Shown: positions 1-64,000, counted from the first letter of the stretch. The stretch is 64,000 nt of DNA from Chiloscyllium plagiosum (GCF_004010195.1 NC_057749.1:6841416-6905415); one strand, 5' to 3'. Notes: a model not told the origin generated them from the sequence alone. A program made the numbers and translations.

Positions 1-149
1 CCAAAACGTCTCTGACATTCAATGAGATGAATCCCCCATCATCATGATCTTATGAATTACCCTTAGCCAAAAGTTTAATCAGACTGACCACAAATTCCTG
101 AAGCCATAGGAGAAAGTCGGAAACTGGGAATAGTGGTGAGTGACCCGCC

Positions 150-1945
150 TTCTGAGTTCCCAAAGCCTGTCTGTTTATCTACCACTTCAGGAATATTCAC
201 CACCTTCCTGGTTGAGTCCTGCTCCAACTGGCTCTCGAGACTTGATACCATCCAGGACAAACCAGCCTCCTCCACTAGCTCTACATCCACTGCCTTAAAC
301 ACGCCCTCCACCCAGAACAAGACACACTGTCAAAGATCTTCAGGTAGCACCTTTCAATGTTCAACACCATTTGTGACTCCTCAGATACTGAAGCAGTCTG
401 TGTCCTATATCCTTTCCAACTTTTCCTGCTGCTGCATTTATCTCTGAGGTCCATGTATATGGCAGTCATTTCTGGAAATGGAAGTCAATACATCTGCACG
501 ATGACCAATGTTTGCAGACCCTCTGAGTGGCTGCATGGCTGAGGGGGATCATTGTCTGTATCCATCTGCAGAAGAGCTGGACAACATCCAGGCTAATAGA
601 TGGCATACATCATTCACACAACACAAATGCCACACAATGACCAGCCCTGATAAGACAGAATTGCCATCACACTTTCCTGCTGAACACATTATCTCCCCCT
701 ACTGTCTACAGCCTTGGGGGTGCCACTGACCAGAAATGGAAATGGGAAAACTACCATTTAAATATTGGAGCTATAAGAACATATTAGAGGTAGAAATCCT
801 GCAGTGAGTAACTCATCTCCTGCTTCCCTAATACCTGTCCATCATCTACAAATCACGAATGTGATAGAATACTCCCCATTTGCCTGAATGGGTTCAGCTC
901 CAAAAACACACAAGATGCTTGACACCTTCCAGGACAAAACAGCCTCTCTATTCACCCTCCATCCACAACCTGAAGCATTCACTCCCTTCACCACCAAGCA
1001 CAGTGGCAGCAATGTGTACCATCTGCAAGATGCCCTGCAGTAATTCCCAAAGGTACTTCATTAGCACCTTTCAAATTCATGTCCTGGGAGGACAACAGCA
1101 GCTGATTGATGGGAACACCACGCCCTGCTAGCTCCCCTGGGGTTCACATACCATCCCTACTAGATCACTGTTCCTTCAATGGCACTGGAGCAAAATTCTG
1201 TATATCCCTTCCTGCCAGCACTATGGATGACCCTACACCACTTAGAATCACAGAATCCTTACAGTGTGGAAGCAGGCCATTTGGCCCATCAAGTCTGAAG
1301 AGCATCGCACCCAGAAACCCCCTCACCCACCCTAACCACGTAACCCTGCATTTCTAATGGCTAACCCACCTAGCCTGGACACTATAGGCAATTTAACATG
1401 GCCAATCCAACTAACCTGCACATCTTTGTGGGAGGAAACCAGAGCACCCAGAGGTAACCCACACAGACACAGGGAGAATGTGCAAACTCCACACTGACAG
1501 TCGCCCGAGACTGGAATCGAACTTGGGACTGTGAGGCAGCAGTGCTAGTCACTGGGCCACTGCGCCAGTCCTGGACTGGTGTGGTTTGAGAAGGCAGCCC
1601 ATCAATTAGGGATAGACAATACATATAAGCACAGCCAGCAACACCCACACCACATATGAATAAACAATAATTGCGATTTCTAACACTGAGAAGGCCAAGG
1701 TGTGAGAACACTAATTGCAAGTTGCCTCCAAGTCACACATCATCTTGACATGGAATTATTTTGCCATTCTTTCATGATTTGGGTCAAAATCCTGGAGCTC
1801 CCAACCCCACAGCATTAGGGATGAAACATGGACTGCGGCAGTCCAAAAAGGCAGCTCACCACCACCTTCTCCAGGCTAATTCGGGACAGACAATAAATGC
1901 TAATGTTGTAAGGGACACCCACACCACGCGAACAAAACAAAATTG
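150..1945 (+). mobile_element. Decayed CR1/L2-group LINE fragments (family 2), interrupted by a V-SINE
   Basis: Degenerate RT C-terminal motifs (LDTIQDK near 241, TIYK near 838, MCTICKMPCSNS near 1012) match the minus-strand copy at 28274-28492; 3' UTR tail at about 1720-1935. Confidence 0.65.
1243..1566 (-). mobile_element. HE1-like V-SINE
   Basis: Reverse complement has a tRNA-like head, the GTGGAGTTTGCACATTCTCCC core and a CR1-like tail. Confidence 0.9.
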
Positions 1946-2126
1946 CATTATCCAACAAAAGTGACTTGTACAGTCCTACCTGCAACCCACCTCCAACAGC
2001 AGCTCTTTGCTATCCAAGCCTCTTAACTGGATATCTCCTGAAGACCATTCGACATTGGAGCAGAAATTAGGCCATTCAGCCAAATGAGTCTTACCCACCA
2101 TTCAGTCATGGCTGATAAGCTCCCCA

Positions 2127-2344
2127 GTCGAGTGTGTGGTGCTGGAAAAGCACAGCTGGTCAGACAGCATCCAAGGAGAAGGAGAATTGACGTTTTGGGC
2201 CTAAGCCCTTCAATCAGGAATGAGGCTTGTGGGTCGGGGGTGCTGTGTGATAAATGGGAGGGGGGTGGGGCTGGGGGGGAAGGTAACTGAGAATGCCAAA
2301 GGTCGGTGAAAGTAGGGGAGGAGGTGCTTATCCCACTTTCTCCC
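2127..2344 (-). mobile_element. PLE family A remnant with a degenerate hammerhead
   Basis: GCTGGAAAAGCACAGC...GACGTTTTGGGCCTAAGCCCTTCAATCAGG matches the family A terminus. Confidence 0.75.
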
Positions 2345-3439
2345 CGATAAGACCATAAGACATAGGAGCAGAAGATAGGCCAATCAGCCCATCGAGTCTG
2401 CTTCACTGAATCTTATTCACTGTGTTGTGGCTAACCCCATGCTCACTGGGCCCCAATCCTGCTGTATGGAGGGACTGGCTCAGCTGAGCCAAGAATGGAT
2501 TTGATATACCTGGGCCCAGAAAAGAGTTAAAATCTAAGGGTTCGATTTTACAAACAGCGCCAGACAGCTGTACTCTTCACTGAAAGTAATTGGACCAAAG
2601 CCCCAGGTGTTTGAAGACCTCAGTGACACCCCGTTGCAAAAATCCACCACAGATCTGAATGAACGATAGCACAGAGGCCCCGACCTTCATCATAACAAGA
2701 ATAAATGCTGTTCAAAACTTCATCTGCTCATATCAAGAATCTTGCTGACAACTGCAGATGGAATCAGTGAGCAATCTGATAACCTTTACTGATGGCAACA
2801 GCTTATTTCGGAGGAAAGGGAGAAAAAAGACAAAGAGAGGCACATAGACCCGAACAATATCTTCAGAATGCAAATGGAAACGTTGAAATGAAAATGTTGA
2901 AGTGAAATGTTAAACCTTATCAATGCAAATCAACCACCACATCACCATAAAGAGCATTGCAGGTTTACTGACAGCTGACAATTTCCAGCCTAACCTTTCG
3001 ATTTGACAACAAACAGCATTAAAAATTCATACAGCCTTTTCAAAAACACTGCTCCTGCTGCCAAGTGTTCATTTTCCCTCTGAATCTGCTGAATCTTTGA
3101 AGGAAAAGATTTTTCTTCATGACCGCAACAGGCGAAGTAAGTTAAAAAGGAAACTTTCAAACTAGGCGGGGTAATTTCCTCCAGTCTGTTGATCATAACA
3201 TCAGAAGTCAATCCAGGAATTGTTTACCAAGGTTTTGACTGAGTGACTCTTATGGTGCATGTAGGTACCGCACCTGTTTCAGGGCCAGGAGATTTGGCTT
3301 TAAGACTTATTTCAGGACTTGATGGGCAAGGGAAATACATTTACCATGTAGCCAAACAGATTAATTATCAAAGTAAATCCTTCCAAAACACTTGTCACAG
3401 GAGGTATAAGAGTGCAAGAGCCTTCTGGACTGCGACATT

Positions 3440-4272
3440 TGGGGGAAAGTGGTAGCTAAAGACCTCGTCCAGCAGAAATTAGCCGTGGAAACATAAGTGT
3501 GCAATTTAAGTGTCACATTGAACATTGTGGACAATGGGGGACACCCCATTGTAGGAAAGATCTGTATGCATTGGCGAGAGTGCAGTGTGATTTACAAAAA
3601 TGGCTACAAAAACAGAAAACCTCAGCTCTGAAGAAGTTGGGACTGTTCTCTTCGGAGAGAAGGCAGCTTTAATAGACATTTTCAAAATCATGAGCTGAAT
3701 AGAGTAGATAGGGAGAAGCTATTTCAACTCACAAAAGAAACAAGAATGAGAGGATATAGATCTAAAGTGATGTGCAAAGGAAACAAGAGTGATGTGAGAA
3801 CATAAATGCTGGTTTTCCACACAGTGAGATGATGAGATCGCAGGTACTAGGAGCAGGTAATTCAGCTCCTCAAGTCCATTCCACTCTTTAATACGATCAC
3901 CTCAGCCTCAACTCCTCTTTCTCCAACTTCATATCCTTTCAATCCATTACTAACTAAAAAGCCTTTCTCCTCCTTAAATTCACCAATGTCTCAGCATGCT
4001 GGGATAAATTCCACAGATTCATGACTCTTCAAGAGAATTCATTCTTCCTCATCTCTACTTTAATTCTGCTCCCCTTTATCTTGTCTGGAAATGTGCTGGA
4101 GGCAAGTTCAGTTGAAGTATTCAAGAGGGCATTGTCTAATTGTCTGAATAGGAACAGCATGCAAGAGTATGAGGGGAAAGCAGGAAATTGCCATTAAGTA
4201 ATGATACTTGGTTGAAAAGCTAATACAGGCATGATTGGCTGAATGGCCAACTACTTTACTGTAACAATTCTG
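3440..4272 (+). mobile_element. Decayed CR1/HER1 LINE 3' region with a nested antisense CR1 tail (about 3840-4085)
   Basis: Similar to other CR1 3' ends in the window; tail GGCTGAATGGCC...TGTAACAATTCTGTGATT. Confidence 0.6.
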
Positions 4273-4287
4273 TGATTCGGTTGTGTG

Positions 4288-4288
4288 G

Positions 4289-4320
<32 letters not shown>

Positions 4321-4341
4321 ACACAGACACACACACACACA
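4288..4341. repeat. (CA)n microsatellite
   Basis: Directly visible, with a few GA interruptions. Confidence 0.95.
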
Positions 4342-4814
4342 AATGTCAGAATCTTTCTTCCCAACAATGCATGTCAGAAGAGCATTTCCCACTGTTAAGT
4401 CTGTTAGTTTCTATTTTCCTCACTAGCCATCCTTGGATTGTGATAAAGCAGATCCCATATTGCTTTGGATCTGGGGACAATAGGAGAATTGAGCGAAATG
4501 TACTTCATGTGCAGTTCTTGCCGTGACTGGAGATTTTCAATTATTTTTGAGATGCCTTTCTTGCCTCTTGTCAAGGTTATTTCAAATACCTTCAAGCCAG
4601 AATCCCATCATCCAGAAATTTGTGCTTCTCAAACCTGACTCGCCTATTTCCTTCTCACGACAATCCCAGTCTTCTTAGAATCTGAAATAACTGCACAGAG
4701 GCTGGTATCCCATCAGCAAGTCACCCTTTATTTACATGTGCACTGTACACTGGTTGTGACCAGCCAGCTCAGAGTCAGTCACCGGAATTGAAGAGGTTCT
4801 AAATCCCCAGTTAA

Positions 4815-5119
4815 TTTTTTTTTCTTTCTTTTTTTAATCAAAGGGCGATGCTCCTCCTGGTTATATATTTTTTTATGCTGTGTGAATATTCTGTTTTTTT
4901 TTTCTTTTTTTTGACAAGCAGTGCCCTAACCCTTCTGTTTTTTTTAAACCCCCACACTACCGCCTAACCGCGGTAGTGCTTATTTTTTCCCCAGCACCCA
5001 TGGTGTGTGTGTATACAATTGAGACACAGTGAAAGACGCAAAGTGCATGAATCCTTATTCATTTTCCACCACCAGGAATTTAGGAAAACACGTGAGTGGC
5101 CAGTGACAAACACTGCCCT
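4815..5119 (-). mobile_element. Poly(A)-tailed retroposed insertion (L1/Tx1-type TPRT signature) inside the LTR
   Basis: Perfect 15-bp TSD TAAATCCCCAGTTAA at 4800-4814 and 5120-5134; poly-T at the left end. Confidence 0.75.
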
Positions 5120-5360
5120 TAAATCCCCAGTTAACATTGGTCAGCCAGTACCTCCTGATTGGCCCTGGTTAACAACCCCCATCAAGGATCTTGTAGTTAA
5201 CAAGATCGACCTGGTTCCAATCATTAAATTCCTCCGTCCTTGAAGTCCAGGGATGTTGACTTGGTCTTTCTCTTGTCGCTTTTCCTGCAACATCTTTGCC
5301 CCAGGTCCGGTTCATCTGACTCGGACTCTGACTCTGGCGGTACGTCCGGAGCGTCCCGGG

Positions 5361-5609
5361 ATTAGAGGAGGTTTGGGGTCGTAATATTCCTTAACCAATT
5401 CCATCAGCTCTTGGAAGTGGCTGATGCCTCTGGGAAAGTTAAACCCCCTTATAATCGAAAACGCTGCGGGTCCGTGAGCAGCCAGAAGGATTACTCATCT
5501 CTTTTCCCCAATGTCATTTGTCCAGGAAAAAGTATTGCATTCTTCCTACATACTGGGCCCAGTCTTTGACAGCAGGATCAAATGAGTCAAGTTTCCCAAA
5601 TAAAGGCAG
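5361..5609 (-). pseudogene. gag: Gypsy gag N-terminal fragment with frameshifts and a stop
   Basis: LPLFGKLDSFDPAVKDWAQYVGRMQYFF...VILLAAHGPAAFSIIR...FQELMELVKEYYDPKPPL resembles a Gypsy gag N-terminus. Confidence 0.8.
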
Positions 5610-5877
5610 GATGCCAGAAATGTTTACCCCAACTCCAAGATGAATGTTGCGAGCTAATGTTCTTCCGGCACATTCCTGTTGCCATTGAAATAACTGCACA
5701 GAGGCTGGCATTCTGTCCCTAAGTCACCCTTTCTTTACAGGACACTGGCTGTGGCCAGCCAGCTCAGAGTCAGTCCCTGCACTGCGGAGATTCCAAATCC
5801 CCACTTAATATTGGTTTCCTGGTTGGTCTAGGTTGATCTCATAGTCAACAAGATCCACCTGGTTCCAATCACTGCAG

Positions 5878-6062
5878 AATCATAGAATCCCTACAGCCCA
5901 TTGAGTCCCTACCAACCCTCTGAAGAGCATCTCACTCAGACCCAACCCCCTACCTTATCCCTGAAACCCTGCATTCACCATGGCTAATTCAGCTAACCTG
6001 CACATTCCTGGACACTGGGACAATTTAGCACAACCAATCCATCTAACCTGCACATCTTTGGA
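5878..6062 (-). mobile_element. V-SINE, 3' half
   Basis: Tail and partial core match the other copies. Confidence 0.8.
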
Positions 6063-8277
6063 ATAGAATAGAATATTAGTGACAGGCGACATTGGGAGCA
6101 AAACTTAAAACTCAGGGAATTCTTTAGTAATGGAAGAAGGACTCCAAGGTCTGTCACAATGGAAAGGGTGTAGAATGAGCAGAAAATGATCAATGTGGAA
6201 GCTATGAGGAATTCAGCTGTAGAAATTGCGGGGTTTGGAAGCAATAACTACTTACATTAATTAAGAATCTTTAATGCGGCAAATAAATCCTATAGCCCTC
6301 TACAGGAGAGTCATCATAGTAAATTGCAATCTAGAGGAATGGTAGAACACTTGACCATAGTCATTTACATTACCAATGTAAATTTCACTAGCTACCTTGG
6401 TGGAATTTCAACTGATGCTCCCAGAATGTTAGCCTGGGGACCTGAGTTGCTAGGCCAGTGACATTGCCATCAGGCCACCACCGCTCTTTGATACCTACAA
6501 GCCACAGTGGGTAGTGGGACAGAAAGGCAACCTACAAGCTTCTTGGATGTAATTGGGTTTGAGGTAGGAAGTTGAATGGATCCTGAGTTCCCCATCCTCC
6601 TGCAGGATTTAATAACTACTGGAAGCAAACTCTCAATGGGTGGCAGTGAAAACTTCTGCCAGAATTCATTTTACCATGAGCAAGTGCAGGTAGAGGGATT
6701 TCCATGACCACATTGTAGACCACAAAATGCATCGGAAACCTTAGGCCCAAGGGGAAACCACTCAGAAAGTCTACTGTTGAGTTCAGCCAAAAAGGGAGGG
6801 ATAGCAACCTTATCCATGGAATATCGCTGGCGATTCTGTCTCTGAAAGATAATTTGTGGATAAGTGCATTGAAGCTTTCCCTTGCAGATGCCATTGAGCC
6901 CAAATTCAAGACTCCCAAAAACTAACACATTGATGGGAGCATTTCATGTATTTCAAGAATTAATCTTTGCAATAAAAGGCTCCTTTCCATTCTGCACGGC
7001 GGCAACAGAATAGCTTCGTAGATGAGTGGAAACGTGACACTGAGGTCGAAACAGCTACTTCACCTCACTCACAGATAAAACACCAAACAGATAAAGCACT
7101 CTTTAACATTCTGTAGACCATCTTGTTAATAGTATTTGCGTCAAAGTCTATTAGCTCAATTAGAAGCATGGGGAGAAGATGGTGGTTTATGACCTTGTCA
7201 TACATAATGCAAAGTACTTTGCTCATCATTTGCCAAGCCGCCTTTATTCTCGGCTCTCGGGATTATAATGTAAAGGTATTACTTCTCCCAGCTTGCAAAA
7301 GAAAGCAACATATGCTTTAGAGTGCTGCAAGTGTTAAAACTTTGTGTACCTTTATTTCTGGAAAGTTGAAATGATAATTTATAAACTAATGGTTTTTGAT
7401 GCAGGCTATCCACACACTACAATCTGGCAAATCAATTCACAGAATAACTCATTGGCAGGTACTGTACAATAAATACAGATGAGTCTTCAGGGGCCATTGA
7501 CTCAACATGGAGTGTGTTAAGTATCTTCCCATCCAGCAGCTGAGACACAGCTGGATATATTAAAGAATGTCCTTTGGTAGCTGTAAAAAGCCAGCAGAAG
7601 ATGATTAGAGGAGGTTACTCTGTTTCTGTCTGTCAAATAAACATAGAAGTAATGACTCTAGCAGCTGCACTCCCATTACATTAGAAATATATTAGCTAAA
7701 TGTCTGTTTTAAAGCCATAGTACATTCAGGATGTGCATCACAGAATCCATGAAATACAGAAGTTATTCAGTCGGGGACCGGATTAACTATCTGTCTTTGA
7801 CTGGTATGTTTTCTCAGTAGCCAGGCAAAATGACTCACGACTCGATTTGTACTATCAAGGTGGATAGCACCAGTTGTAAACTTGCCCAGCTTACCAGATC
7901 TACTTTTGAGTTTCACTCCGGAGTGTGGTTCAGTGGGTGTGGGGCACATTAAAGTTGGGTACATTCACCTCAGAAGCACAGTTTGGAGCATGAGATTAGG
8001 GCAAGTGCTGAGAGAGGCTGGTGTTGAAAGAAGGCATCTCCAATCTCTGCGATTTTGTTCCAGTTTTTTTAGATGTCCACTAGTCATCCCACCCTCCCTA
8101 GCTCCTCAACAACCTTTTCCCCACCAATGGGGGAAGCCTTAATGCCAGTGAAATGACAACCCATTCATCGCTTCCCCTTGGTCCACTCATACCCTCAATA
8201 TCATGCCTACGGCTACTCCGCCAGTATCTACCATGGTCAGACATAAGGAGGTAAGCAAAGATGAAATATTAAACAAC

Positions 8278-8492
8278 CAAATAAAACTGAACAAAGTATG
8301 GATGCTGTAAATCAGAAACAAAAGCAGAAATTGCTGGAAAAGCTCAGCTGGACTGGCAACATCTTTGGAGAGAAATCAGAGTGAACGTTTTGAGCTCTGA
8401 GGAAGGGCCACTCAACCCGAAACATGAATTCTGATTTCTCTCCACAGATGCTGCCAGACCTGCTGAGCTTTTCCAGCAATTTCTGTTTTAGT
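8278..8492. mobile_element. PLE family B hairpin remnant
   Basis: Inverted arms CAGAAATTGCTGGAAAAGCTCAGC / GCTGAGCTTTTCCAGCAATTTCTG; hammerhead-like core at 8397-8426; TSD TATTAAACA at 8267-8275 and 8493-8501. Confidence 0.75.
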
Positions 8493-9697
8493 TATTAAAC
8501 AGCAAGCTCTCACTCCTGCACACTTAAAAAAAAAACCTCCCATACATAAAAGAAATCCAAAACTTTAGGTTAATCTAGGATGAAAAAAATATTCTACTAA
8601 GACCCTGTATCAAAGACAGTTAACAATTCAAGAGATTCTTAAAACTGCCAATCAAAATGTGAAATCAAAACCCCTGCTAGAATAACTGCAGTTTTTAAAA
8701 ACTTAACTGTAATGACATAATCATGGATACTCAATTAAAACCTTAAAAGACCTCGAGCAGGACACTCCTTATTCTGCTGTATTCTAGAGGTACTCGACCA
8801 AGCCTGTTCATCGTTGCTGATTTGTATACTGGTGCATTTCCCAGTACCAGTCTTACAAATCTTGTCTACACCTTCACCAGTGCCTCTCTAGCCTTTATAG
8901 AATATGGCTTAGAGGTGTTTGCCTCTGCAGAAGCTCATCAACTAACTCTGTTAGTGTAAAGTCTAATCATTTTACTGCTTTGTCGCAAATTCAAGAGAAG
9001 GGGCACTCCTGTCACATAAGTGAGTGACGTTAACGTGGAGCAAAGCGCTGTAGCTGAAGTGTAAACAGCAGAAATGTATCAATGCTAGGAAACTGAAAAA
9101 AATGCTGCAAAGATCAGAGCTCAGGACATATCATGGGGCAACTCTTTTGAAGGACAAATCCTTTGAGAGGCATGACTTTGAAAGATGGATCTGTAGCTGC
9201 AGGAACTGATTGCGCTGCCTACGATAGAATGTTAAAAAAAGGCCACGCCACTTCCAGCTGGTCTACAGAAAACCAGCACTCACCTCAGCTTTCACAATTC
9301 TGCTTTTCTCCTCTGAGTATGCTCACATGATTCACGTTTGACACAAATATTGTTTTGTTTTTGTCGGGCTATTCCATGTGGCTGAAAGAAGGCAAAGAAA
9401 GCACTTTTTTTGGAACAGAAAAAGGGTTAATGTCATACTAGAGTTGCATAAAGTACTTGTTTGGTCACATCTGTGGTCTCATGTACAGTTCTGAGCACTT
9501 TACCTCAGCAAGAGTTCATTTAATCTGCGAGAGGGTGTAGTGGAGATTCATTAGAATGGGTTTGTGGTTAAAAGGGTGAAGTTATGAGGGCAAATTGCAT
9601 AAAAATTACATTTCATTAATTTGGAACTGTTTTAAAAAATTAGCGTTGCCTACTTAAAACAGAGATAAGTAATTTTGAATTTACTCAGAAGATTATG

Positions 9698-10035
9698 TGG
9701 GTGGCTCAGTGGTTAGCACTGCTGCCTCATAGTACTAGGGACCAGGGTTCAATTGCAGCCTTGGGTGACTGTCTGTGTGGAGTCTGCATGTTCTCCCTGT
9801 GTCTGTGTGGGCTTCTTCTGGGTGCTCCAGTTTCCTTCCACAGTCCAACGGTATGTAGGTTAGTTGGATTGCCTGTGCTAAGCTGTTCACAGTTTCTAGT
9901 GATGTGTAGATTAGTGGATTAGCTATGGGAAATGCAGGGTAACAGGGATGGGGTAGGTCTAGGTGGGATGCTCTTTGAAGGTTCAGTGTGGACTTGATGG
10001 GCTGAGTGGCCTCTTTACTTACTGTAGAGATTCTA
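9698..10035 (+). mobile_element. HE1-like V-SINE
   Basis: GTGGCTCAGTGGTTAGCACTGCTGCCTCA head, B-box GGTTCAATT, V core and tail. Confidence 0.9.
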
Positions 10036-11329
10036 AGGAACAATGTCTCTGAAGTGTGGAGTGGAAGCAGACTCATTGAATATTTTTAAGGCATAGATTC
10101 ATGAGGTGAAAGATTGCAGGTAGGCATCTGAATTTGAGGTCAGGTTTGAAAGGATGAAGGGCCTACTGATTTTTTTTAAAATCATTCACAGGACATGGGC
10201 ATCACAAGCAAAGTTAGCATTTCTGGCTCATTCCAAAGTGCTCAGAGGGCAAGTTACACCGATACAACAAGTCTGTAAATTGGAAATTAATTGACCTGGA
10301 GAATAAAAATAAAAGAATTCTAATAGTGTGGTTAAAAGATTGGAAGACCGAATTGGAAATAAAATTTTATTGACTAGATTGGAAGAGTATGGTGCTCAGT
10401 GAGAAGCTAATTTAATGGCCACCTCGGCAGAAAAACTCTTTACAAAGCAGAATATTTTATAAAAGGACTGAGATTGCAGAGGGATCTGGGTGTAATTGTA
10501 CATGATTGTTGCTGTGGTCTGGAGTCACATGGAGGATATCAGTGTAATGATTGGAACGATTAAAGCTCCGTATGGGATGATGTCAGGAGATACATCCCCA
10601 TGCAAAATGCAGTGGGAATCTGGAACTCTTTCCCCTCTCCACATCCCGCCAGAAAGGATGAATTGTGCCATTGGGAATGTGCCAGAATCCTTTATGAAAA
10701 AGGTAGTCACAGGACATTTATTACAGGAAACTTATGGTACAAAGTCAATATGCTTTTGTGAAAGGAAACCCAGATTTGTCAAATTTTACTCAAAGTGTTT
10801 TGAGGATGTAGTCAACAGGGTTGACAAAGGGTGGATTGGTGTAGTTAGATTTTCCAAAAACAGCATTTCATAAGCTTCCACGTCAAAGGTTACTGCACAA
10901 GACAACAAACTATGGCGTTGGGGGTAACATTTTGGCATTGACCGAGGATTGGTTAACCAACAGGAAGCAGAGAGTTAGGATAAATGGGTCATTTTCAGCT
11001 TTGCAAACAGTATTTAAGAACTGTTGCATGGATCACGGTTGGAGGCACAACTATTTATGATCTATATTAGCGAAGGGACAGATTATGTTGTAGGGAAATT
11101 TCTTAATGGTGCAAATATATCTAAGAAAGTCAATTGTAAAGATGATACAACTTGCCTTCAAAATATAATAGAGAGATTAAAAGGTTGGTAAGCTGAACGT
11201 GGGTGGGGGAGGGGGCATGTGATATCCACTTTGAAAGAAAAAAATAGAAGATCAGAGCTTTCCACTGTATTTTGGCACACGTGACAAATTAAAAGGAGTG
11301 AGGTGTAGTACAGAGGGGTTCGGGCACTT

Positions 11330-11520
11330 GAAAAAATGTGTTGCTGGAAAAGCGCAGCAGGTCAGGCAGCATCAACGGAGCAGGAGAATCGACGTTTCGG
11401 GCATAAGCCCTTCTTCAGGAATCAGTTCCCTGATGAACGGCTTATGCCCGAAACGTCGATTCTCCTGCTCCTCGGATGCTGCCTGACCTGCTGTGCTTCC
11501 CCAGCAACAAACTCTCGACA
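11330..11520. mobile_element. PLE family A hairpin with a hammerhead in each arm
   Basis: Inverted arms of about 85 bp; cores at 11391-11418 (-) and 11430-11457 (+). Confidence 0.85.
11391..11418 (-). ncRNA. Minimal type I hammerhead ribozyme motif, core intact
   Basis: CUGAAGA-A-GGGC-UUAU-GCCC-GAAA-CGUC. Confidence 0.75.
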
Positions 11521-12275
11521 ACATGTTATTAGGAAGGCAAATTGAATGTTAGCAAGGTGGATAGACTACAAAGGTAAAGAACGTCTGTTACAGCTGTACA
11601 CTGCATTGATGACACTGCACATCGGAGTACTGTGTGCAGCTTTTGTCTCCTTGCATAAGAAGGGATGCATTTGTATTGGGAGCAGAACAATAAGGGTTCA
11701 CTAGGCTAATTTCTGGGGTGAAAGGATTATCTTGTGAGGGAAGATTGTCGAGTTTATGTCTCTACTCACTGGAGATTAGAAAAATGAGAGGTGATCTTAA
11801 CATAACAACATAAGAACTAGGAGCAGGAGTGGGCCATCTGGCCCCTCAAGCCTGCTCCACCATTCAATATGATCATGGCTGATATTTTCATGAATTCAGC
11901 TCCATTTATCTGCCTACTCCCCATAACCTTTCATTCCTTTACTGTTCAAAAATCTACCTTTGTCTTAAAAATATTCAATGAGGTCTTCAACCGTTGGGTG
12001 AAGACGTTCCCCCTCAACTCAGTCTTAACTTACTTTGACGCTACGCCCCCTAGTTCTCATTTCACCCACCGGTGGAAACAATCTCCCTGCTTCTATTTTA
12101 TCCTATTCCTTCATAATTTTTACATGTTTCTATAAGACCCCCCTCATTCTTCTAAATTCCATTGAGTACAGTACAAGTCTACTCAATCACTCCATATAAA
12201 GCAACATTCTCGATTCCAGCATCAACTTTGTGAACATCCTCTGCAATTCTGAGGTTGACAAGGTTGGATGATGAG

Positions 12276-12652
12276 GCAAAAGTGAGGACTGCAGATGCTG
12301 CAAACCAGAGTCAAGATTTAGAGTGGTGCTGGAAAAGCACAGCAGGTCAGGCAGCATCCGAGGAGCAGGAAAATTGATGTTTTGGGCAAAAGCCCTTCAT
12401 CAGGAATAGAGGCCAGAAGCCTGCAGGGTGGAGAGATAAATAGGGTGGGATGTGGGGCTGGGGAGAAGGTAGCAAGGAGTACAATAGGTGAATGGGGGTA
12501 GGGATGGAGGTGATAGGTCAGAGAGGAGGGTGGAGTGGATAGGTGGAAAGGGAGATTGGCAGGTAGGACAGGTCATGAGGATGGTGCTGAGCTGGAAGGT
12601 TGGAACTGAGGTAAGGCGGGAGAAGGGGAAAATGAGGCAACTGGTGAAGTCC
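12276..12652 (-). mobile_element. PLE family A 3' fragment
   Basis: Perfect 15-bp TSD AGGTTGGATGATGAG at 12261-12275 and 12653-12667; family A terminus; no poly(A). Confidence 0.85.
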
Positions 12653-13479
12653 AGGTTGGATGATGAGAGGATGCTTTCTCTGGTGGGCTAATCCAGAGCT
12701 AGGGGCACGGGGCTTAAAGATAAAGGATCTCCCATTCAAGATAGAACCAAGTTGGAATTCCTTCTTTCAGAGGGTCATTAGCCCTGTTTCGAAAGGCAGA
12801 AGTGAAGGCTTGAATATATTCAATAGATTTTGATAAGAGGCATAGATCATGGGGTGCAGGCAACCAAGTGGTGTTAAGGCCACAATCTGATCAATCAATT
12901 GAGTGGCAGAGCAAGCTTAATAGGTCGCCTACTTCTGCTCCTGCTTCTTATAAACTTACGGTCTTGAGAATGGCCATTTCAGTGAGATACCAGTGCCGAG
13001 GGAACCGTGACCCGGTGGATATCAAGTGTCTTGGAAGAAGGCAGCAAAATTACAAATAGGTGGGGACTGAGAGCTAGTCAGAACTTTTTTTTTCCTGTTT
13101 ATTTTAAACTATGCAATCGGTAATTACCCAAATTCAGACACAGGCAATATGGAAACAATTACCACGCTGTAGAAAATTCTGCAATGCGCAACCAATTGTA
13201 CACCTTGTGTAAAAGTGATAATTAACCGCGGGTGATAATGATTATAAAATCATTGTCTTTTCTTCCGAGCTGTGTGTTAGCGTCACGAGAAGCACCAGGG
13301 TTTTCACACTCTCTCCTCTCCAAATTATGTGACTCATAAGATCAATAATACTACGAATGTACATTTCATATTCCTTAGCACCCACTGTAGGTCAAAGCTC
13401 TTATTTGGATTTTGACAGAATCAGTATAATTATGCCCTTACAATTTTAAACCCAAGAATCTACAGCCTTGTCATTAAAT

Positions 13480-13890
13480 AATAGTAATTTGTATGTATGT
13501 ACAGCTCCCAGCACAGTAAGATATCCCAAGATACTTCTTTAGAGTGTTATCATCCAAAACGTTGACACCATGCCTCATAAGGAGATACCAGACCAGGTGA
13601 TCAAAAACCTGGACAGAGAGGTTGGTTTTCAGGAGTATCTTGAAGGAGGAGGAAGAGGTAGAGAGACCGTGAGGTTGAGGAACAAAGTGTCAAAGCTCAG
13701 GAAGCTGAACGGATGGCTGCCCATTTGCAGTGATGAAATCTGAAATGTGTGAAGCCCAGAAATTGGATGAGTGTGGAGAACTCTGAGGGTTTTAGTGTTT
13801 GCAGAGGTTACAGAAATAGTAGAGCTTGAGAAGAAATGAAAAATAAGTGCGCGTGTTTTAAAATGGAGGTGTTGTCTGACCAGCAGCAAA
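13480..13890 (-). mobile_element. Old LINE 3' fragment, L2-like
   Basis: Resembles a recalled elasmobranch L2-like 3' end; degenerate. Confidence 0.4.
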
Positions 13891-14021
13891 ATACATGTTT
13901 GGATCCCAATTCCCAGACTATCCTAGTCTGCACATGTAACGTTCCTTGCATCCTGTTTCACTTGAAAGCTATCCTGATGATGAATGTAAAATCACGTTGA
14001 AATGCGTGTTTTTTCTGGTTA

Positions 14022-14304
14022 ATAGAAGCCCTACAGTGCGGAAACAGGCCCTTCGACCCAACAAGTCCACACCGACCCTCTGAAGAGTAACCCAGCCAGT
14101 CCCATTTCCCTACCCTATATTTACCCCTGACTAATGCACCTAACCTACATGTCCCTGAACACCATGGACAATTAATCTAATCTACCCATCTTTGGACAGT
14201 GGGAGGAAACCAGAGCAAACCCACACAGACAGTCACCCAAGGCTGGAATCAAACTTGGGTCCCTGGCACTAAGGCAGTAATGCTAACCGCTGAGCCACTG
14301 TGCC
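14022..14304 (-). mobile_element. HE1-like V-SINE with internal deletions
   Basis: Head, core and tail motifs. Confidence 0.85.
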
Positions 14305-14769
14305 TAATACTAATAGATCTCTGTGTTCAGATTCAATATTAATCCATAATTTAGATGACACTGTGGGCTCAAGGGGAAGAGTTGAAAGAATAATTTGCAT
14401 CAGAAGTTAAAGAGTTAAGATAGGAGTGATCTACACTGGGATTGAGTGACTGTAAAGGATATTGGTGGGGAAAAGGATAAGCTTTTTTTTGTTTACGTTA
14501 ACATTTTTCCAAAATGTCTTACATTTATCACTTTTTTTTATCTTTTGTGTAATAAATTTATTTCTGTTGGCAGCCTTGTGGAAATATATTCAAAGATTAA
14601 TTACCATGGTAACCAAACTGTCAAAATGAGCTGACATGTCTAATCTGACCATCAGTTGGATTTGTAACAATACACACAGTACAAGGAACCCTTAAAGGTT
14701 ATTTTTCTGAAAGGCAAAGTGCACATTCACAGGGACAGTCTCGATCAGGAACATTTAATCACAGTAAGG

Positions 14770-14905
14770 CTCATTCTGAAGAAGAGTCATATCAGACTTG
14801 AAACCTTAACTCTACCCTCACTTTACATCTCATGCCAGACTCGCTTCATCTATCCAGCACTGGTGCTTCTTATTACAGGTTTCCAGCATTTGCAGTATTT
14901 TGTTT
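14770..14905 (+). mobile_element. PLE family B remnant
   Basis: CTGAAGA-A-GAGTC-ATATCA-GACTT-GAAA at 14776-14803, followed by the family B terminus. Confidence 0.65.
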
Positions 14906-14914
14906 TTACACTCA

Positions 14915-15795
14915 GTCTTTTGAATATAGGAGTTCAGACGCCACGTTGAGGGTATATAGGACATTGGTGAGGCCTCTTCTGGAGAACTGTGTCCAATTCT
15001 GGTCACCCAGTTATAGGAAGGATATTATTAAGCTGGAGAGGGTTCAGAAGAGATTTATCAGGATGTTGCCAAGTATGGAAGGTTTGAGTTATAAAGGAAG
15101 GCTGGATAGGCTGGGATGTTTTTCACTGGAGTGTAGGAGGTTGAGGGGTGACCTTATAGAAGTTTATAAAATAGTGAGGGGTATGGATAGCATTAATGGC
15201 AGGGGTGGTACCATGGCTCAGTGGTTAGCACTGCTGTCTCACAGTGCCAGGGACCCAGGTTCAATTCCAGCCTTGGGCGACTGTCTGTGCAGAGTTTGCA
15301 CCATTCTCCCAGTGTCTGCGTGAGTCCCCTCTGGGTGCTCTGGTATCCTCCCACAGTCCAAAGACATGTAGGTCAGGTGAATTGGTTATGCCAAATTGCT
15401 CATAGTGTTAGATGCATTAGTCATAGGGAAATGAGTCTGGGTGGGTTGCTCTTCAGAAGGCTGGTGTGGACTTGTTGGGTCAAAGGGCCTGTTTCCATAC
15501 TGTAGGGAGTCTAATCTAGTCTTTTCCCTGTGATGGGATCTTCAAGACAAGGGGGCATATTTTTAAGTTAATAAAGACATGAGGGGCAAATGTTTTACAC
15601 AGAGGGCGGTTCATGTGTGGAATGTACTTTCTGAGAAAGAGGGTGGATTTGGGGACAGTTAAAAGACACTTAGATAAATGCATGAATAGGAAAGGGATAT
15701 GAGCCAGGAGCAGGCAGGTGGGGCTAGTTTAGTTTGGGATTATGTTTGGTAGGGACTGTTTGGACCGGAGGGTCTGTTTCCGTGCTGTATGATCA
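14915..15795 (+). mobile_element. CR1/HER1 LINE 3' fragment split by a V-SINE
   Basis: YRTLVRPLLENCVQFWSPSYRKDIIKLERVQKRFIRMLP...RRLRGDLIEVYKI is the CR1 ORF2 C-terminus. Confidence 0.9.
15202..15520 (+). mobile_element. HE1-like V-SINE
   Basis: Head, core and TCTAA-like tail. Confidence 0.9.
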
Positions 15796-16533
15796 GGAGC
15801 AGTGATGCACAGCCAACCAATAACACCATTAACAGTCCTTTTATTTTCATTTTTATTCATTCACAGGAAGAGGCCAGGTCAGAAGTTATGCCCATCCCTA
15901 ACTTCCCAAGGGCAGTCCTGTCTCCACCACTTCCTTTGGCAGCTCGTTTCATGTACACACCATCCTAAGAAAGTTGCCCTTCAGGTCCCTTTTGAAACTT
16001 TCCCCTCTCAGCTTAAACCCATGTCATCCAAGTTTTGACTCCCCTGCCCTGGGGAAAAGGCAATTCACCCTATCCATGCTCCTCATGACTTTATAAACCT
16101 CTATTAGGTCACCCTACCAGAGGAAACATCTTCTCCACTCTATCCAGGCCTCCCAGCATGCTGCGGGTTCTTAGTAGCTTCTCTTCCTCAAATAATTTTC
16201 CTACTATCTAGCTCACCCTTACACTTTCAACAGGGTAATCAACCATCAACAACTACTCTCAATTTTCAGGATTTCTCTGCCACACAGATCCCGAACAAAC
16301 AGAAAATCCTGGTTTACATTTGACTGTGACTTGACGAACTATAAAGAATCAACAGTTTTCTTCCAATGAGCTGACAGTTCTCGTCAAGTGTTTGCTATGG
16401 AGCCTTTGAACACCATATAAAGACTTAGGTTGTGGTTGCTATGGTGGGTCAGTTTTGGATGTAGGTTTGCTCACTGAGCTAAAAGGTTCATTTTCAGACG
16501 TTTTGTTACCTTACCAGGTAACATCTTCAGTGG

Positions 16534-16700
16534 GAGAAAGTGAGGACTGCAGATGCTGGAGATCAGAGCTGAAAATGTGTTGCTGGAAAAGCGCAGCAGG
16601 TCATAAGCACTTCCTGATGAAGGGCTTATGCCCGAAACGTCGATTCTCCTGTTCCTTGGATGCTGCCTGACCTGCTGCGCTTTTCCAGCAACACATTTTC
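16534..16700. mobile_element. PLE family A hairpin nested in the family E element
   Basis: 14-bp TSD AACATCTTCAGTGG at 16520-16533 and 16701-16714. Confidence 0.9.
16614..16641 (+). ncRNA. Minimal hammerhead ribozyme motif, core intact
   Basis: CUGAUGA-A-GGGC-UUAU-GCCC-GAAA-CGUC. Confidence 0.75.
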
Positions 16701-18269
16701 AACATCTTCAGTGGACCTCATGTGAAGCAATGCTGAAAATTCCTGCTTTCTATTTATATGTTTGGGTTTCTTTAGGTTGGTGATGTCGTTTCCTGTGGTG
16801 ATTTCATTTCCTGTGGTGAAGTCACTTCCTGTTCCTTTTCTCAGGGGGTGGTAGATAGGGTCTAACTCGATGTGTTTGTTGATAGAGTTCCAGTTGGAAT
16901 GCCATGCTTCTAGGAATTCTCGTGCGTGTCTTTGTTTGGCTTGTCTGGTGGATTAGTATAATCCAGGCTAGACCGTAATTTGGAAAGCTAGTTATGCATG
17001 TCATTCAGAGGAACTAAATGAACAGAGTACTTGCTCACAGCTGTGACCAGATCAGCCGAGGGGCCTGTTACCACACTGTAGGGAATCTAATCTGAACATC
17101 GGGAGTGAAGGCAGAACCTGGAAGAGTGAGAAGACAACCAGAAGTTGTTCCATCAAAGAGAAACAAAACTATTCTCACTTTTCTCACCTTAGAAAACCCT
17201 TAGCACTTTGCAAGTAACAAATTACTCTTGGAGTGTGGTTATGTCAGCAAACATCACAGCTAATTTGCACACAGCAAGCTCCTGTTTATAGCAAATGAGA
17301 TGAGATGCTGTAATTGAGTAGAAAACGAAAAGCATTACGAGATCTTCTGCAGTTACTGAAGATGACAGGACCTCAAATTAACAGCTCACTCCAAAGGCAG
17401 AACATCACCTTCGCAAAGGACTAGCTAGGCCAGGTTCTTTCAAATCCAATAAGGGGGTGAGCTCTCTCAATTTCCTCAGTCTTTCACTATCCCTGGAGGT
17501 TATCTTCACCTATGCTAGCTGCCTGGCATATCCACATCAGAGCTGACAGAGGGTTGACTGCTGCACCCATGACCTGCTAGATTCACGTTGGCAATGCTGG
17601 CTGTCCTGTCACCAACCAAGAGAACCAAAACTTTTACAATCTTGGGAGCGAGCTGCTTTTATGTTTTAATTTCCTGTACAAGCATTGAATTAGCAGGGCC
17701 TTCTCTGAGCAGTTCCTGATAATTAAGTGTTAGTTAGCACCTAGCATCTCTGTGACTTTTCATCAGTTAGTGCGAAAATTGTCCAACAATGGATTCGGCA
17801 CATGTCGGGGAAACTTGAGCATTTATTTTCGCAGTTGTTAAATTTAATAACTTTAACCCTTCCGAGTTGGCAATATCAGATTTTACACCTGATGTGAAAA
17901 AATAGACCTGAGGATGCAGAAGAAAGATTGAAATGCATGAGCAAAACCTGTGCACGATTATCACAAAACAGCAAGGAAATTGCAGGTGAAGGAATTGCCG
18001 TTTAGTTCATCTCAGTTCATTTACCTGGAGAGATCTTCCCACTGCAGTCTCTGTTTCCGAAATGATTTTAAGATTTCCACCTCAGTTACAGTGCACAATT
18101 TTCTGTTCCATTTTTTTTTAGGTGAACAATTGCTTGCCAATATTGCTCTTATATTTTCGCTAAGTGCCAGATGGAGCGTAGGGGTCATATTGCAAATGCA
18201 GTCCCTCACCCAAACCAAAGATTTTGAGAGAACTTTAAAATAAAAGCAGGAACGTATCACTGAGGCTCC

Positions 18270-18600
18270 ATAAGGGTCTGGTCAGACCACGTTTGGAGTA
18301 TTGTGGGCAGTTTTGGGCCCCATACCTCAGGAATATGTACTGACACTAGAGTGTGTTCAGAGGAGGTTCATGAGATTGAAAAACTAAACATTTGAGAACT
18401 CTGGATCTATACTCGATGGAGTTTAGAAGTATTAGGGGAGATCTAATTGAAATATACAGAATACAGAGGAGAAAGCAGGACAATGACGTTGAGAAACTTA
18501 TCAGGTCAGGCAGTATCTGAGGAGCAGGAAAATCGAAGACCTGCTGTGCTTTTCCGGCACCACCCTCTCAATTCGGATCTCCAGACCTCACTTTCTCCTG
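18270..18600 (+). mobile_element. CR1 fragment (about 18270-18465) followed by a PLE family A remnant (about 18468-18599)
   Basis: LVRPRLEYCGQFWAPYLR-like sequence; family A termini. Confidence 0.7.
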
Positions 18601-18610
18601 AGAAATTTAC

Positions 18611-18915
18611 TAGATTAGATTCCCTACAGTATGGAAACAGGCCCTTCGGTCCAACAAGTCCACACTGACCCTCCAAAGAGTAACCCACCCAGACCCATTC
18701 CCCTCTGACTATTGCACCTCACACTATGGGCAATTTAGCATGGCCAATTCACCTGACCTGCACATCTTTGGATTGTGGGAGGAAACCAGAGCAAACTCAC
18801 ACAGACACAGGGAGAATGTGCAAACTCCACACAGACAGTCGCCCAACGCTGGAATCAAACCTGGGTCCCTGATGCTGTAAGGCAGCAGTGCTAACCACTG
18901 TGCCACCGTGCCGCC
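18611..18915 (-). mobile_element. HE1-like V-SINE, full length
   Basis: Complete head, core and (TCTAA) tail. Confidence 0.92.
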
Positions 18916-19071
18916 ATTATTGTTGGACTGTCAATCCAGTGACTCAGATAATGTTCTGGGGATCTGGGTTCGATTCCTGCCGTGGTGGAATTTGAATAAA
19001 AATAAAAAGAAATCTGGAATTGGGAGTCTAATGATGATCATGAAACATTGCCAATTGTTGGGGGAAATTAT

Positions 19072-19320
19072 AGAATCATAAGCAGGCTATCCAGCTCATA
19101 ACGACCCTCTGGAAAGCAGCCCATCCAGACTCACTTTATAACCCTACATTTCCCATGGCCAACCACTTAGCCTGCACATCCCCAGACATGATGGGCAATT
19201 TAACGTGGCCCATCCACCTAACCTGCACATCTTCTGACTGCGGGAGGAAACTGGAGCAAACCCACGCAGACACGAGGATAATGTGCAAACTCCACACAGA
19301 CAGTCTCCCGAGGCTACTGA
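19072..19320 (-). mobile_element. V-SINE, 5' truncated
   Basis: Core and tail motifs. Confidence 0.8.
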
Positions 19321-19544
19321 GCACCCCGGTGGAGACAGAACACAAAGAGAGAGGAAAACAATTGCACAGACAAAGGAATGGATGAAGACCAGCCAAAGAG
19401 AATGAATAGCTGCTGATGGGGATTGTGAGTAGCTAAGACCTTCTGGTCTTGTATTCAATGCTTTGACCAATAAAGGTAAGTATCCCGTATGGGTTCTTAA
19501 CCATCTCATTGGGCATCTGTTGGCAGACTGTAAGATTCGTTGTT

Positions 19545-19760
19545 GGTCTGTTCGTGAACTGGTAGGTTTGTTGGCAGGCATTCCGCCCCCTTTCTAGGTG
19601 ACATCATCAGTGCTTTGTTGCCTCCAGTGTAACATCGCTGTACTGTCCCACTTTGAATTTATGTGGTTCTGTCTGAGCCACCAAGAGGCGGAGAGTCTCC
19701 TGGGCCTCCATTCTCCAAAAGGCTATGGCAACCACTGCAGAACTTAACCACGGATCGTAG
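19545..19760 (-). mobile_element. Degenerate PLE family E-related remnant
   Basis: Minus strand reads CTGATGA-T-GTCACC-TAGAAA-GGGGGC-GGAA at about 19580-19610. Confidence 0.5.
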
Positions 19761-20880
19761 TCCATCGTCATCAATGCCGTTTTAAGAAATGGTAGCTGAA
19801 GAGGGAGAGGGAATCAGTTCGATTACCCTGAACCTTTTGCAGTAACTCGCACTTGATCGTGACATTAAATTGCAGCACTCCATCTGCTAATACCTTACTC
19901 ATTTGAACCTATTTGCAGTGAGTGCAACTATAATGAAACATTCTGCTCCAACCTTCTAGCTCTTAGATCCAGAAATATTCTGCACAAAGTGCTTGTTCCC
20001 AAGGCCACTGTCGATTAATGTAATTCCAGATTACTGAGCTGAAAAACACAGCAGGAATGTATTTAAATGAGAGAATTAATATTAACTTGGCAACGTAAAT
20101 CAGGGCCTCGCTCTGCCTGATAGAATATTTTTTTTTGCTTGAAACTGCCTTCTACAAAGCTGCACCTCATGCATAGCAAGAAAATTCAATACATCCCCTC
20201 AGAGAGCTGAGGAGAGAAGGAAAAAGTGCAGTGAAGTCAAGCAGGATCAGGAGGTGGTCATACAGACAGTGAAAATGCTCACTCATGCTGCATTTACATA
20301 AGGGTCTAACAACGGCTTGTGGCTGAATATCTTTTCAATGTAAATCACAACAATGTCTTCATGGGGACTCATCTGGGGGTTCATGCTTTCCTTTTTATCT
20401 TCATGTGGCATCTTACCACTTGGCTCAAGAGGAGCCCACTCTATGTGGATATTTTATTGCCCAACGCAGTGAGATTGGAGGTATGGGGGGTATTTGGACT
20501 GCTATGGACCAGGTCACACCCCCTTAACATGTTTTAAGAAGGTTGCCTGGACACTAACCTTTTCTTATTTTGAAGCCAAACGTGAAGTGTCTGTGTTCCA
20601 GATGCAATGGGACTGGTCAAACTGCTTGATGTTAAACAAAACACAATTTATTCAAACACTAGAATTAAATTACAGGTCGTTCTGCTGTAATGTGCATTTT
20701 GTCAGTGTGAAGTGGCTACAACGCCATTGACGGAACTGTGGACATTGTTTGGATAATGTAAACTCTATATTGAGTGGGTATAGTGATTTTCTATTAGCGA
20801 TCCTCTACAGCGCGATGTTCTATAGTAGTATTCTGTAGCATGATTTTCTATAGCAGTATTCTATAGCGTAATTTTCTATA

Positions 20881-21350
20881 CTGAAAATGTGTTGCTGGAA
20901 AAGCGCAGCAGGTCAGGCAGCATCCAAGGAGCAGGAGAATCGACGTTTCGGGCATAAGCCCTTCTTCAGGAATGAGGAAAGTGTGTCCAGCAGCCTAAGA
21001 TAAAAGGTAGGGAGGAGGGACTTGGGGGAGGGGCGTTTCCCTCCTCCCTACCTTTTATCTTAGCCTGCTGGAAACCTATCGTATTTTCAACGCCCCTCCC
21101 CCAAATCCCTCCTCCCTACCTTTTATCTTAGCCTGCTGGATACCTATCGCATTTCCAACGCACCTCCCCCAAGTCCCTCCTCCCTACCTTTTATCTTAGC
21201 CTGCTGGACACACTTTCCTCGTTCCTGAAGAAGGGCTTATACCCAAAACGTCGATTCTCCTGTTCCTTGGATGCTGCCTGACCTGCTGCGCTTTTCCAGC
21301 AACACATTTTCGGCTCTGATCCCCAGCATCTGCAGTCCTCACTTTCTCCT
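20881..21350. mobile_element. PLE family A hairpin with internal tandem repeats of about 70 bp
   Basis: TSD CGTAATTTTCTATA at 20867-20880 and 21351-21364; intact hammerhead at 20942-20969 (-); the core near 21224 (+) is mutated. Confidence 0.9.
20942..20969 (-). ncRNA. Minimal hammerhead ribozyme motif, core intact
   Basis: CUGAAGA-A-GGGC-UUAU-GCCC-GAAA-CGUC. Confidence 0.75.
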
Positions 21351-24300
21351 CGTAATTTTCTATAGCAGTTTTCCATAGCACGATTTCTATAGCAGTATTC
21401 TATAGCATGATTTTCTATAGCAGTATTCCATAGTGTAATTTTCTATAGCAGTTTTCCATAGTACGATTTTCTATAGCAGTTTTCTATAGTGCAATTTTCT
21501 GTAGCAGTTTTCCATAGCGCAACTTTCTATAGCAGTATTCTATAGCATGATTTTCTGTAGCAGTTTTCCATAGCACAATTTTCTATAGCTGTATTCTATA
21601 GTGTGATTTTCTACGGCAATATTTTATAGCGTGATCTTCTATAGCAGTTTTCTATGCCACAATTTTCTATAGCAATATTCTATAGTGCAATTTTCTATAG
21701 CATGATTTTCTATAGCAGTATTCTATAGCGCAATTTTCTATAGCTGTATTCTATAGGGTGATTTTCTATCACAGTTTTCCATGGCACGATTTTCTATAGC
21801 GCGAGGTTGCAGAGGAACACAACTGTCACATTATAACAGAACGACCTATACAAAAAAAGAAACAAGAACTTAGATTAACTTAACTTTATTGGAAAACTAG
21901 AATAATGGATACAGTACCTATTACTAATTAACTGTTCCAATATAGTAACATCCCATAAACATACCCCTTGGCAAAGGCAAAGTCAGGCACAGATTGTCTC
22001 ACATGCACTTCAGCCACAGAGAGAGAGAAAACAAATATCAAGTGAAAACTCAGAGAGAGTAGCAGCCAGGAGACCTTTACTGCAGCTTCCAACCCTGCTG
22101 GGACTTCACCAACCAGAACTGCTTGAAGCTTGAAATCCTGGTCTGTGAGAACTGGCCACACCCATCCAGGCTGCTTCTACTGTTTCAACTTTGAAAAAAA
22201 CTTAAGGCCTCACAAGCTGTTTATGTCACCTCAGCACCTCTCATTCAATCTCTCTCTTCAAAGCAAACAGGACAAAACACACCTCTTAAAGCCATAGCAT
22301 CGTCACAGTCAGCAGAGTGTAGAGGGAGGATCTTCCTATCTCCACAGCTCTGCCTAAGTCCTGGGCAGCAGGTACCTCTTGGATAGCCTTTTTACCCAGA
22401 TGGTCATTGAAATCTTGTGTGGTTGATCCATGCCCACTTGAGAGCTTGACCCAGAAGGCTCTTGAAGTGCTGTGGTATCTCTGGACTGGAAAACACAGGT
22501 TCAAGTCCCACCTGCTCCCACAGTATGCCATGAGCAGGTCAATTGGGGAATATATAAAAGAGTCAAAAAGTGTGGTACTGGAAAAGCACAGCAGGTCAGG
22601 CAGCATCCGAGGAGCAGGAGAGTCGACATTTTGGGCATACCTGAACCAGGAGCAGCATGCAGAGAGCCAGAATGGATTTGCTTGTGGGCTTCAGGCAATT
22701 CCTGCACCCCCCACCTCATACAGTGACTGATGGATCAGCACTGGGAAGGGGCACCCCTTCAAAGGCCCACCACCCTTCCCTTTCTTCAAATCTCTTTGCT
22801 TTCTCTACTTCTCCACTGCAAGACCTTTCCTACCTTGGCCTTCCTATCCCATTCGGTCACACCTTTAACTTGGAGGGGGTGTGGTCCTCTGTTGATTCAA
22901 GGTTTCTGGCAGGTGTAGTAACAGCAGTGGCCACTGGTCTCAGTGGCGCTGATGAGCAACAGACAGCTGTCAGTCTCTGACTGGCTGGCAGTTCCCAGGA
23001 TGGGAATTCTATCTACAAAAGTCTTAAATCCCAGGCAAATCCTATTGCTGGCAACTTAAGTGCTTGACGGACAGTCAATTCTAGGAAGTTTTCCCGAAAA
23101 GAGACAACACAGTTCTCTAGCTAACGAGTAAGACTCTGAATCAGAAATGTTAAGTTCTATGATTCTAGAAATAAGTGTAACTGCATTGAACTGTGACCCT
23201 GGTTATTTGTTCAATTATAGTCGCAGAGATCGACCAACATTTGCACTTGAGCGATCAACTGATTACTCAGTCAAAAGCAATAGACTGTGAATGGTAAAGA
23301 TCTGAAATAAAAAACAGAAAGTGCTGGAGAAATGCAACATGGCAGCATGGAGAGAGAAAAACAGAGTTAATGTTTTAAGTCTGAACAGATCTTTTTCAGA
23401 ACTGAAATGATGATTATTTTGCTGGAAACAAAAGAGAGAGGAGGAGTGAGTGGAACTGATGGTGAAACTGTGCAGAGGAAAAGACAAAGGAATTTCTGAA
23501 GGTAGCAAAGGAGTGAAACAGTGACAAAGGAGCAGCCAAGTCCAAGAGATTGATTGCTATGATCATCAGCTCCTATATCTTTGTCATCAGGTGACTACTA
23601 GGATGTTAAAAACGTTTAATTATATTGTAAGACCTTGATCTCTTTTCCAGAATAATTCCATCATTGGCACAAAGTTAGTAATAGTTAAGGCACAGGAGAT
23701 GACCACAACATTGGGGCATGGTTGAACAACATGACTCAGAGATAGAAGTACCTCTTTTAATTATACATGAAGGACCATGGTCCTGAGACGAGTTGTAAAA
23801 TGCAAAATAATTGAAAATGAAATACAAATGGTGTCACCAGGTAAAGGATTAACAGAGTGACAAACCAGGCAACAGCTTTCATTCGAATCCAAGGACTATT
23901 CCTTGTTTACGAGCCCTCTTCTTTTTTGTTCACTTCATATTTTTAAAGTGACTACGCACTAATTTTCAGTGACCTGTATTTAAAAAAAAACTATTCTTGC
24001 TGCAAATATTCTATGACTACCATTTCAGAGTGACTCACTGTACCAACCAACCCTGAGGATGAATACTGAATTCTTCCAATACCTGGCAGAACTGACTCAG
24101 GAGGAAAATAATAGCATTTTTCAGGAGAACTTCCATCACAATCACTTCAACAATACTCGGGATTACATGGTAAAAGGAGAGCAGGCTGTAATTTAGAGTT
24201 TTCATTTAGTCCTAGGCAAAGATAAGAAATTGAAAAGAAATCATTTTACTGCTGACAGTCTATTTTCATTTTGCTCTATAACATTCTCTCTGTGGCAATG

Positions 24301-24469
24301 TAGCTCATAGAGCAGGGATTGTACGGACTATTGTGGTTGTGTCTTTGTATCCATAAGGGCTACTGTAATTTATTGATTGATCTCCTGTAAAGTCTAGTCG
24401 ATTAACACTTTAATGGTTCATTAATTGCAAGGGTAGATTGGAAGACAAAAAATAAAATGAATCATTATT

Positions 24470-24550
24470 ATAGAGGTCGGAGGTGCTTTCTTTTGGATGA
24501 GATGTTAAACCATAGTTTCATCTGCCCTTTCAGGTGAATATGAATTATCC
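24470..24550 (+). mobile_element. Deu-domain SINE fragment (SacSINE1/AmnSINE1-like)
   Basis: GTCGGAGGTGCTTTCTTTTGGATGAGATGTTAAACC resembles the recalled Deu core. Confidence 0.55.
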
Positions 24551-24551
24551 C

Positions 24552-24745
24552 CAAATAAAAGTAAGGTACTGCAGATGCTGGAAATAAAAACATTAAAGTG
24601 ATGAAGAATCTCAGCAAGCCCACGGGTCTTTGAGGGGACCACGTGAGTTAATGTTTTGAATCCAACGTGAGTCATTTTCTGAAAAACAGTCACACAGGAC
24701 TCCAGATGCTAACTCCTTCACTCTCCACATATGTTGCCATGAATG
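24552..24745. mobile_element. PLE family B remnant
   Basis: Family B terminus and a degenerate hammerhead on the minus strand at about 24650-24680. Confidence 0.55.
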
Positions 24746-24776
24746 ATCCCCAGAAGGTTTTTCGGACCCAAGCCCT

Positions 24777-25103
24777 GGGTGGCACAGTGGCATGGTGGCT
24801 CAGTGGTTAGCACTGCTGCCTCACAGTGCCAGGGACCTGGGTTCGGTTCCAGCCTCAGGTGACTGTCTGTGTGGAGTTTGCAAGTTTTCCCCGTGTCTGT
24901 GTGAGTTTCCTCCCACAATCCAAAGGTGTGCAACTTTGGGCGAATTGCCATCCTACATTTACCGCAGTGTTCAGGCATATGTTGGTTAGGTGCATTAGTC
25001 AGGGGTAAATGTAGAGTAAGAGGGTCTGAGTGGGTTACTCTTCAGAGGGTCGGTGTAGACTTGTTGGGCCAAATGGCCTGTTTCCACACTGGGGGGATTC
25101 TAT
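24777..25103 (+). mobile_element. HE1-like V-SINE
   Basis: Head, core and tail. Confidence 0.9.
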
Positions 25104-25182
25104 GTTTACAATGCAGAAAGATTTGCCCCGTTATCAGCTCTGACAGTATCATGGCGGACTTAATAGTTTTCATTTCTATTAA

Positions 25183-25310
25183 CTCCTGATGAAGGGTTTA
25201 TGCCCGAAATATCGATTCTCCTGCTCCTTGGATGCTGCCTGACCTGCTGTGCTTTTCCAGCACCATACTCTCGACTCTGATCTGCAGCATCTGCAGTCCT
25301 CACGTTCTCC
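25183..25310 (+). mobile_element. PLE family A monomer starting at the hammerhead
   Basis: CTGATGA-A-GGGT-TTAT-GCCC-GAAA-TATC at 25186-25213, then the terminus CTCACGTTCTCC. Confidence 0.8.
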
Positions 25311-26799
25311 TCCTTTCCATTGGACCCAGAACTATTCCAGGCAGATGCTACGTCTGTGTTTTCATTTCAGCTTGGCTGGGAATCTGGTGAGGCACTGATT
25401 TCCTCATGAAGTGCACACACACACATTGGATTTTTCATGACTTTAAGACATCCTCAAGCACCTTACAAGCAAGGTCGAGCTCCCATGGTGTTACCACTGC
25501 AAACAAAACATTCCCACAAAATGCATTCTGATCATAATAAGGTAATTGGTTTTCTGGCTGCTGATTGATGTGCAGGAGAACTCCCCTGCTCTTCATCAAA
25601 ATTGTACCCTCTCATTTTCATTATGCCCACCCAAGATGGCAGATGAGGCCTCCAGTTGATGTCTCAAGTAAGAGACTGTTTCTCTACCAGTGCTGCATGC
25701 CCTGAATACTACCCAGAAAGTAAAAACAAAGACTGCAGATGCTGGAAACCAGAGTCTAGATTAGAGTGGTGCTGGAAATGCACAGCAGATCAAAGGCCAG
25801 TCCAGTCAGAACTGCCCAGAAGGCCCAGTCCAGATTATATACTTGCATCTCTGGAATTGAGACTTGAACCACAAATTTGGAGCTTAAAGTTGCAAGTCTG
25901 ACTTCCCCTGTGGACCACAGTTACAGCTGAAAAAGAACAAATTGGCTACAGATGGACCAAATGGCTGCTCAGAAAGAGACACCATCCCAGCTCTTGATAT
26001 GAAATGTTTTACTCAACACGCATTTTAATTCCATTTTGTTCGTTTACCAATATTTACATAGATCGGGCTGTGGAAATGCCAGAAACAGTGAAATGTGTAT
26101 CTACAAAGTGTCTCTGTTAATAACTAACATAATTCTGGTAGACCACTGCTACGTTTCACAATGACAAATCTCGGTTGCCATGGCAAGCCACGATTACTAT
26201 AAAAGAACACCCACTTACACTGGCAGGGAAAAGAAATCGCTAAATTGCCATAAACACTCAACTAACTGGAGCCTTTCCCATAATTCCAGCTGACCTCAAG
26301 CCACTCATATCAAACAGCATCTCCACAAAATGGGACACTTTAAATCAAAGGAAAAAAAATTGTATTTTTCATGGGTGCTCGTAAGAACTGGCAGGAGAGA
26401 TGTGTGTATTCACTGACAATATGTTTTTCTTTTCTCCCCAGCACCGGGTCTTGGGACCCGCTGAAACGTTGGGATCTCTTTTTGAAACGGAAAGGCTTTG
26501 AGGTTAAATTCCTGGGATAAGGAGAAAATCATTTCAAAAATCTCTTTTCTGTTTTACAGACTCATTGTTTTGAGGCTAGTTTCCTAAATCATGTTGCAAA
26601 TTTCCCGTCTAGGTAGGTGGTTAGTTCTTTTTCCATGCAAAGTGTGCTTCACTGGCTAGGTCAGCATTTTTTGTCCATCCTTAATTGCCCTCAGATGGTA
26701 GTAGTGAAACACTGCAGTCCTTATGGTGTAGGTACACTCACAGGGTTATCAGGAAGGTTTTGACAGAATGCTAGTAAAGGGCGGGAAAACTCAAAGTCA

Positions 26800-27140
26800 G
26801 GATCATAGCATCCTTAGTGTGTGAAAGCAGGTCATTTAGCCCATTGAGTCCACACAGTCACTCCAAAGAGCATCCCACCCTGACCTACCTCATCCCTGTA
26901 ACCCTTCATTTCCCATGGTTAATCCACCCACCCTACAAATCCCTGGACACTATGGGCAATTTCGCATGGCCAATCCACATCTTTGGACTGTCGAAGGAAA
27001 CAGGAGAACCCAGAGGCAACCCATGTTGACTCAGGGAGAACATGCAAACTTCTTGCATGCTTCATCCAAGGGTGGAATCAAACCTGGGATTTTGGAGCTG
27101 TGAGGCAGCAGTGCTAACCACTGAGCAACTGTGCTACCCT
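26800..27140 (-). mobile_element. HE1-like V-SINE
   Basis: Head, core and tail. Confidence 0.85.
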
Positions 27141-27437
27141 TGGGGTGCAGCTTGGAGCGAAACCAGAGGGTGGCAGTGTTCTCAGGAGTTGGATGTTCCC
27201 ATGTTGTCCGTGTGAAGGCAGAGGTTGGGGTTTGAAGGACATTGCAGGAGGTTGAATGAGTTGTGCCGTGAACATACACCCTCCTGCGTCGGTGGTGATG
27301 GGAGTCAAAATCGAAGGTATGGATGGGGCACCAATCAAGCGGGCTGCTTTGTTTTGGTTCTGACAAAGGGTCACTGAATCCAAAACATCAACTCTCCTCT
27401 CCCTCCACAAATGCTACCAGACCTGCTGCGTTTTTTT

Positions 27438-27730
27438 TTAGATTACTCACAGTGTGGAAACAGGCCCATTTCAGCCCAACAAGTCCACACCGACCCACCG
27501 AAGCGCAACCCATCCAGACCCATTCCCCTAACACTACGGGCAATTTAGCACGGCCAATTCACCTAACTTGCACGTTTTTGGACTGTGGGAGGAAACCGGA
27601 GCACCCGGAGGAAACCCATGCAGACACGGGGAAAACGTGCAAACTCCACACAGTCAGTCGCCTGAGGCGAGGATTGAACCCGGGTCTCTGGCGCTGTGAG
27701 GCAGCAGTGCTAACCACTATGCCACTCTGC
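27438..27730 (-). mobile_element. Young HE1-like V-SINE nested in a PLE family B remnant (about 27355-27755)
   Basis: Near-consensus and CpG-rich. Confidence 0.92.
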
Positions 27731-28014
27731 CAGCATCTTCTGATTTTGTTTCTGATGGTGTCGAGTCTCTTGAGTATTGATGGATCTTCAGTCATCCAGC
27801 CAAGTGAAAAATATCACAGCATCTTGGATGCAAGAAAATGTTGCACTGATTGGCTTTAGACTACAGGGGAGAAATAAGCCATCTATTGTTCCTCACTCTC
27901 AATGGTAAAGCAGAAATGAAAACAAGAGGTGCAATAGAAGATGCAAAGGTTAGTAGGCACTTCACCAAGGTGTAATCAAACAAGAATGCATGCTGAGTCA
28001 AAAGCATTTCTTGT

Positions 28015-28660
28015 TTGCCAATGGATGTAGGCATCTCTGGCTGGGCCATAATTCGCTGTTGCCCTTGAGAAGGTGATGCTGAGCTGCCATCTTGAACTGC
28101 TACAGTCCAGGTGCTGTAGGTAGACCTACAATGCCATCAGAGAAGAAATTCTAGAATTTGGACCCAGTGACAGTGAAGGAACAGAGATATATTTCCAGAT
28201 CAGGATGGAAAGGAATTTGCAGGGAGTGGTGTTCCCCTGTATCTCCTGCCCTTGTCCATCCACAAGGAAGTGGTCATAGGTTTGGAAGGTGCTGTTGAAG
28301 GATCTGGAGTGAATTTCTGCAGTGCATCTTGTAGATAGTGCACACTATTGCTACTGAGGGTCGGTGGTGAAGGGAGTGAACGCTTTTGGATGGGGTGCCA
28401 ATCAAGCGGACTGCTTTGTTCTGGATGGTGTTAAGCTTCTTAAGTGTTGTTGGGGCTGCACCCATCCAGGCAAACAGGGAGTATTCCATCACACTCCTGA
28501 CTTACTGTTGTAGATGGTGGACAGGCTCTGGGGAATTAGGGGGTGAGTTACTTGCTGCAAAGTTCCTCGTCTCTGACCTATTCTTGTAGCTATTCTTATG
28601 TTGCTGATCCAGGTCAGATTGTGGTCAATAGTAACCCCAGAATGCTAATAGTGGGGATAT
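28015..28660 (-). mobile_element. CR1/L2-group LINE (family 2) 3' fragment
   Basis: ORF 28274-28492: MEYSLFAWMGAAPTTLKKLNTIQNKAVRLIG...SLHHRPSVAIVCTIYKMHC; further pieces at about 26640-27350 and 33070-33525. Confidence 0.8.
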
Positions 28661-28758
28661 TTAGCAAAAATGCTATGAAAGTGAGAGATTTTAAGGAATA
28701 CATTAAAGAAAGAGAGGGAAGCAGAGAGTGTTTGAGGGAGACTTGAAGAATATGAGTC

Positions 28759-29020
28759 TCAGCGATTAGCACTGCTGCCTAACAGCACCAGGGACCTGGG
28801 TTCGATTCCAGCCTTGGGCAACTGTCTGTGTGGAGTTTGCACATTCTCCCCATGTCCGCGTGGGTTTCCTCTGGGTGCTCCAGTTTCCTCCCACAATCCA
28901 AAGATGTGCAGGTTAGGTGAAATGGCCGTGTTAAATTGCCCATAGTGTTCAGGGATGTGTAGGTGAGGTCCATTAGTCATGGGTAGATATAGGGTCGGGG
29001 AATGGGTCTGGGTGTGTTCC
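28759..29020 (+). mobile_element. HE1-like V-SINE
   Basis: Head and core motifs. Confidence 0.88.
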
Positions 29021-29311
29021 TCTTTGGTTGCTGCGAAGGCCAGTGTTTGTTGCCTGTCCTTAATTGCCCTTAAACTGAGCAGCCTGCTTGTCCATTCCAG
29101 AGGTCAACCCCATCACTGTGGGTCTAGAGTCACATGTAGACCAGGCCAGGTAAGGACAGCAGGTTTCCTTCCCTAAGGGACTTTGGGATCCAGCTGGGTT
29201 TTTTAAACTGCAGTTGACAGAAGCCTCACGGCTGGTATTACTAAGTCAAACTTTCCATTCCAGATTTTATTAATTAGATTTAAATTAAATTAATTGGCGT
29301 GTGTATATTTT

Positions 29312-29603
29312 TAGATTAGACTCCCTTTGGCCTAACAAGTCCACACCGACCCTCTGAAGAGTAACCCACCCAGACCCACTTCCGTCTAACTAATGCACCT
29401 AACACTATGGGCAATTTAGCATGGCCAATCCACCTGACCTGCACATCTTTGGACTGTGGGAGGGAACCGGAGCACCCGGAGAAAACTCACACAGACACGG
29501 GGAGAATGCGCAAACTCCAACAGACGGTCACCCAAGGCAGGAATTGAACCCGGGTCCTTGGTGCTGTTGGGCAGCAGTGCTAACCACTGAGCAACTGTGC
29601 CAC
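29312..29603 (-). mobile_element. HE1-like V-SINE
   Basis: Head, core and tail. Confidence 0.88.
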
Positions 29604-29606
29604 TCC

Positions 29607-29756
29607 TATGTGTCTATGTGTGTGTCTGTGTCTGCATGTGTGTGTTTGCATGTCTGTGTGTGTGTGTTTGCGTGTCTGTGTGTGTGTATTTGCATGTCTG
29701 TGTGTTTGCATGTATGTGTGTGTTTTTCTCTATCTCTCTCTCTCTCTCTCTCTCTC
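29607..29756. repeat. Compound (TG)n / (TC)n microsatellite
   Basis: Directly visible. Confidence 0.95.
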
Positions 29757-31041
29757 AGTGGGGGTGGTGGTGGGGATAGCATTTGAACCCATGTCCAATG
29801 ACCTTGATTGGATTACCAACTCAGTGACATTTGCACTGTACCCCATGGATCCCAAGTTCAAGCTCAATCCATAAAGTGCATCTAAAGTGAATGGCTCCTG
29901 GGGAATAGGAGGAGAATAATTAGCTGCTTATTTTTGCCCTGCACAGTCTGATGTACCTTTCTCTGTGCTGTTGACCTATTATGACTCGATGGATCCTGAT
30001 TTCGAACTGATGATTCACAGCTCCTGCGCTCCTCTGCACAAAAGCGACCCTCTGCCTTGCTCTGTATTCCCGTTGCCCATCGTCAACTCATCTCAGTGAT
30101 TTCAGTTTTGAAGTTATTTTTCTAATAAAAAGAAGCAAGCTGAGATAAAGTTAAACGCCAGGGTCTGTGCATCGGTTCGGAGTCTGATACCAAGTGACAT
30201 GACAGTCTTCGCTTGAACTATATGCTTCCACAAACTTACACTAATCAAATCTGACGGGACAGCAACTGAAACTCTGACCAAAGGAGATTGCTTTCAACTC
30301 CCACGTCTGCATTTTTCTCCCCTCGCAGAGCACTGTGCTGGAGAAGATTATTTTCCTTGTAGCATTTTCTCATTATTTACATTTGGCTAGCTAGTGATGT
30401 GTATCAGGGGTACACAGAGTACCTACCATTACTTGGCATTGGAGAAGGTGCCAGATCTGTGCGAGTTTTTCCAGCAGTTTCTGTTTTCATTTCAGACTTC
30501 CCAAATACGAATCATCAAGGGAATTAAGGGATAGAACGAAGTGGGAAATGAACTGGAGGAGATCGGCCTCCTGTTGCACACTACATGCTTCCCATTTAAT
30601 AATTTTCCCTCTTATTAGCCTTATTGCTCTCCCTGGGATTTAAATACTGGGGTAGGAGTGGTGGGACTCGTGGCAAGTCGTGATGCTCAAATAATGATGA
30701 GTCAGAAAAAACAGCTAGTTTTTGCTTGCTGTTTCATTTCTCTCCATGTGTGAACCAATGACTCATTTGCCCAGCCCTGTAGAATATAGAAACCAGGACC
30801 AGGATTAAGCCATTCAGCTCATAGAGTCTACTCCACGAATCAACACCATCACGACCGGTCATCCAACTCTGTTGCCACTTTCGCCTCAGGTCCTTCGATC
30901 CCTTTAGTCCTAAAAAAACCTAACCCTTTCTTGAAAACATTCACTCTTCTTGCCTCAACTATTTTCTTTGGCAGAGAATTCCACAGGCTCACCACTCCCC
31001 GGGTGAAGACATTTCTTTTGATGTTAGTCCTAAACAATTAA

Positions 31042-31362
31042 CCCCAGGGTGGTAGCATTGCTGGATAGTTAGAGACCCAGAAATGATCCAGCAACCTAGG
31101 TTTGAATCTCGGTAATGGCAGAGGGTGCAATTTGAATTCAGTCAAAGGAAACAAAATCTGGAATTCAGAATCTAATGATGGCCATGAATCGATTGTCAGG
31201 AAAAACCCATCTGGTTCACCAATGTCCTTTAGGGAAGGAAACTGCCATTCTTGCCTGATCTGGCTTACATGTGACTCCAGACCCACAGCAATGTGGTTGA
31301 CTCTTAACTGCCCTCCGGGCAATTAGGATTGGCTTTCCCTCATCCCATCAATGAATTTTTCA
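31042..31362 (+). mobile_element. Second tRNA-derived SINE family, whose tail resembles the family 2 LINE tail
   Basis: B-box-like GGTTTGAATC; body shared with about 18915-19070, 29035-29290 (-) and 36985-37200. Confidence 0.65.
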
Positions 31363-31516
31363 AAACTCCTTTGACTGTGACACCCAGGTTCTGAACTCCC
31401 TGGTCATGAGGTACCCTGTCAGAATTTGATTGGTTTATGTGAGATTCCCTGCTCATTCTTTTAAAGTCCAGTGAATACAGTCCTAACTGATCCAGGTTCT
31501 CTTTATACCTCAGGTA

Positions 31517-31716
31517 GGAGAAAGTGAGAACTGCAGATGCTGGAGATCAGAGTCAAAATGTGTGGTGCTGGAAAAGCACAGCAGGTCAAGCAGCATCTGA
31601 GGAGCAGGAGAATCAATGTTTCAAGCATAAGCTGTTCATCATCATTCCTGATAAAGACCTTCTGCTCCTCGGATGCTGTCTGACTGGTGAGATTTCCAGC
31701 ACCATACTTTTTGACT
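31517..31716. mobile_element. PLE family A hairpin
   Basis: Inverted family A arms. Confidence 0.75.
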
Positions 31717-32129
31717 GTCCTCATACGTCAATCCAGCCATCCCAGGAATCAGTCTGGTAAACCTTCTGTGTAGTCCCTCCAGAGCCAGGTCAACCTTCCT
31801 CAGATAAGCAGACAAAAACTGCACACAGTACTCCTGATGGGGTCTCACCAAGTCCCTGTCCAACTGCAATAGGACATCCCTGCTCTTGTACTCGAATCCT
31901 CTCACTATGAAGGCCAACATACCATTTGCCTTCGTCATCGCCTGCTGCCCATGGAGTCATAGAGCTATATACCATGGAAACACACCCTTTGGACCAATTC
32001 GTCCATGCTGACCAGATATCCTAAATTAATCTAGTATCATATGTCAGCATTTGGCCCATATCCCTCTAAACCCTTCTTATTGATGTACCATTCCGGAAGA
32101 CTATACCAGACTCCAACACTTTCCCCTCT

Positions 32130-32325
32130 GCCAATCTGGACCCCATTTACCAACTGCTTAGATAAAGAATCGGAAATGATATCACCCATCTTAAGAGACA
32201 AAGACACATACATAGAAAGCGCGACAGAAGACCAGCACTACACTGGAGGCTCACTGACGACGCTATCTGGCTTGATGACAAAATGTCTGAAAACAAACCT
32301 AACAGCTCAGCGAGCAAATTTACTA
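32130..32325 (+). mobile_element. PLE family E 3' remnant
   Basis: NLDPIYQLLR*RIGND is homologous to the peptide at 16821-16943; degenerate hammerhead at about 32254-32288. Confidence 0.65.
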
Positions 32326-32814
32326 CCAGTACATACTATCTGGTGCACTGCAGAAATCGACCAACATGCTCAGATAGTACCTTCCAACCCATGACCATTG
32401 AAAGGACAAGGCAGCAGATGCGTAAGAACACTACCACCTGCAAGATCCCCCCCCACCACTATGCATCAAAATTGCATGTTGCATTTTCTATTACTGTGAT
32501 GGAATTTGGGAGGAACATGTTCTGAATTAGTAAGTGGCCTTGACTATGTCAGAGTGCGTGCATTGAACTGACCTTTTATTCTGAGGCAGTTTGGTACAGT
32601 AGAACCAAACTGATCCAAACCAGTGTGCTTATCAAAATATAATTCGCATTTTCGAGGTGGGTAGCTCTGTACTTGGGAAACAGCTGGCACCTTCATCGAA
32701 ACAGGAAAGTGAACGCCAATTTCTCACGTCAAAATGCTCTTTGTTAAGCTAAGTTTAATTTTCATGAAAATGTGCTAATTTTATCATAATGGCAATTGTT
32801 TTACTTGTTGGAAG

Positions 32815-33060
32815 GAGACGGAGAAGCTTTTGGCAAAGCTTTTTTGTCATTCATCAGGACAAATGCAAGAATGCCAAATTTCAAAGAACCGCAGCAGTTT
32901 GTACTGCAGCAGGACAAGGTGTTGATGCATTGGCAAGTCAGCTCTGGTTGTCGAGATGTTGTCAGGAGACTACACTTCCCTGTTGCTTTTGCCATGGCAA
33001 TGCCTCAGACAGTCAGAGTTGACACCAACCATCTGCCTTCCTGAGCCACTGCGTTCCATT
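32815..33060 (-). mobile_element. Putative PLE family F remnant
   Basis: Shares sequence with about 39862-40240 and 40735-40860; CTGATGA core. Confidence 0.45.
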
Positions 33061-33101
33061 TACTAACAACAGATCCACTGTACTGTTAGGGAGGGAATTC
33101 C

Positions 33102-33235
33102 AGGAGAAAGTGAGGACTGCAGAGACTGGAGATCAGAGTCGAGGAGTGTTGTACTGGAAAAGCACAGCAGGTCAGGCAATTTCCGAGGAGCAGGAGAATC
33201 GACATTTCGGGCATAATCCCTTCATCAGGAATGAG
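33102..33235 (-). mobile_element. PLE family A monomer
   Basis: Family A terminus; near-intact hammerhead at 33201-33228. Confidence 0.82.
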
Positions 33236-33734
33236 GTATTCCAAGATTCTGACACAATAATCCTGAAGGAACAGTAGTACATTTCTAATGCTGGATGGTG
33301 AGGAGCTTGGAGGGGAATTTGCAGGGGGTGGTGTTCCCACGAATCTGCTGCCCTTGGACCTTTAGATGGAAGTAGTCATGGGTTTGCAGAATGCTGTTTG
33401 AGGATCTTTGATGAATTTCTGCAGTGCTTCTTGTAGATAACTGCTACTGAGCATTGGTGGTAGAGGGAGAGGCTGTTTTTGGATGTGGTATCGATAAAGC
33501 AGGCTGTTTTGTCCTGGGCAAAGGTAGTATTCGTTTCTGATCCTTGTTTCCTTGAAGGCATTAACCATTCAACAGCAGCCTTCAAATATGAAATACATAC
33601 TCAAACGGAAACACAACATTGAGTTGTGGGGAAGGAGCAGTGAATGGGATCATACAGATAGCTGGAAACCGCCAGCAGAAGTAAAAGGGACCAAATAGAC
33701 TCTGTTACAGGAAGGATAGTATTAAGCCAGTGAG

Positions 33735-34195
33735 GGTGCTGAAACAATTTACCAGGATGTTTCCAGGACTGGAGACTTCGAGTTACAGGGAGAGGCTGGA
33801 TAGTCTGGGATTTTTCTCAATGGAGCATAGGAGGTTGAGGGGGTGACATTATAGAGATTTATAAAATCATGAAAGGCATAGATGAGGTGAAAGGCAGGTG
33901 TCTTTTCCCTCATGCTAAAGGTTTCAAGACATGGGGCATATTTTTAAGGTGAGAGGAGAAAGATTTTAAAAAGACACGAGGGGCAACTTTTTCACACAGA
34001 GTGCAATTCATGCGTGGAGCAAACTTCCCGCAAATAGTGGATGTGGGTACAGTTACAGCGTTTGAATAAGTCCACGAATAGGATATGTTGGGGGGATATG
34101 GGCCAGGTGGGACGACTTTAATTCGGGATTACGGTCAACATGGACTGGTTGGACCGAAAGGTCTGTTTCCATTCTGTATGACTCTCTGATTCTGT
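33735..34195 (+). mobile_element. CR1/HER1 LINE 3' fragment
   Basis: Homologous to 15050-15795, including the tail. Confidence 0.85.
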
Positions 34196-34831
34196 GACTG
34201 TAAATGTCCTAAATGTGTGCAGTATTCTTCTATGATTCTATGAACAATAATCATTCAGAAATACTCCTAGACTGACAAGGAATCATAGGCCTCATAAGTC
34301 TTACGGGAAATCAGAAAGTGTCTATGCGTCTTTGGACAAGGGGAATGAGATAGTTTGTACCTAAAGCAGAAAAACATTGACTGCAGATTTCAGTTCCACC
34401 TAGCCAACAAGAAATCAAATCCTGTAGATATTTACTGAGACATTTCTAATCACTAGCGCTATCGCCAGCAGAGAGGCCATTAGTCATAGAGAACTTATCA
34501 CCAGAAATCACAATGATCATGTACACTTTTCCTCTTCTCCCTCCTCAGGCTACTCAAATATCATTTACAAAATGCCAGTTTAGTGAGATCAGGTATGAGC
34601 TCACAGTCATCTTACTTTCGCAAAAGCAAGGAATCAGCCACACTACTATACTGGAGCAACAAGATCTCATGCCTATTGTCTGCAGGTCACCATAGAACTG
34701 CGCTCATCTGCCATCTCAGACATTGAGGCAGGCATCAGGATTGCAAACAAAAACAGATGTTGTTGGAGAAACTCAGCAGATCTGTGGGGAGAAACCAAAG
34801 TTAACCAACGACCCTTCTTCAGAACAACTCC

Positions 34832-35187
34832 CATAGATTTCATAGAATCCCTACAGTGTGGGGGCAAACTGTTTGGCCCATTGAGTCCACACCAATTCTC
34901 TGAAGAGCATCTCAGGGAGGTCCACTCCATCCCTGTAACCCTACATTTCCCATGGCTAATCCATCTGCCCTGCAAAGCCCTGGACACGACAGAATAATTT
35001 AGCATGGCCAATTCACCCTAATCTGCACATCTTTGGACAGTGGGAGGAAACTGGAGCATCTGGAGGAAACCCACACAGACACAGGGAGAATGTACAAACT
35101 CCACACAGAGAGTCGCCCAAGGCTGGAATCAAACCCAGGTCCCTGGTGCTGTGAGGCAGCAGTGCTAACCACTGAGCTACCGTGCCA
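34832..35187 (-). mobile_element. HE1-like V-SINE nested in a PLE family B remnant
   Basis: Head, core and tail. Confidence 0.88.
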
Positions 35188-35788
35188 CACCTCCAGCAAG
35201 TTCTGACTTTGTTTCAGATCTTCAGCTTCAGCAATTCTTTTGTTTTATATCAGGATTGTAAAACACATTAAAGTACATATAGCTCCTTCGTGCCAGGAAT
35301 CATCAGCTTCTGAATCCACGCATGTTCCATTTTATTGGAATTTGGCTCAGATTTGAACTGATAGGATTTCGGAGATCTCCCTCCCATCTCTGACTCCCTT
35401 CCCACAGGAGTATCATCTTGTAGGTGCTGCCTGATACTCTGATGTCTAATGTAATTTGTCAAAGATATGCAGCTGCTAACAAAGACAGCACTGGAAAACA
35501 TGTTATGTGCTACTCAATTAAATCAGAATGCAAAACAGGCAAAACAAATCCTTCCTTATAATTTTTAACCCCGTCTCTCCACTCCCAATGACTTGATAGT
35601 TTTATAATTGAAGGACGTATACTTTTTAAGCATTGAATACATTAAGGTCTGCATTTCAGCAGAATTATCCATAATTATTGCTATTCCATGCGATAATACT
35701 CTGATATATCACATCCTCTGATTCATCTTTTGTGGTTTCTGCAATGATAAAGCAACTTTAAAATTTCTTTTCTCTCTTTGGCATACTG

Positions 35789-35958
35789 GGAGAAAGTGAG
35801 GACTGCAGATGCTGGAGATCAGAGTCGATAGTGCAGTGCTGGAAAATCACAGCAGGTTAGGCAGCATTCCTGATGAAGGGCTTATGCCTGAAATGTCAAT
35901 TCTCCTGCTCCTCAGATGCTGCTGGACCGGCTGTGCTTTTCCAGTGGCACACTCTTGA
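35789..35958. mobile_element. PLE family A hairpin
   Basis: TSD CTCTCTTTGGCATAC (35772-35786) / CTCTCTTTGGCGTGC (35959-35973); hammerhead at 35870-35897. Confidence 0.85.
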
Positions 35959-36109
35959 CTCTCTTTGGCGTGCCCCTTGTCTTGATCTTACAGGCATTTC
36001 CGTGATGAGGGTCCACATGACTATGCTCTAGTCATTTTTCTCACTATTTATTCAAGGGGCAGGCATTTTTGACTCCAGGAGTTTCCAATGTTCCATTGAT
36101 ATTGCATTG

Positions 36110-36360
36110 GTTAGGGCCAGACCAGTGAGGAGAGATGTTAGGAAGCACTTCTACACACAACGGGTGGTAGATATTTGGAACACTCCTCCACAAACTACAG
36201 TTATGAACTTTAAAAACTGAGATCGGTAAATTTTTGTTATGCAAAGATATTAAAGGATATGGGCCCAAGGCAGGTATATGGAGATGGGCCTCAGATTAGC
36301 CATGATCGCATTGGATTGTGGAACAGGCTGGAGGGGCTGAATGGCCGTCTATGTTCTTAC
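36110..36360 (+). mobile_element. CR1 LINE 3' tail
   Basis: FYTQRVVDIWNT-like motif followed by the tail. Confidence 0.7.
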
Positions 36361-36571
36361 ACTTGGAATGCACAGATGTATTTTGGCTGAATTGACCTTT
36401 GTTGGTTCTTACTTTCTAAATCAGTCCTTTGTGGCCTTCTCTAGCAACACTTGCTTCTATTTCTTTCTTCCATTCATGCACTTATCGAGGTTTCCCTGAA
36501 ACATATCTGTGCTATTCACATCCAACATTCCTTGCCCTCGTGACCCATGGCATTCTAGCCATTCTCTTGCT

Positions 36572-36786
36572 GTCAAGATTAGAGTGGTGCTGGAAAAGCA
36601 CAGCAGGTCTGGCAGCATCCGAGGAGCAGGAAAATCGATGTTTCAGGCAAAAGCCTTTCCCGATGAAGGGCTTTTGCCCGAAATGTCAACTCTCCTGCTC
36701 CTTGGATGCTGCCTGACCTGCTGTGCTTTTCCAGCACCACTCTAATCTTGACTCTAATCTCCAGCATCTGCAGTACCCACTTCTGC
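36572..36786. mobile_element. PLE family A hairpin
   Basis: Near-perfect inverted arms; 13-bp TSD CCATTCTCTTGCT at 36559-36571 and 36787-36799. Confidence 0.9.
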
Positions 36787-37202
36787 CCATTCTCTTGCTA
36801 TGGCAGTCTCTCCTGATTTCCTGACTGAATTTATAAGAGACTTCATTACACTCATGACCCTTTGTTTTGGACTCGTCCACAAGTAAAAGAGAAACCAGTG
36901 TGAATGCTCAAATGTGTGACAGAACCAAAGAATAGAAGAGAAGGCAAGTTAAATCAAGATGCCATGATGAGAAATGACAGAATGATAGCCCAGTGGTGTT
37001 ATCGCTGGACTATTAATTCAGAGACCCCGAGTTCGAATCCACAGACCTCATGCAGTCTTACAGGGAATCAGACAGAATTTGAATCTGATATGAAACCTAG
37101 AATTAAGAGTCTAATGATAATAATGAAGTTGATTGTTATAAAACTGTCTTTACCTGGTCTGGCCAACTTGTGACTCCAGACCTACAGTAATGTGGCTGCC
37201 TC

Positions 37203-37546
37203 AGGAAAGCGACCAAAATAATCAAAGACCCCTCCCACCCCGGTTATACCCTCTTCCATCGGGGTAAAAATATAAGTTTGAAAACATGCGCCAACAGATC
37301 CAAGAACAGCTTTTTTCTCCGTTGTTATCAGACTTATGAACGGACCTCTCAAATGTTAATGTTGATCTCTTTCACTGCACCTTCTCTGCGGTTGTAACAC
37401 TGTATTCTGCACTTTGTATGGTACGAACTGCCTGTATGGTATGCAAGACAACACTTTTCACTGTATCTTGATACATGTGACAACAATAAGTCAATCAATT
37501 CAATCGAATACATGTGACAACAATAAGTCAATCAATTCAATCGAAT
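37203..37546 (+). mobile_element. Rex1/Babar-like LINE 3' end
   Basis: KIIKDPSHPGY motif; tail with an exact 37-bp duplication. Confidence 0.7.
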
Positions 37547-37863
37547 GGTGGCACGGTGGCACAGTGGTTAGCACTGCTGCCTCACAGCGCAAGAGACCCG
37601 GGTTCAATTCCCGACTCAGGCGACTGACTGTGTGGAGTTTGCACATTCTCCCCGTGTCTGCGTGGGTTTCCTCCGGGTGCTCCGGTTTCCTCCCACAGTC
37701 CAAAGATGTGCAGGTCAGGTGAATTGGCCATGCTAAATTGCCTGTAGTGTTAGGTAAAGGGGTAAATGTATGGGAATGGGTGGGTTACGCTTCGGCGGGT
37801 CGGTGTGGACTTGTTGGGCCGAAGGGCCTGTTTCCACACTGTAAGTAATCTAATCTAATCTAA
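37547..37863 (+). mobile_element. Young full-length HE1-like V-SINE
   Basis: A box TGGCACAGTGG, B box GGTTCAATTCC, CpGs retained, (TCTAA)n tail. Confidence 0.95.
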
Positions 37864-38469
37864 CATCAGTATACCTTTAAGAATCTCGAGGCAATTAGGG
37901 ATGAGCAATAATGCTGTCCGAGCTAATGATACGCACATTCTGTGAATGAGTTACCTGATCCCCTCATTTTGGTGCAGAGGGAGAATGTGGCTTTTAATTG
38001 ACAGCTTACTGGCTTCAATTGGCCTGCAAGCGGCCAGGCTGACACCTTACCAATGCTTTATAGGTCCTTCTGGCTCTGCGGTAGTGATCGTGCCTCTGAT
38101 GCATGAGGGCTGGGTTCAAGTCCCATTCACTCCAGAGATGGGAAATGACAGGTTAATCAGAAACTAAGAGATACTTTGAATTCTAATTGACCCAATAAGG
38201 GAGAGGAAGCACATGGTGACTACTGATACTCTCAATGCCCTTGGAGAGCACAGGTAGAGTGCTTTATGTCTCCTTCAGGCTATATTTTGCTTTAAACCTT
38301 CTTCACCCTCTCCCCGCCTCTTCCTCACATTTGATAGTTTGCATTATCCTTTCTGGGCTTTAACATAAATTAATCATTTGGAAAATGCAGGTGATTTACT
38401 GGTGTGCTTAATAGATGAGAAGGAATACCATTGCTGATTTAATGATGGGAGACACAAGCATTCAATTGT

Positions 38470-38960
38470 CATACAGCCATAAAGCACCATTTGGAAACAG
38501 ATCTTTGGTCCAACCAGTCCATAATCCCAAACTAAACTAGTTCCACCTGCCTGCGCTTGGCCAATTTTCCTCCAAACATTTCTTATTCATGGACTTATCT
38601 TTTAAAAGTTGTAACTGTACCTATATCCACCACTTCCCTCTGGAAGTTCATTCCTCACATGAACCACTTTCTCTGGAAAAAAAATTGTCCCTCATGTCCT
38701 TCTTAAATCTTTCTCCTCTCACCTTAAAAATATGCCTCCTTGTCTTGAAAGCCCCCACTTTAGGGAAAAGACACCTGCCATTCACCTTATCTATCCCCCT
38801 CATGATTTTCTAAACCTCTACAAGGTCACCCCTCAACCTTCTACGCTCCAGTAACAAAAATCCCAGATTATCCAGCCGCTCCTTATAACTCAAACTCTCT
38901 AGTCCCTGTAACATCTTGGTAAATCTCTTCTGAATTCTCTCCAGCTTAATAATATCCTTT
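38470..38960 (-). mobile_element. CR1/HER1 LINE 3' fragment
   Basis: Reverse complement of the 33735-34195 type. Confidence 0.85.
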
Positions 38961-38994
38961 GCAAATGGTATAAGAACACTCTGGATATTTAAAA

Positions 38995-39268
38995 AAATGA
39001 GGTCTTATCCACCAACTGGAATATGGGGGAGAGGTCTGTGGAGGGGTAGGTGAGAATGCAGTGGGCTGGTCGACTGTTTTATTTTAATGGCCCCCCCCCA
39101 TCACCTCAGTACCTTTCAAAATGGAGGGCTGAAATGAGGTCTTATCCACCAACTGGAATATGGGGGAGAGGTCTATGAAGGGGTAGGTGAGAATGCAGTG
39201 GGCTGGTCGACTGTTTTATTTTAATGGCCCCCCCCCATCACCTCAGTACCTTTCAAAATGGAGGGCTG
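38995..39268. repeat. 137-bp tandem duplication
   Basis: 38995-39131 and 39132-39268, two substitutions seen. Confidence 0.95.
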
Positions 39269-40239
39269 TAAACTGCCCCCCCGTAACACTGGAGAGCTAT
39301 GCTGTTCTGAGTCGTAATGCTGTCCATTTATAATGAATTGTGCTCTTTTAAATTTTGTGCTTTTGCAGTTCTCCTGATAGAGAAGGACTTTAACTTGCTT
39401 AATTTAGAGAAAAACTTTGGCTTCCTGCATTTACATTGTAAAATTGACCACAGTATGGAATCATATCACTGCAAAGGGAGGAGTCCATAAATCTGCTGGC
39501 AGGATGAACAAGACAATGTTTAGTGATATGAGCCTCATGAGATGAGACAAATTCACCTTTTGATAACCAAAACTGCAGAAGCAACTAAGATATGAGCATA
39601 GAACTTAATTCCCTTTTTCACAGGAATGTGAACCTGCTTTAATTTCGAATAACAGTAGGAAGAAAGTTATACGAGGAGGAGGAACAGCACGTTTCTGCTT
39701 CTGTTTTTATGACTATATCTGAACTACAGGAATAAGCACAGCTACATACAACTTACTAGAGCTTAAATAAGCCATTAACAAAGTAAATAAACTGATTGTC
39801 AATCTATGGTTGAAATTATGTACCTATTAGTAAACTTTATCCTGCATCTTTTGATCATCACTAGAAAGAGAGAGATGTTGCTGAAGTTTAAATCTTGTCA
39901 TCAGGCCAAATTGCAAGAAAGCCAAATTTCAAACAACCACAACAACTTACACTGCTACTGATTGGTTGGCAAGCTGACTCTGATTGGATGAGACGGTGCC
40001 ATGGACAAAGCAACAGAGACCTATAGGCTTCTTAAGCTCCCTGATAATTCAAAAGTAGGCTCAAGACTTGATGGCATTCCTTTCTTTATCCAGTGAACAG
40101 GTCAATGTGAATAAATGAAGATGGTTCCAAGGGAGCTGCTTAGAATGTACCACATTTCATGCTTGACTCATTCTTTGAAATTAAATGGAAATATAGCTAT
40201 TTGCATGCTCAGAATTGTTCGGCAAGTGTTTCCCACTTA

Positions 40240-40703
40240 CAGAATTACAAAGAACAAAGCAAACTTACAGCTCAGGAACAGCCCATCGGCCCTCCAAGCC
40301 TGAGCTGATCCAAATCTACTGTCTAAACCTGTCGCCCAATTCCTAAGCATCTGTATCCCTCTGCTCCCCACCTACTCATGCATCTGTCCAGACGCATCTT
40401 AAATGAATCTACCATGCCTGCCTCTACCATTTCTGCTGGCAGCGCATTCCAGACACCCACCACTCTCTGTGTGGAGTACTTGCCCCGTGTATCCCCCTTA
40501 AACTTTCCACCTCTCACCTTGAAAGCATGACCTCTGGTTATTGAATCCTTCACCCTGGGAAAAAGCTTGTCTCTATCCACCCTGTCTATACCCTTCACGA
40601 TTTTGTAAACCTCAATCAGGTCCCCCCCCTCAATGTCTTGTTTTCTAATGAAAACAAACCTAACCTACTCAACCTCTCTTCATAGCTAGCAGCTTCCATA
40701 CCA
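40240..40703 (-). mobile_element. CR1 LINE 3' fragment
   Basis: KGIDRVDRDKLFP...TRGHAFKVRGGKF...TQRVVGVWNALP. Confidence 0.9.
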
Positions 40704-40934
40704 TAGCACCTTACATTTGACAGTGAGTGATTTTTAGTCAGGGTTTTTCAAGTGTGGGCCAATTGAGTGCCTTCAACGAATAAAATCTGGCGTTTTTGCA
40801 GTTGCTCTGATGAGTGCAAGGTGGAAAACATTGGCAACACATTTCTCTCTTCACAATTCATAATTCAAAACCTCTTGATGCCCAAGAGTTTCTCTCCAGA
40901 TTTTTTATTTTCTTAAATAAAAAAATTGGCAAAC

Positions 40935-41150
40935 TTCTTGCTGGTGTCCTGGCTGATATTTAATCCCCACCCCTATCAATAATGCAGATTATTATCTGGC
41001 CATTCTCACATTGGTGTTTGTGGGAGCTTGCTGCGTACAAATTGTCTGCTGCCTTTCCTACATTCTAACCACCAAGTTACTACACCTTGGTTGCAAAACA
41101 CCATGCGACATCCTGAAGTTGTGACAGGGGCTTTATAAAGGTCTGTCCTT
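40935..41150 (+). mobile_element. Deu-domain SINE (SacSINE1-like) 3' portion
   Basis: GGTGTCCTGGC...TTATCTGGCCATTCTCACATTGGTGTTTGTGGGAGCTTGCTG; related pieces at about 17190-17420, 25430-25900, 42570-42830 and 43390-43500. Confidence 0.6.
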
Positions 41151-43056
41151 CCTCACTTTAGTTTTGCAGCTGGGGACATAGGATTGAAATACTAGCAGGA
41201 CATATCCCTGTATAATGTGTGGGTTCATTCCTTTTTGTCAAAGCAGTTTTGACTGATGGAGAAGAGACAACAAATTGAAGCCCCATATTCCATTGTTAGG
41301 TCAGCATTTAAATAAGAATATTGAAACATCAGTTTGGGATTTTATTGGGAAATCCTGCACAGTTGATTAAATCTAGTTTGAATCACACCCCTGTAATTAC
41401 TAAATGCAATGTCTTTATAGGCTGACTATAAATCAACTTGAGCACTATCCTTAAATGTCTGTCTTGTATTCAGCAACAATATGACTGCCTAATGATAACA
41501 TTATTCAGAGCCTTGTAGAGAGGAATACATATAGATTTCAACACAATTTTCAGCACTGAGTTAGCTCCTGCCAGAGGCAGCACTGGGGAAACGGGAAGGC
41601 ACAAGAATTGGCAATGGGGAGGGATTGGCTGCATGTTCCGATATGTTTCCACCCCAGGGGTAATTCTGTTTTAGAAGGTGCAGGGGATGCAGGGGTGGGA
41701 CTGAGGGTATAGGAACAAGGGGTACTGGATGGAGGTGCAGGGAGGTAGCAGTGCAGGGGTATGGATGTGGGGATTGCAGGAATGTAAAGGTGCAGCCCTG
41801 GGCGTACGGGGGTTGTGTGGCAGTGCAGGGGTGGGTGGGTGCTTCGTGGGGGGAGTGTGGGGGTGGTGAGGAGTTGCAGGGTGGAGGGCGGAATGGGGGG
41901 CAGTGGGGAAAGAAAAGGCAGAGACACAATTACCTGCCTGGAAGGGGGGGAAGCTGCCTACAAGGCTAGTGGAATGACCAGCTAAGGCCTTTAAGCAGGA
42001 CCAAGGTTTGTGGGCCTCCCCGTGCAGGTCTGAGACACGCCAAGGTGAAGAGGTGTCGTCACAATGGGTTGGGGTTGGGGGACGAGGTGTGGGGAGGGGT
42101 GGATGGTGTGCCAGGCACTCACCCACACCCCCAGAGCTGCCAAAACTGACTACCATAACCCTCTTGATGGTAGGCTGGCAGTGAAGATATTTTAGGTTTC
42201 TTCAGAAAATGCTACCATTGTAATGTTTTCTCTCCCTTACCTACAGCAGCGGCTTCCAACTCCAACGATCCAAGCTGCCAGTGTGTCATCGCTGGCATTC
42301 CAGCGTCAGCAACCTTCCCATAATTCACCAGTAAATGGCAAATGTCCTACCTGGCCACTGATTGCCCATTTCATTGTGGGCATCTGATACCAAGGCAAGA
42401 TGGAAGGGGTCTCAGAAATTTGTCTGATGTCGGCAGCATGGCAGTGAGTGTACATTGGTTTCATATTCATGTTTATTGTGTTGTATTCTTCATGGTATGG
42501 TAAGCTGTGATATTGAGGCTGTTTTCATCCAGCCCAGGCCAATCGCTGGGCACAGGTGATATCTGAGGCTCTGTGAGTGATGTTCTTAACTCTGACTCAC
42601 ATCACGGTGGTCTCTAGCCCAACCCCAGTGACCTGAGGACAGGTTGTGGGCTGTCACTCCCGGAGCAGCACTAAGGGAGTGCCGCACTGTCGAATGTGCC
42701 TTTCAACCAATGCCTAACTTGCCCTTGCCAGTAGTTTCGGGGGGAGGGGGCGGGGGTGGTGCTGAGGGGCGGGCGGGGGTGACTAGACCAAGGGGACTGC
42801 TCTTACGGTAGGTCAAAGGCCATTTTGGACGGGGATGAGGAGGAACTCCTTCATTCAGAGAATGGTCAGTTTTTGAAATTCTGTACATCAGTTGGCTGTG
42901 GATGCTCAGCAACGGTGTACAATCAAGGCAGACGTGGACAGATTTCTTGACTTCAAATGAACAAAAATGGTGTGGAGTTCAAAGAACAAATTCATCTTAT
43001 TGAATGATGGAGCAGGCTCAAAATGCCAAATGGCCTAATCTTGCTCCCATTTCTTT

Positions 43057-43374
43057 TTAGATTAGATTCCCTACAGAATGGAAACAGGCCCTTCAACCCA
43101 ACAAGTCTACACTGACCCTCCGAAGAGTAACCCATTCCCCTACCCTACCCTATATTTAACCCCTGACTAATGTACCTGGGCAATTTAGCATGGCCAACAC
43201 ACCTGGCCTGCACATCTTTGGATTGTGGGGGGAAACCAGAGCACCCAGAGGAAACCCACACAGACACGGGGAGAATGTGCAAACTCCACACAGACAGTCG
43301 CCCAAGGCAGGGATCGAACCTGGGTCCCTGGTTTTGTAAGGCAGCAGTGCTAACCACTGAGCCACCATGCCACC
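43057..43374 (-). mobile_element. HE1-like V-SINE
   Basis: Head, core and tail. Confidence 0.92.
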
Positions 43375-44739
43375 CTTACAGTCATAAAGCGGATCATCTG
43401 ATCATTGTCAGATTGCTGTTTGGATGATTGGGTTGTCTACAAATTGGCTTCCCTATTCTTTTAAATAATAGCTACACTTCATTGGCTGCACAATTGCCTG
43501 CAAAGTTTTTTTTTATTTTCCACACATTTGTCTGTTACAACAATAAGAATTCTTTTACTCTGTCAATGATAATTTGTATGGTACTTGTCAATATGTAACT
43601 CTGTTACCAGACAGCTACAAACCAGAAAAACTGACTGTTATTTCATGTTTTATATGCCCACCCAATCTTTATCCCTCAGCTCATGAACCACGAGTTAGCT
43701 CAGAGCCAGTCTCCTCGATAATTGATTACTCAGGGATGACTACTATTCAACTCTCAGCTTAAGTTATGGCAAGACTGCATCCTACTGAACCTTCAGTGCC
43801 TCTGTGTGTCAGGAGCCTGCATTAAGGGCTGTTTATTTGGTTGTCAGCTTTTCACCAGCTTTTTTGAAGTTATTGATTAGCTCTGGATGGTTTTTCTGGT
43901 CAGCGTCTGTAATTCAGACTCACAAACAGTCCATGTCAAAAGGCCTTTAGTTATGGGAACACGTCATGCACAAGACATTGCAGACTGGCAAATATAAAGA
44001 TCATCCGGAGAACCTGCTGGTTGCTCTACACTGTTAAATTCCAACTTTTCATTTCAAAGTACTCTTTGGCCTCGCTCCTGACAACCACGATAACCTCCTC
44101 CAACTCCACATTCCTCAGGGATCTCCATGCTCCTCCAACTCATACTTCCTGTAATTCACCAGTTTTTAACATGTGAGCATGCATTCTTGACTGGAACACC
44201 AGGCATCCATGAGAGTGTCAAATCAGCCATTCCCTTTGGAAAAAGAATGCTTGCTTGACTCTCTGGATTGGAAAAGTGTTTCCATTTTGGAAAGGTTTTC
44301 ACTCCAGGGGAGATCAGTCACTGGATGAGTTCAAGGTATTTAAATAATGTCATACGCCAAAATTCTCAGGATCTTGTCTTCCCTTCAAACACTTCTATGA
44401 TTTCTCGAAAGATTCCTAACTCCTTCACTCTGTGATAAAGCCTATGCTCCAGCAAAAAATGGCGTAGAGGTCCATAGTACAGAAATAGTCTCTTCAGTCC
44501 ATTGAGCCTGTACCAGTCAAAAACAGCCACTGAACCATTGTAGCCACATTTTCCGGCTCAGAGTATTGAATGATTTGGCACTGCAAACGTGCATCTAAAT
44601 ACTTCTTCAATATATGATCTGATTGAAGTTGAAACTTTATTGCTGGAACAGCACAGCAGATCAGGCAGCATCCAGGGAACAGGAGATTCGACGTTTCGGG
44701 CACAGGCCCTTCTGATTGAACACAATGATCCTTTTAACT

Positions 44740-45004
44740 TTAGATTAGAGTACTTACAGTGTGGAAACAGGCCCTTCGGCCCAACAAGTCCACACCAACC
44801 CGCTGAAGTGCACCCACCCCGACCCATTCCCCTACATCTACCCCTGCACCTAACACTACAGGCAATTTAGCGTGGCCAATTCACCTAACCTGCACATTTT
44901 TGGACTGTGGGAGCAAACTCCACACAGTCGCCTGAGACGGGAACTGAACCCGGGTCTCTGGCGCTGTGAGGCAGCAGTGCTAACCACTGTGCCACCGTGC
45001 CGCC
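44740..45004 (-). mobile_element. HE1-like V-SINE with an internal deletion
   Basis: Head and tail near consensus. Confidence 0.9.
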
Positions 45005-45084
45005 CACAATCCTCCTGGGTTCCAAATTATTCTATGGTTGTCCCATGCCATTCTATCCCATCTCCTGCCGAAAACTGGACGTGT

Positions 45085-45392
45085 CATAGAATTCCTACAG
45101 TAAGGAAGCAGAACCAATTGTGCAGAACCGAGTCCACACAGAAGACATCCCACCCAGATCCACTGCCTTATCCCTGTAACCCTGCATTTCCCATGGCTCA
45201 CCCAGCTAGCTTATGCAACCCTGGACACAATGAGCATGGCCAATCCACCCACACCTTTGGACTGTGGGAGGAAACCGGAGCACCCAGAGGAAACTCACAC
45301 GGACATGGGGAGAAAGCGCAAACAAAAGTGGAATTGAACTCAGGTCCCTATTGCTGTGGGACAGCTGTGCTAACTGCTGAGCCACTGTGCCA
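45085..45392 (-). mobile_element. Older V-SINE
   Basis: Degenerate head, core and tail. Confidence 0.8.
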
Positions 45393-45828
45393 CCTCAGAA
45401 ATGATAGACTTTCAGGTCTAGTTCTCGACTACTATTTTTGATGGCTTCTGCAACGCCATGAAAATTCAGGCCTCTTACTCTCTTTCCACAGATGCTGAAA
45501 ACGTCCAGCATTTCTTTATTCTCGTTGTTTCAATTTCAGACTTCCAACATCCACAGTGCTCTGCTTCAATCTGAAACCCTCTCAGGATCAAAACCACCCT
45601 AGGGATATCTGACAGACCGCGATTTAGCTGTAAAACCACTAAATGTCAAAACCGTGTTATCTCTGCCTCATTCTGTGCCACATCATTTGCATCATTACGA
45701 ACGCAAAATTCATCACAAATGTTGCAATCAGAAAAAAAGTGTGACTAAAGAAGCGAGTTTTTAAAGCAGTTTTGGCTTTCAAAGGTACTTTCAAGAACTG
45801 TCCAGAGTCAGTTCCGAGGATGGGTCAG

Positions 45829-46105
45829 GCAAAGTGAGGACTGCAGATGCTGGAGATCAGAGTAAAGAGTGGTGCTGGAAAAGCACAGCAAGTCAGGCGG
45901 CATCCGAGGAGCAGGAAAAATCGACCTTTCGGGCAGGAGCCCTTCAATGAAATATCGATTTTCCTGCTCCTCGGATGCTGTCTGACCCGCTGTGCTTTTC
46001 CAGCACCACTCCAATCTTGACTCTGAGGAAGGGTCACTCGATCTGATTTGTCTCCACAGATGCTGCCAGACTTGCTGAGCTTTTCCGGCAATTTCTGTTT
46101 TGTCA
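45829..46105. mobile_element. PLE family A hairpin (45829-46024) abutting a family B remnant (46022-46105)
   Basis: Termini of both families. Confidence 0.75.
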
Positions 46106-46890
46106 AGAGTAAGTTTTTGTTTTGTAATCCTACATGAGAAGGCCTTTGTTTTTCAGTGATAACTGTTGATTAACTATCATTCGGAGATGGGTTTGTTGCA
46201 CTAAAGACTACTTTAGTGATCAGGAGTACACTGTCTTCTGCAAAAAAATACTGCTCTCTTCTAAGTGCTTTCTCATATACACATCTAATGCTGTTTATGA
46301 AGATAATATGGATTTTTAATGTTTTATTTAAATATTTGATGCTTTCCTGAATTTGGTTTGGATAAACACAGTCAATCAATCCATTTAACTGTATCACATT
46401 CATTGACTATCTTGCATCTTTCCAGCGAGGCTAATTTTGTTTCAAGATTAGTTCAAAGGCAATGTTCCAACTAACATCTGAGGCATGAAAAGTTACAAAC
46501 TTAAAATGATATCTTGATAACTCTCTATCATTGTATCAACTGTAATATTTGTGTAGAGAGGAATAATATGTGTTTACTCACTTCCAACTAGTCTCATTGC
46601 CTGCGTGTGCCTTCATGATTGGAAATTAGGCTGGTGTTGGTGTTTCTGTCAGGACAGCATACTCATGTAGGTGCTGGAGATATTGTGGTAATAATTCACT
46701 GAAGCAAGAAAGAATCTGAATTAATGTAGCACCTCAGGACATCCCAACCATTTTCTAACCCCCTATTTGTGCAGCGTAATCACTATTGGAAAACAAGAAA
46801 TTCAGCAGCCAATGTAGACTGCTGGTAAAATCCCCATAGTCTTGACCAACCATAGGATTGCTCTTTCATGAGGTTTAACCAGAGGGTCAC

Positions 46891-47120
46891 CGAAATAACT
46901 CCACACAGGCCAGTATCCTGTCACTAAGTCACCCTTTATTTCCACGTGCATTGTACCCAACACTGGTCCAGCTTCCTGACAGCCAGCTCTCAGAGTGAGC
47001 AGAACCTCTGACACTCCTCTTTATATCTGCCAGCTACAGGGCTCCCTGGTTGGACCAACCCCAATCAGGGAACTCATATTCTCTGAGGTCCAACTGGAAG
47101 ACCTGGTTCCAATCACTACA
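46891..47120 (-). mobile_element. Solo LTR of the 4683-5876 family
   Basis: Homologous to those LTRs; 5-bp TSD GTCAC at 46886-46890 and 47121-47125. Confidence 0.88.
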
Positions 47121-47414
47121 GTCACCATACAGGGAGAGGTTGAGAAGGAGTTTTCACAGTAACTTCAGCCAGTGTGGGAAATGAACCTGTGCTGTTGGTG
47201 TTTCTTGCATTGCAAACAAGCTGTCCAACCAACTAAGCTAACCGATTCCTGGGGCGGCCGTGATTGGAATATTCAACACCGTGGATAGTGATTCAATTAT
47301 GACTTAAGTGCCAACTAGTTTTACCCTTACTTGAGAAACACTAAGCCTCTCAAAGGATATATAACATTCCAAATCCAAACCCTCATTCCACTGTCCTGCT
47401 CTTAGTCTCATTTA

Positions 47415-47575
47415 GAGACAAGAACGCTAAAGATGCTGGAATGCAAAATAGACAGGCATGAGGCTAGAAGAATACAACAAGCCAGGCAGCATCAGGAGGT
47501 GGAGAAATGTCGACTTTTGCACCTCCTGATGTTGCCTGGCTTGTTGAGTTCTTCCAGCCTCCTGCCTGTCCAGTC
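47415..47575. mobile_element. PLE family D hairpin
   Basis: Inverted arms homologous to 55415-55630. Confidence 0.7.
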
Positions 47576-49671
47576 TGATTTAACCCATTCCCAGGATGAC
47601 TTCAATGTGTTACTTGTGGGTGCGGTTAGATTCCTCAGCTTGGCTCTATTGGCCGAAAGTGAATCCAGCAGCAGCGCAATGCCACTGCATGATCATTCAG
47701 CAAGCAGTAGATACTCACAGAATGACCAAACACAGTGCAAACCTCTTGTCAGTGAGAGCTGGCACAATGAATGATGGTTAATAGACCTCCCAGGATATTT
47801 TGCCAACCGTGGTACCATCTATTCATGGTCAAAAATGGTACATCCAGACGATGCACTGATGACATGACAGTTCCACCATCTCAGTATTGATTTTTGTGCT
47901 TTCAGTCCTTTTATTTCTCCTGCCGTCTGCAACAGGCAAATCGGTGAAGATTGCTTTGGGTTTGATAGAAGATGGTAATTTTTATTGGAAGGAATAGGTT
48001 CCTATTCCAGTAGTTGTCAAGCCTGCCAGCTACAACAACTTGAGGCAATGCTTAACGTATACAAATCTACTTCATTTAGCTTGCTGTGGCTTCACAATAG
48101 GGTGCATTTCCCTCTATTTGTCTCTGTAAGATAAAGGAATTATTGCTTGGGATGCATTGCTCCTTAATGGAGATAAATAGCTGCAATATTTATTGCGACA
48201 TAAAGCAGATAAATAGAAGCAATAATTATCAAAACATAAATTATTTACCAATAATGTGAGCATGTTTATGGTCTCTCATTTGCCTGACTGGTATGACCAA
48301 GGGCATCTTTTTTGATTTCTGCACTAAATCAGCCATACATCAATAATCTCTGCATACTCGGGGTTTTCTCTGGAGGTAATGCAAACCACGGTTTCATTTA
48401 AAATGTTGACAATATCCTGATCAGAACAAAATAGGTCATGTTAGGGGGATGCACACAATGAGGAAAGTGACAGTCAGGCAGCCACAATAATACAGCAACA
48501 CAGGGTAACCTTGAGAGCTAATGCCAGCCCTCAACCACACAGCTCAAATGGAGAATAATAGGTGTCTACGAGTAGTTACATGGCAAAAATGTAATCATGG
48601 GGTTGAGATAATACGAACAAGGCCAGTGAAACACAAATGCTTGCAAGCCATCCCATGAGGCCCATTGTGAAAGGAGTACCTTGAAATTCCACCCTTTTAA
48701 TATTTATTAAGAAGGAAAAAGGCACATTCATATGGGAAAATAAAAGCAAAATGCTGTGACGACTGGAAATCTGAAATAAAGAGGAAGCAGCCCTGACGGT
48801 TTCAGTGGAGAATGAAACAGAGGTAATGTCTATTTTGTTGAATATGATTCTTCTTCAGAACCAAGAGAGGTAGAAATGCAGCAACACTCATGATATTTTC
48901 ACCTCTCTTTACTTCCAAAGAACGTAACACATTAATTTTGTTTTTATCTCCATTGATGCCACCAGATTTCAGGATTTTTCCAGGGCTTTCTGCTCTTAGT
49001 TGGTATTCATGGTTTGTTTTGCTGAGTTTGCGTCAGGAGTTTTTGGAGGGTTTGTTGCCACAAGGCTTTGGTGAGCTCTCTCAGCCTATCTTACCCAATC
49101 CCCCCTTCACTATTAGCTCACTATGACCCAAGCCATTTCTCATGTCCAATTTCCAGCCGGTCTTACCCTGTGCCCTTCCCACAACAATACACCACTCAGC
49201 AGACATCCGCCCAGAAGACCAGCAATTTCGAAATGCTCCACACCCAGACCAGCATTGGCAATCTGGTACTGCCCCTTCCTGGCAAAACAGACAAAAAGCC
49301 GTGCATTGCATTGTGCATAACTGACACTCCTTCACCCAACAGACAACCCCATCCTCTCACACAATGTACCTGTCCTCCACTATGTTTGGTCTAAACATCC
49401 TTTAAGTCAATGCTACACTGTCTCTATTGATCACTGTAGGACCACATCCTGTTATTATCCAGTAGGGGAACATCACATACAGGCAAGCAATCAGACAAAT
49501 ACAAACACAAACGTGAGCTTTTATTTACAGAACACAAAAGGAAACAAAACAGATTGCAGCAGAGGCTGAACATTGCTGTTACTATCCTGACCAACAAAAT
49601 TTAACACACACTCACCTGTGTCTGAGTGGAAGTGGGCACCAACGAGGTTATGTCTGCCCTTGTCTGTCTCA

Positions 49672-49780
49672 CTTCCCCTGACAAAGGAGCAGCGCTCCAA
49701 AAGCTTTCGGACTATAACCTGGCGTCGTGTGGACTTCTGATTTTGTCGACCCTAGTCCAACACCAGCTCCTCCACATTGT
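49672..49780 (+). mobile_element. PLE family C monomer
   Basis: CTGACAA-A-GGAGC-AGC-GCTCC-AAAA-GCTT, then GGACTATAACCTGG. Confidence 0.7.
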
Positions 49781-49899
49781 GCTTGTCTCAGAGCACTTAA
49801 AGTAGCAGAACTCTGTCACAGACAACATTCGCTTCCTCCTCCCCAGTATCCTCGTCCTCCTTTTTGGAAAACCGCTCCCATTTTCTCAGTTCATCAACA

Positions 49900-51130
49900 T
49901 TCCAACGGATCACCTCGGTGTCGATCCCAACTGCACAGAGCACAGCACACTACGATGATGGAGGACAACTCTGTCCGGTCCATGTATTGGAAGGCCCCCT
50001 TCAAATTACTCCAAGCATTGGACCGCCATCTTCAGCAGCTCTACTATCTACTTCACCATGGCCCTGGTCGAAGCATGGGCAGCATTGTATCCATGCTCTG
50101 CTTCATTCACAAATGGTGCCACAGTCACAGTGGGCAGCCCCTGCCCTCCACTGACCAGCCTTGTTAGGCCCTTTGGTCCTCAAATACACCGCCCTATATC
50201 AAAGGTGTAGGAGTTGTGGTAGCTTCCAGGGTAGAGGACACACATCTCCAGGACGTGGTTACAGATCACCTGCACATTAATGAAATGGAACCCTTTCCTC
50301 TGCAGTGGATGGGAGCCTTCTCCTGGGGCAGACAAACTTTGTTCCTGAATCCTATTGCCTAGGGCTGCAGCAATGATGCTGTCGAGGGTGACGCTGGTGT
50401 GACCATGGTAACGGGCACTGCCCTAATACATGCATGACCCCACACAGGTCACCCATCAGACCCTGGAACCAGCCCATTGGATGGTAATTCAGTGATGCAC
50501 GTGACATCGCTGCCCCTTTAACAAGGTTATTTTGTCCTTTTTTTGCAAGCGGGATCGTAAAGGCAGAGGTGCTGATATGTCTGGACATGGCTATGTCAAA
50601 CAATGGCAGGGGAGTGGCCAGTTCTCCCAGTTCAGGTTTCGTTTCTAGTTTGGTTTGTTTTGGCAGGTAGTTAGCATCTGTTGGTAGCAGAGAAACCGTT
50701 ACAATGAAAAAAGGTTCCATATTTCAATAGATGTTTCTTGCCTGGCTCATCTCTCTGCAATCTCTGGTACCTGTGAGAATCTGAGTTTGAGTTTACCATT
50801 TGTCAAGGAGTGTGTTTTCTGGGATGTTGCAGGGAATGGAACAACTCCTTCGTTAAGTTGTGATCTTCAGTCAACTGGGTTTCCAAATAGTTAAGTTACT
50901 CTAAACACTGTTTTCTTTTGTTCATGTTTCAGCCACAGTGTGTAAATAGATTCTGTTTTGCTTAAAGGCGAGGAGTTTGAGCAGCTACATCACTCCTAAA
51001 ATATCCACTTTACACCTGCCTTTAAAATAAGAAAAAGTTAGGGGCGAGGCTTACCTTCTTTAAGTGTTTTGAGGGGGTCTGGCCTGGTCCATAACATGCA
51101 CCATCGGCACTGCATCATGTCCATCCCAGG
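49900..51130 (-). pseudogene. Decayed PIF/Harbinger (HARBI1-like) transposase, split by a solo LTR
   Basis: Ordered motifs SLNYHPMGWFQGLMGDLCGV, RKGFHFINVQVICNH, YPGSYHNS, EHGYNAAHASTRAMV, SIIVVCCAL, with stops and frameshifts. Confidence 0.82.
50500..51096 (+). mobile_element. Solo LTR
   Basis: 4-bp TSD TGCA at 50496-50499 and 51097-51100; ends ...GGTCCATAACA; homologous to 20500-22307. Confidence 0.82.
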
Positions 51131-52619
51131 GAAAGGAGTCTGTTCCAGAAAACCTCTGGGTTTCCTTTGCCCCTGAGGGACACTTTGGCTGCGACCACTC
51201 CCTGAGCTGGCTGCTCCTTGGAGATCTGTCGCTGCTCCTGGCCTTAGTGAAAGGCCTAGTTAGACAGCCAACTACAGTGACCAAAACCCCAAGAAACAGG
51301 CTTTCAATGCAAAGGGCTTAGATTAATCAAAGAAGAAGCAAAAAAGTTTCTTAAATCTCAGAGCAGTCATGGGTGGTGAACCTTGCAGAGCAGGGTTGAC
51401 CATACAGTGATACATGGCGGATGTGGATAATGGTGGGGAGGGGTGGTGCCATGCCTACATTGGGCATCAACATTCCACATCAGCATGTGCAGTAACCTCC
51501 CAAAGGCACTGCATTGGCTGAGTGACCATCACATGGCAGGGAGAACAGGCTGCCCACAGTGCAACACCACCCTCTCCATCCTAAACCCACATCAAACTCT
51601 CACAGCTACTCTCTGCATTTCAGCTCACACAACTGCAGCACACTGCAGGACTCAACCCTGTGTGCCACACCCCAAGATGGCAAAACAGTGGTCATAGCAT
51701 GATCCTGCACTGTGATCACACCGCACATTCATTCTAACAGATGGACGTGACAGAAGTCGGTGAGGGTTAGTCAAGGCTGCAGGAATGTTAGTGATGGTGG
51801 TTTCCACTGCGGGAGCGGGGTTGGCATCAGCAACATCAGTGAGGCCATCAGCACGAGCAAGAGCCTTGAGGTTTGCACAAAAAGTGATTTCCTCTTCACC
51901 AGCTCTGTACATTTTAATGGGATGTGTAGATGAGGAAGCTCTCAAGGTCTAATCTGAACACTGCATTAGTGAAGCCATCTCTCTGTATTGCACTGCAGGA
52001 ACAGCCTCGAATTTTGAATCAGTCCCTTAATTGGGCTTAACTCCTAACCTCCTGACTCAGAGGCAACCACATTACCCATTAAACCACCATAATTACAGCT
52101 AGCCTTTTATGTAGCTGTTCCTGGGAGTCAGAGAACATTCTGTTTTCAAACAATGGAGCTGCAACTGACAGTGTATGCAGACTGTGAAACCTTGTCGTGC
52201 TTCTCATTTACAATCGGTTCCAAAAGGTTTTTGTTACTTTTTGGGAAAAAAAACAAGGTATTGATTTTGATGTTATTGTCACGTGTACTCAAGTACTAAA
52301 GTACAGGAGTCCAGTGAAAAGTGTCACCACACAAGGCACTATCTTGGGTACAAGTACTGAGGTACGGAATCTTAAGAACAAGGTGGAAAGAAAGAACAAA
52401 GTTAAAAGTTAAACTTTGCATTAATTATGGTATAGCATCAAGCATACGAAATACGGGTAAAAGTTACACATTGCAGACCTTCTTAGTTTTAAGTAGAAAA
52501 TAAAGAAACAAAGCTGAAAATTCAAACATGACAGTGTTTAGTCATCGTGGGACCAGACTTTGAGGAATCACTTCCTTACTGGAAGTCCACACTGAGGCCA
52601 CGCCAGGCCATACACTGAC

Positions 52620-53410
52620 ACATGCCACCAAAAGACCGCCACACTGGGCCGAGAGACTGCCACGCCAGGCTGAGAGACCACCATGCCAGGCCAACAGATC
52701 ACCATGCCATGCTGACAGACCACCACACCGGGCTGAGAGACCATCATACAGAGCTGAGAGACAACCACATTCAGGCTGACAGTCCACGATGCTCTGCTGA
52801 GAGGTCACCATACTGTGCTGAGAGACCAGCACACCGGGTCAAGAAACGACCACACTGGGCCGAGACCACCATGTGGTGCTGAGAGACACCACGCCAGGTT
52901 GAGAGACCACCATGCAGTGCTGAGAGAACACCACAACAGGCTGAGAGACCACCACGCCAGTGGAGAGCTGTCATACCAAGCCAAGAGACTATCATGCTGT
53001 GCTGAGAGACCACCACGCCAGGCTGAGAGACCACCATGCTGTGCTGAGAGACCACTATGCCAGGCAGAGAGACCACCACACCGGACCAAGAGACCACCAC
53101 ACTAAGCTGAGAGATGACCATGCTAGACTGAGAGACTGCCCCCTTCACCCCCACCTCTATCCACCTATTGCGCTCTCAGCTACGTTCTCCCAGCCCCACC
53201 CACTTCCCATTTATCTCACCACCCCCGAGGCTCCCAGCCTCATTCCTGAAGAAGGGCTCCGGACTGAAATGTCGAATTTCCTGCTCCTCAGGTGCTGCCT
53301 GACCTGCTGTGCTTTTCCAGCAACACACTCTCAGATCTGATCTCCAGCATTTGCAGGCCTCACTGTCTCCTAAGAGACTGCCACACCATGCCGTGATGAG
53401 AGGCCATTAT
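52620..53410. repeat. Minisatellite of about 21-bp units (GCTGAGAGACCACCACGCCAG), interrupted by a PLE
   Basis: Directly visible array of more than 20 degenerate units. Confidence 0.93.
53141..53370 (+). mobile_element. PLE family A 3' fragment
   Basis: Hammerhead-like core at 53246-53273 with ATTC/GAAT stem I; family A terminus. Confidence 0.8.
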
Positions 53411-53894
53411 GCCATGAACTGCTCTTTAAGACCAAATATGTTAATTTGTGAACTCTGGTAATTCTTTCGATTCCAATGAAACTTCAGGAGGTTTAAGATC
53501 ACAGAGTGCCTGAGAGTGCAGGTTTCAGTCCATGCATTTCCAGATGCCAAGGTGACTGGAATTGGTAGCTTCATCTACTCTCCTCCTCAACCCCCACCCC
53601 GTCAGGCCTTTACTCCTCTTCTAGATGGTATGCTCTCTTATTTTTAGTTTGAAGTGAACTGTTCAATCCAGAATTTGTCCCTCTCTTCAGCTAAAATTTA
53701 TCGAGATCTGTATGTGGTAGCAATGGTAAAGTTGGATGCTGTTGACATCCTAAGATCACAAAAGCTGCTACTTATGAGCAATATCTTTGTTTTTTGGCCT
53801 TCCAATGTGTTTGTAATTATCCAGCTCAGATGTAAGGGCGACCATTCACCTCTAGTTCCCAGGTAGGAAATCTCACTCTGTTTCCACACGTCAC

Positions 53895-54303
53895 TGAACT
53901 TGAATTCAATTCAAGAATTTAATTTGAATTTGAATTTATTGTCACGTGTACCGAGGCACAGTGAAAATCTTTGTCTTGTGAGCAATACAGGCAGATCACA
54001 GAGTTAACTAGCATGGATATGTAAATAATAGGTAAACAGCAGCAAACCAAAAATACAAGTACAGGTGAATGCTAAGAGTTTGTGAGTCCATTCAGTATTC
54101 TAACAAAAGTAGGGTAGAAACTGTCTCGAAACTGGCTGGTGCGTGTGTTCAGGCTTCTGTACCTACTCCCCGATGGTAGAGGCTGTAGAAAAACATTGCC
54201 AGGGTGGGATGGATCTTTGAGAATGCTGGAGGCCTTTCCTTGACAGTGGGCCCGGTGGATGGATTCTATAGATGGGAGGTTGGCGTTTGTAATTGTCCAG
54301 GCC
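53895..54303 (-). mobile_element. Rex1/Babar-like LINE 3' end
   Basis: LPSIESIH...KASSILKDPSHPG...LPSGSRYRSL...DSFYP; short-repeat tail. Confidence 0.85.
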
Positions 54304-55414
54304 AATCTGAAAGTCAATTTCTAGAACGGGACACACAATACCTCATCTATCTCTCCATATTGTGCCATGAAAGCATGTTACAGACAAGCAGTTAAGATGA
54401 AAATCTCCCCCATTATCATCAGTTTCTTCCTGTCAATAAGCAAGAGAAACATGCCTTTTGAGAGGACATTCTTTCAAAATGTAGAGACCTTTGAGTAATC
54501 TGGCACAAGTCCCCTTATTCACCCGGTGCCATTAAACAATGTCTGTACCACATTCATTTGTGCCAATTTATTTTAATGGCAGTGCAGTAAAAGTGACATT
54601 TTGTCAATAAGTTTTACTCCGTCAATAAAAGAAAACTTTTGCGATTGGACGCGGTATGTGAAAAGTAAGGAAATGAAAATGTGACCTTTAAAAAAAAAAT
54701 CGTCAAGGAAAGAGACGCTAATAACCATAAAATAAGAAAGAAAATTCAGTCAAAAGATCAGAACAGCAACATGAAACAATTTGCCTCTTAAAAGGGCGGC
54801 AGATCCCAGTGCGCTGCTGTTGCAAACACATTAACCACAACATGGCTTTTTTGGAGAGAAAGAAACCTCGCTGTTAAGATTAAAAATGTTAAATAAGAAA
54901 ACCAAAATGACATTATAATTTATTGGGCTGCCTTCTCGCATAATACAAAAATGTCAAATTTGTCATTTGACCTTTTAAATAGTAAGTTATGGAAAGAGAT
55001 GTGGTTAATAATGCAGTATTAGAGCTATGTTCACCAGTTGCTACATTACTTTTTAGAATTCATCGATCTGAAACAGGGTGCACTTTCTCCAATTAGATGT
55101 GGGTCATGGGAGCACAGGGGAATCATTGTTTCCCCGATCTAGTGTTTGAATTACAACTTATTGAATCTCGATGCTGAATTTGGATTGAACACCGAAAATC
55201 ATAGCCAGGGATCTTCAAGACAGAGAGGGAATAAAGAAGAATCACACTGAGTTAAAGTCGTTTTGGACTCAAAATATTAACTTGTGTTTTGCTCTCCACA
55301 GAAACTGCTGAGTTTTTCCAGCATTTCCTGCTTTCACTTAGGAGTGTATATCTTCACACTGTAATAACTCTACAGAGGCCGGTATCCTGTACACATTCAT
55401 AACACTTGACACTG

Positions 55415-55630
55415 TAGGCAAGCAGGAGGCTGGAAGAACACAGCAAGCCAGGCAGCATTAGGAGGTGGGGAAGTCTCAATGTTTCAGGTGTACCCCTTCT
55501 TCAGTTACACCCGAGACGCTGACTTTTCCACCTCCTGATGCTGCCTGACTTGCTGTGCTCTTCCAGCTTCCTGCTTGTGTACCTTGGATTCAAGCATCTG
55601 CATTTTCTTTTTGGCTCCAACCAAGTTAGT
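55415..55630. mobile_element. PLE family D hairpin
   Basis: TSD ACTTGACA(C/T)TG at 55404-55414 and 55631-55641; minus strand CTGAAGA-A-GGGGTACACCT-GAAACATT at 55478-55504. Confidence 0.8.
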
Positions 55631-55722
55631 ACTTGACATTGGTCTGGTTCCGTCAGACCCAGTTCTCAGAGTGAACAGAACTTGACACTCCTGTTTATAT
55701 CTGTCAGCCAGAGCTCAATTGT

Positions 55723-56083
55723 ATAGAGTCATAGAATCCCTACAGTGTGGAAGCAGGCCATTTGACCCATCAAGTCCAAAATGCCCCTCCAAAGAACACA
55801 CCACCCAGATCCATCCCCCTATCTTATCCTTGTAACCCTGCAATTTGCCATGGCTAATCCATCCAGCCTGCACATCCCTGAACACTATGGGCAATTCAGC
55901 ATGGCCAATCCACCTAACCCGCACATCTTTGGACTGTGGGAGGAAACCAGAGCACCTGGAAGAAACCCACACAGACATGAGGAGAATGCACAAACTCGAC
56001 ACAGACAGTCGTCACAGGTTGGAATTGAACCTGGGTCCCTCATGCTGTGAGGCAGCAGTGCTAAACACTGAGCAACTGTGCCA
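55723..56083 (-). mobile_element. HE1-like V-SINE
   Basis: Head, core and tail. Confidence 0.9.
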
Positions 56084-56289
56084 TTCCCTGCATGGACCAG
56101 ATTAACAGCCCCAATCAGGGAACTCATATTCTATGAGGTCCACCTGGCTGACCTTGTTATAGTCATGGAAGGGTTGTGGAAATTAAAACTCATTCTTGCC
56201 CCATGTAATAGGTTCTTGCTAGCCCAGTATCCCAAAATGATTTAGAGTCCAGGTAGAATCATAGAAAGTACTCTTGTAGATTTTATCGA

Positions 56290-56525
56290 ACCAACCTGTT
56301 CAGAGATGATATAATATAACTCTGCGGCATATGGGACCTGAACCCCGGCCTCCTGGCTCAGAGATAGAACACTACCACTGTGCCACAAGAGCCCTCTCGA
56401 TTTTATGTAAAGATAGATATTTTCCTCATCAACCTGCTCAGAAATGTTATGACACCTCTCTGGAGCAGATGGGATTTGACCCTGGATTTGATGACTCAGA
56501 GCAAGGGACACTAGCACAATGACCA
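56290..56525 (-). mobile_element. Two tandem copies of a short (about 105 bp) tRNA-derived SINE-like unit
   Basis: A-box TGGCACAGTGG and B-box-like GGTTCAGGTCC; related copies at about 22455-22545 and 38065-38160. Confidence 0.55.
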
Positions 56526-57401
56526 TATGCATCTTATCCAAATGGATCACTGAATATTGAGCGAGTCTGGGGTCTGTAGAGAGCCACACTGACGTCTCAC
56601 CAGGTTGAGGTTATGAAAGTCAAATCGCAGACAATTTAGAGCACTGAAGATGGAAAAGCTTTGAATCAGAAAAGCAGATAAATGTATAGCTTGTTAGTAA
56701 CTGAAAGCAAAAAATGGGTTTCTTAATTTATTTTGGAACTGTAGCAGCAATTCAGTTTGATGAAGGAACTGAGAAGATGCATCAGGTTTGCAGTTAAGTA
56801 ACTGATTACTTCCAGGCTGCAGAAGTGAATTGTCGAGAAGATGAGGAAGCTCTTCCGGTATCCAAACTGATTTTTATTCCACAACCAACACCTATAATAG
56901 ATGTGTCAGTCACTTAAACCACAGATGTTTGCCACCGTATCTTCTACATAATGACTTGACAGCACTTAAACAGTATAATGCCAATAATAGAGGGGGACTT
57001 TGACCTATAAATGTATACCTTATGCACGCTCGTACTTACAAATGCAATCCAACACAGGGTGCATTAGTACTAATTTTAAAGATCCGATTATCAAACAAAT
57101 TGCATTTATGAATGGCTCCTTTGTATTTTGTCCCCTATTGCATACAAGACAGAGCTATTTTGCAACTCAGGTACTGCCTGTAATGATATAACCATTCAGC
57201 AATCTGTTTCTGAGTAAAACTAGCTGCGCACATCCACCCATGGTGCTTAGATCACCTCCTCCCCACTGAACAAAGCAACAGTGTAAACATACCTCATAAT
57301 GAGCTCCAGTAGCTAGTTTTTAAACATGCAGCAATTCCTCCCACAGTCTTTGGTTTAAAGCAGTCCTTTCCTATATTGGCACCATATTTAAAATAAAGAG
57401 A

Positions 57402-57609
57402 GAAGTCACATGGCACCAGGTTATTGTCCAACAGGTTTATTTGAAATCACAAGCTTTCACAATGTTGATCCTTTGTCAGATGAAGCCACCTGCCAAAGGA
57501 GAAATGCTGTGAAAGCTTGTGATTTCAAATAAACCTGTTGGATAATAACCTGGTGTCATGTGGCTTCTGATTTTGTCCACCCCAGTCCAACACTGACACC
57601 TCCATATCA
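57402..57609. mobile_element. PLE family C hairpin
   Basis: Inverted arms; 13-bp TSD TAAAATAAAGAGA at 57389-57401 and 57610-57622. Confidence 0.82.
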
Positions 57610-57794
57610 TAAAATAAAGAGAAGTAAGAAGGGGCAGTCTGTGCACAAATCAGAGACTGATTAACTCTGTGGGGGGAGCTGATTTATCAAAAATGGGAAA
57701 ACACATTAGGAAATAAGAATTGGACATTATGGCAATCAACTGATTGTTGAGTGTGTACCTTACAGATGTATAAAAAGGTGACTGACAGGCAGGG

Positions 57795-58056
57795 CTTGTC
57801 CGACCTGCCTAGCTCCTTGTCCACCTATCCACTCCACCCTCTCCTCCCTGACCTATCACCTTCATCTCCTCCCCCACTGACCTATTGTACTCTCTGCTAC
57901 TCTATCCCCACCCCCACCCTCCTCTAGCTTATCTCTCCACGCTTCAGGCTCTCTGCCTTTATTCCTGATGAAGGGCTTTTGCCCGAAACGTCGATTTCGA
58001 AGCTCCTCGGATGCTGCCTGAATTGCTGTGCTCTTCCAGCACCACTGATCCAGAGT
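57795..58056 (+). mobile_element. PLE family A-related fragment
   Basis: Homologous to the reverse complement of 12276-12652. Confidence 0.8.
57965..57992 (+). ncRNA. Minimal hammerhead ribozyme motif, core intact
   Basis: CUGAUGA-A-GGGC-UUUU-GCCC-GAAA-CGUC. Confidence 0.75.
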
Positions 58057-58202
58057 TGCATCATTGCGCACACACATGGAGTCCTCTTAAAGGCAAGGCA
58101 AGAAATACCCCACTTGCTGCAAATCACCAAGGGAAATCATTGAGGCTGTTCAACGTGCTATAGAAATGCAGGGTTCTTTTTCTTTGAAACATATGACCCA
58201 TA

Positions 58203-58505
58203 GGGGTGGCACAGTGGCTCAGTGGTTAGCACTGCTGCCTCATGGCACCAGGATCCCAGGTTTGATTCCAGCCTCGGGTGACTGTGTGGGATTTGCACAT
58301 ACTTCCCGTGTCTGCGTGGGTTTCCTCCGGGTGCTCCGGTTTCCTCCTACAGTCCAAAAATGTGCAGGTCAGTCAGGTGAATTGGCTAGTGTTAGCTGCA
58401 TTAGTCAGAGGAACATGGGTCTGGGTGGGTTAGTCTTCAAAGAGGATCGGTGTGGACTGGTTGGGCCAAAGGGCTTGTTTCTGCACTGTAAGGAATCTAA
58501 TCTAA
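58203..58505 (+). mobile_element. HE1-like V-SINE
   Basis: Head, core and tail. Confidence 0.88.
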
Positions 58506-59144
58506 CCCCTTCAAAATTGACATTTGAATGTAAATTTTAAACTTCCTATTTGAAATCTTACTTCACTAAAACGTATGATATTAAAGAGAAATATTAATTG
58601 GATGTTGACAACGTATTAAGATTACAACTAAAGTATGAAACACAAATATTTGTTGTAAGTCCAGGCTGCAGGGTTAAGTCTTTCAGTTTGCCATGACAAC
58701 AATGACAATTAACTATAATATTTGAAAATGTTAGCTGCAGACTTTTGAACTGGAAACAAATGTCAGCGAAGTATTATTTTTTCTAAATGTCACTGTGGGT
58801 GCCCTTTCTGTGTAGGTCAAAGGATAACAGCAAGATTTAAAATATTTAGGTTCCCCAGTATACACCCACCCGACTCTAAATAACAATGCACATCTTCAAC
58901 AACACACAGAAAGTGGAAGCAGTTGGACAATCCAGCTGGTGGAAGCAAGATCCATAGATTCGTAAGCGGGAACCCTCAAATAGCCATATTTATCCTGTCA
59001 AATTGATGGGGGTCAGAGATCACGTAGAGATCATAATTTTAACCCTTGTGCTGGCATTATTCTGCTCACGCCAGACTCAAAGTCAGCCAGACCTTGGTTT
59101 GTAGCATGTCCATTTCCTCAGTGGTTCAAGCTCCACACAAGCAT

Positions 59145-59458
59145 TTCATGGAATCCCTGCAGCGTGGATACAGGTCCTTTGACCCAAAAGATACACACCA
59201 ACCCTCTGGAGAGTAACCCACCCATTCCCCTACATTTACCCCTTACTGATGCAACTAACCTATACATCACAGAACACCATGGGCAATTTATCCTGGCCAA
59301 TTCACCTAACCTACACATCTTTGGACTGTGGGAGGAAACCCACATAGACACAGGGAGAATGTACAAGCTCCACACAGACAGTAACTCGAGGCTGGACTTG
59401 AACCTGGGTCCCTGGCGCTGTGAGGGAAGCAGTGTTAACCACTGAGCTACCATGCTGC
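59145..59458 (-). mobile_element. HE1-like V-SINE
   Basis: Head, core and tail. Confidence 0.88.
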
Positions 59459-59638
59459 TCACTTAGGTAGATGCTTCAGTACACTGCTAGACTGGCAAGG
59501 GTGCAGCCTTTCAAATGAGTCCTTAAATAAAAGCGACAATGGTTCCCTGTTTTATTTTTGTTGCTCTTTCACGGGCCGAGAGCATCTCAGGGAAGGCCAG
59601 CATCTATTGTCCAGCCCTAACTGGTTTATTTCAGTCAA

Positions 59639-59836
59639 GGATGTGGAGGTGCTGGCGTTGGACTGGGCTGGACAAAGTCAGAGGTCACACGACATCAGGT
59701 TATAGCCCAACAGGTTTGTTTGAAACCTCAAACTTTTGCAGCACTGCTTCTTCATTAGGCGATGTCTACTTCACTTGCTTGTGATTTTAAACAAACCTGT
59801 TGGACTATAACCTGGTCTTACGTTCCTTCTGACCTG
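59639..59836. mobile_element. PLE family C hairpin
   Basis: TSD TTTCAGTCAA at 59629-59638 and 59837-59846; inverted arms. Confidence 0.78.
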
Positions 59837-59924
59837 TTTCAGTCAACCATACTGCTGCAGGTCTGCTTGGCTTTGTTCGAGGACATTAGTAAAGCAGATG
59901 AGTTTTTAAGCTAACAATCAATGA

Positions 59925-60235
59925 TAAAATCATAGAGTAGAAACAGGCCCTTTGATCCAACTCATCCATGCCAACCATATACCCTAACCCAATCTAGTCC
60001 CAACTGCCAGCACTTGGCCTATAGCCCTCTAAACCCTTCCTATTCATACACACATCCAGATGCCTTTTAAATAGTGTAATTATACCAGCCTTGACCATTT
60101 CCTCTAGCAGCTCACTCCATACACGCACTACCCTCTACATGAACAAGTTGGCCTTTAAGTCCCTTTGAAATCTTTCCCTCTCCCTTTGAACCTACATCCT
60201 CCAGTTTTGGACTCCCCTCCCCTGGGGGAAAGACT
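59925..60235 (-). mobile_element. CR1/HER1 LINE 3' fragment
   Basis: Homologous to 61450-61770. Confidence 0.85.
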
Positions 60236-60856
60236 GACTACCATTCTGAGACTAACTTTGCATTCCAGATGTTTTTTACTGAATTCAAATTTCACCAGCT
60301 GTTTTAGTGGGATTTGAACCCATGTTCTGAGAGCAAAAGGCTCAAGTCTTACAAGTCCAACAATATGACCCCTAAACCCCTATCCTCTCAAAGTAAAGGC
60401 TGGTCACGTTTCATTCTGGTTTGTACTTAACCAACATTCTCTTCCTAAAAGCAAAGCAATGGGTTGAAAAAACGTATATTAATTTTTCAATCAAATGTAT
60501 TTTTCTGATATTGTTTGAGTGGGAAGCCATCTTGAAATTACTTTTGAGTGTAACATTGTAAATATTTAGCGTGACATTTTCATCTTCCAGAGATACTCAG
60601 AAGAGTAACAATTCTTGTAGTATTCTGTATATCAGGAACAAGGACTGTAAATGACAAATTTATTTTAGCCAACAGACAATTGACAGTGATTTTATTGTAC
60701 AGCGTGAAACTTACTTTATTTTCATTTAGAACTTGCCAGCTTCTTAGGAACAGTTATGAAACAAGATATATTGTATTTCAATGTAAGTGTCTGGTACTTT
60801 TGGTATGGGACTGACCTTACCATTTCTACTGCCAGCCCATATAGCGTCTTGCAAGG

Positions 60857-60982
60857 AGAAAGTGAGGACTGCAGATGCTGCAAACCAGAGTTGAAAAGTG
60901 TGGTGCTGGAAAAGCGCAGCAGGCCAGGCAGCATCCGAGGGGCAGGAGAATCGACATTTCGGGCATAAGCCCTTCTTCAGGA
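60857..60982 (-). mobile_element. PLE family A monomer
   Basis: TSD AG(C/T)GTCTTGCAAGG at 60843-60856 and 60983-60996; near-intact hammerhead at 60953-60980. Confidence 0.88.
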
Positions 60983-61449
60983 AGTGTCTTGCAAGGGGTT
61001 GGTTGATCAGGGGAGGAGGGTGGTCTAGCCACGTCTTCTACACATACACATGTGCACACAGCCATATGTCTTACAAAGCAGCAATCAGGCTATTGGGGCA
61101 TCAGATGCGTGGGACCACCACCTACAAGTTCCCCTCAAAATGACACACCAGCATCAGTTCTGAAGAAGTCATACAGGACTCAAAACATTAATATTCAGCT
61201 TCCTATCTTAACAAATGCACCAAAACAGCTAAACGTTGAGAAAATTCAACATGGAAATCAGAGCCGGTACCTCACGACTTGCCACTTGCTCTGAACAACT
61301 TCCATGCTGGAAACTGGGCACTAACATCTCAAGGCATGCTCCACAGGCACTGCCCACACGCACCCCATATTAGAGCACATAGCATCCAATATGGACCAGC
61401 CTCTAAGAATCCCCACAGCACATGTCCAATCCACTTACTGGACAGTTCA

Positions 61450-61925
61450 TAGAGTCATACAGTCATAGATATGGACAGCACGGAAACAGACCCTTCAGTC
61501 CAACTCATCGATGCCAACTAGATATCCTAACCCAATCTAGTCCCGCCTGCCAGCACCCGCTCCATATCCCTCCAAACCCTTTCTATTCATATACCCATCC
61601 AGATGCCTTTTAAGTGTTGCAATTGTACCAGCGTCTGCCACTTCCTCTAGCAGCTCATTCCACACACGTACCACCCTCTGTGTGAAAAAGTTGCCCCTTA
61701 GGTTTCTTATATAATCTTCCCTTCTCACCTTAAACCTAAGCCGTCTAGTTCTGGACTCCCCCACCCCTGGGAAAATACCGTGTCCCTATTTACCCTATCC
61801 ATGCCCCTCATGATTTTATATACTTCTATAAGGTCACCCCTCAGCCTCTGGCACTCCAGAGAAAACAGCCTTAGCCGACTCAACCTCTCCCTATAGCTCA
61901 AATCCTGTAACCCTGGCAACATCCT
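61450..61925 (-). mobile_element. CR1/HER1 LINE 3' fragment
   Basis: MLPGLQDLSYRERL...LRGDLIEVYKIM and FFTQRVVRVWNEL. Confidence 0.92.
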
Positions 61926-62247
61926 TCCCAGGCAGCTATCATTATAATACTGCGGCTAGGGAACTGCATTCATAGACATGGACCCAGCTCATGGACTGAC
62001 CAAGGCTGAATTCTCAGCTCTATCGCTCAGTCACGTACTGAGCTGACCTGGACGCTCATAGCGTCCCTGCCTTGCATTGACTTGCATGGTTTGTCCTTTC
62101 GACCAGAGCTCATACCTATTTCTGGCTTGCTGTGCTATTTAGCACAGACACAAATTAAGGAAGCTTGTTTGCAAGCCAAGGGAGATGGACTTTGCTCAGG
62201 GTGGTCAAAGTTAGGATGCTCTCCATATAAGGGGTGAGGATCCAAAT

Positions 62248-63003
62248 GTCACAGAATCCCTACTGTGTGAAAAAAAGGCATTTCTGCCCATTGAGTGTAT
62301 ACCAACCATCCAAAGAACATCCCAGCCCCAGATATCTACCCTTTCACTGTAACCACATATTTGCCATGCTAAACAGTCCCGTAGTGACCAGGGATGTGCA
62401 GGTTAACCAGGGATGTGCAGCTAACCCACCTAACCTGCACATCCCTGGACACTACGGGACCATTTAGCATGACCAATCCACCCTAACCTGTTCACCTTTG
62501 GACTGTGGGAGGAAACCGGAGCACCCAGAGGAAACCCATGTAGACAAGGGGAGAATGTGCAAACTCCACACAGGTGGTCACCTGGAGAGGGTGGCACAGT
62601 TTCTCAGTGGTTAGCACTGCTGCCTCACAGCACCAGGGACGCGGGTTTGATTCCAGCCTCCGGCGACTGTCTGCGTGGAGTTTGCAATTCTCCCTGTGTC
62701 TGCGTGGGTTTTCTTTGAGTGCTCTGGTGTCCTCCCACAGTCCAAGGATGTGCATGTTAGGTGAATTGGCTATGCTAAATTGCCCATAGTGTTCAGGGAT
62801 GTGAGGGTTAGGTGCATTAGTCAGGGGTAAGTGTAGAGTAATAGGGTAGGGGAATGAGTCTGGGTGGGTCACCCTATGGACTTGTTGGGCCGAAGGGCCT
62901 GTTTCCACACTGTCGGGATCCTTTAATCTATGATAATCTGGAATCAAACCTGGGTCCTTGGTGCTGTGAGGCAGCAGTGCTAACCACTGAGACGCTGTGC
63001 ACC
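62248..63003. mobile_element. V-SINE (+, about 62588-62935) nested antisense inside another V-SINE (-, 62248-62586 and 62938-63003)
   Basis: The host SINE is continuous across the insert; CTGGA at both junctions. Confidence 0.82.
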
Positions 63004-64000
63004 AAGCCCCAGGAGACCCACCATCCCATCTTGACTCTCTCTGCCCGACTGGGGGTTAGTTTGCTCTGAGAATGAGATCAAGGCAGATATTAAGGGCAGT
63101 GAAAGTGAGTGCCGCAGTTTTAATTTCTGGTACAGGTTAGGGACAGGAAGGTTTTCCACTGCTTGGGTCCTAATTCTCAGGGAAGACACGAAGCTGACCT
63201 GTTATGTGCCTGACAGACTCTTAATTTGGTTGGGCCCCAAAATGTTACCAGTGGGCAGGACATTCTAGGCAGCATTGAATCTATTTCATCCCATCATTTA
63301 AGACATAAGATGGAGAAGTAGGATTAGGTCTTTCAGTTCACCAAGTCTGCATCCCTTTCAAACTCCTCCATCAGTTTAAAAAAATCTACCAACTCCACAC
63401 TTAGCATTCCAATCCTCGACAAAATTACGACAACCTGTTGAGATTCTCTGGTAAATTTATATTTGAAAATCTTATTTCTAGCTTCGCAATTGCTTCAATA
63501 TCCATTTTTGCAAAGGTATACACCGTCTTGGATCACTGAATAACTGGATGAGCTTCTGGTTTGAATGATTAGCTACCTTATTGAACTGTAGCTGAAGTAT
63601 TTTTTTAAATAAGATGGAGTGCCTTTTCAATTCTTTACTCTGGCCAAGACATGGATTAAACACGGATTCAGCCACACTTAGAACACGTGTCCCATTCCTC
63701 ACGTCCAAACATTAGGAGAAATGTGCAAGCATCAGAGAGACTATGGAAAACGTTTGCAACAATGTTTTTTAGGGATTCAGTCATGTAGATAAATTGGAAG
63801 AGTTGGAACTGTATTCCTCCGAGAAGTTTGAAGGGAAATTTGACAGAAATACTTACATTGGAAGAAATTCACGGAATATTTGCATGACTGATTTCTGGGA
63901 TGAGGGTACAACTCAAGAAGAAAGATTGAGATGTTTGACCTTTATCCATTTAGGATTCAGAATAATGAAAGGTGATATTACTGAAACATACAAGCTTTCC

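Follow-up and report, generated by a model that had tools for sequence, protein, structure and literature searches.

Metazoan Penelope-like elements (PLEs) carry minimal type I hammerhead ribozymes, and the study describing them (Cervera & de la Pena 2014, PMC4209133) lists features of these motifs that its search descriptor did not impose. The motifs combine CUGANGA and GAAA boxes with an unpaired base before stem II and a G10.1-C11.1 pair, have no loop 3, are palindromic at 15.2-16.2, and form numerous sequence families within a genome, whose stems covary; the copies are mostly isolated, with some close together on opposite strands. Helix I has 4-5 bp in most PLE motifs, and the D. virilis PLE motif has a 2-bp helix I. 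In PAc, a Poseidon PLE of Anolis carolinensis (Frangieh et al. 2024, PMC11167929), the hammerhead occupies about 26 nt around the start codon, with the AUG inside or next to CUGAUGA and the cut site about 25 nt after it, and the only template needed for insertion is the region just downstream. The enzyme extends both target strands, and two adjacent internal reverse transcriptase (RT) start sites define a tail of 30-40 bp. PMC8557442 lists among PLE features a 5'-truncated copy in inverted orientation and a tail of 30-40 bp that is often confined to one end. Non-LTR retrozymes of animals (Cervera & de la Pena 2020, PMC7229834; Li et al. 2026, preprint 10.64898/2026.07.22.740005) are short units without coding capacity that bear a type I hammerhead and that PLEs are believed to mobilise; records come from one cartilaginous fish, amphibians, fishes and reptiles, and are characterised by tandem arrays, canonical hammerheads (with a helix III stub and loop 1-loop 2 contacts) and circular RNAs.

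The window, by which we mean the whole 64-kb stretch of Chiloscyllium plagiosum DNA analysed here, contains repeats that are retrotransposon fragments with the minimal hammerhead motif typical of PLEs, mostly in mutated form. They represent new families of a known class of genomic fossil. About 26 hammerhead-like cores were found with our own covariance model (E<=0.2), a count in which 15 of the 26 matches are training rows of that model; about 4,000 and 9,000 motifs are given for the whole coelacanth and Xenopus genomes (PMC4209133), a comparison for which one window cannot be extrapolated. By our own tally, about 30 insertions of module type make up about 7.6% of the window. The exact family A pattern (CTGAWGAAGGGC-loop-GCCCGAAACGTC) has four matches and none in each of 100 dinucleotide shuffles. 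These are the four intact cores of the preliminary description, at 11391-11418(-), 16614-16641(+), 20942-20969(-) and 57965-57992(+), and the near-intact copies that it placed at 25186, 33201, 35870 and 60953 are all present as well. With 0 mismatches, a relaxed hammerhead descriptor finds 8 real matches where 60 shuffles average 0.05, the sole match outside family A being the family B core at 14776(+); at two mismatches, the 25 real matches against 12.5 +/- 3.5 shuffled are indistinguishable from chance.

The conserved boxes CUGANGA ... GAAA ... UH, in type I order, are present in the four exact and about eight descriptor-perfect copies, and the other copies differ by CpG-type transitions. 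Rfam hammerhead models include helix III, whereas the window motifs lack it, and the catalytic core of the two is the same. An Infernal-type search had been proposed in the preliminary description; with the Rfam models, no copy is detected in the window even at E<=10. Judged by sequence and predicted pairing, the window cores are of the minimal type I kind known from metazoan PLEs.

All of the features listed by PMC4209133 as lying outside its descriptor are present in the window cores. One unpaired base separates A9 from G10.1 (A in families A, G, B and C; U or C in family E), G10.1-C11.1 closes helix II (G-U in family B), loop 3 is absent, and the 15.2/16.2 pair is C-G or G-C. The palindrome at 15.2-16.2 is ACGU in A and E and AGCU in C, while the family B copy, with C/C, departs from it. 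Stem II differs by family (GGGC/GCCC, GGGUC/GAYCC, GAGUC/GACUU, GUUACC/GGUAAC, GGAGC/GCUCC), and the covariation suggested as a further check is found across families within the window: in an alignment that was fitted to the model and whose rows are related to one another, 82.9% of 111 cells are paired, compared with 67.7 +/- 2.4 after shuffling (0/500 shuffles as high). Double changes occupy 15 cells against 4.5 +/- 1.8 shuffled (0/500), all 5 pairs carry some, and slid controls reach at most 55% pairing. Stem II has 4-7 bp here, as opposed to 7-8 bp in the Schistosoma families of PMC4209133. Unlike in most PLE motifs of that study, helix I comprises only 2-3 pairs: C-G and U-A are contiguous, and one more pair lies past a U.U mismatch. 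When helix III is forced, a dimer folds at -30.5 kcal/mol versus -28.6 for two monomers, the minimum being another fold at -34.9.

The family A core is the head of an interspersed module of about 129 bp, represented by 26 arms in the window, in which the core occupies positions 3-30, about 60-100 nt from the 3' end. Variants common to several copies concern N7 (U/A) and loop 2 (UUAU/UUUU), both of which are free positions, and further decayed copies have cores at 2189, 11431, 12376, 21225, 36660, 44690, 53246 and 31614. Two units preserve the module as a single long copy: that at 25185..25311(+), used as the coordinate reference, has a CG>TA change at 15.2/16.2 (core 25186-25213), and that at 33102..33229(-) has a 3-bp stem II and C15.2U (core 33201-33228). 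A complete single unit of about 129 bp lies at 60857..60985(-), with C15.2U in its core (60953-60980) and an 11-bp target duplication (60846/60986). Other copies extend upstream of the core. About 166 bp of C-rich upstream sequence in the long copy at 12274..12572(-), whose core (12376-12403) carries G12A and G16.2A, recurs at 57797-57962, the corresponding 166 bp of the short-ended copy at 57797..58050(+), which has an intact core with a UUUU loop. The long copy at 53142..53371(+) (decayed core 53246-53273) has about 100 bp upstream, in front of which lies a 21-bp minisatellite, and the short-ended copy at 2126..2324(-) (decayed core 2189-2217, with an insertion in box 1) has about 105 bp. 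Short-ended copies truncated at the 5' side are located at 44626..44713(-), beginning within box 1 and flanked by a 10-bp target duplication (44618/44711), and at 22559..22639(-), beginning at module position 16.

The remaining family A units are inverted. The pair at 11331..11519 has two short arms, with an intact core on the (-) strand and one at 11431-11458(+) with one stem II mismatch. At 16534..16700, a long arm (-) and a short arm (+) bearing an intact core are bounded by a 14-bp target duplication (16520/16701), and the insertion site is box 1 of a family E copy. The 470-bp unit at 20881..21350 joins a short arm (-) with an intact core to a long arm (+) with a decayed one (21225-21252), each with about 125 bp of upstream sequence; its 14-bp target duplication (20867/21351) lies within a 28-bp minisatellite. 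Long/short pairs occur at 35783..35958 (core 35870-35897(+), 11-bp target duplication 35772/35959) and, with a decayed core, at 31516..31718, and a short/long pair at 36572..36786 (core 36660-36687(+) with U4C, 13-bp target duplication 36559/36787). At 46023, a further long/short pair (45830-46026) borders on an internally deleted family G module, the whole spanning 45830..46091, and coreless inverted fragments at 18491..18599 adjoin a SINE tail.

Families B, D, G and H are homologous to A over the whole module (nhmmer); in place of the six families originally proposed, a better description is one module superfamily (A, B, D, G and H), plus E and C. Families G and H, an additional E copy and further B members had been overlooked. 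The family B module at 14776..14897(+) retains intact boxes and the stem GAGUC/GACUU first reported for it, and matches module A (nhmmer E 2.2e-4). A second member at 61160..61190(+) is decayed, and a third at 23300..23399(-) has a module-like downstream part and a core (23369-23399(-)) with G8A and G12A. Family G comprises members at 8397(+), 27360(+), 46023(+) and 34796-34826(-). The first belongs to an inverted pair at 8301..8479 and has the core CUGAGGA-A-GGG..CCC-GAAAC with G16.2A (8397-8426(+)), and the second, at 27360..27435(+), abuts a SINE tail and is decayed (G8A, G12A, G16.2A). Family H is an old, decayed module at 24566..24685(-) (model E-value 0.065; nhmmer E 6e-5). Although stem II and positions 31-47 differ between A, G and D, module positions ~48-80 are common to all three, which fits a putative protein recognition element.

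The preliminary description held that the other families keep the core, which is only partly so; the boxes are intact in B, and E, C and D carry changes, in every case CpG-to-CpA/TpG type substitutions. The family D core was correctly located at 55478-55504(-), within an inverted pair (55429..55602) whose right arm is 5'-truncated within stem II, but its own stem II is 3-4 bp and it has a mismatch at 16.2. A D-like inverted pair at 47427..47581 is 5'-truncated downstream of the core and has no hammerhead. Family E has two copies: at 16497..16530(-), the reported GUUACC/GGUAAC stem, in full GUUACC(U)/(A)GGUAAC, is present but A replaces G12, and at 32254..32287(+) the stem is GCUAUC/GAUGAC with 5/6 positions paired and one double change, C-G to U-A, relative to the first copy. 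The single family C copy at 49678..49706(+) has the reported GGAGC/GCUCC stem and AGCU but carries G8A and G12A; since a two-mismatch descriptor operates at chance level, its assignment depends on the 5 bp of its stem and on an E-value of 0.029 from the model. Family F (40807..40833(+)), previously listed as a weak hammerhead, is not supported, given the absence of a stem II and an E-value of 4.4 from the model.

The ends of the insertions are patterned. The 3' ends of the 26 family A arms cluster at profile positions 125-129 (12 arms) and 87-104 (12 arms), with 2 outside these ranges, giving two classes about 36 bp apart that amount to an optional "tail". Eight units are head-to-head inverted 5'-truncated pairs with variable inner junctions, and 6/8 combine a long and a short arm (if the classes are equally likely, the chance of at least 6/8 mixed pairs is 0.145). 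Direct repeats of 10, 11, 11, 13, 14 and 14 bp flank 6/19 units examined. The hammerhead lies in the terminal repeat region, as in PLEs. The module also resembles PAc in the AUG inside or next to CUGAUGA and the cut site about 25 nt beyond, in the template region just downstream of the hammerhead, and in the tail; in PAc the tail is set by two RT start sites, and both target strands are extended (PMC11167929; the enzymology is that of PAc). RNA ends were not observed at the PAc cut site, and likewise no insertion ends there in the window, where 0 of 26 family A arms begin at the predicted cleavage site. The start sites of PAc lie 111-118 nt into its ORF, compared with 3' ends about 85 and about 122 nt after the AUG here, and the AUG that opens the RT-EN ORF in PAc is followed here by a stop after 17 codons in 3/4 copies read. 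Insertions and motif type both point to PLEs, a conclusion that is partly supported.

The window copies are relics of this known class rather than working ribozymes in place, because there is no RT or GIY-YIG ORF among the window ORFs scanned, no tandem arrangement, only a short helix I, neutral decay at CpGs and no 5' end at the cleavage site. No Pfam match was obtained for any of the 99 window ORFs of at least 85 aa or, among the 325 ORFs of 55-84 aa, for the first 150. All element copies in the window are truncated, and neither direct tandem nor pLTR (pseudo-LTR) arrangements of the module occur there. Mismatches amount to 63/505 in the core and 72/934 in the rest of the module, so the core decays at least as fast; CpG-decay mutations are found in the core of most copies. 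The dispersed copies are thus single, mutated mostly at CpGs and decaying neutrally, without selection. The earlier claim of PLE ribozymes at high density holds for the motif type and the insertion anatomy, which are PLE-like, but not for isolated monomers whose cores are mostly CpG-decayed and no better conserved than the module.

We put at roughly three in four the probability that PLEs of the Penelope/Poseidon kind left the modules behind as relics of their retrotransposition. Each insertion would correspond to the 3'-terminal module of an element RNA, consisting of the minimal type I hammerhead followed by about 60-100 nt that may serve as the recognition and start region of the reverse transcriptase. 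Both nicked target strands would act as primers for cDNA, with synthesis beginning at either of two sites about 36 nt apart and with PLE RT-EN as the presumed mobilising enzyme; the outcome would be single units or head-to-head pairs, with the tail usually on one arm and target duplications of 10-14 bp. Because the hammerhead has no helix III loop, any cleavage would require a second copy, paired via the palindrome A-C-G-U as it could be in tandem transcripts of the element, and probably the help of a protein.

It may instead be that the units are not 5'-truncated autonomous PLEs but dedicated short non-autonomous elements of about 125-300 nt, each a hammerhead and an RT-recognition module with or without a C-rich leader of about 100-166 nt, parasitising a PLE enzyme. 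We regard this as possible but doubtful. Half of the arms (13/26) begin within profile positions 1-7 and lack homology further upstream, the complete unit at 60857-60985 sits between target duplications, and upstream limits are shared at about -166 (two copies) and about -103 (two copies); the closed frame from the core AUG and the lack of a coding remnant in the window ORFs scanned would also suit such elements. In a sample of one 64-kb window, however, a pLTR transcription start or a preferred RT stop would account for a recurrent 5' end equally well. The hammerhead is of the minimal PLE kind, without loop-loop contacts, and tandem arrays of 150-450-bp units, typical of retrozymes, are not formed by the module anywhere in the window (TRF).

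The module could also belong, as a 3' tail, to a LINE or SINE family unrelated to PLEs, its hammerhead-like core being due to chance or convergence. The 5'-truncated copies with variable target duplications do recall LINE-type target-primed insertion, and the lack of a PLE protein in the window ORFs scanned and of an Rfam hammerhead match would also suit this view. This is improbable given that the same core recurs with different paired stems in at least five diverged families, against a chance expectation of 0.05 descriptor matches per window. Both arms of a pair cover one and the same stretch of the module, in contrast to twin-priming inversions of LINEs, which involve adjacent segments; the bimodal 3' ends match the PLE tail, and the abundant tRNA-SINE of the window has a different tail without the module. 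Still less credible is a reading of the inverted pairs as DNA transposons of the MITE or foldback type, or as miRNA-like hairpin RNA genes. They do form long, near-perfect hairpins, with weak Rfam miRNA-precursor matches at 20965-21158, 45866-46012, 47444-47577 and 55439-55556, but these score about half the gathering threshold or less. In place of constant terminal inverted repeats and duplications of fixed length, the inner junctions range from module position 1 to 58, the outer ends vary as well, the duplications are 10 to 14 bp, and many copies are single arms.

Within the PLE reading, the "solo" units of about 125-130 nt that start at the CUGANGA box may, tentatively, be a distinct product rather than random truncations. 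They could be run-off cDNAs begun at the RT start site, which is close to the 5' terminus of each element transcript, or else a parasite reduced to the hammerhead and the RT-recognition module. If so, this product would be among the commonest repeats of the genome. Two RT start sites and two-strand priming have so far been shown only in vitro, for one anole element (PMC11167929); if the proposed origin is correct, the insertions described here would be an in vivo record of both.

The exact pattern of the family A hammerhead core occurs at four sites in the window, 11391-11418 and 20942-20969 on the minus strand and 16614-16641 and 57965-57992 on the plus strand, exactly where the preliminary description had placed it, and in none of 100 dinucleotide-preserving shuffles. 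An approximate search of the window increases the number of family A cores to 14. A strict descriptor (both boxes, G10.1-C11.1, three or more base pairs in stem II, and no more than 6 nt of palindromic insert ahead of UH) detects seven sites, all belonging to family A. A relaxed descriptor detects eight sites with no core mismatches (seven of family A and family B at 14776) versus 0.05 ± 0.22 in 60 shuffles, and 12 sites with up to one core mismatch versus 1.22 ± 0.91 in 60 shuffles. With up to two mismatches, the yield is 25 sites versus 12.5 ± 3.5 (60 shuffles), and a lone copy in which two core positions are altered, like family C at 49678, is thus not callable by the descriptor alone.

The family A core is the first 30 nt of an interspersed module of ~129 bp, with the predicted cut site after position 30. 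When the copy at 25184-25312, used as the coordinate ruler for the module, is the blastn query, there are 28 matches in the window; a profile from 18 module copies gives 34 matches at E<=4.3e-5, and one from nine long copies gives 36 at E<=1e-3. The matches include family D (55429-55602) and family B (14776-14897, E 2.2e-4), as well as two families that had not been listed before, G (8301-8479, 27360-27435, 46023-46091 and a deleted copy near 34796-34826) and H (24566-24685). Module positions ~48-80 are nearly identical across families A, G and D, and stem II and positions 31-47 vary among them. Family E has a second member at 32254, family B has further members at 61160 and 23369-23399, and family C is present as a single copy in the window. 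The preliminary observation holds for family A and largely for families B to E; the proposed family F, however, is rejected as a hammerhead because it has no stem II and a covariance-model E of 4.4. By our tally, ~30 insertion units occupy some 4.9 kb (7.6%) of the window, a high local density observed in one 64-kb window.

Minimal hammerheads have been reported in Penelope-like elements (PLEs) since 2014 (PMC4209133). Features of these motifs that the search descriptor of that study did not impose include an unpaired base between A9 and G10.1, the pair G10.1-C11.1, a palindromic 15.2-16.2 and families full of covariation (Cervera and de la Pena, PMC4209133), and the cores in the window show all of them. 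Families A, G, B and C have A as the bulged base and family E has U or C there, while the stem II closing pair is G-C, or G-U in family B. Directly after GAAA, families A and E have C-G-U-C and family C has G-C-U-U. Variants common to several family A copies occur at N7 (U or A) and in loop 2 (UUAU or UUUU), both of which a hammerhead leaves free. Helix I is weak (C-G, U-A, then a U.U mismatch, sometimes followed by A-U). Helix III cannot be closed by a monomer, and no same-strand neighbour occurs within one unit in the window. A 146-nt unit folds only modestly better than its shuffles (z -1.86, equalled by 8 of 200). Cofolding used a single copy, 16600-16660, which is unrepresentative since its odd junction sequence pairs with stem II.

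No Rfam match reaches its gathering threshold anywhere in the window, and among the 42 weak matches at E<=10 there is no hammerhead family; those that resemble miRNAs are the inverted repeats. A covariance model built from 15 cores with a 5-bp stem II, their ends trimmed for alignment, finds 26 sites in the window at E<=0.2 with filters off, 11 of them outside the training set. Covariation of stem II is supported among the window cores. On the model-fitted alignment, 82.9% of 111 cells are paired (67.7 ± 2.4 shuffled) and 15 cells are changed on both sides (4.5 ± 1.8 shuffled), values reached by none of 500 shuffles, and a control with slid partner columns is at most 55% paired; since the aligned cores are related sequences and the fit favours the model, this covariation counts as support rather than proof. 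Metagenome searches with the hammerhead core and with the conserved downstream segment returned no loci. In the literature, a 12-nt string of the core matches unrelated primers only, and a search on Penelope ribozymes in shark found nothing relevant.

The insertions themselves provide a second line of evidence. Among the PLE hallmarks named by Craig et al. (PMC8557442) are strong 5' truncation, partial tandems, an inverted 5'-truncated copy adjoining the 5' end, and a 30-40-bp tail that is frequently present at one end only. In the window, eight insertions consist of two 5'-truncated module copies, or arms, joined head to head, their inner junctions varying between positions 1 and 58. Six of the eight pair a long arm, which carries a ~36-bp 3' tail, with a short arm, which lacks it; one is short/short and one is irregular. 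Across 26 family A arms, 3' ends fall at profile positions 125-129 in 12 cases, at 87-104 in 12 and elsewhere in two, so that the two classes are ~36 bp apart. Both arms of a pair duplicate the same module positions, unlike the products of LINE twin-priming. Target duplications, seen as direct repeats of 10, 11, 11, 13, 14 and 14 bp at the edges, are present in six of 19 units examined, and the remaining 13 have no direct repeat of at least 8 bp at their approximate boundaries. Thirteen arms start at positions 1-7 without upstream homology and another six carry ~100-166 bp of a C-rich leader on their upstream side; no family A arm starts at the predicted cut site. Tandem arrangement of the module is not found in the window.

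The anole PLE offers a biochemical comparison. Its enzyme nicks and extends both strands, and the spacing of two adjacent internal reverse-transcription start sites corresponds to the tail (Frangieh et al., PMC11167929). The region just downstream of the hammerhead is a sufficient template, insertion persists in hammerhead mutants, and RNA-seq shows no read ends at the cut site (PMC11167929). The integration model derived from this in vitro system agrees with the inverted pairs, the two 3'-end classes and the location of 5' ends at the core rather than the cut site in the window, and this anatomy also suggests that the template for insertion is uncleaved RNA. The two systems differ in coding potential. 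In anole, the hammerhead spans the start codon and its cut site lies ~26 nt further on (PMC11167929), and the core-proximal AUG opens the reverse transcriptase (RT) ORF, whereas in the window the frame from the AUG inside CUGAUGA reaches a stop after 17 codons in three of the four copies read, and the module is thus not the start of an RT ORF. No Pfam match was obtained for any of the 99 ORFs of at least 85 aa or for the first 150 of 325 ORFs of 55-84 aa. Motif architecture and insertion anatomy, two lines of evidence independent of each other, support the class assignment of these cores well; membership in PLEs is probable, and the PLE-defining RT + GIY-YIG protein was not found in the scanned window ORFs. 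A cluster of long stop-free frames (up to 176 aa, both strands) at 41550-42201 has no Pfam or repeat match.

Mismatch rates to the column majority are 63/505 (0.125) at core positions 3-30 versus 72/934 (0.077) at positions 31-82, or, by our arithmetic, 38/421 versus 61/780 without three copies truncated inside the core, indicating that the core is not protected after insertion. Core changes are mainly CpG transitions, at G12, C15.2 and G16.2. Together with the tRNA-derived SINE described below, this CpG decay suggests a vertebrate-like source for the DNA. Within one pair the two arms are 4-10% diverged, and the insertions are therefore old. The three copies with identical cores (11391, 16614 and 20942) belong to the least diverged subfamily, at 96-98% identity.

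The window also contains other repeats. An abundant ~340-bp repeat, considered as a module carrier, was rejected: it is a tRNA-derived SINE without the hammerhead module, found at 9685-10036 and about 25 other sites (e.g. 1252-1560, 24794-25102, 37555-37843 and 55732-56076), with an A and B box-like head, an (AATCT)n-like tail and copies 65-80% identical. In four places (18599/18615, 27435/27438, 25102-25184 and 44720-44740), a module insertion is at the 3' tail of a SINE or no more than 80 bp away from it, which may reflect chance or a preference for AT-rich tails as targets. The hairpin at 62372-62464, with weak miRNA-model matches (41.9 bits, gathering score 78), is the junction of two inverted SINE copies. 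A 470-bp family A inverted unit interrupts a 28-bp minisatellite (20784-20880 and 21352-21802, about 17 units altogether); the 14-bp target duplication of the inverted unit lies within a minisatellite repeat unit. At the centre of this inverted unit, 21038-21208, is a 68-bp unit repeated 2.5 times (95% matches); the rearrangement is more complicated than two arms simply joined. A 21/42-bp minisatellite (52633-53136, about 24 units, 67% matches) immediately precedes the family A copy at 53142-53371, and a 137-bp tandem duplication at 38995-39268 (2.0 copies, 98% identity) contains a C9/G9 run. At 46023-46026, the short arm of a family A pair ends precisely at the start of a family G module, which opens with its CUGAGGA box; this junction could represent nested insertion or a template switch.

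The hammerhead class itself is already known, and several families of it appear to be present at high local density in this genome. The value of the finding is descriptive and mechanistic. Since standard Rfam models miss all of the families, annotation pipelines would leave them unlabelled or as miRNA-like hairpins. A genome-wide survey could test the PLE integration model on thousands of natural events.
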